41,543 nt of DNA from Deltaproteobacteria bacterium (GTDB lineage: Bacteria; Desulfobacterota; Deferrimicrobia; Deferrimicrobiales; Deferrimicrobiaceae). Positions 1-41,543 of the stretch are shown one piece after another. Made by a program: the position numbers and the translations under genes. How positions within the stretch are numbered: the first letter of the stretch is position 1; the number at the start of each line of letters is the position of its first letter. The DNA lies in contig JAQBCN010000060.1 of the NCBI GenBank assembly GCA_032125195.1, positions 1-41,543 on the forward strand, read 5' to 3'. Below the pieces are notes generated by a model that ran no database searches, was not told where the DNA came from, and worked only from the letters and a program-made list of their open reading frames with translations.

Positions 1-1
1 G

Positions 2-73
2 ACGAGGTTCGCCAACCAGGTGAGGCTTTACGCGGTATTGGGCGGAGGGGGCGACCCGGACGTGCCGCGATGA
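2..73 (+). CDS. 3' end of a probable outer-membrane efflux factor (NodT/OprM/TolC family), partial
   Basis: Frame 2 reads TRFANQVRLYAVLGGGGDPDVPR*, resembling the 'N.V.LY.ALGGG' C-terminus of OprM/NodT proteins. Only 23 codons are visible. Confidence 0.6.
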   Translation, partial: TRFANQVRLYAVLGGGGDPDVPR

Positions 74-136
74 CCTTTTCGGGGATTTACATCCGGAAGC
101 GGCCGTCCACCGCAGAAGGCTCGCGCTACCCTTAGG

Positions 137-1306
137 TCAGCGCTCCCCCCCCGCCCTCCACGGCAGCGGGAGAAGGAGGGCGAGCACGACGCCGATCACG
201 GGGAGGATGTTGATCGCGTTCGTGGCGACCGGGACGCCGTATCGGTCGGCGACCGCTCCGATCAGGGTGACGCCGACGCCGCCCGTGCCGATGGCGAACC
301 CGGCGATCGCGCCCGAGGCCGTGGCCATCCGCTTCGGGAACAGTTCCTGGGCCATGACGATCGTGACCGAGAAGGTCGAGACGATCGTCCCGCCCAGGAG
401 CGCGGCCGAGGCGAAGACCATCCACCCCGACGACCGCAGGAACAGGAAGATCAGGGGGATCTGCAGGGCGACGGAGAACAAGAGGAGCCGGCGGTGCCCG
501 AACCGGTCCGCCAGCGGTCCCCCGATCAATGTGCCCACGGTGCCCGAGCCGAGGAAGAAGAAGAGGAGGGTCGCCACGTACGCGGGGTCGCTCGAAAGCT
601 GCTCCTGGTAGATGAAGGGGATGTAGGTAGCGAGCCCCAACTGCGTCCATGAGCGCAGCACCACGATCAGGATGATGAGCGACACGGCGTAGAGGGGGTG
701 CTCCACGCCGCTCATCGCGCTCTTCCGCGGAGCGGAGGATGCCGATTCGATCCGGCTCCGGATGGCGGGCATGGCGGGGAGGAGCAGGAGCGCCGCCAGC
801 GCGGTAGGGATCAGCAGGCCGGACGCCCCCGGGAGACCGTACCGGGAGACGAGGAAGATCGCCGCCGGGGAGCCGATGGCCCACCCGAGGTTCCCCCCGA
901 CGGAAAAGAAGGCCATCCCCGTTGCGCGCCGCTCCGACGCGATGCAGGCGGTCGCCTTGAACCCTTCCGGGTGGAACGCCGCGGTGCCGAGCCCCATGAA
1001 CATGATGAACGCCACCAGCCAGCCGAACGACGGGGAGAACGGGACCAGCGCGATCCCGACGCCGGAGATCGCGCACCCCAGCGGCAGCAGGATCGGGAAG
1101 GGGCGTCGGTCCGTCACGTAGCCGAACAGCGGCTGGATCACCGACGAGGTGAGGTGCGCCGCCATCAGCAGCGCTCCCGCGGCGGCGTACGTCAGGTCGA
1201 ACCGCTCCTTGAGGTACGGGAGGAGCGCCGGCAGGGCCCCCTGCACGATGTCCGTGCACATGTGCCCGAAGGAGAGGAGGAAGAGCAGGACGGCGGAGGA
1301 GTTCAC
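137..1306 (-). CDS. MFS transporter, Fsr (fosmidomycin-resistance)-like
   Basis: 389 aa with about 12 hydrophobic segments. Motifs SSVIQPLFGYVTDRR, GTAAFHPEG, FSVGGNLG and GGPLADRFGHR. GTG start overlaps the epmA stop (GTGA, 1303-1306). Confidence 0.88.
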   Translation of the reverse strand: MNSSAVLLFLLSFGHMCTDIVQGALPALLPYLKERFDLTYAAAGALLMAAHLTSSVIQPLFGYVTDRRPFPILLPLGCAISGVGIALVPFSPSFGWLVAFIMFMGLGTAAFHPEGFKATACIASERRATGMAFFSVGGNLGWAIGSPAAIFLVSRYGLPGASGLLIPTALAALLLLPAMPAIRSRIESASSAPRKSAMSGVEHPLYAVSLIILIVVLRSWTQLGLATYIPFIYQEQLSSDPAYVATLLFFFLGSGTVGTLIGGPLADRFGHRRLLLFSVALQIPLIFLFLRSSGWMVFASAALLGGTIVSTFSVTIVMAQELFPKRMATASGAIAGFAIGTGGVGVTLIGAVADRYGVPVATNAINILPVIGVVLALLLPLPWRAGGER

Positions 1307-2319
1307 CGGTACATCCCGTCCGCGATGTCGTTCTTCCCCAGCAGGAGCATGACGAGCCGGTCGACCCCCAGCGCGGCGCCCGCGCAGGGGGGAAGGCCGA
1401 GGCGCATCGCGTCGAGAAATCCAGGGTCCACCGGGAGCGTCTCGCCGGTCGATCGCCGGTGCCGCCCGGTCAGCGCAAGCAGGCGGGCCTCCTGCTCCGC
1501 GGGGTCGGTCAGCTCCTCGTACCCGTTGACCAGCTCGACGCCGCCCACGAACCCCTCGAACCGCTCCGACACCTCGGGGCGTCCGGGGCGACGGCGCGCC
1601 ATTGCGCCGAGGGCCGTGGGGTACCCGGTCAGGAAACAGGCGCCGCGATCACCGAGCGCCGGCTCCACCACGTCGAGGCAGGCCCGGTGGAAGAGGTCCT
1701 CCCACGATTCGTCCGCTCCCGGACGCAACCCCTTGCGGTCGAGCGCTTCGCGCAACTCCTTCGCATCCTTCATGCCGGTACCGAGGAGCTCCCGGAACGC
1801 GTCGGCGAGCTCCCACCGGGGCCACGGCCCGTCGACCGGGATCCTCCTGCCGTCGCCGTGAAGGACCGCCTCGCCGTCGATCGTGCGGGCCAGCGTCCCG
1901 ACCAGTTCCTCGGCGTCCCGCATCACGGCGTCGGCGTCGCCGCCCACCCGGTACCATTCGAGCAACGTGAACTCGGGGGAGTGGAGGGGCGAACCTTCAC
2001 GGTCCCGGAACACCTTCCCGAGGAAGAAGATGTCTCCGGATCCGGCGGCGAGAAGCTTCTTCATCGCGGGTTCGGGGGAGGTGTGCAGGTAGAACCGCGC
2101 CGCCTCGCCGGTGGCATCGGCGATCCTCACCGGAAAGATGTTCGGGTCGATGTTCGGGTACGCCTGCGCGATCGGCGGGTCCACCTCGAGGAATCCCCGC
2201 TCCCGGAAGAAGGTACGGATCCCCTCGTGGACCCGGGCCCGCGCCCGAAGCGCCTCCCACGGCAGTTCCCCGCCCGCGAGCCGCCGCCACGTTTCCTTCC
2301 GCCCTTCCTCCGCGCACAT
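1303..2319 (-). CDS. epmA: EF-P lysine aminoacylase (LysRS catalytic-domain paralogue, GenX/PoxA)
   Basis: 338 aa with no anticodon-binding domain. Motifs FFRERGFLEVDPP, YLHTSPEPAMKKLLAAG, FRDREGSPLHSPEFTLLEWYR, ERFE, ELVNGYEELTDPAEQ and GAALGVDRLVM. Confidence 0.9.
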   Translation of the reverse strand: MCAEEGRKETWRRLAGGELPWEALRARARVHEGIRTFFRERGFLEVDPPIAQAYPNIDPNIFPVRIADATGEAARFYLHTSPEPAMKKLLAAGSGDIFFLGKVFRDREGSPLHSPEFTLLEWYRVGGDADAVMRDAEELVGTLARTIDGEAVLHGDGRRIPVDGPWPRWELADAFRELLGTGMKDAKELREALDRKGLRPGADESWEDLFHRACLDVVEPALGDRGACFLTGYPTALGAMARRRPGRPEVSERFEGFVGGVELVNGYEELTDPAEQEARLLALTGRHRRSTGETLPVDPGFLDAMRLGLPPCAGAALGVDRLVMLLLGKNDIADGMYR

Positions 2320-2385
2320 CTATTCTATTTACCCCGGATCCCGCCCGCGGTAAAGCGCCCGCTCCCGGAACGCGGGTCTCGGGGC

Positions 2386-2391
2386 TATAAT
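2386..2391 (+). promoter_or_regulatory. Candidate sigma-70 -10 element (TATAAT) for the pxpBCA-liv operon
   Basis: Perfect TATAAT 20 nt upstream of the pxpB ATG (2411) in a GC-rich context. No convincing -35. Confidence 0.45.
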
Positions 2392-2410
2392 GAGGTCCTC
2401 CGGGGGGAAC

Positions 2411-3133
2411 ATGGACACGGTGCGGATGCTCGTTGCGGGGGAGCAGGGTCTCATCGTGGAATTCGGGAACGCCATCGACCCGGTGGTCAACGCCCGGGTC
2501 CTCCGGCTGGCCCGCGCGATGGCCGCGCGCGGCCTGGAGGGCGTCCTCGAAACCGTCCCAACCTACCGATCCCTCCTCGTGCTGTTCGACCCCCTGGTCC
2601 TGCCGAGAGAGCGGCTTGCCTCGGAAGTCGAGGGGCTTCTCGCCGCCCCCGCCGCCGTAGAGGCGCCGGGCGCGGGCGGAAACACGGTCGAACTCCCCGT
2701 CCTGTACGGAGGAGAGTTCGGCCCCGACCTCGCCTTCGTAGCGCAGCACAACGGCCTCTCCCCCGAAGAGGTGATCTCGTTCCACTCCTCCCCCGCTTAC
2801 CTCGTTTATATGATCGGTTTCACCCCCGGGTTCCCTTACCTCGGCGGGATGTCTTCGCGGCTCGCGACTCCGCGCCTCCCGTCCCCCCGGGTGAAGGTGC
2901 CCCCCGGGTCGGTGGGGATCGCGGGGAACCAGACGGGAGTGTACCCCCTGGAGAGCCCGGGGGGGTGGCGGCTGATCGGGCGGACGCCGCTGCGCCTCTT
3001 CGACGTGGACGCGGAGCGGCCGTTCCTCCTCGCCCCGGGGGACCTCGTCCGGTTCCGGCCGGTGGACGAGGAGGAGTACTGGGCCTACCTCCAGGTGGAG
3101 GAGATCCGGGCGTTCGAGCGGAGGGGGCGGTGA
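2411..3133 (+). CDS. pxpB: 5-oxoprolinase subunit B (KipI / allophanate hydrolase subunit 1 family)
   Basis: Motifs ETVPTYRSLLV, ELPVLYGGEFGPDL, YLVYMIGFTPGFPYLGG, PPGSVGIAG and YPLESPGGWRLIGRTP. Start chosen at ATG 2411. Confidence 0.92.
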   Translation: MDTVRMLVAGEQGLIVEFGNAIDPVVNARVLRLARAMAARGLEGVLETVPTYRSLLVLFDPLVLPRERLASEVEGLLAAPAAVEAPGAGGNTVELPVLYGGEFGPDLAFVAQHNGLSPEEVISFHSSPAYLVYMIGFTPGFPYLGGMSSRLATPRLPSPRVKVPPGSVGIAGNQTGVYPLESPGGWRLIGRTPLRLFDVDAERPFLLAPGDLVRFRPVDEEEYWAYLQVEEIRAFERRGR

Positions 3134-4089
3134 TCATCGTCCTTTCGCCCGGCTTCCTCACGACCGTGCAGGACGAGGGCCGCCGCGGATACCGGGCATT
3201 CGGCATGCCGTATGCGGGAGCGATGGACCGGTACTCCCTCGCGGCGGCGAATCTCCTGGCGGGGAATCCGCCGGGGGCGGCCGCGCTGGAGATGACGCTG
3301 ACCGGCGGATCGTTCCGCTTCGAGGAAGCGGCGTACGTCGCGCTGTGCGGCGCGGACATGGGAGCGGCGCTGGAGGGGGCCCCGGCGGGAAACTGGGCCG
3401 CCTTCCCCGCCGCCTCCGGGGCGACGCTTTCCTTCGGGCCCGCCGCGCGCGGATGCCGCGCCTACCTCGCCGTGCGCGGGGGGATCGAGGTGCCCGCTGT
3501 CCTCGGGAGCCGGTCCACCTACACGCGTGCCGGCGTCGGCGGCGTCGGCGGGCGGGCCCTCGTCGAGGGGGACATATTGCGTATCGGCCCGGCGCCGTCG
3601 GCCGGACCGCTTCCCGCCCGACGGTCCCTGCCCGGCCGGCTTGTCCCCCCCCCGTGCGGGGGGGAGGTCCGGCTTCGCGTCCTTCCCGGCCCGCAGGAAG
3701 AGATGTTCGCTTCGGACGGGATCGACACCTTCTATTCCTCCCCGTACAAGGTGACCGATCGGAACGACCGGATGGGGTACCGCCTCGAAGGCCCGGCGGT
3801 CCGGCACAAAGGGGGGGCGGACATCCTCACGGACGCCCTTGCCCCGGGGGCGGTCCAGGTGCCGGGAGACGGCATGCCGATCGTGATGATGGCGGATTGC
3901 CAGACCGCGGGAGGGTACGCTAAGATCGGAACGGTCATCGGTGCGGACCTGCGCCTGCTGGCCCAGTCGCGGCGCGGTGACGCGGTGCATTTTCTCCAAT
4001 GCCCGGAAAAAGAGGCCGTCGCGGCGTTGCGCGAGGAGCGCGCGGCGTACGCGGCGATCCGGGAACGGTTCCCGGACGCAGGGGAGTAA
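3130..4089 (+). CDS. pxpC: 5-oxoprolinase subunit C (KipA family)
   Basis: C-terminal part of the 1459..4089 ORF. GTG 3130 overlaps the pxpB stop. Motifs PGFLTTVQDEGR, GCRAYLAVRGG, LGSRST, DRMGYRLEG, GAVQVP and DCQTAGGYAKI. Confidence 0.9.
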   Translation: MIIVLSPGFLTTVQDEGRRGYRAFGMPYAGAMDRYSLAAANLLAGNPPGAAALEMTLTGGSFRFEEAAYVALCGADMGAALEGAPAGNWAAFPAASGATLSFGPAARGCRAYLAVRGGIEVPAVLGSRSTYTRAGVGGVGGRALVEGDILRIGPAPSAGPLPARRSLPGRLVPPPCGGEVRLRVLPGPQEEMFASDGIDTFYSSPYKVTDRNDRMGYRLEGPAVRHKGGADILTDALAPGAVQVPGDGMPIVMMADCQTAGGYAKIGTVIGADLRLLAQSRRGDAVHFLQCPEKEAVAALREERAAYAAIRERFPDAGE

Positions 4090-4093
4090 ACGA

Positions 4094-4852
4094 ATGCAGA
4101 TCGACCTGAATTGCGACATGGGGGAAGGGTTCGGCCGCTACGACATCGGGCAGGATGCGGAGGCGATGCCACTGATCTCTTCCGCGAACGTCGCGTGCGG
4201 CTTCCACGCCTCCGACCCCGGCACGATGCACCGGACGGTGAAGCTCGCGAAGGAATACGATGTCGCCGTCGGGGCGCACCCCTCCTTTCCGGACCGGGTG
4301 GGGTTCGGGCGCCGGGAGATGTCGGCGTCCCCGGCGGAGATCCGCGACGACGTGATGTACCAGGTGGGAGCGTTGCTGGCGTTCTGCAAGGCCGAAGGGG
4401 TGCCCCTTCGGCACGTCAAACCTCACGGCGCATTGTACAATATGGCGGCGAGGGAGATCGAGGTGGCGAGGGCGATCGCGGCGGCGGTCCGCTCGGTCGA
4501 TCCTTCGCTGTACCTGGTGTGTCTCTGCGGCTCGAACCTGGTGGCTGCCGCAAAGGAGGCGGGATTGCCGTACGCCGAGGAGGCGTTCGCGGACCGGGGG
4601 TACCGAAAAGACGGGAAACTCGTCCCGCGCCGGGAGCACGGGGCGGTCCTCGTCGAACCGGCCGAGGTGGCGGAGCGGGTCGTTCGAATGGTCCGTGACG
4701 GCGAGGTGACGACCGTCGACGGGATGGACATCGCCATCGCCCCGAAGACGATCTGTGTCCACGGCGACACCCCCGGGGCGGTGAAGATGCTCCGGGCGAT
4801 CCGGGCACTGGCGGGAAAAGAGGGGATTCGGATCAAAGCGTTCAGCGAATGA
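4094..4852 (+). CDS. pxpA: 5-oxoprolinase subunit A (LamB/YcsF family)
   Basis: Motifs IDLNCDMGEGFG, SANVACGFHA, GAHPSFPDRVGFGRR, HVKPHGALYN, EAFADRGY and TICVHGD. Confidence 0.93.
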   Translation: MQIDLNCDMGEGFGRYDIGQDAEAMPLISSANVACGFHASDPGTMHRTVKLAKEYDVAVGAHPSFPDRVGFGRREMSASPAEIRDDVMYQVGALLAFCKAEGVPLRHVKPHGALYNMAAREIEVARAIAAAVRSVDPSLYLVCLCGSNLVAAAKEAGLPYAEEAFADRGYRKDGKLVPRREHGAVLVEPAEVAERVVRMVRDGEVTTVDGMDIAIAPKTICVHGDTPGAVKMLRAIRALAGKEGIRIKAFSE

Positions 4853-4974
4853 AGAAAGATGGAATAATCCTGCGGCGGGAAAAGAGGGGAGGTGACAGAA
4901 AGGGAATTCGGTTTGAGGCGGGGCGGCCGGATCCTCCCCGGGGGTGGAAAACCAGGAAGGAAAGGAGAAGGAAA

Positions 4975-6246
4975 ATGAAGAAGACGTGGCGCATGGTGTA
5001 CGTGACGGTGGGCGTTTTTCTTTGGTTTTCGGCGTTTCCTGCCGCCGGCGCGTGGGCGGCGGACCCGGTCCGGATCGGGGCGATCTATCCCCTGACCGGA
5101 CCCGCGGCGTCCACGGGCGCCGAGATGACGGACGCGATCACCCTGGCGGTCGACATCATCAACGGGAAGTACGACCTTGACCTGCCGCTTGCCAGGACGG
5201 AAGGGTTGCCGAACCTGAAGGGCGCCACGATCAAGGTGATCTTCGCCGACCACCAGGGGAAGCCGGATATCGGCCAGGCGGAAGCGGAGCGGATGATCAC
5301 CACCGAGAAAGTCGCGGCCCTGATGGGCTGCTACTACAGCTCGGTGACCACAACGGCCTCCATCGCGGCGGAGCGCCACAAGATCCCCTTCCTGAACCCC
5401 GAGTCCACCGACCCCAAGCTCACGGAGCGCGGGTTCCGGTACTTCTTCCGGACCACCCCCTTCGACGATCCCTTCGCGGAGAATTTCTTCCAGTTCCTGG
5501 ATGACATGAAAAAGAAGAAGAAGGTGAAAATCGACTCGGTGGCGATCGTCCACGAAAACACCAGCTTCGGAATGGGCGTGTTGGTCTCGGAGAAAAAGTA
5601 TGCCGAAAAATACGGATATAAAGTCGTTGCGGAAATCATGTATGCGGAAAAGGCCACGAGCCTCGTTTCCGAAGTGCAGAAGCTGAGGGCCTCGGGAGCG
5701 GATGTCGTGATGCCCGCCTCCTACACGGCGGATGCCATTCTTTACATGAAGACGTTCAAGGATCTCCGGTACATGCCCCAGGCGATCCTCGCCATGGATG
5801 CCGGATACATCGCCGAGGATTACCGGAAGACGTTGGGGAAGGACGGCGAGTATGTGTTGTCCCGCGAGGTCTGGGCGTTGGACCTCGCCAAGAAGAAGCC
5901 GATGATCGCCACGGTGAACGAGATCTACAAGAAGCGGTTCGGGCGCGACATGAACGGCAACTCGGCCCGCTCCTTCACGGGGATGATGGTGCTGGCCGAC
6001 GCGATCAACCGGGCGGGCTCAACGGACTCCGAGAAGATCCGCGAGGCGCTGGAGAAGTACACCTTGTCCGGAGACAATATGATCATGCCGTGGGAGGGCG
6101 TGGCGTTTGACGCGAAGACGCACCAGAACACGAAAGGCAGGGGGATCATCGTGCAGCTCATCGACGGTCAGTTTCACACCGTCTGGCCGTTCGAACTCGC
6201 GTCGCGCGACGTGATCTGGCCGATCCCCGCCTGGGACAAGCGGTAG
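4975..6246 (+). CDS. ABC transporter substrate-binding protein, branched-chain amino acid (LivK-like) family
   Basis: AAGGAG-type SD before ATG 4975. Signal peptide ending AWA, then VRIGAIYPLTGPAA and YFFRTTP. Followed by livHMGF-like genes. Confidence 0.88.
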   Translation: MKKTWRMVYVTVGVFLWFSAFPAAGAWAADPVRIGAIYPLTGPAASTGAEMTDAITLAVDIINGKYDLDLPLARTEGLPNLKGATIKVIFADHQGKPDIGQAEAERMITTEKVAALMGCYYSSVTTTASIAAERHKIPFLNPESTDPKLTERGFRYFFRTTPFDDPFAENFFQFLDDMKKKKKVKIDSVAIVHENTSFGMGVLVSEKKYAEKYGYKVVAEIMYAEKATSLVSEVQKLRASGADVVMPASYTADAILYMKTFKDLRYMPQAILAMDAGYIAEDYRKTLGKDGEYVLSREVWALDLAKKKPMIATVNEIYKKRFGRDMNGNSARSFTGMMVLADAINRAGSTDSEKIREALEKYTLSGDNMIMPWEGVAFDAKTHQNTKGRGIIVQLIDGQFHTVWPFELASRDVIWPIPAWDKR

Positions 6247-6261
6247 AAAACCCGGCACGGG

Positions 6262-7137
6262 GTGTCCAGCATGTTCCTGCCGGAACTGGCCCAGTCGCTC
6301 CTGAGCGGTGTCCTGATGGGGCTCATCTTCGCCCTCGTGGCGGTGGGACTCACCCTCATCTGGGGGATCATGGACATCGTCAACTTCGCCCACGGCGATT
6401 TCCTGATGACGGGGATGTACCTTTCCTTCTGGATGTACTCCCTGTGGGGGATCGATCCCCTCCTGTCGCTGCCCGTCTCGGGAATCTTCCTATTCTTCCT
6501 CGGTGTCGTCGTGTATCAATTGATCATCCGGCGGATCCTGGGCGCCCCGATGCTCATCCAGATCTTCGCAACCTTCGGTCTCATGATTCTGATGCGCTAT
6601 GTCGCGTTTTACTTCTTCACGCCCAACTACCGTACCATTCAACACACGTTTCTCTCGGGGAGCATCGATCTTGGCGGTATATACCTCCCCGTTCCGCAAT
6701 TAGCGGCTGCCGCGGGCGCTTTCCTCACCACGGGAGCGGTCTACGTGCTGATCCACAGGACCCGGATCGGGGGGGCGCTGCAGGCCACGGCGGAGGACCG
6801 GGAAGCGGCGGCGCTCATGGGGATCGACACGGACAGGATGTTCACGCTCGCCTGGGGGATCGGGGCGGCCACGGCGGGAATCGCCGGGTCGCTCCTGTCC
6901 ATCTTTTTTTACATCTTCCCCGAGGTCGGCGGGATCTTCGGCCTGATCGCCTTCGTTGCCGTGACACTCGGCGGCTTCGGGAACGTGGCGGGAGCCTTCG
7001 TCGCGGGCATACTCATCGGCGTCATCGAAGCGTTGGCCGGGCATTTCTACGACCCGGCGCTCAAGACGGTGTTCGTTTACGCCCTGTTCCTTGGAGTGCT
7101 CTTTTTCCGCCCCCAGGGACTCCTCGGAGTGAAGTAG
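6262..7137 (+). CDS. livH: Branched-chain amino acid ABC permease (LivH-like)
   Basis: Motifs ALVAVGLTLIWGIMDIVNFAHG, EDREAAALMGID, LGGFGN and FRPQGLLG. Start may be ATG 6271. Confidence 0.88.
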   Translation: MSSMFLPELAQSLLSGVLMGLIFALVAVGLTLIWGIMDIVNFAHGDFLMTGMYLSFWMYSLWGIDPLLSLPVSGIFLFFLGVVVYQLIIRRILGAPMLIQIFATFGLMILMRYVAFYFFTPNYRTIQHTFLSGSIDLGGIYLPVPQLAAAAGAFLTTGAVYVLIHRTRIGGALQATAEDREAAALMGIDTDRMFTLAWGIGAATAGIAGSLLSIFFYIFPEVGGIFGLIAFVAVTLGGFGNVAGAFVAGILIGVIEALAGHFYDPALKTVFVYALFLGVLFFRPQGLLGVK

Positions 7138-8106
7138 GTGAAGGCTGCTGTCCTGGGAAAAAGGGGGCGATACGCCCTGCACGGGGCGATGCTTGCCGCC
7201 GCCGTCGCCTACCCGTTCGTTTTCCGAAAGCCGTTCCCGCAGGACCTGGCGATCAAGATCTTCCTCTTCGGGGGGCTGGCGTCGGCCTGGAACGTGCTCG
7301 GGGGGTTCACGGGGCAGGTATCGCTTGGAAACGCGATCTTCTTCGGCGTGGGCGCCTACGCGACCGCGGTGGTCCAGACCCATTGGGGATGGACGCCGTG
7401 GGTCGGCATGGTCCTCGGCATGGGCGTCGCTTGCGGCGTCGCCTTCGTCATAGGATACCCCTGCTTCCGCCTCAAGGGGCACTACTTCGCCATGGCCACG
7501 CTTGCCATCGGCGAGGTGTTCTCGACCCTGTTCATGAACTGGCAGTGGGTGGGCGGAGCGGTCGGGGTGTACATCCCCCTCCGGGACGACACGTGGAAAT
7601 ATTTCCAGTTCGGAACCACGAAGCTTCCGTACTACTACGTGACCCTCGCCTTCCTGGTCCTCGCTCTTCTGATCTCCGAGGGGATCCTTCGCTCTCGCAT
7701 GGGGTACTACTTCAGGGCGATCCGGGAGGACCAGGACGCCGCCCGGTCGCTGGGTGTCTCCGCCCGCGGTTACAAGCTCTCGGCCATCGGGATCTCCGCC
7801 ATGATCACGTCGCTGGGGGGAGGGCTCTACGCGCAATACGTCCTGTTCATCGATCCCCCCTCCGTTTTCCCGATGATGCTCTCCATCCAGGTCGTGCTGC
7901 TGGCGGTCCTTGGAGGCGTCGGCACGCTCTGGGGACCGGTGTTGGGGACCGTTATCCTCATCCCCCTGTCCGAGTTTACGCGGATCTACATCGGAGGCAC
8001 GGGATCGGGGCTCGACCTGATCGCCTACGGTTTTCTGATCGTTCTCGTCTCCGTGGTCCAGCCGCGGGGAATCCTGGGCTTTTTCCGGAAGGGGGGGAAC
8101 GCATGA
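7138..8106 (+). CDS. livM: Branched-chain amino acid ABC permease (LivM-like)
   Basis: Motifs WNVLGGFTGQVSLG, RLKGHYFAMATLA, AIREDQDAARSLG and LGGVGTLWGP. Confidence 0.88.
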   Translation: MKAAVLGKRGRYALHGAMLAAAVAYPFVFRKPFPQDLAIKIFLFGGLASAWNVLGGFTGQVSLGNAIFFGVGAYATAVVQTHWGWTPWVGMVLGMGVACGVAFVIGYPCFRLKGHYFAMATLAIGEVFSTLFMNWQWVGGAVGVYIPLRDDTWKYFQFGTTKLPYYYVTLAFLVLALLISEGILRSRMGYYFRAIREDQDAARSLGVSARGYKLSAIGISAMITSLGGGLYAQYVLFIDPPSVFPMMLSIQVVLLAVLGGVGTLWGPVLGTVILIPLSEFTRIYIGGTGSGLDLIAYGFLIVLVSVVQPRGILGFFRKGGNA

Positions 8107-8831
8107 GCCTGCTCTCCATCTCCGGTGTCGCGAAGCGTTTCGGGGGACTGCTGGCCAACGACGACATCTCCTTCGAGGTCGGGGAGGGAGAGATCATCGG
8201 CCTCATCGGCCCCAACGGCGCGGGGAAGACCACCTTGTTCTCGTGCATCGCCGGATATTTCCCCGTCACTTCGGGGACGATCGTGTTCGACGGGAAGCGG
8301 ATCTCCGGCCTGCCGCCGGAGGCGATCTGTCGACGGGGCATCGCCCGCACCTTCCAGATCGTGCGGGTGTTCAAGGAGATGTCGGTCCTCGAGAACGTGA
8401 TGGTGGGGGCGTTCCTGTCGACCTCCTCGCGCAGGGAGGCGGAAGCGCACGCCCGGGCGGTGCTCGGCCGGGTGGGGCTTTCGGGAAAGGCGGAATCCTT
8501 CGCCCGCAGCCTCACCGTTTCCGAGCAGAAGCGCGTCCAGCTCGCGCGGGCGCTCGCGACCCGCCCCCGGCTCCTTCTCCTCGACGAGGTGATGGCGGGG
8601 CTTACCCCCCAGGAGATCTCGGAGGCGGTATCCCTGGTCCGGACGTTCCGGGAAGACGGTCTCACGATGATCGTGGTCGAGCATGTCATGGAGGCCGTCA
8701 TGCCGATCTCCGACCGGGTCGTCGTGCTCGACTACGGGAAGAAGATCGCGGAGGGGGCGCCGGGCGAAATCGTGCGGGATGAGCGGGTGATCGAGGCGTA
8801 CCTTGGGGTGAAACACCGTGCTTCGCATTGA
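8103..8831 (+). CDS. livG: ABC ATP-binding protein (LivG-like)
   Basis: ATG 8103 overlaps the livM stop. Walker A GPNGAGKT, GIARTFQ, Walker B LLLLDE and VEH. Confidence 0.9.
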   Translation: MSLLSISGVAKRFGGLLANDDISFEVGEGEIIGLIGPNGAGKTTLFSCIAGYFPVTSGTIVFDGKRISGLPPEAICRRGIARTFQIVRVFKEMSVLENVMVGAFLSTSSRREAEAHARAVLGRVGLSGKAESFARSLTVSEQKRVQLARALATRPRLLLLDEVMAGLTPQEISEAVSLVRTFREDGLTMIVVEHVMEAVMPISDRVVVLDYGKKIAEGAPGEIVRDERVIEAYLGVKHRASH

Positions 8832-9525
8832 GCGGATCGCCGTCGATTACGGCGGCGTCCCGGCCATCCACGAGGTGTCCCTGCACGTTCCCGAGGGGGC
8901 GATCGTCGCGGTGGTGGGAGCCAACGGGGCGGGAAAGACCACGCTGCTCAAGACCGTGGCGGGGCTGCTTCACCCGTCCCGCGGGACGATCGCCTTTCAG
9001 GGGAGGGAGATCCACCGGGCCCCGGCCCACGAGGTCCTGAAGATGGGGATCGCGCTGGTTCCCGAGGGGCGAAAGCTCTTCGGGAAGATGTCCGTGCGGC
9101 GAAACCTCGACATGGGGGCGTACACCCGGAGCGACCGGGCGGAGATCGAGCGGAACCTCGATCGGGTCTTCCGGTTCTTCCCGCGCCTCAAGGAACGCCT
9201 TTCGCAACAGGCCGGGACGCTCTCCGGCGGAGAGATGCAGATGCTGGCGATCGGGCGGGCGATGATGTCGAACCCGCGGCTGCTGATGCTGGACGAGCCG
9301 TCCCTCGGGATCGCGCCGAACCTGGTGGACCGGATCTTCGAGGTGATCACCGGGATCAATGCGAATGAGAAGCTCACGATCCTTCTGGTGGAGCAGAACG
9401 TGGTGGAGTCCCTCTCCCTGGCCCACGCCGGCTACGTCATCCAGACCGGGCGCACCGTGCTCTCCGGGACGGGGAAGCAGCTGCTCGATTCCGACATGGT
9501 GAGGAAGGCGTACCTGGGGATGTAG
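8818..9525 (+). CDS. livF: ABC ATP-binding protein (LivF-like)
   Basis: Motifs GANGAGKT, VPEGR, LSGGE, LLMLDEPSLG, LVEQN and AYLG. Confidence 0.9.
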   Translation: MLRIERIAVDYGGVPAIHEVSLHVPEGAIVAVVGANGAGKTTLLKTVAGLLHPSRGTIAFQGREIHRAPAHEVLKMGIALVPEGRKLFGKMSVRRNLDMGAYTRSDRAEIERNLDRVFRFFPRLKERLSQQAGTLSGGEMQMLAIGRAMMSNPRLLMLDEPSLGIAPNLVDRIFEVITGINANEKLTILLVEQNVVESLSLAHAGYVIQTGRTVLSGTGKQLLDSDMVRKAYLGM

Positions 9526-9572
9526 GAACCGCGAGGCGGACCGTTCAGGATGGGGTTGGGGAGGATTCGACG

Positions 9573-10361
9573 ATGAAGGAGATCAAGGGACTGCGGCCGA
9601 GGGAAATCCGGGAACGGATCCGGAACGGGGAGTGGGGAAAACCCACGGCGGGGCTGGCCATGGGATACGCGCAGGCCAACCTCGTCATCCTTCCCCTGAA
9701 ACACGCCTTCGATTTTCTCCTGTTCTGCCAGAGGAACCCGAAGCCCTGCCCGCTTCTCGAGGTTCTCGAACCGGGGGAGTTCCGGACGAACTTTCTGGCT
9801 GCCGATGCGGATATCCGGACGGATATCCCACGCTACAACGTTTACCGCAAGGGGAAATTGATGCCCGCCGCGCGGGATATCCGCCGGTACTGGAGAAAGG
9901 ATTTCGTCACGTTTCTTCTCGGCTGCAGCTTCTCTTTCGAGGAGGCGTTGATCCGCGCGCAGGTTCCTCTCCGCCACATCGAGGAGGGGAGGAACGTTCC
10001 CATGTACATCACGGATATTCCCTGCGCTCCTTCCGGGGTCTTCCGCGGTCCCATGGTGGTATCGATGCGGCCCATCCCGATGGGGATGGTGACCCGGGCG
10101 GTCCAGATCACTTCCCGCTACGCTTTGGTCCACGGCGGGCCCGTCCATATCGGCGACCCGTCGAACATCGGGATCAAAAACCTCAATGCGCCGGATTTCG
10201 GGGATCCGGTGACGATAAAGAGGGGGGAGATCCCTGTCTTCTGGGCCTGCGGCGTGACCCCCCAGGCGGTGGTCATGGAGGCGAAGCCCGACCTCTGCAT
10301 CGCCCATGCGCCGGGGTACATGTTCGTGTCCGACCTGCTGAACGAGGAGCTGGCAACCTGA
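9573..10361 (+). CDS. Putative hydro-lyase / D-glutamate cyclase family (DUF1445, YcsI-like)
   Basis: Motifs QANLVIL, FCQRNPKPCPLL, DIRTDIPRY, LGCSFSFE, VVSMRP, HGGPVHIG, PVFWACGVTPQ and HAPGYM. Confidence 0.85.
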   Translation: MKEIKGLRPREIRERIRNGEWGKPTAGLAMGYAQANLVILPLKHAFDFLLFCQRNPKPCPLLEVLEPGEFRTNFLAADADIRTDIPRYNVYRKGKLMPAARDIRRYWRKDFVTFLLGCSFSFEEALIRAQVPLRHIEEGRNVPMYITDIPCAPSGVFRGPMVVSMRPIPMGMVTRAVQITSRYALVHGGPVHIGDPSNIGIKNLNAPDFGDPVTIKRGEIPVFWACGVTPQAVVMEAKPDLCIAHAPGYMFVSDLLNEELAT

Positions 10362-10368
10362 CAGCTCG

Positions 10369-11472
10369 TCACGGGATGGCGGGCGGGCGGACCCCCGGCA
10401 TCTTTCCCGAAAGCCCGGTGACGAGGAACTCCCGGAGGGACTCCTTTTCCTCCTTCGACAGCCCGAGCGGTTTCAGCAACGGCGATTTCTTCGGGTCGCC
10501 GCCTCCCCCGCGGTCGTAGAATTCGATCACCTCCTCGAGGTTCGGGAGGGCGCCGTTGTGCATATAGGGGGCGGTTGCCGCCACCTCCCGCAGCGAGGGG
10601 GTTGCGAACGCCTTCCAGTCCGCCGGGTCCTTCGTGACCAGAAACCGCCCCGGGTCCTCGAGGAGGGTCCGGTAGTCGGGGAACCCCGACACCTTGCCGA
10701 CGAACCGCGCGGTCGCAAGGATCCGCGGATCCTCCTTCTCCTTCGGGTCCTCCGGGACGCCGAGGTTGTGGAACCGTTCGTCGGTCAGGTTCGGGCCGCT
10801 GTGGCACGTCGCGCAGCCGGCCTTGCCGAGGAACAGCCCGAGCCCGTCGCGCTGCCGCGCCGAGAGCGCCCCCGGCTCCCCGCGCAGGTGACGGTCCAGC
10901 GGCGTGTCGCGGGAGAGGAGGGTCCGCTCGAAGGCGGCGATCGCCATCGCCACGCGCTGCCGGGTGATCTCTCCCCCGAAAACGGATCGAAACGCTTCCA
11001 CGTAGGCGGGGACCGTTTTCAGCACCTCTTCGAGATAGTCCAGGTTCCGGTTCATCTCGAAGGGGCTCATCATCGGGAAGAGGGCCTGCTCTTCGAGGGA
11101 GGTCGCCCGCCCGTCGTGGAACAGCCTCTTCCGGTACGCCACGTTCACGAGCCCCGGGGAGTTGCGCCAGTTCCGCGTGGTTGGATAAGAGAGGGAGGTC
11201 GGGAGCGCGTCGGCGAAGCCGGTCTCCGGGTCGTGGCAGGTGGCGCAACTCATCGTCCCGTCCCCCGACAGGCGCCGGTCGAAGAACAGCTTCTTCCCGA
11301 GCTCGACCTTCTCCGGCGTGGTCGGGTTCTCCGAAGGGGAAGGCGGGGGCGGCAGCGGGGAAAGAGCGGCGGGCGACGGGACGGTCTCCGCCGCGAACGA
11401 GGGGGAAGGGACGAAGGTCGCTCCCGCGAGGAGCGCGCAAAGAAGAAGGGGGGGAAGCGCGCGGAGGCTCAC
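10369..11472 (-). CDS. Exported di-haem cytochrome c peroxidase superfamily protein, MauG/MbnH-like
   Basis: Signal peptide. Motifs ELGKKLFFDRRLS, two CATCH haem sites, RNSP, PMMSPFEM, TPSLREVAATAPYMHNG and LEEVIEFYDRGG. Confidence 0.88.
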   Translation of the reverse strand: MSLRALPPLLLCALLAGATFVPSPSFAAETVPSPAALSPLPPPPSPSENPTTPEKVELGKKLFFDRRLSGDGTMSCATCHDPETGFADALPTSLSYPTTRNWRNSPGLVNVAYRKRLFHDGRATSLEEQALFPMMSPFEMNRNLDYLEEVLKTVPAYVEAFRSVFGGEITRQRVAMAIAAFERTLLSRDTPLDRHLRGEPGALSARQRDGLGLFLGKAGCATCHSGPNLTDERFHNLGVPEDPKEKEDPRILATARFVGKVSGFPDYRTLLEDPGRFLVTKDPADWKAFATPSLREVAATAPYMHNGALPNLEEVIEFYDRGGGGDPKKSPLLKPLGLSKEEKESLREFLVTGLSGKMPGVRPPAIP

Positions 11473-12104
11473 CGGTTCTTCCCTCCCGTTCCGGCGGTTT
11501 TGAGCTCCCTATCGATGACCGTCTTGTACGCCTCGAACGGCCGGTCCCCCGGAAGTTTCACCCCGTTGATGAAGATCGTCGGCGTGTTGTACAGGTCGAG
11601 CGCCTCCCCGAGCTTCACGTCCCGATCGATCTCCGGTGTATGCCGCATCGTGTCCAGGTCCTTCGTGAAGCGGGGGACGTCGAGCTTCAGTTCCTTCGCG
11701 TACGCGATGAGGCTTTCCCGGTCCAGCTTCGGCGACCGGTCGAGCAGGAGGAGGTGCATTTCGCGGAACTTCCCCTGGTCGTGCGCCGCAAGCGACGCCT
11801 CCGCGGCGATGCGCGAATGGTCCCGGTACCGGTACGGCAGGTGCTTCACCACGAGGCGGACGCTTCCGCCGTACTCCTTGAGGATCCTCTCGACGGTCGG
11901 ACCGACCGCCTTGCAGTGGGGTCACTGGTAGTCGAGGAATTCGACGATCGTCACCGGCGCGTTTGCGGGCCCGATGGACGGGGAGTCGCCCGCCGGCACG
12001 GCGTACCGGACGTCGGCTGCCCCCGCCGGGACCGCGGCGAGAAGCGTCAGGGTGATCCACAAGGCAAGGCGGCGTGCGTTCGGTCGCAAGGCGCTTCCTT
12101 TCAT
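11469..12104 (-). CDS. Exported DsbA/thioredoxin-fold selenoprotein (UPHC active site; in-frame TGA at 11922-11924 read as Sec)
   Basis: ORFs 11922..12122 and 11469..11852 share a frame and are joined by an open linker: GPANAPVTIVEFLDYQ-[TGA]-PHCKAVGPTVERIL...VVKHLP...YNTPTIFING. The TGA occupies the first Cys of CxxC and a SECIS-like hairpin follows. SD GGAGGAGG precedes ATG 12104. 211 aa. Confidence 0.88.
11892..11924 (-). promoter_or_regulatory. Bacterial SECIS-like element of the DsbA-like gene
   Basis: mRNA reads UGA + 11 nt + GGCGGUCG-GUC-CGACCGUC (8-bp stem, 3-nt loop; hairpin at 11892-11910). Confidence 0.75.
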
Positions 12105-12234
12105 GCGTTCCACCTCCTCCACCGAGATCGGTCGTTCTCCGCCAGCGATTCTACTACAATGCGGCCGGTTGGTCGCGTGCGGGGATGAATGTCCCTGCGG
12201 CGACGACGAAAAACAAATGACGGTTATTCCGGTG

Positions 12235-12340
12235 GCGATGATAAAATCGTTTAATATCGAATATATATAATGGATCGCGATTTATTATCGTTATTCATCT
12301 GATTTTTATTGATCTGTTTATAACATTTTTATAGTATCAG
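12235..12340. promoter_or_regulatory. AT-rich divergent regulatory region between the Sec-DsbA/MauG-like operon and the fdn operon
   Basis: The most AT-rich stretch in the window. Contains overlapping ATC-N11-GAT dyads (12287-12303, 12297-12313) and a degenerate ModE-like 27-mer at 12287-12313. A TAGAAT -10 lies nearby on the minus strand at 12148-12153. Confidence 0.55.
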
Positions 12341-12409
12341 CGAGGATCCGGCGGTTTTCTCTTTTTACGGATACGGCGTCAATCCGACCGACCGAAGGAG
12401 GTGCACCGG

Positions 12410-15400
12410 ATGGCGATATCACGCAGGGAGTTCTTCAAGACCTCGGGGGCGGGGCTGGCCGCGGGCCTGCTCGGCTTCTCCCTCGACCCCGTGAGGGCGA
12501 AGGCCGACGAGTTCAGCCTCCGCTACGCGAAGGAGACGACCACCATCTGCCCCTACTGCTCGGTGGGGTGCGGGATGATCGTCCACACGCTCGGCGGGAA
12601 CCTTGTGAACGTCGAAGGCGATCCCGATCACCCGATCAGCGAGGGGTCCCTCTGCCCGAAAGGCTCCTCGGTCCTCCAGCTCCGGGACAACAAGGCCCGC
12701 GTGACGAAGCCGCTCTACCGCGCGCCGGGCGCGAAGGAGTGGAAGGAGGTCGACTGGGACTGGGCGCTCGACGAGATCGCGAAGAAGGTGAAAAAGACCC
12801 GGGACGCCACCTTCACCGCCAAGAGCAGCATCAAGGTGAAGGAGAAGGTCGGGGACAAGGAGGTCGAGAAGACGGTCGAGGCGGTCGTCAACCGGACGAA
12901 CGGGATCGCCCACGTAGGGAGCGCCGCGCTGGACAACGAGGAGTGCTACCTCCTCCAGAAATTCCTCCGGGGGTTGGGCCTGGTCGCCATCGAGCACCAG
13001 GCGCGAATATGACACAGCGCCACTGTAGCGGCTCTGGCAGAGTCGTTCGGACGAGGCGCGATGACGAATCACTGGATCGACATAAAGAACGCGGACGTAA
13101 TCCTCATCATGGGGGCCAACCCGGCGGAGAACCACCCCGTCGCCTTCCGCTGGATCCAGCGGGCGAAGGATAACGGCGCCAAGGTCATCTGCGTCGACCC
13201 GCGCTTCACCCGGAGCGCGTCGAAGGCCGACATCTACGCCCCCCTCCGGTCGGGGACGGACATCGCCTTCCTCGGCGGGATGATCCGGCACATCCTCGAA
13301 AACCATCTCTACCACCAGGAGTACGTGGCCAACTACACGAACGCGTCGTACCTCGTTGGCCCCGACTTCAAGATGCCCGGAGACCTGGCCGGCCTCTTCT
13401 CCGGGTACGACAAGAAGAAGGGGAAGTACGACAAGAAGACGTGGGCGTACCAGAAGGGCCCCGACGAGGTGATCCGGAAGGACGAGACGCTGAAGGATCC
13501 CCGTTCCGTCTTCCAGTTGATGCGGAAGCACTACTCCCGATACACGCCCGACCTCGTATCGAGCATCACCGGAACGCCGAAGGAGGCGCTTCTCAAGGTA
13601 TACGAGGTGTACGGCTCCACGGGGAAGCCGGACCGGTCGGGGACCGAGCTGTACGCGATGGGGTGGACCCAGCACACGGTGGGGACGCAGAACATCCGCG
13701 CGATGAGCATCATCCAGCTGCTGCTCGGCAACGTCGGGGTGGCGGGCGGAGGGATCAACGCCCTGCGCGGCGAGAGCAACGTCCAGGGCTCCACCGACCA
13801 CGGGCTCCTCTTCCACATCCTTCCGGGGTATCTCGCGGTTCCTTCCGCGGACCTTCCCACCCTCGAGAAGTACGTCGAGAAGTACACCCCCAAGACGAAG
13901 GAGGCCCAGAGCGCGAACTGGTGGGGGAACCGGAACAAGTACATCACGAGCTACCTGAAGGCGATCTACGGCGCCAAGGCGACGAAGGAGAACGACTTCG
14001 GATACGCCTGGCTTCCCAAGAACGACCCGGGGGTGAACTCCTCCTGGCTGATGATCTTCGACAACATGCTTCGCGGCAAGTACAAGGGGTTCTTCGCCTG
14101 GGGGCAGAACCCGGCCTGCTCCGGATCCAACGCCGGAAAGGTCCGGAAGGCTTTGGAGCACCTGGAGTGGATGGTGACGGTCAACCTGTTCGACAACGAG
14201 ACGGCGTCGTTCTGGAAGGGGCCGGGGGTGGATTCGTCGAAGGTGAACACGGAGGTCTTCTTCCTCCCCGCGGCCGCTTCGTTCGAGAAGGAGGGGAGCG
14301 TCACCAATTCCGGCCGGTGGGCGCAGTGGCGCACCGCGGCGGTCAAGCCTCTCGGGCAGTCGCGGCCCGACTCCGAGATCATGAACGACCTCTTCTTCCG
14401 GCTCAAGGCGCGCTACGCGAAGGAGGGAGGCGTCTACCCCGACCCGCTCGTGAACCTCACCTGGAACTACGGGTACAGGCAGTTGGACGGTACGGCCCGG
14501 TCGGTCGACATCCACGCGGTGGCGAAGGAGATCAACGGCTACTTCGTCGACGACGTCGAAGTGAAGCCGAAACCGGGAGAGCCCCCCCCGAAGGAGAAGA
14601 CGTTCGTCGGGAAGAAGGGGGAGCTGGCGGGCAGCTTCGCGCTGCTCCAGGCGGACGGAACCACCACCAGCGGGAACTGGCTCTACTGCCAGAGCTACAA
14701 CGAGAAGGGGAACATGATGGCCCGGCGGGGAAAGAAGGACCCCACGGGGCTCGGGCTCTTCCCCGATTGGTCCTGGGCGTGGCCCGTGAACCGGCGAATC
14801 CTCTACAACCGGGCGTCGGTCGACCTTTCGGGCAAGCCGTACCTTTCGAAGAAGGCGGTCATCTACTGGAACGCCAACGCGGTCCTTCCCGGCGGGAAGC
14901 TCGGCAAGTGGGAGGGCGATGTTCCCGACGGGGGGTGGCCCCCGATGGGGAACGAGAAGGACGGGAAGAAGCCGTTCATCATGCGGGCCGACGGCGTGGC
15001 GTCGGTCTTCGGACCGGGGCTTGCGGACGGCCCGTTCCCCGAGCATTACGAGCCGCTGGAGTGCCCGATCCAGGAGAACCTGATGTCGAAGCAGATGACG
15101 AACCCCGCGGCGAAAAAGTTCGCCGACGGGGGGTTGCCCGAGGATGTGTACGCCTCCTGCGACACGCGGTTCCCTTACGTGGCGACGACGTACCGGGTGA
15201 CCGAGCACTGGCAGACGGGGGTGCTTTCCCGGAACGTCCCGTGGCTCCTCGAGCTCCAGCCCCGGCTGTTCGTGGAGATGAGTCGGGAGCTCGCGAAGGA
15301 GAAGAAGATCCGGAGCGGCGACATGGTCGAGGTCGCCTCGGCACGCGGCAAGGTCGACGCCGTCGCCATCGTCACCCTGCGTTTCAGGCCGTTCAAGGTG

Positions 15401-15562
15401 GCCGGCGGTACGGTTCACGAAGTCGGACTCCCGTGGTGCTTCGGCTGGTTTACGCCGGGGGTGGGGGAATCCGCCAACCTCCTCACGCCGACGGCGGGGG
15501 ACGCGAATACCATGATCCCTGAAACGAAGGCGTTCATGGTCAACGTCAAGGCGAGGGGGTGA
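12410..15562 (+). CDS. fdnG: Formate dehydrogenase alpha subunit, Tat-exported, selenocysteine-containing (TGA 13010-13012)
   Basis: Tat signal SRREFFK and 4Fe-4S motif CPYCSVGC...LCPKG. HQARI-[TGA]-HSATVAALAESFGRGAMTNHW joins ORFs 12401..13012 and 13061..15562 in frame. Also ALRGESNVQG and a C-terminal molydopterin-binding domain. 1050 aa. Confidence 0.96.
13010..13059 (+). promoter_or_regulatory. SECIS element of fdnG
   Basis: UGA + 15 nt + GCGGCUCU-GGC-AGAGUCGU (13028-13046). Extendable by an A-U pair, a bulged U and CUG/CGG, with a lower GCGCC/GGCGC stem. Confidence 0.85.
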
Positions 15563-16350
15563 CCGCCATGGCCGAGGTACGCATGGGATTTCTCGTAGAC
15601 ACGTCGCGCTGCATCGCCTGCCGCGCCTGCCAGGTCGCGTGCAAGGCGTGGAACCACCTGGACGCGGACAAGACGGTCGAGAAGGGGAGCTACGAAAACC
15701 CGACCGACCTCACCCCCAACCTCTACAACCGGATCCGGTTCCTCGAGAGCGCGGACGCCGGGGGGAACGTGAAGTGGCTCTTCATGAACGAGCGGTGCGT
15801 CCACTGCGGCGACGCGGGGTGCATGAAGGTCTGCCCGGCGCCGGGGGCGCTCCACCGGACGAAGGAAGGGATCGTCGTCTTCGACAAGGAGAAGTGCATT
15901 TCGTGCAAGTATTGCGTCTCCGCCTGTCCGTTCAACATCCCCCGCTACGGGGCGGACGACAAGGTGACCAAGTGCCACCTGTGCTTCGACCGGATCGGGG
16001 CGGGCATGCTCCCGGCGTGCGCCCAGGCGTGTCCGACCGAGACGCTGCAGTTCGGGGGCCGGAACGCCCTGATCGCGAAGGCGAAGGGGGCGGGGAAGAA
16101 GCTGTACGGGGAGAGCGCGCTCGAGGGACTGGGGGTCGTCTACGCGCTCGAGGAGAAGCCCGAGGTGTACGGCCTTCCGGAGAATCCGTCGATCCCGACA
16201 TCGATCTTCCTGTGGAAGGACGTGGTGAGGCCGCTCGGGATCCTCGGCTTCTGGGGCAGCGTCGCCGCGGTGGTGGTCCACTACGTGACCTTCGGATCGC
16301 GCCAGCTCGAGGAGGACGGGAAGGGGAAGGGAGGCGATGCGCATGGGTAG
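15559..16350 (+). CDS. fdnH: Formate dehydrogenase iron-sulfur (beta) subunit
   Basis: Four Cys clusters (CIACRACQVAC; CVHCGDAGCMKVCP; CISCKYCVSACP; CHLC..PACAQACP) and a C-terminal TM helix. Start may be ATG 15568. Confidence 0.92.
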   Translation: MTAMAEVRMGFLVDTSRCIACRACQVACKAWNHLDADKTVEKGSYENPTDLTPNLYNRIRFLESADAGGNVKWLFMNERCVHCGDAGCMKVCPAPGALHRTKEGIVVFDKEKCISCKYCVSACPFNIPRYGADDKVTKCHLCFDRIGAGMLPACAQACPTETLQFGGRNALIAKAKGAGKKLYGESALEGLGVVYALEEKPEVYGLPENPSIPTSIFLWKDVVRPLGILGFWGSVAAVVVHYVTFGSRQLEEDGKGKGGDAHG

Positions 16351-16957
16351 GAAATACGTCGAGCGATTCAACACGGCCGAGCGGGTGCTCCACTGGTTCG
16401 TCGCCGCGTCGTTCTTCACCCTGCTCCTGTCGGGGCTGGGGCTCTACTCCCGGCTCTTCCACGGCTACTTCGACCTGTTCGGGGGCGGGGAGGGGGCGAT
16501 CCTGGCCCACAAGTACGGGGGGGTGGTCTTCTTCGTCAGTTCCCTGATGCTCTTCCTCAACCACGCAAAGGATATGTTCACTTTCGACGAGGACGACCGG
16601 AAGTGGTGCAAGTCGCTGGGGGGCTACCTGTCGAAGAACCCCGAGCACATCAACAGCGGGAAGTTCAACGCCGGACAGAAGCTGTTCGGCATCTTCATGG
16701 GGATCTCGACGCTGCTGCTCGGGATCACCGGGGTCATCAACTGGGTCCCCGAATCGTTCCCGCGGGGGGTCGTCCAGTTTTCGCTGCTGCTCCACGGCCT
16801 CCTGTTCGTCTGGTTCGTGATGCTCATGATCGTGCACGTCTACCTCACCACGATCGGCAACCCGGGGACGCTCGAGGGGATGTTGTACGGCAACGTCCGC
16901 AGGATCTGGGCGCGGACCCACCACCCGAAATGGTATAAGGAGGTAGAGGGCGAATAA
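16343..16957 (+). CDS. fdnI: Formate dehydrogenase cytochrome b (gamma) subunit
   Basis: Motifs ERVLHW, LLSGL, GKFNAGQK, LLH..IVHVY and WARTHHPKWY; four TM helices. Confidence 0.92.
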   Translation: MGRKYVERFNTAERVLHWFVAASFFTLLLSGLGLYSRLFHGYFDLFGGGEGAILAHKYGGVVFFVSSLMLFLNHAKDMFTFDEDDRKWCKSLGGYLSKNPEHINSGKFNAGQKLFGIFMGISTLLLGITGVINWVPESFPRGVVQFSLLLHGLLFVWFVMLMIVHVYLTTIGNPGTLEGMLYGNVRRIWARTHHPKWYKEVEGE

Positions 16958-16982
16958 TCGACGGGAAGGGGCTTCGGGAGGG

Positions 16983-17825
16983 ATGAGTCGTACGGCGGAC
17001 AAGATTGCGCACCTCCGGAAGACCGCTTTCGAGCATCCGGAGTACATCGACGTGCTCCTCCCGTTCGAAGAGATCTTCGCGTACGTGGACGGGAAGGAAG
17101 CCGGGACGGGGATCCGCTTCGCCGTCCCGGAAGGGAACGGGGCGGAGCGGGTGCAGGGAGGTCTTCCGCTCCTGTCTCCCGAGGCGCTCTCCGTGGATCG
17201 GGACGCCGCGACGGCCTTCCTTTCCGGGCTGCTCGACGTCCTGCGGCGTGTCGGCAGGGAGGGGCACGCGGATCTCGACCGGATCGGGGGGGGGCTTTCG
17301 GACGGTTCCCTCGACCTTGCCTCCCTGTACGTCGCCTGTCTTGCCCGGAAACGGGACGTCGTGGACCAGGCGGCGACCTCCCTTTCGGTCCAGGCGCCCC
17401 TGCTCGCCTTCGTCCTCGAGATTCCGTTGAAGACCGCCCTCGAGCGCGTTTCCTCCACCCTTCCCACGGAGCGGTTCGACGGATGGAAGGAAGGGTATTG
17501 TCCCGTCTGCGGCTCCCGCGCCGGGATGGCCGAACTTTCCGGGGACGAGGGGAAGCGGCGGCTCTCCTGCTCCGCCTGCTTCTTCCTCTGGCCGTTCCCC
17601 CGGATCCAATGCCCCTACTGCGGAAACGCGGACCCGGAAACGCTCTCCTATTTCACCGCCGGGGACGGGCCCACCCGGGTCGGGGTGTGCCGCGGCTGCA
17701 GCCGGTACCTGAAGACCTGCGATACGCGCCTCGGGAACGCGAACGTGCCGCTGGAAGCCGAAGACCTCGCCACCCTCCACCTGGACCTGCTGGCGGGGAA
17801 GGAAGGGTTCGAGAGAGGGAAATGA
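16983..17825 (+). CDS. fdhE: Formate dehydrogenase accessory protein FdhE
   Basis: GYCPVCGS, CSAC, RIQCPYCGN, CRGCSRYLK and DLATLHLDLLA; position in the fdn operon. Confidence 0.9.
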   Translation: MSRTADKIAHLRKTAFEHPEYIDVLLPFEEIFAYVDGKEAGTGIRFAVPEGNGAERVQGGLPLLSPEALSVDRDAATAFLSGLLDVLRRVGREGHADLDRIGGGLSDGSLDLASLYVACLARKRDVVDQAATSLSVQAPLLAFVLEIPLKTALERVSSTLPTERFDGWKEGYCPVCGSRAGMAELSGDEGKRRLSCSACFFLWPFPRIQCPYCGNADPETLSYFTAGDGPTRVGVCRGCSRYLKTCDTRLGNANVPLEAEDLATLHLDLLAGKEGFERGK

Positions 17826-19216
17826 GCCGCCTTCCCGGAGACGACGCGAAGGGCGGGGACTCCGCGCCCGTCCTGCGGTACGACGGGCGGCGGCTGGCCC
17901 CCACCCGGCATCTTCCCGTACGGGAGGTCCCCGTTGCCCTCACGGTCAACGGCGTCCTCCTCGCGACGCTGATCGCCTCGCCCCACGACCTGCAGTTCCT
18001 GGTGGCCGGTTTCCTCCGGATGCAGGGACTGATCCGTTCCGCCGGCGACCTCCAGACCTTGAGCGTGTGCGAAGATTTCGGCGCGGCGTCCGTCCGGATC
18101 CGGGGAGACGTGCCGGATCGCATCACCCCGACCTTCACCTCCGGGTGCGGCGCCGGGATCAGTTTCCACGTTCCCGCATCCGGAGGGCGCCAGGTCCAGC
18201 ACCCCTCCGCCGGGCCGTCCGTCTCCCCGGAGTCTCTTTTTTCGGCGATGGACGCGCTTGCGGGGGCGTCCGAGGCGTACCGCGGGAGCGGGGGGATCCA
18301 CTCCGCCGGCGCATGGGACGGCGAGCGGCTCCTCCTGTTCGCCGAGGATATCGGGCGGCACAACACGATCGACCGGATCGCGGGGCAGGCGCTCCTGGGG
18401 GGGATCGACCTCTCGGGCCGGATCCTCGTCGCCTCGGGGCGCGTGTCCTCGGAGATGGCGGCGAAGGCGGGCTCCCTCGGGATCTCCGTGATCGCCTCCC
18501 GCACCTCCCCCACCGACCTCGCGGTCAGGATCTGCGGGGAACTGGGGATCACACTCGTCGGGTACGTGCGGGGCCGCAGGTTCAACGTCTACACCCATCC
18601 GACGCGGATCGCCGCCGCGGCCGCGGAGAGGATTCCCGGGGTCACGGGAGTGATCCTCGCGGGGGGACGCTCCGGCCGGATGGGGAGCGACAAGGCGCTC
18701 CTGCCGTACCAGGGCGGGCGGTTCATCGAGGCGATCCACCGGCGGATGGAGGAGCTGTTCGACGAGGTGATCGTCGCCACCGGGGAGACGGCCCGGTACG
18801 ATTTCCTGCCGTGCCGCCGGGTGACGGATCTCTACCCCGGGATGGGCGCGCTGGGGGGGATCCACGCGGCGTTGCGGGCGAGCGAATCGGAGAAGGTCTT
18901 CGTCGTGGCGTGCGACATGCCGCACTTCGCGCCGGACCTCATCCGGCACCTGTGCTCCCTGACGGAAGAGGCGGATGTCGTGGTTCCCGAGGGGGAGGGG
19001 GGGATCGAGCCGCTTCACGCGGTGTACCGGAAGGGCGTCCTCCCCGCCGTGGAAGACGCGCTGCGGAACGGGCAGTGCCGCGTGGTCTCCTTCTTCGACC
19101 GGGTGCGCGTCCGCCGCGTTCCCTTCGCGGAGGTGAAGCGGATCGATCCCGATCTGCGCGCCTTCCGGAACATCAACACCCCCGAGGAGTATTACCGCTT
19201 TCGCGACGGGGAGTAA
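17822..19216 (+). CDS. fdhD-mobA: Fusion of FdhD sulfurtransferase and MobA molybdenum-cofactor guanylyltransferase
   Basis: ATG 17822 overlaps the fdhE stop. N-half has TSGCG, SGGIHSA, EDIGRHNTIDR, SGRVSSEM and LVGYVRG. C-half has VILAGGRSGRMGSDKA, GALGGIH, VVACDMP, EPLHAVY and NINTPEEY. Confidence 0.9.
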   Translation: MSRLPGDDAKGGDSAPVLRYDGRRLAPTRHLPVREVPVALTVNGVLLATLIASPHDLQFLVAGFLRMQGLIRSAGDLQTLSVCEDFGAASVRIRGDVPDRITPTFTSGCGAGISFHVPASGGRQVQHPSAGPSVSPESLFSAMDALAGASEAYRGSGGIHSAGAWDGERLLLFAEDIGRHNTIDRIAGQALLGGIDLSGRILVASGRVSSEMAAKAGSLGISVIASRTSPTDLAVRICGELGITLVGYVRGRRFNVYTHPTRIAAAAAERIPGVTGVILAGGRSGRMGSDKALLPYQGGRFIEAIHRRMEELFDEVIVATGETARYDFLPCRRVTDLYPGMGALGGIHAALRASESEKVFVVACDMPHFAPDLIRHLCSLTEEADVVVPEGEGGIEPLHAVYRKGVLPAVEDALRNGQCRVVSFFDRVRVRRVPFAEVKRIDPDLRAFRNINTPEEYYRFRDGE

Positions 19217-19232
19217 CCGACAGGGGGGCACG

Positions 19233-19520
19233 ATGGAAGGACCTCAGAAGTCGATGGAGATCCAGGTGACGTTCCCGGAACACCTCAAGGGCGGCGTCTA
19301 CTCCAACAGCATGACCGTGACCCACACCCGCGAGGAGTTCGTGCTGGATTTCATGATGGTCGCACCGCCCGCCGGCTCCGTAACCGCGAGGATCATCCTC
19401 TCCCCCGGCCACATCAAACGGGTCGTCGCGGCGCTCTCGGAAAACCTCAGGAAGTACGAAGAGGCGCACGGGACGATCCTCGCCGCCCAGGAGCCGCAGG
19501 GGAAGATCGGCATCAACTAG
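19233..19520 (+). CDS. Small conserved hypothetical protein (DUF3467-like)
   Basis: 95 aa. The pattern GVYSN..VTHT.EEFVLDF...ARIILSP.H.KR...L..N...YE..HG.I resembles DUF3467 as recalled; not searched. Confidence 0.7.
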   Translation: MEGPQKSMEIQVTFPEHLKGGVYSNSMTVTHTREEFVLDFMMVAPPAGSVTARIILSPGHIKRVVAALSENLRKYEEAHGTILAAQEPQGKIGIN

Positions 19521-19566
19521 GGAGGCGAATGCCTCAATTCACGAATCCGATCGCATTCGAACGCCG

Positions 19567-20352
19567 TTATCGTCCCTCGAACCGGGGGGGGCGCTTCTCC
19601 AGGAACGCCCGGATCCCCTCGCGGAAATCGCGGCTCCCGGCGCACCGGGAGATGTTCTGCCGCTCCTCCTCGAGCTGCGCCTCCAGCGGTTGGGACAGCG
19701 CCCGGTTGTACAGCTCCTTCGCCCTGAGGTAGGCGAGGGTGGGACCGGAGGCGAGCCGGTCCGCCAGCGCTTCCACCCCGCCTGCGAACTCCGCGTCCGC
19801 GAAGATCTCCTGCACCAGCCCCCAGGCGGCGGCTTTCTCGGCGGAGAGGACCCTCGAGAAGAGCGTCATCTCCATCGCCCGCTGGGTCCCCAGCGCGCGG
19901 GTGAGGAAAAAGGTCATCCCCCCGTCGGGGGAGAGCCCGAGGTTCTGGTACCCGAGGGTGAAACGCGCGGATGCGGTCGCCACCGCCACGTCGCAGGCGA
20001 GCGCCATCGAGAACCCGGCGCCGGCGGCTACGCCGTTGATCGCCGCGACGACCGGCTTCGGGGCCCGCCGCAGCGTCGCGATCAGGGCGTGCAGGCCGAT
20101 GGCCATCCCCAGGAACTTCCCCGGCCCCTCGTCCTGGAACGCCGCGAACGACTCCACGTCCCCCCCCGCGGAGAACGCCTTCCCGGTTCCGGTGAGGACA
20201 ACACACCGGACCGACGGGTCCGCCGAGACGTCCGAAACCGCCGACAGGAGCGCCTCCCCCATCTCCTGGTTGTAGGCGTTCAACCGCTCCGGGCGGTTCA
20301 TCCGGACGGTCGCGACCCCCCCGTTCCGCACCACCTGGACGACTTCGCTCAT
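19567..20352 (-). CDS. Enoyl-CoA hydratase/isomerase (crotonase; PaaG-like)
   Basis: Motifs MNRPERLNA, LTGTGKAFSAGGD, PKPVVAAINGVAAGAG, GLSPDGG and DFREGIRAFLEKR. Confidence 0.9.
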   Translation of the reverse strand: MSEVVQVVRNGGVATVRMNRPERLNAYNQEMGEALLSAVSDVSADPSVRCVVLTGTGKAFSAGGDVESFAAFQDEGPGKFLGMAIGLHALIATLRRAPKPVVAAINGVAAGAGFSMALACDVAVATASARFTLGYQNLGLSPDGGMTFFLTRALGTQRAMEMTLFSRVLSAEKAAAWGLVQEIFADAEFAGGVEALADRLASGPTLAYLRAKELYNRALSQPLEAQLEEERQNISRCAGSRDFREGIRAFLEKRPPRFEGR

Positions 20353-20519
20353 GTGCGCCCCCTCCCTACCTGCGTCGGTCGACAGATATCGCCGGCGGTT
20401 CGTTCCTTTCGCGGCACCGTACCAATATAATGGATAATCAGACGCGGCTTACCATTTCGTCGCCGCATTGATATTCTTCCACTGATTCCCGGCCCGCGGA
20501 CGCGGACGAGAGGAGAGTC

Positions 20520-21920
20520 ATGCCGACGCTGTTTGAAAAGATCCGGGACCGCCACGTCGTAACGCGGCGGGGGGACGACGTCCTCCTCTACATCGATCGC
20601 CAGTTGATCCACGAGGTGACGAGCCCCCAGGCGTTCGAGGGGCTGCGGCTGGCGGGTCGCAACGTGCGCCGGCCCGGCGCGATGCTGGCCGTGCCCGACC
20701 ACAACGTTCCGACGACGCCCGAACGGGCGGAGCGGATCGACGACCGCGAGAGCCGGGAGCAGATCGAGGAGTTGAGGAAAAACACCCTCGGGGCGGGAAT
20801 CGACCTGTTCGACATCACCGATCCGAGGCAGGGGATCGTGCACATCATCGGGCCCGAGGCGGGGCTCGTCCTGCCGGGGATCACGATCGTCTGCGGCGAC
20901 TCCCACACCGGGACGCTGGGGGCCTTCGGGACGATCGCGTTCGGCATCGGCACATCGGAGGTCGAACACGTCCTCGCCACGCAGACCTTGTGGCAGGCGA
21001 TGCCACGGCGGATGCGCGTCACGGTGGACGGCGCGCTTCGCTCCCTGGTCACGCCGAAGGACGTCATCCTCGCGGTGATCGCGAAGATCGGCGCCTCCGG
21101 GGGAACCGGGTACGCGATCGAGTTCGCCGGGGAGACGATCCGGAAGATGTCGATGGAGGGGCGGATGACGGTGTGCAACATGACGATCGAGGCGGGGGCC
21201 CGCTTCGGCCTGATCGCGCCCGACGAGACCACCTTCTCGTACCTGAAGGGGAGGCCGCTGGCGCCGCCCCCGTCCCTGTGGGACGCCGCGGTGGCGGACT
21301 GGAAGACGCTCCCGTCCGACCCCGACGCGGCGTGGGACCGGGAGGTGGTGCTCGACGCGTCGAATCTCGAGCCGCACGTCACCTGGGGGACGAGCCCGCA
21401 GGACGCCCTCCCCGTCGGCGGATTCGTTCCGGACCCGGAGGAGCAGCCGGACCCCTCGGAGCGGGCACGGATGCGGCGGGCGCTCGAGTACATGGCTCTT
21501 GTCCCGGGAACGCGGATGACCGACATCCCCGTGGACAAGGTCTTCATCGGCTCCTGCACGAATTCGCGGATCGAGGACCTGCGCGCGGCCGCCGCGGTGG
21601 CGAAGGGGCGAAAGGTCCACTCGAACGTGACGGCGCTCGTGGTTCCGGGGTCGGGGCTGGTGAAGAAGCAGGCGGAGGAGGAGGGGCTCGACCGGGTGTT
21701 CGTCGAGGCCGGGTTCCAGTGGCGGCTCCCGGGATGCTCCATGTGCCTCGGGATGAACCCGGACAAGCTCAAGCCCGGCGAGCGGTGCGCCTCGACGTCG
21801 AACCGGAATTTCGAGGGGCGGCAGGGACCGGGGGGGCGGACGCACCTGATGAGCCCCGCGATGGCCGCCGCCGCGGCGGTTTCCGGCTGCATCGCCGACG
21901 TGCGGGGGGTGGCGCGATGA
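20520..21920 (+). CDS. leuC: 3-isopropylmalate dehydratase large subunit
   Basis: Motifs [55 protein letters not shown] and [19 protein letters not shown] lies upstream at 20426-20431. Confidence 0.95.
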
Positions 21921-22543
21921 TCGAAAAGTTCAAGTCGTTGAATACCGTGGGCGTCCCCCTGGACCGGGGGAACGTCGACACCGACGCCATCATCCCGGCG
22001 CGGTACCTGAAGACGCTGAAGCGGACGGGGCTGGGCGTCGGGCTCTTTTTCGCGTGGCGGTACGACATGGACGGGAAGGAGCAACCCGATTTTCCGCTGA
22101 ACCGGCCTTCGTTCCGCGGCGGCAAGGTGCTGGTGGCTGGCGAGAACTTCGGCTGCGGATCCTCGCGTGAGCACGCCGTTTGGGCGTTGATGGACTTCGG
22201 TTTCCGCGCGGTGATCGCCCCGTCGTTCAGCGACATCTTCCACAACAACTGCCTGAAGAACGGGATGCTGCCGGTGACGCTCCCGGCCGCGGCGGTACGC
22301 TCGCTGATCGACGCCCTGCTCGCCGCGCCGGGCGGCAAGGTAAAGGTGGATCTGGCGGGGCAGACGGTTACGGGCCCGAACGGCGACGTTCACGCATTCG
22401 GGGTCGCCTCCTTCGCGAAGACGAGCCTCCTCGAGGGGCTGGACGAGATCGCCCTGACGCTGAAGAGTTCGACGGAGATCGATCGGTACGAGCGGGAGAG
22501 GAAGAAGGCGACGCCGTGGCTGTTCCTGGATCTCGCCGGATGA
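21917..22543 (+). CDS. leuD: 3-isopropylmalate dehydratase small subunit
   Basis: ATG 21917 overlaps the leuC stop. Motifs [30 protein letters not shown] and GLDEI. Confidence 0.95.
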
Positions 22544-23469
22544 GCACGACAGGGAAGGAAGGGCCCGGGAAGTTCGCGGTCGCTCTCGTCCAGATGTCGA
22601 TGGGGGCGGACCCGCGGGAGAACCTCGAACGGGGGGTGGGGCACGTCCTCGGAGCGGCGCGCGGGGGGGCGCAGGTGGTGTGCCTCCCCGAACTTTTCCG
22701 CACCCCGTACTTCTGCCAGACCGAGGAGACGGCCTTCTTCGACCTCGCGGAGCCGCTTCCCGGGCCGACCACCGACGCCCTCTCCGCCGCGGCGCGGAGT
22801 GCGGCCGTCGTCGTGATCGCGCCGGTCTTCGAGCGCCGGGCGCCCGGGGTGTACCACAACAGCGCGGCGGTGATCGACGCCGACGGGACGATCGCCGGGA
22901 TCTACCGGAAGATGCACATCCCGGACGACCCGGCGTTCTACGAGAAGTTCTACTTCACCCCGGGGGACCTCGGCTTTCCCGCGTTCGACACCCGCGCGGG
23001 ACGGATCGGCACGCTCATCTGCTGGGACCAGTGGTACCCGGAAGCGGCGCGCCTGACGGCCCTCGCCGGCGCGGGCGTCCTCTTCTACCCGACGGCGATC
23101 GGGTGGCACCCCCGCGAAAAGCGGGAGCATGGAGAGCGGCAGCATGACGCCTGGCGCACCGTCCAGCGGGGACACGCCATCGCGAACGGCGTCTACGTCG
23201 CTGCCGTCAACCGCGTCGGGCGTGAAATCCCTCCCGGGGGAGGGGACGGGATCGAATTCTGGGGCTCCTCGTTCCTGTGCGGCCCGCAGGGCGAGATCCT
23301 CGCCGAGGCGACCGCGGACCGGGAGGAGATCCTCTTCGCCGAGGTCGACCTCGCCCGCGTCGAGGAGGTGCGCCGGAACTGGCCGTTCCTGCGGGACCGG
23401 CGGATCGACGCCTACGGCGGGATCACGAGCCGCGTCCTCGACGGAGAGCCGTGGGGAAAGGGGCGGTGA
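22540..23469 (+). CDS. aguB: Carbon-nitrogen hydrolase, N-carbamoylputrescine amidase-like
   Basis: ATG 22540 overlaps the leuD stop. Nitrilase triad motifs LPELF, YRKMHIPDDP.FYEKFYF and ICWDQWYPE. Adjacent to an agmatine deiminase. Confidence 0.85.
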   Translation: MSTTGKEGPGKFAVALVQMSMGADPRENLERGVGHVLGAARGGAQVVCLPELFRTPYFCQTEETAFFDLAEPLPGPTTDALSAAARSAAVVVIAPVFERRAPGVYHNSAAVIDADGTIAGIYRKMHIPDDPAFYEKFYFTPGDLGFPAFDTRAGRIGTLICWDQWYPEAARLTALAGAGVLFYPTAIGWHPREKREHGERQHDAWRTVQRGHAIANGVYVAAVNRVGREIPPGGGDGIEFWGSSFLCGPQGEILAEATADREEILFAEVDLARVEEVRRNWPFLRDRRIDAYGGITSRVLDGEPWGKGR

Positions 23470-24515
23470 CCTCGGCCCGGATGCCCGCGGAGTGGGAGCC
23501 GCACGAGGCGACCTGGATCGGATGGCCGCACAACGCTTCCGACTGGCCCGGGAAGTTCGCCTCCATCCCGTGGGTCTACGGGGAGATCGTCCGGAAGATC
23601 GCCGCCGGCGAGGCCGTCCGGATCCTCGTGCAATCGAAGGCGCACGAGGCGAAGGCGGGCCGTCTTCTCTCCCGCGTCGGGGTCGATTCCGCCCGCGTCG
23701 CCTTCTTCCGCTTTCCGACCGATCGCGGCTGGACGCGCGACTTCGGCCCGATCTTCGTCTGCAGGGAGCGTCCGAAGCGCGGAGTGGCGGTCGCGGGGTT
23801 CGGGTTCAACGCGTGGGCCCGATACCCGAACTGGCGAAAGGACGCGGCCGTCGCCGCGCGGGCCGCGCAGGCGCTCGGCGTCCCGCTCCTTCCGGTCCGG
23901 CTCCGGGGGAAACGCGTCGTACTGGAGGGGGGCGCGATCGAGGTCAACGGCCGGGGAACGCTGATCGCTACGGAGGAGTGCCTTCTCGACGCGGAGGTCC
24001 AGGTCCGCAACCCCGGGATGGCGCGCAAGGAGTTCGAGGGGATCTTTCGCTCGTTCCTCGGCGTCACGAACGTGATCTGGCTGGGGAAGGGGATCGTCGG
24101 GGACGACACGCACGGCCATGTGGACGATCTGTGCCGCTTCACGGGCCCCCGCACGGTGGTGCTGTGCCGGGAGAAGGATCCGCGGGACGAAAATCATCGC
24201 GTGCTGGAAGAAAACCGGGAGCGGCTCGCGTCCGCACGGCTCGAAGACGGTTCCCGGCCCGAGGTGGTTCCGCTTCCGATGCCCGCGCCGCTGCGCCTCG
24301 ACGGGATCCGCCTGCCGGCGAGCTACGCCAATTTCTACATATGCAACGCGGCGGTTCTCGTTCCCACCTTCAACGACCCGAACGACCGGGTCGCGCTCGG
24401 GATCCTCTCCGAACTGTTCCGGGACCGGCCGGTGGTCGGAATCCACGCCGTGGATCTCGTGTGGGGGTTCGGCACGCTCCACTGCCTGACGCAGCAGCAA
24501 CCGGTGTCCGGTTGA
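23466..24515 (+). CDS. aguA: Agmatine deiminase (peptidyl-arginine deiminase family)
   Basis: GTG 23466 overlaps the aguB stop. Motifs MPAEWEPH, WTRDFGP, FNAW, LEGGAIE, DDTHGHVDD, ASYANF and GTLHCLTQQQP. Confidence 0.9.
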   Translation: MTSARMPAEWEPHEATWIGWPHNASDWPGKFASIPWVYGEIVRKIAAGEAVRILVQSKAHEAKAGRLLSRVGVDSARVAFFRFPTDRGWTRDFGPIFVCRERPKRGVAVAGFGFNAWARYPNWRKDAAVAARAAQALGVPLLPVRLRGKRVVLEGGAIEVNGRGTLIATEECLLDAEVQVRNPGMARKEFEGIFRSFLGVTNVIWLGKGIVGDDTHGHVDDLCRFTGPRTVVLCREKDPRDENHRVLEENRERLASARLEDGSRPEVVPLPMPAPLRLDGIRLPASYANFYICNAAVLVPTFNDPNDRVALGILSELFRDRPVVGIHAVDLVWGFGTLHCLTQQQPVSG

Positions 24516-24526
24516 GGAGAGGGAGG

Positions 24527-24844
24527 ATGCCGGCGAGAATCATCGGGTCCATCCTCGTCGCGGTCTTCGCCCTGTCGCTGCTTCCCGGGCCGGCCGCCGC
24601 GGAGGAACGGACGGTCGCGGGAACGATCGTCCGCCTCGATCCCGCAAAAGGCGTGCTCGTCGTGCGGGACGCGGCGGGAGCGTCCTGGAGCTACAAGGTC
24701 GAGGCCGACGCCGGGATCGACCTGTCGGCCTTCCGGCCGGGCGACCGCGTCAAGGTGTCGATAGGCCGCGCGACTCCGCTCAACATGATCACGGCGGCGG
24801 ATCCGCTGCGCAAGGGGGACCGGGTCGAGAAGGCCCCGTACTGA
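24527..24844 (+). CDS. Small exported beta-rich (OB-fold-like) hypothetical protein
   Basis: SD GGAGG before ATG 24527. 105 aa with a signal peptide ending AAA, then GTIVRLD...LVV...PGDRVKV, a CusF/OB-fold-like strand pattern. Confidence 0.65.
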   Translation: MPARIIGSILVAVFALSLLPGPAAAEERTVAGTIVRLDPAKGVLVVRDAAGASWSYKVEADAGIDLSAFRPGDRVKVSIGRATPLNMITAADPLRKGDRVEKAPY

Positions 24845-24880
24845 CCGGTCCGGCGGCGAAACCCGAAAGGAGGCGGTGGC

Positions 24881-25009
24881 GTGAGCAAATGGGTCATCCT
24901 GTGCCCCGATTGCGGGGAGGAGTTCAAGATCGACGTGGAGGAGACACCGGAGCGTTGCCCTCATTGCAAGTTCGAGGGGAACTTCGAGGTCGTGGACATG
25001 GACGAATGA
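24881..25009 (+). CDS. 42-aa zinc-ribbon/rubredoxin-like microprotein (absent from ORF track)
   Basis: Strong SD AAAGGAGG (24866-24873) and GTG start. Sequence MSKWVILCPDCGEEFKIDVEETPERCPHCKFEGNFEVVDMDE* with two CPxC motifs. Fills the gap between two same-strand genes. Confidence 0.8.
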   Translation: MSKWVILCPDCGEEFKIDVEETPERCPHCKFEGNFEVVDMDE

Positions 25010-25027
25010 TGTGCGCCGGCGGGTGAC

Positions 25028-26653
25028 ATGGCCGGCCCGGACCTCCTGCTGATTCACCCGCCCGCCGCCCGGCCCGCGGAACCGCCCCTGGGGACGGCGG
25101 TGCTCCTGTCCCACCTGCGCCGGGGAGGCGCGACGGCGGAGGCGATCGACGCCAACCTGGAGGCGCACCTTTACCTGCTCGACGGGGATCGGCTGGCCGC
25201 CGCCGCCGGCCCCGCACCCGCGATCGCTCTCCACCGGGCCATGAAGGGCGTCCCCGAGGCGCTCTCCTTCCTCCGTTCCCCCGATGCCGCGAGATCGTTC
25301 CCACGGTACGTGACCGCCGCGCGACGACTGAACGCGGCGTTGTCCGCGCATCGCGGCGCGGGCGGGCGGGAACGTTGGACGCTCGGCGACTACGTCCACG
25401 GCGATCTCTCGGAGTTTTCGCCCCGGGACCTCTCTCTCGCGGCGTCCGGGAAAGCGGGAACGGTCTTCTCCGGCTACTTCCGCGACGCCCTCCTCCCCCG
25501 CGTCGTCCGGATGCGTCCGCGCGGCGTCGCGATCTCCGTGAACTACCGGCACCAGATCCTCCCCGCCTTCGAGCTTGCGGGGTTGCTCCGACGTCGCCTT
25601 CCCGGTATCCCTGTCTTCGGCGGCGGGGGGATGTTCACCTCCTGGCGGCCTTCCCTCCGCGGCATGGACTGTTCGTTCCTCCCCTTCGCCCGGGTCGGGT
25701 TCGGCCCGGGGGAGCATTCCCTCGCGGCGTTGACCGGAAGCGCGCCAACGGGCGGCGGCATCTTTTTCGAGGACGGGGAAGCGGTGGAGTTCCTCCCCGA
25801 TTTCGGCTTCGCGCCGCTCCGGGAGTATCTGTCCCCGGAGCCGGTCCTCCCGGTCACCTCGACGCGGGGATGCTACTGGAGGAGATGCCGGTTCTGCCCC
25901 GAGGCGGTCGCCCCCATCCATCCGTACCGGGCGACGGACCCGGGGACGTTCCCCGCGCTTCTGCGGGAGCTGTCCGACCGGTACGGCGTCCGGCGGTTTC
26001 ACCTGACGGACAACGCGATCCCGGTTCCCGTTCTCCGCTCGATGGCGGCCGCGGGGAGCGCGCTGCGCGGCTTTTCGTGGCACGGGTTCGCCCGCTTCGA
26101 GCGGGAACTGCTCGAACCGGATCTGGCCTCCTCGCTCGCCGCCGCGGGGTGCTCGATGCTTCAACTGGGGCTGGAGAGCGGCTCGCAGCCGCTTCTGGAT
26201 CGAATGGGAAAGGGGACGCGCGTCGCCGACGCTTCGGCGATCCTGTCGAACCTCTCCCGCGAGGGGATCGTCGCCTACGTGTACGTGATGCTCGGCGCTC
26301 CGGGAGAGACGAAGAACGACGCGGAGCGGACGTTGTCGTTCCTCTCGGAGCACGCCGGGGAGATCGGCTTTCTGAACCTGTCGATCCTCAACATGCCGCG
26401 CGATGCATGCTGGACGGGAATCGCCGAAGAGGGCGTACCGCGGGAGGGCGGGTTCAACGACGAAGAGGAACCGCTCGGCTTGTACCGGCCGGTTCCCGAG
26501 GGGGACGGCTGGGGGAGGGCCCAGGCCCGGCGGTTTCTGCAGAAGCGGATCCTGGGCGACCCGGCGATCCGGGCCATCGCGGCCCGGACCCCGCCCTGGT
26601 TCGGCGACAGCCACGCCTTCTTCTTCCGCCCGGGGGGACATTCCTGGTTCTGA
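25028..26653 (+). CDS. Radical SAM protein with N-terminal cobalamin-binding-like domain
   Basis: N-terminus DLLLIHPP...PPLG typical of B12-binding radical SAM proteins. Also TRGCYWRRCRFC (CxxxCxxC), LTDNAI, LGLESGSQPLLDRMGKG and MLGAPGET. Confidence 0.85.
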   Translation: MAGPDLLLIHPPAARPAEPPLGTAVLLSHLRRGGATAEAIDANLEAHLYLLDGDRLAAAAGPAPAIALHRAMKGVPEALSFLRSPDAARSFPRYVTAARRLNAALSAHRGAGGRERWTLGDYVHGDLSEFSPRDLSLAASGKAGTVFSGYFRDALLPRVVRMRPRGVAISVNYRHQILPAFELAGLLRRRLPGIPVFGGGGMFTSWRPSLRGMDCSFLPFARVGFGPGEHSLAALTGSAPTGGGIFFEDGEAVEFLPDFGFAPLREYLSPEPVLPVTSTRGCYWRRCRFCPEAVAPIHPYRATDPGTFPALLRELSDRYGVRRFHLTDNAIPVPVLRSMAAAGSALRGFSWHGFARFERELLEPDLASSLAAAGCSMLQLGLESGSQPLLDRMGKGTRVADASAILSNLSREGIVAYVYVMLGAPGETKNDAERTLSFLSEHAGEIGFLNLSILNMPRDACWTGIAEEGVPREGGFNDEEEPLGLYRPVPEGDGWGRAQARRFLQKRILGDPAIRAIAARTPPWFGDSHAFFFRPGGHSWF

Positions 26654-26693
26654 CACGGGAGAAAGGGAAGGAGTGTCCTCCCCCTGCGGAGTC

Positions 26694-28706
26694 TTAGCTC
26701 CGCAGCACCACCCGGGCGTCGGCGATCGACAGCCCCCGCGGGTGGACGATGACCGGGTTGAGGTCCATCTCCTCGATCTCCGGGTGGGACGCGAGGAAGG
26801 CCGACAGCCGCATCAGGAGGTCCCTCAGGGCGTCGAGGTCCCCGGCGGGCTTCCCGCGGAGCCCCGTGAGCGCCTTGTACCCCCGGATCTCGCGGATCAT
26901 CCCGACGGCGTCCTCCTCCGAGAGCGGCGTGACGCGGAACGAGACGTCCTTCATCACCTCGACGAAGATCCCCCCGAGGCCGAACATCACGGCGTGGCCG
27001 AACTGGGGGTCCTTCGTGACGCCGACGATCACCTCGTGCCCGGCGGGCGCCATCGCGCAGACGAGCGCGCCTCCGGTCCGCGCGCCGAGCCTTCCTTCCG
27101 CCGCGCGGATCGACCGGAACGCCGAGCGGACGCCGGCGTCGTCGGCCACGTTGAGGAAGACGCCCCCGGCGTCGCTCTTGTGCGTGACGTCGGGTGAGTT
27201 CATCTTCACCGCCACGGGGAAGCCGATCCCGTGGGCCGCGGCGACCGCCTCGTCCTCGGTCCCGGCGCGCCGGAAGCGGGTCAACGGGAAGCCGGCGCGG
27301 GCGAGGAACTCCATCGAGTCGGCGGGAGTCATCGCCGTCCCCGACGTCGCCTCCCCGTGTCCCGCCTCTTCCATCGAGAGCGGAAAGAGGTCGCGGCGGA
27401 ACCGGACGTGGCACGAGAGGGCCTTCACGGCCCGCTCGGGCGTGGGGAAGACGGCGATCTTCTTCTCGTGGAACAGCACCCGTTCCGCGCGCTCCACGTC
27501 GGCGCCGCCGAGGTAGGCTACCAGCTCGCAGCGGCCGGGGCGGACCACTTCGGAAGCCCCGGGGATCGGGTCGCCGAAGATCGTCATCACCGCGTCGAAC
27601 TCCCCTTCCGCCGCGTCGAGCACGTTCCGGTAGCGGGCGGCGTCGGTGTCCCCGGTGAGATCGAGGGGGTTGCCTACGATGCAGTGGGAGGGGAGGATCT
27701 CGCGGAGTTTTCCGGAGAGTTCGCCGGAAAGCGGGGTGACGCGCAGCCCTTCCTCCTCGGCCACGTCGGTGGCGATGATCGCGGACCCCCCGGAGCTCGT
27801 GACGATCAGCATTCGCGGACCCTCGGGAGGCGGGACGTAGGCGAGGGCTTTCGCGAAGTCGTACAGCTCCTCGAGCGTGTCGGCGCGGTGCACGCCGTTC
27901 TGCCGGAAGACGGCGTCGTAGATCTCGTCGCGCCCCGCGAGCGACCGGGTGTGCGACTCCGCCGCCTTGCGCCCCCGCTCGGTCCGCCCGGCCTTGAAGA
28001 TCACGATCGGCTTCGTGCAGGCGCGGACGGCGGAGAGGAACTTCGGCGCGTCCTTCACCCCTTCGATGTAGAGCGCGATCACCTTCGTGTGCGGGTCCTC
28101 CGCGAAGAAGGCGATCAGGTCCGCCTCGTCGACGTCCGAACGGTTCCCCATGCTGACGAAGGCGGAGAACCCGAGCCGCTCTTCCGAGGCCCAGTCGATC
28201 AGAGCGGCGCCGACGGTGCCGCTTTGGGAGACGATCGCGATCTCCCCCCGCCGGGTGATCAGGGGCCACGAGGCGCACACGCCGTGGTACGGGTAGTTCA
28301 CGCCCTGGCAATTCGGCCCCACCACGCGGATCCCCGCCTCCTCCGCGGCCTTTGTCATCTCCGCCTGGAGCGTCGCCCCGGGCTCGCCGGACTCGGCGAA
28401 CCCCCCCGTGATCACGATCGCCGACTTCACCTTCCGCCCCCCCAGTTCCCGCATCGTCCCGGGGACGAGCTTCGCGGGGATGATCACGACCGCGAGGTCG
28501 GTCCCCTCGGGGAGATCGGCGGCGGACTTTACGGAGGGGACGCCCAGGATCACCTCCCCCTTCGGGTTCACGGGGACGATTTCGCCGGCGTAGCCGGCCT
28601 CCTTGATGTTGCGGAAGATCTGGAACCCCATCTTGTCGGGGTTCGAGGATGCGCCGATCACGGCGATCCGGGAGGGACGAAACAGGGGAGACAGGGGAGA
28701 GGTCAT
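26694..28706 (-). CDS. Acetate/acyl-CoA ligase (ADP-forming), fused alpha-beta
   Basis: CoA-binding LFRPSRIAVIGAS, GPNCQG, SQSG, SMGN, phospho-His motif ESHT, and ATP-grasp GFPVAVK..HKSDAGGV, DPQFG and EMDLNP. Start at ATG 28706. Confidence 0.9.
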   Translation of the reverse strand: MTSPLSPLFRPSRIAVIGASSNPDKMGFQIFRNIKEAGYAGEIVPVNPKGEVILGVPSVKSAADLPEGTDLAVVIIPAKLVPGTMRELGGRKVKSAIVITGGFAESGEPGATLQAEMTKAAEEAGIRVVGPNCQGVNYPYHGVCASWPLITRRGEIAIVSQSGTVGAALIDWASEERLGFSAFVSMGNRSDVDEADLIAFFAEDPHTKVIALYIEGVKDAPKFLSAVRACTKPIVIFKAGRTERGRKAAESHTRSLAGRDEIYDAVFRQNGVHRADTLEELYDFAKALAYVPPPEGPRMLIVTSSGGSAIIATDVAEEEGLRVTPLSGELSGKLREILPSHCIVGNPLDLTGDTDAARYRNVLDAAEGEFDAVMTIFGDPIPGASEVVRPGRCELVAYLGGADVERAERVLFHEKKIAVFPTPERAVKALSCHVRFRRDLFPLSMEEAGHGEATSGTAMTPADSMEFLARAGFPLTRFRRAGTEDEAVAAAHGIGFPVAVKMNSPDVTHKSDAGGVFLNVADDAGVRSAFRSIRAAEGRLGARTGGALVCAMAPAGHEVIVGVTKDPQFGHAVMFGLGGIFVEVMKDVSFRVTPLSEEDAVGMIREIRGYKALTGLRGKPAGDLDALRDLLMRLSAFLASHPEIEEMDLNPVIVHPRGLSIADARVVLRS

Positions 28707-28723
28707 CCGCGTGCTCCTTTCGG

Positions 28724-29944
28724 TCAGTAGACGAGGCGGGCGCGGATCGTGTTGGGGATCCGCCGGAGGTCTTCCACGATCCCGAGGTCGCACCCCTGCG
28801 CCACGTCGATCAGCGCGTACCCCAGGCGTCCGCGCGTCTCGAGCCGCTGCCCGGCGATGTTCATGCCGTTCCGCGCGAAGAGGTCGTTGATCTGCGCCAG
28901 CATCCCGGGGAGGTTCTCATGGACGTGGGCGAACCGGTGGCGCTGGGAGGTCGAGGAGGGGGAGAGGACCGGAAAGTTCACGCTCGTGGACGTGCTCCCC
29001 GTCGACAGGTATTCGAGAAGCGTCGCCGCCACGAATCCTCCGATCCCCTGCTGCGCCTCCTCGGTCGAACCGCCGATGTGGGGGGTCAGGATCACGTTCG
29101 GGAGCCCCTGAAGCGGCGAGGAGAAGGGGTCCTTGTTGGAGCGGGGCTCCTCCGGGAATACGTCCACCGCCGCGCCGCGGACCTTCCCGGCGCGCACGTT
29201 CCGCGCGAGCGCCTCCACGTCCATCACGAAGCCGCGGCTCAGGTTCAGGAAGATCACCCCGTTCTTCATCGCCGCGAATTCCCGCTCCCCGACGAGCCCC
29301 CGGTTTTCCTCCCGTCCGTCGACGTGGACGGTGACGATGTCCGAGACCCGGAGAAGTTCCTCCAGGGAGGATTTCCGGGCGTTCCCCAGCGAAAGCTTCT
29401 CCACGAGGTCGTGGTAGTACACCTCCATCCCCATCGCTTCCGCAAGGATGGAGAGTTGGGAGCCGATGTTCCCGTACCCGACGATCCCGAGTTTCTTCCC
29501 CCGGATCTCGTGGAACCCTTCCGAGGACTTCCCCCATACCCCCCGGTGGAGGTCATTGCTGCGGTCGAAGACGCCGCGCAGGAGCAGGACCATCTCGCCC
29601 AGGGCAAGCTCGACCACGCTGCGGGTGTTGCTGTAGGGGGCGTTGAAGACCGCCACCCCGCGCCGGCTGCACGCCTCGAGGTCGACCTGCTCCGTCCCGA
29701 TGCAGAACGCGCCGATGGCCAGAAGATCCGGGGCGCGCTCCAGAAGGTCGGCGGTAACACGGGTTTTCGAGCGGATCCCGAGAACGGAGATGTCCCCGAT
29801 CTCCTGGGCGAGCACCTTCCGGGGGGGGCTGTGCGGCACCCGCTCCACGGCGTGCCCCGCCGCCGCGAAGACCGCCCCCGCGTCGGGGTGGATGTTCTCC
29901 AGCAGCAGGATCTTCATCGCATGCCGAGGGGAGCCACGCGGCAT
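28724..29944 (-). CDS. serA: D-3-phosphoglycerate dehydrogenase with C-terminal ACT domain
   Basis: Motifs KILLLENIH, GIRSKT, FCIGT, FNAPYSNTRSVVEL, GYGNIG, DVFPEEP, TPHIGGSTEEAQ and HENLPGMLAQIN. Start is ATG 29944 (TGATG overlap with the upstream gene) or ATG 29917. Confidence 0.9.
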   Translation of the reverse strand: MPRGSPRHAMKILLLENIHPDAGAVFAAAGHAVERVPHSPPRKVLAQEIGDISVLGIRSKTRVTADLLERAPDLLAIGAFCIGTEQVDLEACSRRGVAVFNAPYSNTRSVVELALGEMVLLLRGVFDRSNDLHRGVWGKSSEGFHEIRGKKLGIVGYGNIGSQLSILAEAMGMEVYYHDLVEKLSLGNARKSSLEELLRVSDIVTVHVDGREENRGLVGEREFAAMKNGVIFLNLSRGFVMDVEALARNVRAGKVRGAAVDVFPEEPRSNKDPFSSPLQGLPNVILTPHIGGSTEEAQQGIGGFVAATLLEYLSTGSTSTSVNFPVLSPSSTSQRHRFAHVHENLPGMLAQINDLFARNGMNIAGQRLETRGRLGYALIDVAQGCDLGIVEDLRRIPNTIRARLVY

Positions 29945-30831
29945 CAGGATCGGCAGACGGGGCAGGAGGGGGAACCCCCTTGTTCCGCCCGGCGGCGGTC
30001 CTCCTCGTCCTGGTACTGCGGGACGTCGTGGCGGGGCGTACGGCCGTCTCCTTCCGCGAACGCCTTCGCTTTCCACTCCTCATCCTCCGACCAGCGGAAC
30101 GGAAGTTCCTTCATGGAGCCCGGGGTCGTCATCGTCTCGAAGGAGGAGAGCGCCTCGACCAGAATCCGGTGCTGCAGGTCGGGCGCGTGCGGCTTGCCGG
30201 TCGTGTGCCCGAGGGGAAAGTCGAGGAACGCCGCGCGGGGGGGGTTGACCGCTTCCGTGATGTCCCGCGCGCTCGTCATGCAGAGCGTCGGTATCCCGGC
30301 GGCCTCCGCGTGCCTTGCGACCAGTCCCACGGACTGGTGGCAGACGGGTCAAACGGGTACCAGCAGGACCGCGTCGACGCCATCCTCGAGGAACCGCGTG
30401 GTCAGACGCGGGGCCAGGTCCTCGGTGACGCGGCGGGAGGAGTAGATTCCTCCCATGAACGCGTGGAAGCGGCTCGCCAGTCCCCCGAGGAACCCCTCCC
30501 GCACAAGGCGGCGCAGCGTGTCGATCGGGAAGACGACGTTCGGGTCCGTGCGCGCGTTGGACAGGTCGTAGGCGAAGTGGGTCGCGCGCAGTTCCTTCGT
30601 GTCGATGTCCGTCGGGATTTCGCGCAACGAGGTGTCGTCCTTGTAGTGGAACGCCACCTGCCCGGCGGCGTAGATCCCCCCCGAGGCGACCAAACCCAGC
30701 CGGCATTGCGAAAGGGGCTTGCGAAGCGGCGCCCACGGCGCGGTGTCCCGGTTGACCACCCAGTTGTACGACTTGTACCCAAGCCTCGCGTAGTTGTCGC
30801 GGATCCTCGGAATGTAGTCGACGGGCCCCAT
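29944..30831 (-). CDS. PrdB/GrdB-family (proline/glycine reductase selenoprotein B-like) selenoprotein, UPVC motif (TGA 30349-30351)
   Basis: ORFs 30349..30852 and 29944..30330 are in frame: DGVDAVLLVPV-[TGA]-PVCHQSVGLVARHAEAAGIPT...NPPR...FPLG. The N-half has PLRKPLSQCRLGLVASGG and DPNVVFPIDTLR. SD GGAGG precedes ATG 30831 and a TAGAAT -10 lies at 30851-30856. SECIS-like hairpin present. 295 aa. Confidence 0.88.
30320..30351 (-). promoter_or_regulatory. Bacterial SECIS-like element of the PrdB-like gene
   Basis: mRNA reads UGA + 10 nt + ACCAGUCC-GUG-GGACUGGU, a perfect 8-bp stem (30320-30338), extendable with UGC/GCA. Confidence 0.8.
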
Positions 30832-30943
30832 GATTCCCTCCGTGCCCTGCATTCTACCGCAGAACGGGTATTCGCGAGGAGGGAGGGAAACGGCGGGAGG
30901 GCGTCCGGGCCCGCGAGCCCGGGCGCCCCGTGTGCCGGCGGGT

Positions 30944-31432
30944 CTACCTCGCCATGCCGGCGAAGATGTCGCCTTCCTCCATTCGGGCGGCGTGGATCTT
31001 CTCCGGTTTGACCAGGAATACCGGCCGCTTCGTGGTGTAAACCACTCTTTCCGCCGTGCTTCCGAGCAGCGTCCGCGCGAGGGCCGTTCCCCCGTGGGTG
31101 CTCATCACGATGCAGTCGACATCCTCGCTGTGGGCGGTCGCGAGGATCCCGGCGTACGGTTCCCCGGAAGGGACCAGGACCCGGGATTTCACGGAGATCG
31201 CTGCGAGCCGTTTGCCGATCTTCTCGAGATACGCCGTCGCCCGTTCCACGGCTTCGCCGTACGCCCTCGACTCCTCGGTCTGTCCGGCCTCCGGAGCCTT
31301 CTCGAGAGGCACCGGTACGACCTTCAGGAGAAGCACCTCGGCACCCGTTCCTTCCGTCATCTTCTCGACCTGATCGATTGCCCGCTCCGCGAGCGCGGAC
31401 CCGTCCAAAGGCACCAGGATTTTCTTGAACAT
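30944..31432 (-). CDS. Universal stress protein (UspA family)
   Basis: Motifs MFKKILVPLDGS, DCIVMSTHG and LLGSTAERVV...PVFLV. Confidence 0.9.
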   Translation of the reverse strand: MFKKILVPLDGSALAERAIDQVEKMTEGTGAEVLLLKVVPVPLEKAPEAGQTEESRAYGEAVERATAYLEKIGKRLAAISVKSRVLVPSGEPYAGILATAHSEDVDCIVMSTHGGTALARTLLGSTAERVVYTTKRPVFLVKPEKIHAARMEEGDIFAGMAR

Positions 31433-31582
31433 TTTGGGCCTCCTTTCGGTGGGGATCTTATTTCGGTTAACGGACCGACGGGACGGGGGTACGTCCGAGG
31501 AAATCGGTTGCCGGGGGTGCGGCAGAGATGGAAGGGGTCATCGGTGGAAGGGACATGGCACACCCCCGGCAAGACGTATTGC

Positions 31583-31597
31583 TGTATACAGTATACA
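31583..31597. promoter_or_regulatory. Palindromic operator TGTATAC-A-GTATACA (GntR-family-like) between usp and the RND operon
   Basis: Perfect 7-1-7 inverted repeat, AT-rich, in the divergent intergenic region about 80 nt upstream of the RND adaptor gene. Confidence 0.6.
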
Positions 31598-31677
31598 ACC
31601 CATCGCGGGGGCGTCAACCGGATATCCGGGCGGGCCGCTTTCTGCCATTGCCCGATCCCGTGGCACCGTCGTAAACT

Positions 31678-32913
31678 ATGATGATGATCAAAGAATCCCG
31701 AAGTTCCACGGATTTCCGCACGCTTGTGCCGCTCGGCGCCCTGCTGCTTGCCGTTTCCTGCATTGCCTGCGGAAAGGACACGACGTCGGCGAGCGCGGCG
31801 GCGCGCGCGAAGGCCGAGGAACCGCGCCCGGTGCGCGTCGTAGCCGCCGCGGTCGGTCCTCTTCCGCGGACGGTGACCGTCACCGGGACGCTCGCCGCCG
31901 ACGAGGAGGTCGTCGCGGGGTTCAAGGTCGCCGGCCGCGTGAGCGAAATCGCGGCAGACCTGGGCAGCCCGGTGCGGAAGGGGCAGGTCCTCGCCCGCCT
32001 CGACCCGACGGATTTCCGTCTTCGCGTGGAGCAGGCCGAAGCCGCCCTCCGCCAGGTTCGCGCCGGGCTGGGACTCCCCAGGGACGGTTCGGGCGAAAGC
32101 GTCGACCCGGAGAAGACCGCGCTGGTCCGCGAGGCCCGGGCGGTGCTGGAGGAGGCGCGCCTGAACCGGGATCGCATGGCGCGGCTCTGGGAAAAGAATT
32201 ACATCGCCCGGTCCGAGGCCGACGCTTCCGTGTCCAGGCTCCTGGTCGCCGAGAGCCGCTACCAGGCCGCCCTTGAGGAGATCCGGAACCGTCAGGAGCT
32301 GCTTGCGGAGCGGAGTTCCGGCCTCGCGCTGGCCCGCCAGCAGCTGGCCGACGCGGTGCTGAGCGCTCCGATCGACGGGGCCGTGCGGGAGCGCAAGGCT
32401 TCGGTGGGCGAGTATCTCGCGGCCGGCGCTCCGGTGTTCGCGCTGGTCCGGGTCCACCCGCTCCGGCTTCGGGTGGCCGTTCCCGAGCGGGACGCATCCT
32501 CCGTGCGGATCGGGCAGGCGGTCCGGGTCCTTCTGGAGGGAGACCCGGCCGCGCACCCCGGCCGCGTGGCCCGCCTGAGTCCGTCCATCCAGGAGCAGAA
32601 CCGCACGCTGATCGTCGAAGCCGAGGTGGCGAACCCGGACGGGAAGCTTCGCCCCGGCTCGTTCGCCCGCGCCGAGATCGTGGTCGAGGCCGACCGCACC
32701 GCCGTCATGCTTCCGGCCTCGGCGGTGGTGACCTTCGCCGGCCTCGAGAAGGTGTTCGTCGTGAAGGACGGGAAGGCCGTGGAACAGCGGATCCGGACCG
32801 GCCGTCGTTCCGGCGATCGGCTGGAGATCCTCGAAGGGGTCGCTGCCGGCGCGCAGGTTGTGACCGACCCCGGAAACCTGGTCGGCGGGATGCCTGTCAC
32901 CGTGACCCGGTAG
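31678..32913 (+). CDS. RND efflux periplasmic adaptor (membrane fusion protein)
   Basis: Lipoprotein-like signal LLLAVSCIACG. Motifs VAGRV..DLGSPVRKGQVLARLD, a long helical hairpin, APIDGAV, LRPGSF and EILEGV. Confidence 0.9.
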   Translation: MMMIKESRSSTDFRTLVPLGALLLAVSCIACGKDTTSASAAARAKAEEPRPVRVVAAAVGPLPRTVTVTGTLAADEEVVAGFKVAGRVSEIAADLGSPVRKGQVLARLDPTDFRLRVEQAEAALRQVRAGLGLPRDGSGESVDPEKTALVREARAVLEEARLNRDRMARLWEKNYIARSEADASVSRLLVAESRYQAALEEIRNRQELLAERSSGLALARQQLADAVLSAPIDGAVRERKASVGEYLAAGAPVFALVRVHPLRLRVAVPERDASSVRIGQAVRVLLEGDPAAHPGRVARLSPSIQEQNRTLIVEAEVANPDGKLRPGSFARAEIVVEADRTAVMLPASAVVTFAGLEKVFVVKDGKAVEQRIRTGRRSGDRLEILEGVAAGAQVVTDPGNLVGGMPVTVTR

Positions 32914-32920
32914 CCCGTTC

Positions 32921-35900
32921 TTGCAGAAGCTCGCCGAAATCTGCATCCGCCGCCCGGTCTTCGCGGCGATGCTCATCCTTGCTCTGGTGGTCGTCGGCGG
33001 GACCAGCTACCTCCGCCTCGGCGTCGACCGGTTCCCCTCGGTCGACCTGCCCACCGTCTCGATCCGGACCCAGCTCCCCGGCGCCTCCGCGGAAGAGGTG
33101 GAAAGCGAGATCTCCAAGCGGATCGAGGAAGTGGTCAACACCGTCGAGGGGATCGACGAGCTGCGGTCGATCTCGGGGCCGGGCTCCTCCGTCGTGATCG
33201 TCACCTTCAACCTGAAAAGGGACATCGACACGGCGGCCCAGGATGTGCGGGATCGCGTCGCCACCATCCTAAAGGACCTGCCGAAGGATGCGACGCCGCC
33301 CCTGGTTTCGAAGTTCGACAACGACCAGCAGCCGGTCCTGACGGTGGCGCTGGCCGGCGATCGTCCCCTCCGCGAGCTGACCGAACTGGCGGACAAGGTG
33401 GTGAAGATCCGCCTCGAGCGGTCGGCGGGCGTGGGCGAAGTGCGGATCATCGGCGGTTTGGAACGCTCCGTCAACGTCTGGGTCGAGGCCGACCGGCTGG
33501 CCGCCTTCGGCATCCCCGTCACCGATGTGCGCGACGCCATCGTCCGGCAGAACGCCGACGCGGCCGGGGGGAACGTGACCCTGGGAGCGCGGGAGTCGAC
33601 GCTCCGGACGATCGGCCGCCTGGCCGACCCTCGCGCCTTCGACGACCTGGTGGTCGCCACGATCGGCGGGGCGCCCGTCCGCATCCGGGACATCGGCCGG
33701 GTGGAGGACGGGACCCGGGAACAGCGCTCCACCGCCCGGTTGAACGGCGTCCCCACGGTGATCCTCGAGGTGCGGCGCCAGTCGGGGGCCAACACCGTCG
33801 CCGTCATCGAGGACGCCAAGCGAGGCCTCGCCACCGCCGCCTCCGAGCTCCCCGCCGGGGTCGGCATCACGGTGGTCCAGGACCAGTCCCGCTATATCTA
33901 CTCGGCCCTGCACGAGATCAACGTGCACCTGATCCTCGGGAGCATTCTGGCCTCCCTGGTCGTCTTCGCCTTCATGCGAAGCTGGCGGTCGACCGTGATC
34001 GCCGCGGTCGCCATCCCGGCGTCGGTGATCTCGACCTTCGGGATGATGTGGGTTCTCCACTTCACGCTGAACAGCGTGACGATGCTCGCCCTGGTCCTCA
34101 TGGTCGGGATCGTGATCGACGACGCGATCGTCGTCCTTGAGAACATCTTCCGGTTCGTCGAGGAGAAGGGGATGCCGCCGTTCGAAGCCGCGCGGGCCGC
34201 CACGGCGGACATCGGGCTGGCGGTGATGGCGACGACCTTTTCGCTGGTGGTCATCTTCATCCCGGTGTCGTTCATGTCGAGCATCTCCGGCCGCTTCCTC
34301 TACCAGTTCGGCATCACCGCGGCCGTCGCGGTCCTCGTGAGCCTGCTCGTCTCCTTCACCCTGACCCCCATGATGAGCGCCCGTCTGCTGGGGGGCGGCG
34401 CGGGGCGGACGCAGGGCGCGCCGAAGTCCCGGGGCGGATTCTATCGGCGGCTCGACGCCGGGTACGAGCGGCTGCTTTCCCTGTCCCTCCGCCACCGGGG
34501 GGCCGTGGTGCTGGTCTCGCTGGGCGTCATGCTTTCGGCCATCCCCCTGTACGGCCTGATCCGCCTGGACTACCTCCCCGCGAACGCGGACGAGGGGGAG
34601 TTCGACGTGAGGGTGAGCGCCCCCCAAGGCACGAGCCTGGCCGGCATGGACGGGATCATGAACGACATCGTCGCGGAGGTCCGGGCCGTCCCCGGAGTGC
34701 GGATGGTGCTCTCGACCGCGGGGGGTGGGTGGATCGGCGGGGTGAGCGAGGGGAGGGCGTACGTCCAGCTCGCGCCGCACGGGGAGCGCATCTTCTCGCT
34801 CTCCCGGCTGCTGGCGGGCACCGCGGGGGGGAACCCCCTCGAGGCGTTCCGCGGGAACCGCTCCCAGCTGGAAGTGATGCAGGAGGTGCGCCGGAGACTC
34901 CGCAAGTACCGCGATCTCCGCGTCTCGGTCCGGAACCCCACCGGATTCAACATCGGCGGCGGATCCTTCGATATCGACTTCGTCCTCAAGGGACCCGACC
35001 TCAAGGCGCTTTCGACGTACGCGGAGAGCCTGCGGGACCGCCAGGAATCCCTCGGGATCCTCGACGCCGACACGACGCTGAAGCTCGACAAGCCCGAGCT
35101 GCGGGTCGAGATCGACCGCGCCCGCGCGGCGGACCTTCGCGTCGACCCGGAGCGGATCGGCACGGCGGTCCGGCTCCTGGTCGGCGGGGACGAGGAGGTC
35201 TCGCGTTTCAAGGATCCGTCCAACAACGAGGACTACAAAGTCGCGCTCCGGCTCCGCGAGGAGGACCGGGCCGACCCCGGGACGATCGGGAGGCTCCTGG
35301 TCCCGCGGGAGGGCGGAGGGGTGGCGCAGCTCGACAGCGTGGCGCGGATCGAGCGGGTTCCGAGCGCGTCGAGGATCGACCGTCTCGACCGGCAGCGCGA
35401 GGTTCGCCTCCGGGCCTCGGTGGCCCCCGGCTTCGCGCTGGCCGACCGGCTGGAGGCGCTGCGCGCCGCGGTGGCCTCGATGAACCTGCCCGCCGCCTAC
35501 ACGACGCGCGTTTCCGGGAAGGGACGGGAGCTCGAGCGGACGTTCGGCGAGTTCGCCTGGGCCTTCGCCCTGTCGATCGTCTTCATGTACATGATCCTTG
35601 CCTCGCAGTTCGAGAACCTGGTCCACCCCTTCACCATCCTGCTCTCCATCCCGCTCTGCATCCCCTTCGCGCTTCTCTCGATCTGGCTCACGGGGAACAC
35701 CCTGAACCTCTACTCGGCGCTCGGGATCCTCGTCCTGTTCGGGGTGGTCAAGAAAAACGCCATCCTCCAGATCGACCATATGAACAGCCTTCGGGCGGGG
35801 GGGATGGACCGGGCGTCGGCGATCCTCCAGGGGAACCGGGACCGGCTTCGGCCGATCCTCATGACGACGCTCACGTTCGTGGCCGGAATGCTCCCGCTGG

Positions 35901-36097
35901 CGGTCGGCTCCGGCCCGGGCGCCTCGGAGCGGCGTGTGATCGCCATTGTCGTCATCGGCGGCCAGACGCTCTCGCTCCTGCTGACGCTGCTGGCGACGCC
36001 GGTCGTCTACTCGCTGCTCGACGACCTGGGCCTCGCGATCCGGGAGCGGAAGGGAATTGCTATCCGTTCAATATTTTGGTGGAATGAACCGAGGTAA
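32921..36097 (+). CDS. RND efflux permease (AcrB/HAE1-like)
   Basis: 1058 aa, TTG start. Motifs IRRPVFA, FP.VDLP, GIVIDDAIVVLEN, SFTLTPMM, LASQFE, VKKNAIL and RLRPILMTT. Confidence 0.93.
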   Translation: MQKLAEICIRRPVFAAMLILALVVVGGTSYLRLGVDRFPSVDLPTVSIRTQLPGASAEEVESEISKRIEEVVNTVEGIDELRSISGPGSSVVIVTFNLKRDIDTAAQDVRDRVATILKDLPKDATPPLVSKFDNDQQPVLTVALAGDRPLRELTELADKVVKIRLERSAGVGEVRIIGGLERSVNVWVEADRLAAFGIPVTDVRDAIVRQNADAAGGNVTLGARESTLRTIGRLADPRAFDDLVVATIGGAPVRIRDIGRVEDGTREQRSTARLNGVPTVILEVRRQSGANTVAVIEDAKRGLATAASELPAGVGITVVQDQSRYIYSALHEINVHLILGSILASLVVFAFMRSWRSTVIAAVAIPASVISTFGMMWVLHFTLNSVTMLALVLMVGIVIDDAIVVLENIFRFVEEKGMPPFEAARAATADIGLAVMATTFSLVVIFIPVSFMSSISGRFLYQFGITAAVAVLVSLLVSFTLTPMMSARLLGGGAGRTQGAPKSRGGFYRRLDAGYERLLSLSLRHRGAVVLVSLGVMLSAIPLYGLIRLDYLPANADEGEFDVRVSAPQGTSLAGMDGIMNDIVAEVRAVPGVRMVLSTAGGGWIGGVSEGRAYVQLAPHGERIFSLSRLLAGTAGGNPLEAFRGNRSQLEVMQEVRRRLRKYRDLRVSVRNPTGFNIGGGSFDIDFVLKGPDLKALSTYAESLRDRQESLGILDADTTLKLDKPELRVEIDRARAADLRVDPERIGTAVRLLVGGDEEVSRFKDPSNNEDYKVALRLREEDRADPGTIGRLLVPREGGGVAQLDSVARIERVPSASRIDRLDRQREVRLRASVAPGFALADRLEALRAAVASMNLPAAYTTRVSGKGRELERTFGEFAWAFALSIVFMYMILASQFENLVHPFTILLSIPLCIPFALLSIWLTGNTLNLYSALGILVLFGVVKKNAILQIDHMNSLRAGGMDRASAILQGNRDRLRPILMTTLTFVAGMLPLAVGSGPGASERRVIAIVVIGGQTLSLLLTLLATPVVYSLLDDLGLAIRERKGIAIRSIFWWNEPR

Positions 36098-36130
36098 GCC
36101 GCTTCGAACCGAAGGAATGGGGGGAAGCCG

Positions 36131-36535
36131 ATGGATCCATCGAAGATCATCGCCCGGTATCGCGACGGGAGAACGTTGAAGGGCACTTCGCAGAACTTCT
36201 TCCCCAACAAGCCGGTGTTCCACGTCACCCGCCAGGGGGGTACCGGCCCCGGAGACGTCGTAGAGGTGAACATCGAGCAACTGAAGGCGGTCTTCTTCGT
36301 CAAGGATTTCCTGGGGAACGCGAAGCATGTCGAAAGAAAGAAACTGGCCCCCGGAGATCGGCCGCAGGGGCGGCTGATGGAGGTCACCTGCAAGGACGGC
36401 GAGGTGATCGTGGGGACGACGACCGGGTACGACCCGAAGCGCCCGGGCTTTTTCCTGTTTCCGATCGACCCGACGGCCAACAACGTGCGGGTCTACGTGG
36501 TGGCCAGTTTCGTCCGGAGTGCCCGGTTCCTCTGA
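36131..36535 (+). CDS. Conserved hypothetical protein with duplicated beta-domain (possibly DUF6982-like)
   Basis: 134 aa with coding-like codon usage. Internal repeat KIIARYRDGRTLKG / LMEVTCKDGEVIVG, plus LKAVFFVKDF and GFFLFP. Family name recalled, not searched. Confidence 0.7.
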   Translation: MDPSKIIARYRDGRTLKGTSQNFFPNKPVFHVTRQGGTGPGDVVEVNIEQLKAVFFVKDFLGNAKHVERKKLAPGDRPQGRLMEVTCKDGEVIVGTTTGYDPKRPGFFLFPIDPTANNVRVYVVASFVRSARFL

Positions 36536-36689
36536 TTGTCCGGCTGACGACGCAAACCTGATTGCACTCCCGCACAATTCGCACTCCCGTGGTGTCATTA
36601 TATTCCCGGAGTGGTGTTAATATTGACAGGAATGGATATGTCGCGCCCCCGCCCCTCGGCGGGAGCGGGGGGGGAGAAGGTCCCGGCAT

Positions 36690-37940
36690 ATGCGCCCTGT
36701 TCTTCCCACGGTCCTGCGGGTCATTCTGCTCGCCTTCCTCGTGGTGGCTTCCTCCGCAATCCTCTACGCAACGGTGATGAACGAGCGCACGGTGGAATCC
36801 CTCGCCGACCGGTCGCTGGAGAGCATCGCCCTCGCCCTCTCCTCCGCCACGGAGAGCACCCTGCGCACCGGCAGGGGCGGGACGGACAACGAGGTACAGG
36901 GGATCCTCTCGGACCGGGTGGTGGCATACGCCCTGATCGCGGAGAGGGACGGGGCGATCCGGTTCCACACCAACCCGCGGATGGCGGGCGCCCGGCTACC
37001 GGTGGAGCCCGGCGAGTGGCTCCGGACCGGACTGCCCTCCGGGCGGAGGGTGGTACTTGGGACCGGATTGCCGGGGTACATGTACGACTATATCCTCCAC
37101 CCCCTCCACGGCGGCCCGGAACTGCTCCGGATCGTGCTCCACACGACGCCCGCGGACCGGATCCTTGCCGGCACGCGCAGGATGCGCTGGACGGTGGCGG
37201 CCGTCCTCCTCGTCCTCTGGACGGTGGGCGTCGCCCTGGACCGGACGGTTTCCCGCCAGCTGCGCCTCCAGGAAGAAGCGGAACGCCGGGAGCGGCTCGC
37301 GCTCATCGGCCAGATGACCGCCACCCTCGCCCACGAGATCCGCAACGCCCTGGGAAGCGTCAAGGGGTACGCCCAGTGGGTGAACGAGAAGGTGGAGCCG
37401 TCCGATCCGAAAAAACCGGGGCTGGAGAGCGTGCTGCGGTCGGCGGGGCGGATCGAGTCCCTCGTCAACGACCTTCTCACCTACTCCCGTCAGGAGACGT
37501 ACGACATTGCCCGCGTGGAGCTCGCTCCCCTCGTCCGCGAGACGGCGGCCACGGAGGCCGTTAGCTGGCCCGGGAAGGTCGAACTCGACGTCCCCCCCGG
37601 CGCAGTCGCCCTGGCCGATGCCGACAAGCTGGAGAGGGTGCTGCGGAACGCGGTCCGCAACGCGATCGAGTCGATGGGCAGGGAAGGGACGTTGCGGATC
37701 GAGGTCTGCAACACGGGGCGCTGGGCGGAAATTCGGGTCGGGGACACGGGGCGGGGGATCCCCGAGGGAGATCTTCCGAAACTGTTCACCCCGTTCCACA
37801 CGACCAAGGCCGACGGCACGGGACTGGGGCTCGGCTACTCGAAGAAGGTGATCGAGGGGATGAACGGGCGCATCGAGCTGTCGAACCGCGAAGGCGGAGG
37901 CGGGGCCGTTCTCGGCGTCCGCCTTCCCCGGGGAGGGTAG
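36690..37940 (+). CDS. Membrane sensor histidine kinase (ZraS/NtrB-like)
   Basis: Two TM helices flanking a periplasmic domain. H-box LAHEIRNAL, N-box NAVRNA, G1 DTGRGI, F-box LFTPF and G2 GTGLGL. Confidence 0.92.
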   Translation: MRPVLPTVLRVILLAFLVVASSAILYATVMNERTVESLADRSLESIALALSSATESTLRTGRGGTDNEVQGILSDRVVAYALIAERDGAIRFHTNPRMAGARLPVEPGEWLRTGLPSGRRVVLGTGLPGYMYDYILHPLHGGPELLRIVLHTTPADRILAGTRRMRWTVAAVLLVLWTVGVALDRTVSRQLRLQEEAERRERLALIGQMTATLAHEIRNALGSVKGYAQWVNEKVEPSDPKKPGLESVLRSAGRIESLVNDLLTYSRQETYDIARVELAPLVRETAATEAVSWPGKVELDVPPGAVALADADKLERVLRNAVRNAIESMGREGTLRIEVCNTGRWAEIRVGDTGRGIPEGDLPKLFTPFHTTKADGTGLGLGYSKKVIEGMNGRIELSNREGGGGAVLGVRLPRGG

Positions 37941-37946
37941 AAGGGT

Positions 37947-39299
37947 ATGCCGAGGAACATTCTGGTCGTCGACGACGACGAGATGATGCGATCCTTCTTC
38001 GCCGACATCCTGAAGGAGGAGGGGTACGTGGTGGAGACGGCTGTCCACGGGAAGGAGGGGCTCGAGGCGTTGAACCGGTCGGATTTCGACCTGATCCTCA
38101 CCGATCTCCGCATGCCCGACCTCTCCGGACTGGAGTTGATGCGGGAGGGAAGGAAGGTGCGGCCCGGGGCCCGCTGGGTCATCGTCACCGCCTACGGCTC
38201 CATCGGGAACGCCGTGGAGGCGATGCGGGCGGGGGCCTCGGACTACATCACGAAGCCCCTCCGGGACCCCGAGGAGCTTCGCCACGTGGTCCGGCGCGTC
38301 CTGCGCGAGGCCGAGGCGGAAACCCGGATCTCCCTGCTCTCCGAGGAGCTCGGGAAACAGTTCCCCCCGATGGACACGATCTTCCTCGGGGGAGCCATGG
38401 AGGGGGTGCACCGCCTGGTCCGCGAGGTCGCTCCGACGAACGCGACCGTCCTCGTTTCGGGACCGAGCGGTACAGGGAAGGAGCTGGTCGCCCGCGTGAT
38501 CCACAGCCTGAGCCCCCGGAGGGAGAGGCCCTTCGTGCCGGTGCAGTGCGCCGCGCTCCCAGAGACACTCCTGGAGAGCGAACTGTTCGGCCACGAGCGG
38601 GGGGCGTTCACCGGTGCGGTGGCGACCCGGAAGGGGCGATTTGAACTGGCCGACGGAGGCACGATCTTCCTGGACGAGATCGGGGAGGTGTCCCCCGGCA
38701 TCCAGGTGAAGCTTCTCCGGGTGCTGCAGGAGCGGTCGTTCGAACGGGTAGGCGGGATGAAGACGAACACGGTGGACGTTCGGGTCGTGGCGGCAACGAA
38801 CCGGGACCTGAAGGAGGAAGTCGCGGCGGGCCGCTTCCGCGAGGACCTCTTCTACCGGCTGAACGTCTTCCCGGTCGCGCTTCCCGATCTGGCCGCGCGG
38901 AAAGACGCCATCCTTCCACTCGCGGAGCATTTCGCGGCGAAGTTCGCCGCCGCATCCGGAAAGAAGGTCCCGGAGATCTCCGGGGCCGCGAAGGCCGCGC
39001 TCACCGCGTACCGGTGGCCGGGGAACATCCGGGAACTGCAGAACGTGATCGAGCGCGCCGTGATCCTCGCTCACGGGGAAATCGACGCCTCCCTCCTGAA
39101 CCTCGAGGGCGTCGCGGTCCGGGAGGGCGACATCCAGGGAGGCGGCATCGCTCCCGGGGAGGGGGCGCTCCAGGCCTCCGAGCGGGAGACGATCCGGAGG
39201 GTCCTCACCGAGGTCGGGGGGAACCGGAAACGGGCGGCGCAGACGCTGGGAATCTCCCTGAGGACGTTGCAATACCGGATAAAGGAGTACGATCTGTAA
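37947..39299 (+). CDS. Sigma-54-dependent response regulator (NtrC/ZraR family)
   Basis: Receiver domain (VVDDD, DLRMP), AAA+ motifs GPSGTGKE, ESELFGHERGAFTGA, FLDEIG and WPGNIREL, and a Fis-type HTH. Confidence 0.95.
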   Translation: MPRNILVVDDDEMMRSFFADILKEEGYVVETAVHGKEGLEALNRSDFDLILTDLRMPDLSGLELMREGRKVRPGARWVIVTAYGSIGNAVEAMRAGASDYITKPLRDPEELRHVVRRVLREAEAETRISLLSEELGKQFPPMDTIFLGGAMEGVHRLVREVAPTNATVLVSGPSGTGKELVARVIHSLSPRRERPFVPVQCAALPETLLESELFGHERGAFTGAVATRKGRFELADGGTIFLDEIGEVSPGIQVKLLRVLQERSFERVGGMKTNTVDVRVVAATNRDLKEEVAAGRFREDLFYRLNVFPVALPDLAARKDAILPLAEHFAAKFAAASGKKVPEISGAAKAALTAYRWPGNIRELQNVIERAVILAHGEIDASLLNLEGVAVREGDIQGGGIAPGEGALQASERETIRRVLTEVGGNRKRAAQTLGISLRTLQYRIKEYDL

Positions 39300-39301
39300 C
39301 G

Positions 39302-39337
39302 GTGCACGGTTTGCACGCCGGAGCGCAGGTTTTGCAC
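39302..39337 (+). promoter_or_regulatory. Tandem enhancer (UAS) sites for a sigma-54 activator
   Basis: GTGCA-CGGTT-TGCAC (39302-39316) and GCGCA-GGTTT-TGCAC (39323-39337) lie 21 bp apart (two helical turns), about 80-110 nt upstream of the -24 element. Confidence 0.7.
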
Positions 39338-39412
39338 TCCGGATGGGGGCGCCGAGGGGGGTGCGATCCGGATTTCCCATTGAAATCTGGCCATCACGCC
39401 GCATCCCCCGCC

Positions 39413-39428
39413 CGGCACGCCCATTGCT
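39413..39428 (+). promoter_or_regulatory. Sigma-54 (-24/-12) promoter
   Basis: CGGCACGCCCATTGCT: GG(39414-15)-N10-GC(39426-27), matching TGGCACG-N4-TTGC. Directly downstream of the activator gene and its tandem dyads. Confidence 0.8.
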
Positions 39429-39476
39429 CTTACCCTCGTCGGGAGAGGAGTCAACAACCTGAAGGAGGTAAGGGAG

Positions 39477-39893
39477 ATGAAAACGAAGCTCGGTGCGACG
39501 GTTCTGGCGGCGGCTTTCCTTGCCGCGCTCGTCATTCCAGGGACGGTCCTGGCGGGAGGCGGCGGGGGAGGCGGCGGCAAGGGCGGCGCCGGCGGTGCCG
39601 GCGGTGCCCAGATCCACACCCAGACCAAGGCCCAGATCCAGACCCAGACCAGGACCCAGACCCAGATGCAGAACCAGACCAAGACTCAGGCGCAGAGCCA
39701 GGCGCAGAAGGGGTCCGGCACGGGGCCCGCGGCGGCTGCCACGGAATCCGCGGTGAGCGCCACCAGTGAAGCGTCGGGGAAAGGAACCTTGAAGGGCAGT
39801 ACTTACGGTCCTGGCGACGGCACGGGGAATATCGCCACAGGGGCAGAGCCCCCGAAGGACGGAACGGGCTATGGAGCTCCGGCACAACGGTAG
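39477..39893 (+). CDS. Exported low-complexity Gly-rich / (Gln-X)n protein with a duplicated DGTG motif
   Basis: SD AAGGAGG. Signal peptide MKTKLGATVLAAAFLAALVIPGTVLA, then a poly-Gly tract, a 33-aa alternating-Gln tract, and YGPGDGTG...PKDGTGYG. 138 aa. Confidence 0.8.
   Translation: MKTKLGATVLAAAFLAALVIPGTVLAGGGGGGGGKGGAGGAGGAQIHTQTKAQIQTQTRTQTQMQNQTKTQAQSQAQKGSGTGPAAAATESAVSATSEASGKGTLKGSTYGPGDGTGNIATGAEPPKDGTGYGAPAQR
39609..39707 (+). repeat. Degenerate 6-nt coding repeat (CAGACC-like) encoding (QT)n
   Basis: Period-6 repeat encoding QIHTQTKAQIQTQTRTQTQMQNQTKTQAQSQAQ. Confidence 0.85.
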
Positions 39894-39897
39894 GACG

Positions 39898-40452
39898 GTG
39901 AAAACCGGGCGCGGCAGGGCGGCGTTGTCCGCCCTGCTCCCCGGTTTTCTCTGCGTCCTGTTCCTCCTCCCCGCGGGCGGCACCGCGCTGGCGGCCGGGG
40001 ACGGGACGGTCCTGGAAGGGAGCGGGATCCTCTATCCCGGGGGGTTCGACCCCAACACGGTCGGGGAAGTGCGTGGAACGGCGCACGCCGTCGACAAGCC
40101 GGAGCGGGGGCCGATCCATTTCCGGCTCGATTCGGGGAAGGAGACGTACACGGTCCTCGTCTCCCCGTCGTGGTATTGGGAGGACCTCCGGACGGAGATC
40201 CCCGAAGGCGCGGAGGTGAGCGTCCGCGGCTCCAAGACGCTTGGCCGCGACATGGGGATGTACATCATCGCCCAGGAGATCCGCATCCTGTCCGCGGGAC
40301 GGTCGTGGACGTTCCGGGAGCCGGACGGGTTCCCTCTCTGGAAAGGCGGCCGGGGCGGGCCGCGGATTGGAGTGGGTGGAGGGTCCGGATCGCCGATGCT
40401 CCGGGGCGGCCCCGGCAGGGGGTCCGGCGGTGGAGGCGGAAAGGGCAGGTGA
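39898..40452 (+). CDS. Exported OB-fold-like protein with Gly/Arg-rich tail
   Basis: GTG 39898. Signal peptide ending ALA, then FDPNTV.EVRGT...IHFRL...TVLVSPSWYW...GAEVSVRGSK...GFPLW, and a GGRGG...GGGGGKGR tail. Confidence 0.7.
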   Translation: MKTGRGRAALSALLPGFLCVLFLLPAGGTALAAGDGTVLEGSGILYPGGFDPNTVGEVRGTAHAVDKPERGPIHFRLDSGKETYTVLVSPSWYWEDLRTEIPEGAEVSVRGSKTLGRDMGMYIIAQEIRILSAGRSWTFREPDGFPLWKGGRGGPRIGVGGGSGSPMLRGGPGRGSGGGGGKGR

Positions 40453-40480
40453 CGTTCGCGGGAGAAGAAAAGGGGGGACC

Positions 40481-41371
40481 ATGGCGCAATCCACGATCCG
40501 TTTGCTGTTGCCCGTCATCTTTGCGACCTTTCTGCTGTGGGGTGCGACGCCTGCGGGGGCCGGATGGGAGGCGGGGGCGAAGGCGGGATACGACTCCAAC
40601 CTGAGCCGGTCGATCGACGAAGGGGAAGGGAGCTCGTACCTGTCGGTGCAGGGCGGATACGTGAAGGGCCACTCCGGGGAATCCCGGATGGACTGGACGA
40701 TGGGGTTCTTCGTCGAAGGGGCCTTCTACCCCTCCTTAGAGGACATCGACTACGCGGCGGCGACGTTTTCCCCGGGCCTGGCGTACATCTTCCACCCGGG
40801 GTGGACGCTGGCCGTCACGCCGTTTTTGCAGGGGAAGGTGGTCCAGGATTCGGACCAGTCCGCCGTCGCGTTCGGGGTGCGGGTCGATTTCCTCCAGAAA
40901 CCCGGGGGAAAGGTGTACCTCGGCGAATATTACGCCTACACGGACAGCCGCGCCAGCAACGACGTCTACTCGTACAGGGAGAACGCCGTGGGGGCGTACC
41001 TCGGGATGCGCTGGTCCCCGGGATTCTTCACCGAGGTCGGGTATGAATTCTCCCGAGGGGACTCGTTTCTCTCCACCAAGATCCCCGGGCTCCCGGCGGG
41101 GGGCGGAGGCGGAGGGGGCGGTGGAGCGGGGGGCGGAGGAGCGGGAGGCGGCGGAGCGGGGAACGGAGGAGGCGGACCGATATATTCGCCGGCGTTCGAC
41201 TCCATCGTGTTCAAGGAAACGGTGGACTCCCATTCCGTGCCGGTCACGGTCGGTTTCGACTGGACGGCACGGTGGTTCTCGACCGTGAACTACACGTACA
41301 GGACGTGGTCCGCAGAATCCGCGGAGGCGACCGACCATTCGGGGTACGCGGGAATCGGCTACCGGTTCTGA
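40481..41371 (+). CDS. Probable outer-membrane beta-barrel protein with a poly-Gly loop
   Basis: Signal peptide ending AGA. N-terminal GYDSN motif, alternating aromatic/hydrophobic strands and a C-terminal beta-signal YAGIGYRF. 296 aa. Confidence 0.8.
   Translation: MAQSTIRLLLPVIFATFLLWGATPAGAGWEAGAKAGYDSNLSRSIDEGEGSSYLSVQGGYVKGHSGESRMDWTMGFFVEGAFYPSLEDIDYAAATFSPGLAYIFHPGWTLAVTPFLQGKVVQDSDQSAVAFGVRVDFLQKPGGKVYLGEYYAYTDSRASNDVYSYRENAVGAYLGMRWSPGFFTEVGYEFSRGDSFLSTKIPGLPAGGGGGGGGGAGGGGAGGGGAGNGGGGPIYSPAFDSIVFKETVDSHSVPVTVGFDWTARWFSTVNYTYRTWSAESAEATDHSGYAGIGYRF
41096..41176 (+). repeat. Poly-glycine coding tract inside the beta-barrel gene
   Basis: Encodes AGGGGGGGGGAGGGGAGGGGAGNGGGG using mixed GGN codons. 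Confidence 0.85.
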
Positions 41372-41402
41372 ATCCCCGAAGGGCGAGGAAGGAGTGGGAT
41401 CC

Positions 41403-41543
41403 ATGGAAGGGGCGGCGCTTCGAATCGACGATCGGACGTTCTCTCTCGGCCCTTGCCCCTGCTGCGGCAAGGTCGAGCCCGGGCTGGAAGCGTTGGAGCC
41501 GTACGGCGTCATACAGGATCGGATGGGGGCGGCGATCCTGATC
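41403..41543 (+). CDS. 5' part of a hypothetical protein with a CPCC motif (partial; runs off the window)
   Basis: AAGGAG upstream of ATG 41403. Reads MEGAALRIDDRTFSLGPCPCCGKVEPGLEALEPYGVIQDRMGAAILI, open to the window end. Confidence 0.45.
   Translation, partial: MEGAALRIDDRTFSLGPCPCCGKVEPGLEALEPYGVIQDRMGAAILI

Follow-up and report, generated by a model that had tools for sequence, protein, structure and literature searches.

The window, that is, the whole stretch of 41,543 nucleotides that was analysed, carries on its minus strand a pair of overlapping genes beside a formate dehydrogenase (FDH) gene cluster. The first gene of the pair, here called Sec-DsbA, occupies positions 11469..12104 (-). 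Its reading frame, which is open from 12122 and has an ATG at 12104, runs to 11925 (...EFLDYQ), meets a TGA at 11922-11924 and continues in frame (PHCK...) to the TGA stop at 11469-11471. A GGAGG lies 8-9 nt upstream of the ATG. The read-through frame (12104..11472, minus strand) has this single TGA only and encodes 211 amino acids with a U61-P-H-C64 motif, U61 being counted from the ATG at 12104. With translation table 11 the locus yields just two fragments of 66 and 127 aa. The read-through protein matched the Pfam families Thioredoxin_4 (PF13462; 7.3e-23) and DSBA (PF01323; 4.4e-15) with 82 and 56.4 bits, respectively, above the gathering score. The cis-Pro loop, T174-P175-T176, was invariant among the aligned relatives. 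The N-terminus resembled, as judged by eye, a Sec signal peptide (...PAGA/ADV), and the leader had no lipobox Cys. The score with the Rcas_1661 (seleno)lipoprotein family NF041057 ('DsbG-like') was 75.5 bits, below the curated cut-off of 190. The closest solved structures were distant DsbA-like proteins, 3gyk with 74.1 bits and ScsC/copper-resistance proteins with about 58 bits.

The position of the Sec codon (11922..11924, minus strand) was examined by column comparison and with independent contigs. Each of the 80 best related loci, which come from Deferrimicrobium, Nitrospirota and Desulfobulbales, had TGA at this column, as did 20 of 20 loci of a narrower comparison. The cultured carriers among them include Desulfopila aestuarii DSM 18488, Desulfofustis glycolicus DSM 9705 and Desulfoprunum benzoelyticum DSM 28570. 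Exactly one in-frame TGA was detected in 23 of the 24 places matched in 41 related genomes. The relatives had UPHC, UPYC and UPFC forms, and Cys (CPFC, CPYC, CPHC) occupied the column in about 20 other, more distant loci. The residues 5' of the TGA were kept in frame across phyla, with P42, G45, E55, F56, D58 and Q60 invariant in 64 sequences. In three further runs, two of DNA and one of an RNA library, contigs crossed the TGA with no differing letters. The contigs of the RNA library span parts of both genes of the pair and their junction; since DNA carry-over is possible, they are no proof of transcription.

A hairpin of 8 bp with the 3-nt loop GUC (11892..11910, minus strand) starts 11 nt after the UGA. 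A bacterial SECIS element is a stem-loop shortly after the UGA with a G in its apical loop, and the hairpin fits both the distance and the apical-loop G. The fold of the single sequence was no better than that of shuffles (z = 0.16), therefore the hairpin was judged by a comparative test instead. Across 78 distinct sequences 90.7% of the cells were paired and 4 of the 8 pairs had changes on both sides. None of 500 shuffles reached this covariation, slid positions were 13.8-52.2% paired, and the loop GUC was invariant in the comparison set. The SECIS-like hairpin proposed earlier at this distance is therefore borne out by covariation. At gathering thresholds Rfam gave no RNA families in the window, which carries little weight because the certain Sec site of fdhA was likewise missed. 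The genes of the Sec machinery whose presence had been set as a check were all detected in the genome above the cut-offs: selA (556.9 bits), selB (298.1 bits), selD (315.7 bits) and tRNA-Sec (74.1 bits). The neighbouring fdhA is also Sec-encoding.

Because of the column conservation in 80 of 80 loci, the distant Cys homologues, the covarying hairpin and the Sec machinery, the TGA is not regarded as an assembly artefact. Judged from its sequence and that of its relatives, 12104..11472 (minus strand) is a genuine selenoprotein of DsbA type, predicted to be exported, with Sec in place of the first active-site Cys. The earlier note had read the frame as a 211-aa thioredoxin-fold protein with a U-P-H-C site, and the frame, the Pfam matches and the column comparison agree with this. 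Its concern that the TGA might be private to the assembly was removed by the best related loci, all with TGA, and by the identical independent contigs. The expectation that annotation would show fragments only was also correct: among the 120 best database matches, the public gene calls gave C-terminal pieces of 123-135 aa in 119.

A family of DsbA-like UxxC selenoproteins, of uncharacterised function, has been predicted before (Zhang and Gladyshev 2005/2006), as stated in the accessible text of PMC1088965, PMC1794560 and the review PMC13188914. The last has an entry for them as 'DsbA-like protein form 1' with PF01323, and the examples in these texts are Sargasso Sea sequences, Anaeromyxobacter, D. 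desulfuricans and Desulfotomaculum reducens. As far as described there, the family has in common with Sec-DsbA the DSBA/thioredoxin fold, Sec as the first residue of CxxC, Cys homologues and a SECIS just downstream. The present group is set apart from the published descriptions by the U-P-H-C motif, the predicted export, Sec in all of the best loci, the adjoining di-haem gene and its usual location in an FDH cluster. With the E. coli-type DsbA the protein shares Pfam DSBA, the X-P-H-C motif, the cis-Pro loop and (as predicted here) the periplasmic targeting, whereas Sec replaces the nucleophilic Cys and DsbB was not found in the genome, which is 94.9% complete.

The second gene of the pair (10369..11472, minus strand) encodes a di-haem protein of 367 aa (PF03150, 1.2e-52). 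Its GTG start at 11470-11472 overlaps the stop of Sec-DsbA as GTGA at 11469-11472, and in 15 of the 17 genus loci reaching the junction it was GTGA or ATGA. The protein has a signal-peptide-like N-terminus and two CXXCH motifs, both C-A-T-C-H, at C76-H80 and C220-H224; the overlap and the motifs are as first reported. The conserved linkage of the two genes, which had been suggested as a check, was observed in 78 of the 80 best loci, where the di-haem gene is directly 3' of Sec-DsbA, and the remaining two have less than 140 nt of downstream sequence. No other PF03150 gene was found in the genome. Sec-DsbA and the di-haem gene form a two-gene unit, the partner belonging to the CCP/MauG/MbnH superfamily.

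The best NCBIfam matches of the di-haem protein were MauG (TIGR03791, 244.9 bits) and MbnH (TIGR04039, 216.2 bits), and both scores were below the cut-offs of 443.85 and 362.85 bits, respectively. The alignment to TIGR04039 was near full-length, covering 2-320 of 336 positions; the neighbour is a thioredoxin-fold protein and not MbnP. The best solved relatives were true peroxidases, MacA/CcpA, with 188 bits and a fold TMq of 0.67. The C-terminal region was most like the MbnH-like structure 6e1c (49.1 bits), and PDB titles among the fold matches name MauG Y294 variants. The label MauG/MbnH-like thus held for the superfamily but not at the MauG and MbnH cut-offs, and overall the protein is nearer to the canonical bacterial peroxidases.

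Both CXXCH motifs and the residues Q129, E139, N141, N104, T300, P302 and H305 were invariant over 67 orthologues of the di-haem protein. The conservation was measured, and the invariant residues include what we take to be the peroxidatic Gln/Glu and the Asn/Thr/Pro Ca site, which would be shared with the canonical bacterial peroxidases (Geobacter MacA/CcpA, P. aeruginosa CCP), as are the two CXXCH motifs. In contrast, the distal His93 of MacA was aligned with the invariant Tyr96, the Trp of FWDGRA with His119 and the Met of ...AVAVMG... of MacA/CcpA with Tyr319, and an insertion of about 20 residues follows the second haem motif. The column of the bridging Trp, to which His119 belongs, had H in 48, R in 9, F in 5, Y in 3 and W in 2 of the orthologues. 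The column of Tyr319, corresponding to the Met ligand of bacterial CCP and the Tyr of MauG, had F in 50, Y in 9, L in 7 and I in 1. In MauG itself, the axial Tyr ligand is Tyr294 and the inter-haem Trp is Trp93. Met304, invariant in the orthologues, could restore a His/Met electron-entry haem at the C-terminal haem. We infer that the enzyme keeps a peroxide-activating haem pocket and a Ca site and probably lacks three features by which the canonical peroxidases receive electrons from cytochrome c, namely the distal His, a Trp bridging the haems and a Met ligand. The MbnH/MbnP and MauG/preMADH systems resemble the unit in having a di-haem gene beside the gene of a periplasmic partner and, by 6e1c, in the C-terminal domain. 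They differ from it in the partner, which is Sec-DsbA here and not MbnP or methylamine dehydrogenase, in the sub-cut-off scores, and in the Tyr-ligand and bridging-Trp columns, which are variable here.

In the window the pair is divergent from the genes fdhABCE-fdhD/mobA and is separated from them by an A+T-rich intergenic region (12105..12400) in which both promoters are presumed to lie. The plus strand carries fdhA (12401..15562), encoding an FDH-N-type alpha subunit (TIGR01553, 1369.4 bits) with a twin-arginine leader and a Sec codon, TGA, at 13010-13012 (U204). It is followed by fdhB (15559-16350; TIGR01582, 240 bits, below the cut-off of 334.7), the cytochrome b gene fdhC (16337-16957; TIGR01583, 153.5 bits, above the cut-off) and an fdhE-like gene (16983-17825), which was below the cut-off of TIGR01562 with 57.6 bits and above that of PF24860 FdhE_C with 31.9 bits. 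An ORF at 17483..19216, whose 5' end is provisional, combines FdhD sulfurtransferase (residues 139-377) with MobA (387-575).

The location of the pair in an FDH cluster had not been mentioned in the earlier note, and nothing else hints as clearly at its role. Of the 80 best loci, 69 had one or more fdh genes near the pair within the fetched flanks, and in the flanks of the other 11 no fdh gene was seen. The usual order at related loci is fdhA-fdhB-fdhC-SecDsbA-dihaem-fdhE, the FDH being periplasmic and Sec-containing. fdhA/B was near the pair in 53 of the 80 loci, 47 times upstream on the same strand and 6 times divergent, and fdhE directly followed the pair in 44 of the 67 loci having at least 900 nt of downstream sequence. 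The pair is a conserved accessory of periplasmic Sec-FDH clusters in the Deferrimicrobium lineage, Nitrospirota and Desulfobulbales, and its presence in or beside FDH clusters of several phyla suggests an undescribed FDH helper. The same-genus genome G007 (97% complete) has orthologous fdhABCE with both of the FdhA Cys residues discussed below, but a search of the whole genome for Sec-DsbA gave no match, and the pair was likewise absent within 14 kb of fdhABCE. An FDH of this kind can therefore do without the pair. That every FDH with the Cys pair requires the gene pair is ruled out by this genome.

The earlier note had also regarded the pair as a possibly undescribed redox module. This does not apply to the UxxC DsbA, which is already a predicted family in the texts cited above. 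It may hold for the FDH-linked pairing: in the open-access papers searched (without supplements), no report was found of an always-Sec, FDH-linked DsbA subfamily with an atypical di-haem partner, and no papers were found that combine formate dehydrogenase and fdhE with a di-haem cytochrome c peroxidase, or with a cytochrome c peroxidase and DsbA together.

A surface Cys pair of the D. vulgaris FdhAB forms an O2-protective allosteric disulfide according to the accessible text of PMC13397495. Cys888 and Cys920 of the window's FdhA were aligned with C845 and C872 of this enzyme (6sdr_A; positions counted by hand). Both columns had Cys in 52 of 52 C-terminal FdhA matches adjoining the pair, a count that covers only FdhA near the pair, and the Cys residues may be a clade trait alone.

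In the proposed mechanism the di-haem enzyme would react with H2O2 and take two electrons from the selenol/thiol of Sec-DsbA, which would become a selenenylsulfide. A selenol/thiol donor is proposed because the features for feeding by cytochrome c are absent in the di-haem enzyme and its peroxide pocket is kept. In its oxidised form, Sec-DsbA would next target thiols of the adjacent FDH, most likely the surface Cys pair matching the allosteric disulfide of D. vulgaris; alternatively, the gene pair may merely clear peroxide beside FDH. In the endoplasmic reticulum, GPx7/8 or PRDX4 oxidise PDI with H2O2. The proposed logic, from H2O2 to a disulfide on a thioredoxin-fold carrier and further to clients, would be analogous, whereas here the chemistry is that of haem, selenium is on the carrier and not on the peroxidase, and there is no homology. 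The genome also has a VKOR homologue (83.6 bits) and a gene for a DsbD-type membrane protein (DsbD_TM), and thus has ordinary routes for the oxidation or reduction of a DsbA. That the di-haem enzyme alone stands in for DsbB, which was not found, is made less likely by the VKOR homologue.

A probability of about 0.5 is given to the reading that the selenoprotein and the di-haem enzyme act as an FDH accessory, in the form of a selenol/thiol relay that is linked to peroxide and serves to protect or switch FDH; the direction of the electron flow and the FDH target within the relay are put forward as hypotheses. The complete sequence of events upon the arrival of peroxide or oxygen, from H2O2 over the di-haem enzyme and the selenenylsulfide of Sec-DsbA to a Cys888/Cys920 disulfide and an O2-stable resting FDH, appears unlikely when taken as a whole.

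The pair may instead serve peroxide defence only, with the di-haem protein as a peroxidase and Sec-DsbA as its dedicated reductant, which DsbD/CcdA would reduce again, or with both acting separately, and with FDH thiols as no target; the pair and FDH would then be co-regulated in oxygen-exposed anaerobes. This is consistent with the invariant peroxidatic pocket and Ca-site residues, with MacA/CcpA as the nearest solved relatives, with the DsbD_TM gene and with G007, which lives without the pair. Ca. Deferrimicrobium is predicted to face varying oxygen in the accessible text of PMC9386147. However, the one-strand placement flanked by fdhC and fdhE in 47 loci is tighter than co-regulation demands, and the di-haem enzyme appears to be without the features for turnover fed by cytochrome c. 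C-P-H-C is the active-site motif of the strongly oxidising E. coli DsbA, and U-P-H-C would be its selenium form and not a reductase-type motif. We consider peroxide defence alone to be doubtful.

It is rather improbable that a high-valent state of the di-haem enzyme modifies a residue of Sec-DsbA or of the exported FdhA, giving a protein-derived cofactor or cross-link. The similarity of the C-terminal region to 6e1c, the MauG and MbnH matches and the tight pairing of the two genes (78 of 80 loci) would agree with such a maturation. MauG has a five-coordinate haem with the distal His absent, and the distal His is missing here as well. In MauG/preMADH and MbnH/MbnP, too, the substrate gene adjoins the di-haem gene, as given in the accessible text of PMC11951088. 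However, both scores were below the cut-offs. For the bis-Fe(IV) state of MauG both its Tyr ligand and its bridging Trp are important, and here the Tyr294 column is mostly Phe and the bridging-Trp column mostly His or Arg. That the TGA is a true stop, so that the locus would hold either two small genes or the remnant of a DsbA gene and the hairpin would have another role, is highly improbable: gene callers give a 127-aa product from a GTG after the TGA and Rfam had no SECIS match, but this product would have neither active site nor signal peptide, in three phyla the amino acids before as well as after the TGA are conserved in frame, the TGA coincides precisely with the first Cys of the CxxC motif and is unreplaced in 80 of 80 loci, and the Sec machinery of the genome is complete.

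Metal-dependent FDHs attract intense study as catalysts of CO2 reduction, and a main difficulty is their sensitivity to oxygen. The accessible text of PMC13397495 does not name a cellular partner for closing or opening the disulfide of the D. vulgaris FDH. The conserved pair of an always-Sec DsbA and its di-haem enzyme, located between fdhC and fdhE at loci of three phyla, is a concrete candidate for such a partner. If the relay does switch FDH through this disulfide, it would name the missing in vivo oxidant of the FdhA disulfide and, as a disulfide relay driven by haem and carried by selenium, would have no described counterpart in bacteria. For haem enzymology, the di-haem protein would offer a natural scaffold of the CCP/MauG type in which both the bridging Trp and the customary sixth ligand are absent. 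As public sets hold the Sec-DsbA family almost solely as 127-aa fragments, the selenoproteome counts of these lineages are too low.

The Sec-DsbA gene was located on the minus strand, from ATG 12104 to the stop codon at 11469-11471, and its frame remained open past the in-frame TGA at 11922-11924. An alternative in-frame start was found at GTG 12122, and GGAGG lies 8-9 nt 5' of ATG 12104. Translation table 11 splits the gene into pieces of 66 aa and 127 aa. The read-through product of 211 aa has a leader resembling a Sec signal peptide, as judged by eye, and the active-site motif Q-U-P-H-C-K. It passed the Pfam cut-offs of Thioredoxin_4 (7.3e-23) and DSBA (4.4e-15) and did not match the related NCBIfam (seleno)lipoprotein family NF041057 (75.5 vs the cut-off of 190 bits). 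Of the 120 best matches among public gene calls, 119 were fragments of 123-135 aa; the sole full-length entry, protein P0003, carries W at the Sec position (D-Y-Q-W-P-H-C), apparently after translation under a code in which TGA means Trp. The ORFs, the TGA and the gene junction were re-derived and agreed with all the coordinates of the earlier, sequence-only note.

The search of 41 related genomes (E <= 1e-10) resulted in 24 matched places, 23 of which contained exactly one TGA, counting a partial N-terminal match with its TGA left unassigned to a column. The TGA column was identical in 20/20 translated loci, within D-Y-Q-U-P-H-C inside the genus and D-F-Q-U-P-Y-C in another family, and the amino acids were conserved on either side of it. 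The pattern scan of the species-genome collection gave 575 confirmed relatives, the best 80 of which were analysed. Tabulating Cys versus TGA, as the earlier note had proposed, gave TGA at the active-site column in 80/80 of these best loci (79 U-P-H-C, one U-A-H-C), and TGA in some and Cys in many (CPFC, CPYC, CPHC) of the wider family in 401 sampled genomes of the phylum. By hand count, the best 80 loci carried 31 Nitrospirota-type, 22 Desulfobulbales-type, 5 Deferrimicrobium/Deferrimicrobiaceae, 17 generic ('delta proteobacterium' or 'bacterium') and 5 other labels, and included four cultured strains (loci L096, L101, L104 and L105). The TGA is not private to this assembly, as independent contigs of a further two DNA runs and an RNA-library run also crossed it with 0 differences.

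The sequence of 19 nt starting 11 nt past the UGA was predicted to fold into a hairpin of 8 bp whose GUC loop never varied. Across the 78 distinct sequences compared, pairing was kept in 90.7% of the cells, compensatory changes on both sides were detected in 4 of the 8 pairs (e.g. G-C to U-A or A-U), and one pair was a C.A mismatch in 48/78 sequences. None of 500 shuffles matched the observed value, and slid registers resulted in 13.8-52.2% pairing. The Sec machinery, which the earlier note proposed to confirm, was present in the 94.9% complete genome, with selA, selB, selD and tRNA-Sec all above cut-off. SelD is probably a selenoprotein too, because its match (G000:C206:1584-2576, locus L003 of the window's own genome) has one in-frame TGA. 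At the level of sequence evidence, Sec-DsbA is established as a selenoprotein, and a true stop codon at this TGA is extremely improbable.

Among the more distant DsbA homologues, Sec or Cys, no di-haem gene was found next downstream. The loci L039:573-2025 and L045:606-2010 encode distant homologues in tandem, one copy being the TGA form (U-P-F-C) and the other the Cys form (C-P-F-C). Both copies combine a lipoprotein-like leader with an N-terminal stretch resembling a coiled coil. The U-P-Y-C Sec subfamily (loci L022, L023, L024 and L042), also lacking a di-haem neighbour, carries ~130 additional residues at the N-terminus, in which repeat-like strands (IEVSPRGD) occur.

The di-haem gene (10369..11472, minus strand; 367 aa; PF03150 CCP_MauG, 1.2e-52) starts at GTG 11470-11472, overlapping the Sec-DsbA stop, and encodes a leader and two C-A-T-C-H motifs. 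The window's genome has no other PF03150 gene. The linkage that the earlier note proposed to test was conserved, as the di-haem gene followed Sec-DsbA in 78 of the 80 best loci and the remaining two loci end within 140 nt. The junction was GTGA or ATGA in 15 of the 17 genus loci reaching it, and outside the genus the gap varied from a few bases to a few hundred. In two loci of one MAG (L070 and L073) the di-haem sequence directly after DsbA covers just the C-terminal half of the gene, and in a Nitrospirota locus (L079:2125-3295) two tandem Sec-DsbA copies precede the di-haem gene. A 3-nt deletion at ~11366, in the Pro-rich linker after the di-haem leader, was observed in contigs of three runs; it is strain variation with the frame kept.

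The earlier description of the enzyme as atypical and MauG/MbnH-like held in its first part and only partly in its second. The protein scored below the cut-offs of both the MauG (244.9 vs 443.85 bits) and MbnH (216.2 vs 362.85 bits) profiles. By whole-length sequence the nearest solved structures were Geobacter MacA/CcpA (188 bits), MbnH-like 6e1c (145) and MauG (86), and the predicted model (pLDDT 75.5) gave TMq values of 0.67 with MacA, 0.64 with 6e1c and 0.54-0.58 with MauG; the C-terminal 103 residues alone matched 6e1c best. In 67 aligned orthologues both CXXCH motifs, Q129/E139/N141, N104/T300/P302 and Met304 (P-Y-M-H) were invariant. Q129/E139/N141 correspond in the alignment to the peroxidatic-pocket Gln/Glu, and N104/T300/P302 to the Ca site. 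In contrast, three features are lost: the distal His H93 of MacA is replaced by an invariant Tyr96, the column of the Trp of the peroxidase FWDGRA reads H (48), R (9), F (5), Y (3) and W (2), and the column of the CcpA Met ligand and MauG Tyr294 reads F (50), Y (9), L (7) and I (1), with Tyr319 in the window.

The pair is a member of the FDH cluster, a context absent from the earlier note. In the window it is divergent from fdhA (12401-15562, plus strand; FDH-N alpha subunit with the classical Sec site TGA at 13010-13012), fdhB, fdhC, an fdhE-like gene and an fdhD-mobA ORF. The fdhA gene is a selenoprotein gene likewise split by gene callers. In the single ORF at 17483-19216, which overlaps the end of the fdhE-like gene, residues 139-377 match FdhD and residues 387-575 MobA; it may be a fusion gene for FDH sulfurtransferase and MGD synthesis, with a tentative start. 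Convergent with the di-haem gene is a D-glutamate cyclase/hydro-lyase-family gene (9573-10361; PF07286, PRK05463 422.5 bits), not conserved there in other lineages. At least one fdh gene lay within the fetched flanks in 69/80 best loci, and fdhA/B in 53/80 (upstream and on the same strand in 47, divergent in 6); fdhE came directly after the di-haem gene in 44 of the 67 loci whose downstream sequence was long enough. The most frequent arrangement was fdhA-fdhB-fdhC (or an NrfD-type subunit)-SecDsbA-dihaem-fdhE, with moeA next in some loci. In one Nitrospirota group DUF485, sodium:solute symporter and AMP-binding enzyme genes lie upstream instead, with fdhE still downstream.

The window's FdhA Cys888/Cys920 (positions counted by hand; codons 15062-15064 and 15158-15160) align with C845/C872 of D. 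vulgaris FdhA, described as a surface disulfide keeping the enzyme in an O2-stable resting state (PMC13397495). Cys occupied both columns in 52/52 FdhA C-terminal hits adjoining the pair (51 loci). The controls for this association are thin, comprising four genomes: G004, in which the Sec-DsbA/di-haem pair is absent, encodes a distant FdhA that does not have the two Cys, and G012 and G016 have neither FdhA nor the pair. G007, of the same genus, has orthologous fdhABCE (G007:C24, locus L134; 85-93% identity) with both Cys, and no Sec-DsbA/di-haem pair was found near these genes or elsewhere in its 97%-complete genome. G007 thus looks like a natural knockout, and since it keeps fdhABCE and both Cys, the pair is accessory and not essential.

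The comparisons show a Sec-DsbA, its strictly co-inherited atypical di-haem enzyme and the membership of both in the FDH cluster. The enzyme appears to retain H2O2-activating features without the usual cytochrome c-fed electron path, and its sole invariant partner would be a two-electron selenol/thiol donor, Sec-DsbA. X-P-H-C is the motif of the oxidising E. coli DsbA. On these grounds it is proposed that a selenenylsulfide would be formed on Sec-DsbA in a peroxide-driven reaction, and would either end a local peroxide-removal cycle or be handed to FDH thiols. Plain peroxide defence, favoured by the conserved pocket and disfavoured by the placement among FDH genes, is possible though less likely. 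Still less probable is a MauG-like covalent modification by the di-haem enzyme, which scores below the MauG cut-off.

The prediction of DsbA-like UxxC selenoproteins goes back to 2005, and these proteins are still listed as uncharacterised (PMC1088965, PMC1794560, PMC13188914). No report of the Sec-DsbA/di-haem/FDH combination was found in open-access full text, a scope outside which supplements and subscription papers may hold a prior mention, and the Ca. Deferrimicrobium genome paper mentions no peroxidase, DsbA or selenocysteine. The UxxC family is known; what appears to be new is a variant of it that is always Sec, lies embedded among FDH genes and has its own atypical di-haem enzyme. The selenenylsulfide proposal for the pair is a testable hypothesis, and cultured hosts are at hand.

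What the first reader, a model, noticed from the sequence alone, without database searches (positions are those of the whole stretch)
11892..30351. Three in-frame UGA codons share one compact SECIS architecture
Seen: DsbA-like UGA-N11-GGCGGUCG[GUC]CGACCGUC; fdnG UGA-N15-GCGGCUCU[GGC]AGAGUCGU; PrdB-like UGA-N10-ACCAGUCC[GUG]GGACUGGU. All three have 8-bp stems with 3-nt loops starting with G, unrelated stem sequences, and a UGA at the catalytic Cys/Sec position. Known: bacterial SECIS elements lie just 3' of the UGA with a G in the apical loop read by SelB. Inference: three selenoprotein genes within about 19 kb suggest a selenoprotein-rich organism, and the shared shape gives a lineage-specific pattern for finding further hidden selenoproteins.
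Basis: partly seen in the sequence, partly recalled or inferred. Interest (0 to 1): 0.7.

Follow-up and report, generated by a model that had tools for sequence, protein, structure and literature searches.

The report
Three ordinary bacterial selenocysteine (SECIS) hairpins
Three genes in this window each carry a UGA that is read as selenocysteine, followed by the small RNA hairpin bacteria use for that; this is a well-supported but textbook case, and E. coli shows the same hairpin shape.

Summary
Observation confirmed. All three strings sit exactly where stated, each 10-15 nt after an in-frame TGA at the Cys/Sec position of a known selenoprotein family: FdnG, a DsbA-like thioredoxin-fold protein (UPHC), and a PrdB-like protein (UPVC).

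- **Machinery:** the genome, a Candidatus Deferrimicrobium-like MAG, has tRNA-Sec, selA, selB and a Sec-containing selD. It has at least 12 selenoprotein genes.
- **Rarity of the pattern:** it follows 3 of 790 predicted TGA gene ends (2 of those are fdnG Sec sites), 0 of 666 TAA/TAG ends, and 0.12% of in-frame coding positions.
- **Conservation:** orthologues keep the TGA and the hairpin. Compensatory changes support the PrdB-like and DsbA-like helices. For FdnG, support comes from silent-site invariance, one lower-stem compensation and loss of the hairpin in a Cys form.

The "lineage-specific" inference fails. E. coli fdnG has UGA-N11-stem-GUC triloop, and the PrdB-like hairpin is conserved in records labelled as several other phyla. 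As a search tool the strict pattern finds 7 of 12 Sec sites, and only 7 of its 64 genome-wide hits are real. Ordinary biology, all in known families; low interest.

The parts
11469..12104 (-). DsbA-like (Thioredoxin_4/DSBA) selenoprotein gene, 211 codons, N-terminal signal-like segment, redox motif U61-P-H-C
   Evidence: Translation with TGA=U. Pfam Thioredoxin_4 82.1 bits and DSBA 56.6 bits, both above cut-off. In-frame TGA in the same YQ*PHC context in 29 of 30 family loci; the 30th is an unrelated fragment.
11922..11924 (-). Sec codon UGA of the DsbA-like gene (U61)
   Evidence: Cys (TGC) stands at the same motif position in three more distant homologues, L281, L284 and L291.
11892..11910 (-). 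SECIS minihelix GGCGGUCG[GUC]CGACCGUC, 11 nt after UGA; loop G and U fall at positions 23 and 24 counted from the U of UGA
   Evidence: 94.6% of cells paired; 3 of 8 pairs show changes on both sides in 21 distinct orthologues; 0 of 500 shuffles reach the covariation score. Silent-site entropy is 0.000 over codons +4 to +10; only 3 of 164 windows are as low.
12410..15562 (+). fdnG, formate dehydrogenase-N alpha subunit, Tat-type N-terminus, U201
   Evidence: NCBIfam TIGR01553 1369.4 bits against a cut-off of 814.2. Followed by fdnH, fdnI, fdhE and an fdhD/mobA fusion.
13010..13012 (+). Sec codon UGA of fdnG (U201), context ARI-U-HSATVA
   Evidence: Same context as E. coli FdnG U196, ARV-U-HGPTVA. 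29 of 30 family loci have TGA here and 1 has TGC.
13027..13047 (+). Upper SECIS helix AGCGGCUCU[GGC]AGAGUCGUU (9 bp, G-first triloop), 14 nt after UGA
   Evidence: Invariant in 20 orthologues apart from the third loop base, C or G.
13013..13063 (+). Extended fdnG SECIS including a lower helix (13017-13021 pairs with 13055-13059)
   Evidence: MFE and centroid of the 60-nt fold. One G-C to A-U compensation plus a G-U intermediate in the lower helix; this is not significant on 7 distinct sequences. Weak full-length match to Rfam SECIS_3, 23.4 bits against a gathering score of 63, E 0.021.
29944..30831 (-). PrdB-like (Pfam GRDB) selenoprotein gene, 295 codons, motif U161-P-V-C
   Evidence: Translation. 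Pfam GRDB 46.5 bits against 22. NCBIfam PrdB TIGR04483 163.2 bits, below its cut-off of 300.
30349..30351 (-). Sec codon UGA of the PrdB-like gene (U161)
   Evidence: All 34 full-length family matches of at least 73% identity carry an in-frame TGA. Of 80 loci from other genomes, 75 have TGA, 1 has TAG and 4 have Cys at this codon.
30320..30338 (-). SECIS minihelix ACCAGUCC[GUG]GGACUGGU, 10 nt after UGA; the loop is exactly one Val codon, GUN
   Evidence: 96.8% of cells paired; 3 of 8 pairs compensatory (41 cells) in 66 distinct sequences; 0 of 500 shuffles; slid controls reach at most 46.6% paired.

Best explanation
The three TGAs are selenocysteine codons in fdnG, a periplasmic DsbA-like oxidoreductase gene and a PrdB-like gene. 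The hairpin after each is a canonical bacterial SECIS.

Inferred mechanism: when the ribosome reaches the UGA, the mRNA beyond about 10-15 nt is free to fold into an 8-9 bp minihelix with a G at the first position of its apical loop. The C-terminal domains of SelB, carrying GTP and Sec-tRNA(Sec), bind that loop and tether the complex at the right distance. Sec-tRNA(Sec) then outcompetes release factor 2 at the A site.

Shown here:
- the elements exist;
- their shape and position are rare in this genome;
- the Sec machinery is present;
- homologues have Cys or Sec at the same codon;
- the hairpins are conserved beyond what the protein sequence requires, and two helices show covariation.

Inferred from E. 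coli work, not shown here: SelB binding and actual read-through.
For: 1. **Machinery.** tRNA-Sec with anticodon UCA lies on C152. selB scores 298.1 bits (cut-off 242.25), selA 556.9 (267.9), and selD 315.7 (125) with its own in-frame TGA.
2. **Protein families.** All three are described selenoprotein families with U at the redox or catalytic position. Table passages seen in PMC2398784 and PMC9312934 list FdhA, PrdB (UxxC) and DsbA (UxxC).
3. **Rarity of the strict pattern.** It follows 3 of 790 TGA gene ends, 0 of 666 TAA/TAG ends and 668 of 545,105 coding positions.
4. **Hairpin strength.** Using the best hairpin with a G in loop position 1-2, 12 of 12 Sec sites score -8.7 kcal/mol or lower. 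Only 20 of 782 true TGA stops and 154 of 5000 random coding positions reach -9.
5. **TGA is kept in orthologues.** 34 of 34 PrdB-like, 29 of 30 DsbA-like loci and 29 of 30 FdnG loci.
6. **Covariation.** PrdB-like: 3 of 8 pairs, 0 of 500 shuffles. DsbA-like: 3 of 8 pairs, 0 of 500.
7. **Silent sites.** SECIS codons are among the least variable windows: 2 of 279, 3 of 164 and 16 of 380.
8. **Loss in a Cys form.** The Cys-form FdnG (L181) has no hairpin of 5 bp or more in this position.
9. **Same geometry in E. coli.** fdnG and fdhF both have N=11. A passage in PMC8659212 describes a 17-nt upper stem-loop 11 nt from the UGA, with G23 and U24 in the loop.
Against: - No direct evidence of Sec insertion: no proteomics, no reporter, no SelB binding assay.
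- Whole-segment folding energies are not unusual against shuffles, with z from -0.03 to -1.98. The DsbA-like hairpin is absent from the 60-nt MFE structure.
- Within the family alone, covariation is not significant for FdnG (132 of 500 shuffles) or DsbA-like (192 of 500). The fdnG upper helix never varies, which neither supports nor opposes pairing.
- 6 of 21 distinct DsbA-like sequences have a C-A mismatch at one pair.
- None of the three has the bulged U that E. coli SelB uses.
- No Rfam family reaches its gathering score.
- One Cys homologue of the PrdB-like protein (L218) has a strong but different hairpin at this spot.
- The set of 'true stops' comes from my own crude gene caller, not a validated one.
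- selB is cut off by a contig end.
Confidence: 0.93

Rival explanations
1. The shared 8-bp stem and G-first triloop is a lineage-specific SECIS form tuned to the SelB of this lineage (Deferrimicrobiaceae). It would then serve as a lineage descriptor for finding hidden selenoproteins.
For: - 8 of 12 Sec sites in this genome have a G-first triloop. All 12 have uninterrupted stems of 6-10 bp with no bulged U, starting 10-16 nt after the UGA.
- Unrelated genes converge on the shape.
Against: - E. coli fdnG has N=11 and a GUC triloop.
- The PrdB-like hairpin keeps the same N, stem length and GUN loop in records from several other phyla. The shape therefore travels with the gene, not the lineage.
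- 4 of 12 sites here have 4- or 6-nt loops.
- The strict pattern recovers 7 of 12 sites, and 57 of its 64 hits are not Sec sites.
- The scan found no new family. The one hairpin-plus-coding candidate outside known families (C91) proved to be two adjacent genes.
Confidence: 0.12
2. The hairpins are by-products of conserved amino-acid sequence in a GC-rich genome and have no RNA function. The TGAs are either read through by another route or the genes are split or pseudogenes.
For: - Folding z-scores are unremarkable.
- The fdnG upper helix shows no covariation.
- The loop and stem codons encode conserved residues.
Against: - Four-fold degenerate third positions inside the stems are frozen while flanking ones vary.
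- Where amino acids do change, the partner base changes too. Examples: Val to Ile paired with a silent His change, and Ser to Thr paired with a silent Gly change.
- The Cys-form FdnG loses the hairpin.
- TGA is the commonest stop codon here, at 790 of 1456 called ends, so it is not a general sense codon.
- A single Pfam or NCBIfam domain runs across each TGA.
- The in-frame TGA is kept in dozens of genomes, which does not fit pseudogenes.
Confidence: 0.03
3. The match is chance: in a 66% GC genome an 8-bp hairpin near any given TGA is common.
For: The strict pattern occurs after 64 of 42,679 TGA triplets genome-wide, mostly out of frame. 2.6-3.1% of control sites have a hairpin of -9 kcal/mol or lower.
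Against: The per-site rate is 0.12-0.15%, yet 3 of 3 window sites and 7 of 12 genome Sec sites have the strict pattern. 11 of 12 Sec sites score -9.7 or lower. Conservation and covariation point the same way.
Confidence: 0.01

Closest known systems
E. coli fdnG SECIS (formate dehydrogenase-N)
   Same: Same gene family and same Sec context, AR(I/V)-U-H. In E. coli the hairpin starts 11 nt after the UGA and has a GUC triloop with G23 and U24. Family paralogues of the window's fdnG (L178, and L184-L189) keep that N=11 register, with a GUC triloop or a GGUCU pentaloop.
   Different: In the window's fdnG the hairpin is shifted to N=14/15. It has a GGC loop, 9 uninterrupted pairs, no bulged U, and a lower helix.
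E. coli fdhF SECIS, the experimentally defined minimal element (17-nt upper stem-loop 11 nt from the UGA; U17, G23, U24)
   Same: Spacing of 10-15 nt. A small apical loop with G, usually followed by U or G. In the DsbA-like element the loop G and U fall at positions 23 and 24 (passage in PMC8659212).
   Different: fdhF has a GGUC tetraloop and a bulged U17. The three elements here have triloops and perfect 8-9 bp stems.
bSECISearch consensus model of bacterial SECIS (Zhang and Gladyshev)
   Same: A stem-loop immediately 3' of the UGA with a G early in the apical loop. This is how the families concerned were originally found (passages in PMC12013277 and PMC9312934).
   Different: I could not run bSECISearch, and I recall the model's numeric limits only from memory, so membership was not formally tested. 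The papers note that some known SECIS elements do not fit the model.
Rfam SECIS_3 (RF01989)
   Same: The fdnG element aligns over the whole model, positions 1-59.
   Different: It scores 23.4 bits against a gathering score of 63. The DsbA-like and PrdB-like elements match no Rfam family, even at E up to 10.
Described selenoprotein families: FdhA/FdnG, DsbA-like (UxxC), PrdB/GrdB (UxxC)
   Same: Same Pfam families and the same Sec motif (tables in PMC2398784 and PMC9312934).
   Different: The PrdB-like protein is below the NCBIfam PrdB equivalog cut-off (163 against 300). It lies between a universal stress protein gene and an ADP-forming acyl-CoA synthetase-like gene rather than in a prd operon. 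Its substrate is unknown.

Membership tests
Bacterial (SelB-dependent) SECIS | Stem-loop within the coding region, immediately 3' of an in-frame UGA | tested here: met
   The hairpins start 11, 14/15 and 10 nt after the TGA, inside continuous reading frames.
Bacterial (SelB-dependent) SECIS | Apical loop with a conserved G (G23/U24 in E. coli fdhF) at a fixed distance from the UGA | tested here: met
   The loops are GUC, GGC and GUG, with the loop G at positions 23, 27 and 22 from the U of UGA. E. coli fdnG and fdhF have the G at 23 and 22-23.
Bacterial (SelB-dependent) SECIS | Bulged U in the 5' arm of the upper stem (U17 of E. coli fdhF) | tested here: not met
   All three stems are uninterrupted. 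This is a feature of the E. coli elements (passage in PMC8659212). From memory, not from a call, it is not required in all bacteria.
Bacterial (SelB-dependent) SECIS | Cognate machinery in the same genome (selA, selB, selC, selD) | tested here: met
   The selB frame runs off its contig end.
Bacterial (SelB-dependent) SECIS | UGA aligns with Cys in homologues | tested here: met
   FdnG: L181 has TGC. PrdB-like: L218, L219, L260 and L265 have Cys. DsbA-like: L281, L284 and L291 have Cys.
Bacterial (SelB-dependent) SECIS | Helix supported by compensatory changes | tested here: met
   Met for PrdB-like and DsbA-like. For fdnG, only one compensation in the lower helix, not significant; the upper helix is invariant.
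Bacterial (SelB-dependent) SECIS | Binds SelB and directs Sec insertion at the UGA | not testable with these tools
   Needs a reporter, a binding assay or proteomics.
Rfam SECIS families (for example SECIS_3, RF01989) | Score at or above the family's gathering threshold | tested here: not met
   0 matches at gathering score in the window. The fdnG site scores 23.4 bits against 63. Nothing was found for the other two sites.
Formate dehydrogenase-N alpha subunit (TIGR01553) | Score above the curated cut-off, Sec/Cys at the Mo-ligand position, and fdnH/fdnI neighbours | tested here: met
   1369.4 bits against 814.2. ARIUHS context. fdnH, fdnI, fdhE and fdhD lie downstream.
DsbA-like selenoprotein | DSBA/thioredoxin fold with a UxxC motif | tested here: met
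   Pfam DSBA 56.6 bits against 25.6 and Thioredoxin_4 82.1 against 23.2. Motif UPHC. The NCBIfam Rcas_1661 (seleno)lipoprotein model is below its cut-off, 75.5 against 190.
D-proline reductase PrdB (TIGR04483) | Score above the equivalog cut-off | tested here: not met
   163.2 bits against a cut-off of 300. Hence 'PrdB-like' only. Pfam GRDB is above its threshold, 46.5 against 22. The UxxC motif is present.
D-proline reductase PrdB (TIGR04483) | Partner PrdA encoded nearby | not tested
   The neighbours seen are a universal stress protein gene and an acyl-CoA synthetase-like gene. No genome-wide search for prdA was run.

The most novel reading that the evidence does not exclude
The SelB of this uncultured lineage may have settled on a stripped-down recognition element: a bulge-less 6-10 bp minihelix capped by a G-first triloop, seen at 8 of 12 Sec sites. 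That would make it a natural minimal SECIS, useful for engineering.

Separately, the PrdB-like SECIS (8 bp plus a GUN Val-codon loop at N=10) is an old element specific to its gene family. It is conserved across records labelled as several phyla, no Rfam family matched it here, and it persists where the Sec codon is UAG (Blastococcus).
Probability: 0.25. Interest if true: 0.35.

Novelty: new member of a known kind. Interest (0 to 1): 0.2.

Why it matters
- **Annotation.** Standard gene callers would split or truncate these three genes, and at least nine others in this genome, at the TGA. Reading them correctly restores a complete respiratory formate dehydrogenase and several redox enzymes in a poorly known lineage (Candidatus Deferrimicrobiaceae).
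- **Possible new RNA models.** The covariation data for the PrdB-like and DsbA-like SECIS helices could seed covariance models. No Rfam family matched either site in this scan.
- **Mechanism.** Nothing here challenges current understanding of selenocysteine decoding.

Tried and rejected
- **Wrong frame.** translated fdnG from the wrong first base and gave a frame full of stops. One search corrected it.
- **Folding z-scores as a discriminator.** They are uninformative in this GC-rich genome. I replaced them with position-and-shape counts and with conservation.
- **De novo selenoprotein scan.**
  - My own codon-usage gene caller produced 85 read-through candidates. Of these, 82 went to Pfam; the 3 window genes had been scanned.
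  - 12 candidates have a family match across the TGA. The other 73 are adjacent genes that happen to be in frame, or non-coding.
  - The filter is not fully sensitive. The first versions missed fdnG and selD. Sec sites near an N-terminus or a contig end may still be missing, so 12 is a lower bound.
- **Hairpin-plus-coding candidates that failed.** The candidates on C4, C13, C85, C89, C123, C155 and C177 have no domain across the TGA, or have non-coding upstream frames.
- **C91 candidate.** A small protein plus an RDD protein, with an 8-bp stem and 7-nt loop at N=17. Rejected: in other genera of the family the two halves are separate genes, some overlapping in different frames.
- **Family-only covariation.** It lacked power for fdnG and DsbA-like. 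Adding four orthologues from the wider phylum rescued DsbA-like. I did not do the same for fdnG.
- **Regex mis-hits.** The motif regex hit the wrong frame in 5 of 80 loci. One search resolved these as 4 TGA and 1 Cys. In one search, 4 of the 20 fetched DsbA-like loci gave no motif hit and were left unresolved.
- **Earlier notes of this scan.** None exist for this genome.
- **Deferrimicrobium and selenocysteine in print.** The one search required only one of the two terms, and none of the 10 papers listed holds the word Deferrimicrobium. This does not show that nothing is in print.
Full report
**1. What is there**

Each lies just after an in-frame TGA.
- On the minus strand, TGA 11924-11922 is followed after 11 nt by GGCGGUCG[GUC]CGACCGUC.
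- On the plus strand, TGA 13010-13012 is followed after 15 nt by GCGGCUCU[GGC]AGAGUCGU. One more A-U pair makes this 9 bp at N=14.
- On the minus strand, TGA 30351-30349 is followed after 10 nt by ACCAGUCC[GUG]GGACUGGU.

Reading TGA as U gives three uninterrupted proteins.
- A 211-residue protein matches Pfam Thioredoxin_4 and DSBA and has the motif UPHC.
- A 1050-residue protein is FdnG: NCBIfam TIGR01553 scores 1369 bits against a cut-off of 814, and the context is ARI-U-HS.
- A 295-residue protein matches Pfam GRDB and has the motif UPVC. It scores 163 bits on the PrdB equivalog model, below the cut-off of 300, so it is PrdB-like and not a demonstrated proline reductase.

**2. Is it more than chance?**

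Folding energy alone does not separate these segments from shuffled sequence in a 66% GC genome.
- Z-scores run from -0.03 to -1.98.
- In a 60-nt fold the DsbA-like hairpin is displaced by an alternative structure.
- When the bases that a ribosome paused at the UGA would cover are left out, all three hairpins are both the MFE and the centroid structure.

The informative control is position plus shape. I laid the genome in the script box and called genes with a simple codon-usage model: 1551 open frames covering 80% of the assembly. This caller is crude. The strict pattern is TGA, N10-15, an 8-bp stem with G-U allowed, and a 3-nt loop starting with G. It follows:
- 3 of 790 predicted TGA gene ends. 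Two of these are the Sec sites of fdnG and its paralogue. The third is a gene end on C147 followed by only 7 more open codons.
- 0 of 666 TAA/TAG ends.
- 668 of 545,105 in-frame coding positions, or 0.12%.

A looser measure takes the best perfect hairpin starting 8-18 nt downstream, with a G in loop position 1 or 2. All 12 Sec sites of the genome score -8.7 kcal/mol or lower, and 11 of 12 score -9.7 or lower. Only 20 of 782 true TGA stops and 154 of 5000 random coding positions reach -9.

**3. Machinery**

The second refuter is not met either.
- ARAGORN finds a tRNA-Sec with anticodon UCA on C152.
- selB, selA and selD are all found above their curated cut-offs.
- selD itself has an in-frame TGA at the SxxAG-U position.
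- The selB frame runs off its contig, so its C-terminal end is missing.

**4. The rest of the selenoproteome**

This served as an independent test of the "shared shape".
- I collected 85 TGAs with coding potential on both sides, or with a strong downstream hairpin.
- I fetched them as loci.
- I scanned 82 read-through translations against Pfam. The 3 window genes had already been scanned.

Twelve have a family match running across the TGA. They are the three in the window plus nine others:

| Protein | Contig | Spacing N / stem bp / loop |
|---|---|---|
| Second FdnG | C93 | 14 / 9 / GGG |
| Split-Soret-cytochrome-like C_GCAxxG_C_C protein, just upstream of the second FdnG | C93 | 13 / 7 / GGUC |
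| OsmC-like | C43 | 12 / 7 / UGGUGC |
| Rhodanese-rubrerythrin fusion | C145 | 11 / 7 / CGUGCC |
| DSBA/FrnE-like | C145 | 12 / 10 / GGCG |
| MsrA | C147 | 11 / 9 / GUU |
| UXX-star glutaredoxin-like (NCBIfam 100 bits against a cut-off of 72) | C165 | 15 / 8 / GGA |
| DedA-rhodanese of the 'LYCAU' type | C170 | 16 / 6 / GUC |
| SelD | C206 | 12 / 8 / GGU |

(Sources.)

- Eight of the 12 have a G-first triloop. All 12 have uninterrupted stems beginning 10-16 nt after the UGA.
- The strict pattern captures 7 of 12.
- Genome-wide it hits 64 of 42,679 TGA triplets, so 57 hits are not Sec sites.
- Twelve is a lower bound, because my filters missed fdnG and selD at first.
- All 12 belong to families already listed as selenoproteins, or carrying "(seleno)protein" names (tables in PMC2398784 and PMC9312934; NCBIfam names).
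- The one candidate outside known families, on C91, turned out to be two adjacent genes.

**5. Relatives**

Record titles of close relatives name the lineage as Candidatus Deferrimicrobium / Deferrimicrobiaceae, formerly labelled Deltaproteobacteria. I searched 70 genomes of the family.
- All 34 full-length PrdB-like matches of at least 73% identity carry an in-frame TGA. In the 30 loci fetched, it is the same codon.
- 29 of 30 DsbA-like loci have TGA in the YQ-U-PHC context. The 30th is an unrelated fragment.
- 29 of 30 FdnG loci have TGA, and one (L181) has TGC.

Third-codon-position entropy over the hairpin codons is among the lowest in each gene. Only 2 of 279 windows are as low for PrdB-like, 3 of 164 for DsbA-like and 16 of 380 for FdnG. 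Flanking silent sites vary freely.

**6. Covariation**

- **PrdB-like.** I aligned 66 distinct sequences from 80 genome-contig loci plus the window.
  - 96.8% of cells are paired.
  - 3 of 8 pairs change on both sides (C-G to U-A, G-C to A-U, U-A to A-U; 41 cells).
  - 0 of 500 shuffles reach this, and slid controls reach at most 46.6% paired.
  - Some compensations couple an amino-acid change on one arm to a silent change on the other. The third loop base, the wobble of a Val codon, varies freely.
- **DsbA-like.**
  - The family alone gave too little variation (192 of 500 shuffles).
  - Adding four Sec orthologues of 46-56% identity from the wider phylum gives 94.6% paired and 3 of 8 pairs compensatory, with 0 of 500 shuffles on the covariation score.
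  - Six of 21 sequences carry a C-A mismatch at one pair.
- **fdnG.**
  - The upper helix is invariant.
  - The lower helix has one G-C to A-U compensation with a G-U intermediate, not significant on 7 distinct sequences (132 of 500).
  - Its support rests on silent-site invariance, on loss of any comparable hairpin in the Cys-form orthologue, and on a weak full-length match to Rfam SECIS_3 (23.4 bits against 63).
- **Cys homologues of the other two genes.**
  - Three Cys forms of the DsbA-like protein show no hairpin.
  - Of four Cys forms of the PrdB-like protein, one has none, one has a weak hairpin, one has a strong but different hairpin, and one was not scored.

**7. Comparison with what is known**

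I took E. coli K-12 fdhF and fdnG from the public record and analysed them the same way.
- fdnG reads UGA-N11-GG(U)AGCAA[GUC]UUGCUCC: a GUC triloop with the G at position 23 and the U at 24.
- fdhF reads UGA-N11-GGUUGCA[GGUC]UGCACC.
- A review passage describes the minimal E. coli element as a 17-nt upper stem-loop 11 nt from the UGA, with U17, G23 and U24 critical, citing Liu et al. 1998 (PMC8659212; I saw passages only).

The window's elements are this canonical form. In the DsbA-like element the loop G and U even fall at positions 23 and 24. The differences are the absence of a bulged U, somewhat longer perfect stems, and a 3-4 nt downstream shift in the window's fdnG. Family paralogues keep the E. 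coli register of N=11.

The PrdB-like hairpin keeps its spacing, stem length and GUN loop in records labelled Binatota, Entotheonella, Gamma- and Alphaproteobacteria and Actinomycetota. The shape belongs to the gene family and to general SelB recognition, not to this lineage.

No Rfam family reaches its gathering score in the window.

**8. Verdict**

- The reading as three SECIS elements in a bacterium that uses selenocysteine widely is supported.
- The claim of a lineage-specific architecture useful for discovery is not supported.

This is a correct annotation-level finding of known biology: new members of known kinds. What remains inferred is SelB binding and actual Sec insertion.

Noticed in passing
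L231:675-719 (Blastococcus tunisiensis DSM 46838 record): The PrdB-like orthologue has TAG, not TGA, at the Sec codon, and a hairpin is still present (7 bp, AGUUG loop). This fits the published use of tRNA-Sec with a CUA anticodon in Geodermatophilaceae (passages in PMC5330540). The papers I saw list FDH, UGSC and AhpC for that lineage, and do not list a PrdB-like protein.
   Followed up: partly
window 11469-12104 (-) and 12410-15562 (+); family loci: The DsbA-like selenoprotein gene and fdnG are divergent neighbours here and on the same contigs within a few kb in many family genomes (for example G039:C7, G031:C61, G028:C418, G048:C94, G006:C107). In the window a di-haem cytochrome c peroxidase gene (10369-11508, -) follows the DsbA-like gene. 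This suggests a conserved periplasmic redox module; its function was not tested.
   Followed up: partly
window 12105-12409: The roughly 300-bp spacer between the divergent DsbA-like and fdnG genes is strikingly AT-rich in a 66% GC genome. It is presumably a shared promoter and regulatory region.
   Followed up: no
G000 contigs C43, C93, C145, C147, C165, C170, C206 (loci L026, L052, L053, L074, L075, L078, L085, L086, L095): Nine further selenoprotein genes lie outside the window: a second FdnG, a split-Soret-cytochrome-like protein, OsmC-like, a rhodanese-rubrerythrin fusion, DSBA/FrnE-like, MsrA, a UXX-star glutaredoxin-like protein, a DedA-rhodanese fusion and SelD. Each has a G-containing hairpin 11-16 nt after the UGA.
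   Followed up: yes
L276, L279, L280, L283, L286, L287 (distant DsbA-like paralogues): In these Sec-containing paralogues, reading the printed sequences by eye suggests the likely SECIS lies further downstream, about 27 nt after the UGA. It would be a 6-7 bp stem around an AGGU or AGUU loop (CUCGAGC...GCUCGAG, with CUUGAGC...GCUCAAG as an apparent compensated variant). My script capped the spacing at 22 nt and did not score it.
   Followed up: no
L017 (G000:C4:1418-1897) and L049 (G000:C89:2885-3046): Two contigs share a near-identical stretch that translates to the same peptide-like string and matches no Pfam family. It is probably a repeated non-coding or RNA element rather than a gene.
   Followed up: no
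window 24845-26650 (+): A small zinc-ribbon-like open frame ends in a TGA that is in frame with the following radical-SAM gene. I judged these to be two adjacent genes, not a Sec site: no domain crosses the TGA and there is no strong hairpin.
   Followed up: partly
G000:C147, minus strand, gene end at strand index 2251; G000:C165 plus strand, index 575: Two true TGA stops are followed 11-12 nt later by perfect 8-bp G-first-triloop hairpins. One of them is the stop of the UXX-star selenoprotein gene itself. These are likely terminators and show how the strict pattern gives false positives.
   Followed up: partly

Follow-up and report, generated by a model that had tools for sequence, protein, structure and literature searches.

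A stand-alone PrdB-like selenoprotein from a Deferrimicrobiaceae bacterium and its probably incidental serA and acyl-CoA ligase neighbours

Does a gene for a PrdB/GrdB-like selenoprotein, lying directly upstream of serA and of a gene for an ADP-forming acyl-CoA ligase, head an operon for a distinct energy-conserving pathway, or have the three genes only come to lie side by side? The locus belongs to a contig of 41,543 nucleotides from Deltaproteobacteria bacterium (Deferrimicrobiaceae; assembly GCA_032125195.1, contig JAQBCN010000060.1), and this whole stretch is referred to here as the window. The original prediction proposed that the three genes may define a different reductive pathway, while allowing that their linkage could be incidental. 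The reading that we favour, with a probability of about 0.7, is that the protein is a stand-alone selenoprotein from a distinct and widespread clade of the PrdB/GrdB superfamily (PF07355), homologous to PrdB yet outside the PrdB equivalog, and that serA and the ligase are incidental neighbours, their placement being lineage-specific, recently rearranged in Deferrimicrobiaceae-like genomes and not a functional module. The features discussed are collected in Table 1.

Table 1. Features of the selenoprotein locus, in positions of the window
Feature	Position	Strand	Basis and remarks
Fused alpha-beta ADP-forming acyl-CoA (acetyl-CoA) synthetase-type ligase	26694..28706	-	Pfam; 670 aa
serA, D-3-phosphoglycerate dehydrogenase with C-terminal ACT domain	28724..29917	-	NF008759, Pfam
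PrdB-like selenoprotein gene	29944..30831	-	TGA=U translation, PF07355, TIGR04483, 80 related loci
C-terminal CPVC	29953..29964	-	Residues 297-300 of 302; possible resolving or relay dithiol (putative role)
SECIS-like hairpin	30320..30338	-	Folds and covariation; 8-bp stem, GUG loop
Sec codon TGA	30349..30351	-	Motif U-P-V-C; aligned site in 80 loci; annotated PrdB Sec
-10-like box TAGAAT	30851..30856	-	Putative own promoter of the selenoprotein gene
GC-rich hairpin after usp, terminator-like, no U run	30898..30929	-	Fold z -1.06, not significant alone
Universal stress protein gene (usp), upstream	30944..31432	-	PF00582, 91 bits

Selenocysteine decoding at an in-frame UGA

The coordinates of the original prediction were rechecked on the sequence and all hold, a proposed start of serA being the probable exception (see below). 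The in-frame TGA of VLLVPV-U-PVCHQS is present on the minus strand, in a frame that stays open to a stop TGA at 29946-29944. In all 80 related loci the best tblastn match spans the site; the aligned codon is TGA in 75, TAG in one and Cys in four, and the region 3' of the TGA, which encodes the downstream half of the protein, carries invariant residues; together these place the in-frame stop beyond chance.

The perfect SECIS-like stem that had been described is also found, after a spacer of 10 nt following the TGA, and reads ACCAGUCC-GUG-GGACUGGU. Across 77 sequences (70 distinct) the stem amounts to 560 cells, of which 96.8% are paired, against 6.6-46.4% in controls with slid partners, and double-sided, compensatory changes occur in three of the eight pairs (42 cells). 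In percentage paired, in changed cells and in covariation score the real alignment was equalled by none of 500 shuffles. By contrast, 248 of the 500 had at least as many doubly changed pairs, and all of them at least as many further pair types. Folding of the single sequence is not significant on its own, either for a 60-nt stretch (z -1.28, 23 of 200 shuffles) or for one of 96 nt (z -2.24, 4 of 200 shuffles). The window also holds a second Sec gene, a Sec-type FdnG with the motif HQARIUHSATVA. With an in-frame stop kept in 76 of the 80 loci and Cys in the other four, a covarying hairpin and another selenoprotein gene in the window, these comparisons show, at the level of sequence, that the UGA at 30351-30349 is decoded as selenocysteine, aided by the hairpin just 3' of it.

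There are two candidate start codons, ATG 30831 (295 aa, ~32.9 kDa) and ATG 30852 (302 aa), which number the residue U161 and U168, respectively. The former is the more likely, since a GGAGGG Shine-Dalgarno sequence precedes it at 30841-30836 and the ATG at 30852 sits within a conserved TAGAAT box. At the other end of the protein, a CxxC lies in the last 32 residues of 57 of 78 complete genes; it is missing from the remaining 21, so that the tail cannot be essential to the chemistry.

A clade beside the Stickland reductases

The similarity to PrdB is clear. An annotated PrdB aligns with the selenoprotein at 33% identity over an ungapped core of 230 residues, in which both the Sec and the Cys of U-x-x-C-H coincide, and the two are of similar size and both have a SECIS hairpin directly after the UGA. 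The match to PF07355 (46.5 bits, cut-off 22) ends three residues before the Sec. The equivalog models are less generous: TIGR04483, which describes PrdB of the Clostridium sticklandii type, gives 163.1 bits against a cut-off of 300, and TIGR01918 53.6 against 65.45. Similarly, GrdB, GrdF and GrdH (TIGR01917, NF040794, NF040795) have the superfamily and the UxxC centre in common with the selenoprotein, but it scores just 52-60 bits against their cut-offs of 602-800, and its match to these proteins of ~435 aa is confined to their C-terminal half. The motif also differs, being VPV-U-PVCHQ(S/T) here and TAG-U-GTCHRS in PrdB.

A phylogeny of the PF07355 family, which had been named as the way to place the protein, sets it in a clade of its own apart from PrdB. 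In this FastTree analysis of 119 rows, the 44 rows of the clade fall on one side of a branch with support 99, and the sole PrdB equivalog in the tree (P0173, 453 bits) is placed outside the clade, separated by path lengths of at least 1.9. While retaining the PrdB core and the U-x-x-C centre, the clade adds conserved extensions of ~24 aa at the N-terminus and ~48 aa at the C-terminus, and has 52 columns invariant in 41 sequences. Clade-specific invariant residues include FHYKDD, MGGIYSxR and several Arg; of 80 full-length superfamily representatives, only three share FHYKDD/MGGIYSxR. Two members are fused to alpha/beta-hydrolases (P0115, P0118), and a neighbouring clade, whose join to the selenoprotein clade is weak (support 34), contains proteins fused to AMP-forming acyl-CoA synthetases (P0136, P0140). 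This evidence supports the predicted protein as a genuine Sec member of the PrdB/GrdB superfamily. Carriers of the clade include Blastococcus tunisiensis, Vineibacter terrae, Microthrix, Entotheonella and many marine Gammaproteobacteria; Blastococcus and Vineibacter are aerobes.

An ordinary B subunit of D-proline (or glycine or betaine) reductase, with its PrdA or Grd partners encoded elsewhere in the genome, would account for the PrdB homology and the common UxxC, and for the JGI name of many relatives, D-proline reductase PrdB. Selenoproteome catalogues have likewise filed a UxxC family (pfam07355) under "proline reductase PrdB" since 2005 (PMC1088965, PMC2398784), counting 42 Sec genes in the Sargasso Sea (Zhang, Fomenko & Gladyshev 2005) and 235 Sec and 110 Cys genes in the GOS data (Zhang & Gladyshev 2008), and Zhang et al. 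(2006) list it in Anaeromyxobacter and Geobacter uraniumreducens as well. In the catalogue text on this family it consists mostly of Sec forms, is abundant in oxic marine samples and is treated as a D-proline reductase, with no mention there of a lack of PrdA or of the extra termini. Our marine gammaproteobacterial relatives fit these descriptions, which suggest that the catalogue family and the clade are the same.

Such a role is highly improbable. Families of the prdA and grdA/C/D/E type are absent by Pfam from the 39 ORFs of the window, which bears out the original prediction, and PF09338, GrdA and PrdC families are found in none of these 39, nor in any of the 218 neighbour ORFs of 60 distant loci; the neighbourhoods vary between clades. 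The accompanying claim that no trx gene is present needs qualifying, as a DsbA-like thioredoxin-fold ORF lies at 11921-11472. In annotated prd clusters, by contrast, prdA, a small ORF and prdB are adjacent in three of three records (prdD, prdC and a racemase gene each flank prdB in at most two of the three), and no prdA, prdD, prdC or racemase gene is near the selenoprotein gene; grdA, grdC, grdD and grdE are equally lacking in the window and near relatives. The sub-threshold TIGR04483 score, the separate clade, the conserved termini with their CxxC tail and the aerobic carriers argue in the same direction. The proposal of a stand-alone Sec-B protein is thus upheld, and extends as a rule to the whole clade.

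Comparable proteins are known from aerobes: the Cys-type [quoted passage not shown] entries of NCBI, encoded for example on plasmids in Roseomonas haemaphysalidis and Haematobacter massiliensis, are also stand-alone, ~300 aa long and 38% identical, with CxxC(H) as their centre, and no prd genes lie near the Roseomonas locus. However, they carry Cys for Sec and belong to other clades of a superfamily with 3128 representatives at E<=1e-3, most of which lack FHYKDD/MGGIYSxR.

serA and the ligase as neighbours

All three genes run in the same direction in the window, and the serA stop (28726-28724) is followed 17 nt later by the ligase ATG, as had been claimed. The letters TGATG, suggested as a stop/start overlap, do exist at 29946-29942, but relatives support ATG 29917 (MKILLLEN) as the start of serA, their ORF of 397 aa having no earlier start; therefore the gap between the selenoprotein gene and serA is probably 26 nt and the overlap probably unused. 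As no terminator-like site occurs in 26400-31700, co-transcription in the window is plausible, and the three genes may be co-transcribed by read-through.

This arrangement, together with its recurrence in two close loci (L009, L010), is what speaks for one operon and a new reductive amino-acid or 2-hydroxyacid thioester pathway, a reading that we consider very unlikely. Gene order was compared in 15 close loci with downstream sequence and in 60 distant ones: serA adjoins the selenoprotein gene in eight of the close loci and none of the distant, and where it is present in close loci up to ~6 kb, including sensor kinases, can separate it from the ligase. Furthermore, serA scores 570.9 bits with NF008759 (cut-off 404) and has the domains 2-Hacid_dh, 2-Hacid_dh_C and ACT, so that its predicted product is a canonical E. 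coli-type phosphoglycerate dehydrogenase. The gene order, whose conservation in relatives had been put at stake beforehand, is not conserved, and the idea of an operon defining a pathway is not supported; the earlier caveat of an incidental linkage is the better reading.

In 16 of 20 close sequences a TANNAT hexamer occupies the corresponding position, whichever gene lies upstream (L004 has CACTAT; L013, L016 and L018 have none), and we infer that the selenoprotein gene has its own promoter. The ligase has a conserved upstream block of ~70 nt in eight relatives. This block is gone where serA meets the ligase in the window and in L010, the 3' end of serA taking its place in the window. Judged from these alignments, the selenoprotein gene and, ancestrally, the ligase have separate conserved upstream elements, and the junction with serA displaced that of the ligase.

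A narrower coupling, in which the selenoprotein would make or use an acyl-thioester (CoA) intermediate and the ligase would turn this into acid plus ATP, fares somewhat better and is still unlikely. The ligase has the fused alpha-beta architecture of ADP-forming acetyl-CoA synthetase (ACD), with CoA_binding_2, Succ_CoA_lig and ATP-grasp_5 domains, but lies below every equivalog cut-off (TIGR02717, 441.9 bits against 567). It is found downstream within 10 kb in 14 of the 15 close loci, at distances from 55 nt to ~8 kb, the intervening genes differing between loci, and adjoins the selenoprotein gene directly in L007 and L031. Further afield, a split ACD-type ligase and an acyl-CoA dehydrogenase converge on the gene in a Desulfosarcina locus (L028, 61% identity), CoA-transferase III lies within 8 kb in nine distant loci, and the neighbouring clade has its synthetase fusions. 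Against this, the linkage is gone at <=78% identity (L013 and L018 have no ligase), a single distant locus of 60 has a relative, 34% identical and on the opposite strand, the ligase is preceded by an upstream block of its own, and the clade with the synthetase fusions is only weakly joined to that of the selenoprotein. Near the gene, families related to acyl-CoA show no enrichment: they account for 17 of 218 nearby ORFs and for 6 of 144 ORFs four to five genes away (Fisher p = 0.19, or 0.63 if the shared synteny of one clade is counted once). The ligase is not a conserved partner of the selenoprotein. In a Deferrimicrobium genome paper, ADP-forming acetyl-CoA synthetase is placed in general acetate and ATP metabolism, and proline, glycine reductase, Stickland and selenocysteine do not occur in its main text (PMC9386147).

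A proposed self-contained reductase

With no conserved metabolic partner, the protein might instead serve in stress or antioxidant defence as a general selenol/thiol redox protein, with no dedicated small-molecule substrate. Its UxxC centre and C-terminal CxxC, its wide occurrence in aerobes and the usp gene upstream in the window and in seven close loci would suit this role. Nonetheless we regard it as unlikely: many of the 52 invariant columns hold charged or polar residues far from UxxC, which speaks for a specific binding site; the protein shares its core with substrate-specific reductases; and only close relatives have the usp linkage, some of them having instead pntB, or a gene for a sigma-54 activator or an ABC ATPase, upstream. 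The hairpin after usp recurs, by eye, in differing yet self-complementary versions in six loci (L008, L010, L011, L014, L017, L031).

The favoured reading of a stand-alone clade leads to a tentative mechanism, in which both the placement of the CxxC tail and the self-sufficiency of the active site are hypothetical. The selenoprotein would be a self-contained reductase that works without a pyruvoyl PrdA/GrdE partner. Its selenolate would attack a small, probably anionic substrate, and Cys171 would resolve the adduct to give a selenenyl-sulfide, which may then be re-reduced by the C-terminal CxxC, by a general thiol system, or by both.

Selenocysteine codon and downstream hairpin

Translation confirms an in-frame TGA at 30351-30349 (codon 168) within VLLVPV-U-PVCHQS, and the perfect SECIS-like stem that the original prediction had noted with it is also present, with 8 bp and a GUG loop at 30338-30320, beginning 10 nt after the TGA. 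A scan of one genome per species gave 119 relatives, from which 80 loci were retained. The best tblastn match spans the selenocysteine (Sec) site in all 80 loci, and the codon aligned with it is TGA in 75, TAG in one (Blastococcus tunisiensis) and Cys in four. The surrounding motif P-[VAM]-U-P-V-C-H-Q-[ST] is near-constant among these loci, with slight deviations in the four Cys forms, and the alignment places invariant residues in the half of the protein that lies downstream of the in-frame stop.

Across 77 aligned sequences the hairpin positions pair in 96.8% of cells, compared with 6.6-46.4% when the 3′ partner is slid, and three of the eight pairs have changed on both sides; in one example a C-G to U-A exchange couples a synonymous His codon change with a Val/Ile change. 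In none of 500 shuffles were the pairing, the changed cells or the covariation score as high as those observed, the other two of the five measures standing at chance level (the number of double-change pairs was reached in 248 of 500 shuffles and that of further pair types in all 500). Single-sequence folding energy is unremarkable (z -1.28, or -2.24 for 96 nt), and the case for Sec is carried by covariation together with the conserved in-frame stop. The gene thereby has the features of a bacterial selenoprotein, namely a conserved in-frame UGA with some Cys homologues and a covarying stem-loop directly 3′ of the UGA, and on these comparative grounds Sec is shown to be inserted at the UxxC centre of a PrdB-type core.

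An FdnG-type formate dehydrogenase gene in the window is interrupted by a TGA of its own at 13010-13012 (HQARIUHSATVA), and the organism therefore probably decodes Sec, this second gene being indirect support for Sec machinery in its genome. Downstream of FdnG come genes for a 4Fe-4S and a cytochrome b subunit, then an FdhE-like ORF, and the cluster also has an FdhD domain joined in frame to a MobA-like one. None of selA, selB, selC or selD was found in the window, nor was a tRNA, and Rfam at gathering thresholds returned no match there.

The Sec position itself is subject to variation. In Blastococcus tunisiensis DSM 46838 the TAG occupies L041:10490-10492 and the downstream hairpin is mostly retained; a tRNA was looked for in this locus and none was found. 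Geodermatophilaceae are said to recode other codons for Sec, as Mukai et al. reportedly described in 2016, and the TAG fits this. The superfamily representative P0002 (347 aa, 63% identical), available as protein sequence only, carries Thr in place of Sec (LLVPV-T-PVCHQS). In the Cys form from a Desulfobacterales MAG (L029:10487-10546) the SECIS-equivalent stretch, folded from slightly before the Cys codon, gives a different 7-bp hairpin; it could be a chance structure in GC-rich DNA or a remnant. Since this hairpin lies in the same region, loss of the hairpin in Cys forms was dropped as a proposal. A second Sec at the terminal TGA of tail-less forms was rejected, nothing coherent lying beyond the stop.

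Placement in the family and stand-alone state

The protein passes the PF07355 (GRDB) cut-off with 46.5 bits against a gathering value of 22, residues 34-165 matching positions 210-345 of the 347 in the model, and the match stops three residues short of Sec. The nearest NCBIfam model is that of PrdB, which is covered almost entirely; this match to the PrdB equivalog TIGR04483 spans 11-235 of 238 and, at 163.1 bits, misses the cut-off of 300. TIGR01918, for the glycine/betaine/sarcosine/D-proline reductase selenoprotein B subfamily, is also missed (53.6 vs 65.45 bits). Compared with an annotated PrdB from a Terrisporobacter plasmid, the window protein is 33% identical over 230 residues with no gaps, and its U168 and C171 align on U152 and C155 of a shared U-x-x-C; it is longer by about 24 residues N-terminally and by about 48 C-terminally.

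When 1.84 billion representatives were searched with a profile, 3128 superfamily members were recovered at E<=1e-3, and among the best 150 of these the FHYKDD and MGGIYSxR signatures occur together in only 3 of 80 full-length representatives. The PrdB cut-off is passed by only one of the 67 representatives scanned; a true PrdB member, P0173, scores 453 bits on TIGR04483. In a FastTree phylogeny of 119 rows, drawn from the midpoint with SH-like support only, with a single true PrdB row and with two poorly aligned rows (P0189, P0212) left out, the window's clade of 44 rows falls on one side of a branch with support of 99. P0173 lies elsewhere in the tree, its nearest rows at path lengths of 1.9-2.5, and the window's clade does not group with this bona fide PrdB; the deeper joins are weak (34). 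By these model scores and this tree the apparently stand-alone clade is separate from PrdB proper, and the PrdB labels given by JGI to many fragments need correction. Searches of the PDB by sequence or profile gave no hits at E<=1 or at E<=10, leaving no solved relative in the searched copy.

Fusions are seen in several members of the superfamily. In P0115 and P0118 (443 aa) an alpha/beta hydrolase precedes a member of the window's clade that is cut off at Sec, and in P0136 (514 aa) and P0140 (805 aa) an AMP-forming acyl-CoA synthetase precedes members of a neighbouring Cys clade. P0089 (445 aa) combines part of a CoA-transferase III with a relative of 87% identity, and this join may be an assembly chimera. 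A search for longer fused forms of the window protein itself, which is weak evidence, found none.

All three of the prd clusters with annotation have prdA, a small ORF and prdB side by side, followed in two of the three by prdD, a component-B-like gene and proline racemase, with prdC present in one. The original prediction had seen no Stickland partners in the window, and none of its 39 scanned ORFs belongs to the PrdA/GrdE, GrdA or PrdC families; the PF07355 match is limited to the selenoprotein gene. These families are equally absent from the 218 neighbouring ORFs of the 60 distant loci (<=71% identity), for which up to two ORFs were taken on each side by a rule of length and GC3, with no gene finder. 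prdA stands beside the gene neither in the window nor in any of these 60 loci.

The neighbours differ from lineage to lineage. One gammaproteobacterial group has a MaoC dehydratase, a beta-lactamase-like gene and MatE, another has a luciferase-like monooxygenase, an RF-1-domain gene and an SDR, and a third has ferritin, EamA and PhyH. Microthrix-like genomes carry SpoU methylase, a class-I tRNA synthetase, photolyase and ScpA, and Entotheonella carries HmuY. Clustering of ORFs over +/-8 kb gave no broadly common neighbour cluster besides the gene itself, and the top clusters, luciferase-like monooxygenase (16 distant loci), SDR (11) and CoA-transferase III (9), are all large paralogous families. 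By record labels the carriers belong to Pseudomonadota, Actinomycetota, Deferrimicrobiota, Tectimicrobiota, Thermodesulfobacteriota, Binatota and a Spirochaete. Cultured carriers include Blastococcus tunisiensis, Vineibacter terrae and a Caenispirillum, which we take to be aerobes. On plasmid p546-2 of Roseomonas haemaphysalidis (L082, 5971-8356) a PrdB-like gene of the Cys type and selO, which encodes the protein adenylyltransferase SelO, are arranged tail to tail.

Linkage to serA and the acyl-CoA ligase

The original prediction went further and joined the selenoprotein gene to serA and the ligase in an operon that may define a different reductive amino-acid or thioester pathway, allowing also for an incidental linkage. 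A TGATG in which the selenoprotein stop could overlap a serA start is present at 29946-29942, but its use as a start is not borne out: the serA ORFs of relatives are 397 aa with no start further upstream, which favours ATG 29917, and the overlap is therefore probably unused. The 17-nt spacing between the serA stop and the ligase ATG holds on the sequence. For the selenoprotein the most likely start is ATG 30831, preferred because GGAGGG precedes it, whereas the conserved TAGAAT box includes ATG 30852; the product would then be 295 aa and about 32.9 kDa. SerA is a canonical phosphoglycerate dehydrogenase, passing NF008759 over its full length (570.9 bits vs 404). The ligase has the domain architecture of an ADP-forming acetyl-CoA synthetase and misses the corresponding cut-offs, with 441.9 bits for the alpha domain (TIGR02717, 567) and 513.8 bits for NF045494 (1200).

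Main genes of the window, and gene orders at the loci of close relatives (L-numbers)
Feature or gene order	Position or loci	Strand	Remark
Formate dehydrogenase-N-type cluster	12335-19216	plus	FdnG with TAT signal and in-frame TGA
usp (universal stress protein)	31432-30944	minus	first of four co-directional genes
Selenoprotein gene	30852 or 30831 to 29944	minus	one open frame with TGA read as U
serA	29917-28724	minus	
Fused ADP-forming acyl-CoA ligase	28706-26694	minus	
Selenoprotein directly followed by ligase	L007, L031		
Small opposite-strand ORF between selenoprotein and ligase	L001, L003, L005, L006, L014		L005 ORF weakly resembles small cytochrome c
serA between selenoprotein and ligase	window, L009, L010		
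serA, one ORF, ligase	L004, L011		small ORF of no known family in L004; cytochrome-c3-like ORF in L011
serA, about 6 kb, ligase	L002, L008		two sensor kinases within the interval in L002
Yet another order	L017		

Other genes of the window (2354-4849, 22171-24515 and 25010-26653) encode 5-oxoprolinase-type subunits (CT_C_D, LamB_YcsF), N-carbamoylputrescine amidase and agmatine deiminase, whose frames overlap, as well as a B12-binding radical SAM protein, the gene for which converges on the ligase.

The closest relatives, at 80-92% identity, are Deferrimicrobiaceae-type MAGs, and for 15 of these the downstream sequence is available. In 14 of the 15 the ligase lies within 10 kb downstream, the exception being L061, where the 2.1 kb beyond serA do not contain it; serA is found in eight and missing from seven. 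The gene upstream of the selenoprotein varies between usp, pntB, a sigma-54 activator and an ABC ATPase. Neither serA nor ligase is near the gene in L013 and L018 (73-78% identity), and among the 60 distant loci serA occurs in none and a ligase relative only in L028, where it is 34% identical and on the opposite strand. One 91%-identical locus, L031, comes from a record titled Actinomycetota bacterium and has the usp-selenoprotein-ligase order of Deferrimicrobiaceae-type loci; this contig has probably been mis-binned or mislabelled.

A TANNAT box about 22 nt before the selenoprotein start and a Shine-Dalgarno are kept in 16 of 20 close sequences whichever gene lies upstream, and a conserved non-coding block of about 70 nt, containing TTTGCTAC, precedes the ligase in eight relatives, again with any upstream gene (L001:11455-11546, L003-L008 and L014). 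These elements point to the selenoprotein gene and the ligase having been separate units in the ancestor. In the window (28695-28790, minus strand) and in L010 the 3′ end of serA takes the place of the block, up to 14 nt before the ligase ATG, while L009 retains the ligase-proximal 40 nt; the window's serA-ligase junction is therefore derived. A sigma-54 reading of the block, made by eye, was not adopted, as GG-N10-GC with TTGCT fits most copies and fails in L003 and L005. No terminator-like site was found in the three-gene stretch of the window, so the three genes may well be co-transcribed in this genome. Any such co-transcription would be a local result of rearrangement and no evidence for a shared pathway, and the proposed three-gene pathway goes unsupported, given where serA is found among close and distant relatives and how the order varies.

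A link of the selenoprotein to acyl-CoA chemistry can still be argued from the family-level synteny with the ligase among close relatives, from L028, where ACD-type genes and an acyl-CoA dehydrogenase converge on the selenoprotein gene, and from the fusions to alpha/beta hydrolases in the window's clade (P0115, P0118) and to AMP-forming acyl-CoA synthetases in the neighbouring one (P0136, P0140). Acyl-CoA-related families are, however, not enriched beside the gene: they account for 17 of the 218 ORFs next to it and for 6 of the 144 at a distance of four to five genes (Fisher's p 0.19, or 0.63 with six shared-synteny loci counted once). We consider a functional coupling to the ligase quite improbable. 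The available text of the Deferrimicrobium genome paper assigns ADP-forming acetyl-CoA synthetase to ordinary acetate and ATP formation and glycine to the cleavage system, and the words proline, glycine reductase, Stickland and selenocysteine are absent from its main text (PMC9386147).

Possible function and significance

The alignment gives clade-specific invariant residues that include K71, R89, R101, R140, R271 and R274. A C-terminal CxxC is found in 57 of 78 complete genes, in the window as a CPVC (29953-29964, minus strand) that echoes the active-site UPVC, and is missing from alphaproteobacterial, Entotheonella and Desulfobacterales forms, among others; a redox relay and a metal site are both conceivable roles for it.

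The reaction scheme that Kabisch et al. reportedly proposed in 1999 for D-proline reductase serves as a template for a possible mechanism. The selenolate would attack a small anionic substrate at an electrophilic carbon or sulfur, Cys171 would resolve the adduct to a selenenyl-sulfide with release of the reduced product, and the enzyme would be restored by the C-terminal CxxC or a general thiol system. As no pyruvoyl partner is evident, the substrate would need a good leaving group of its own, and this requirement leads to a bolder reading, in which the clade would be a self-sufficient, Sec-dependent enzyme of reductive bond cleavage, operating without a pyruvoyl partner in aerobic marine and soil bacteria as well as in anaerobes; we put the probability of this at only about 15%. 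The reading builds on betaine, which to our knowledge is unable to form an imine with the pyruvoyl group. In a concrete version, the selenolate would directly attack a carboxylate with a leaving group that does not have to be activated as an imine, such as a quaternary ammonium compound (glycine betaine, proline betaine), a sulfonium compound or an alpha-halo acid. Amine and acid would be released, and the C-terminal CxxC together with a thioredoxin-type system would then recycle the selenenyl-sulfide.

The family is already known as a selenoprotein. In the catalogue of Zhang, Fomenko and Gladyshev, as far as its accessible text goes, "Proline reductase PrdB" (UxxC), with 42 genes, ranks third in abundance among the selenoprotein families of the Sargasso Sea (PMC1088965), and the corresponding text of Zhang and Gladyshev gives 235 Sec and 110 Cys forms in GOS (PMC2398784). 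Zhang et al., in the portion consulted, list "proline reductase" for Anaeromyxobacter dehalogenans and Geobacter uraniumreducens. Selenoproteome reviews of 2022 and 2026, in their available sections, present PrdB solely as the Stickland enzyme D-proline reductase, and passages of two further papers mention grdH-like hits from oxic-ocean Proteobacteria (PMC9321204, PMC5537630). From motif, Pfam family and habitat we infer that the catalogued "PrdB" family is the window's clade, within what these texts display. The literature search, confined to one library, found no description of the stand-alone state, the separate clade, or the conserved terminal extensions with their CxxC tail; a search for PrdB with PrdA, selenoproteins and marine habitats gave nothing on orphan forms, and the phrase "PrdB-like" was absent.

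For the window itself the outcome is deflationary and the contribution modest. For the family, the form studied here, probably the abundant marine one of the catalogues, occurs without a neighbouring PrdA gene at the loci scanned and in organisms known as aerobes, unlike its description as a Stickland enzyme. Its status as a separate clade cautions against reading Stickland or betaine-to-trimethylamine metabolism from such hits, and poses the testable question of what role a lone Sec enzyme with a PrdB core performs. Should the self-sufficient reductase be real, the surface-ocean "proline reductase", among the most abundant selenoproteins there, would be a mis-named enzyme acting on another substrate.
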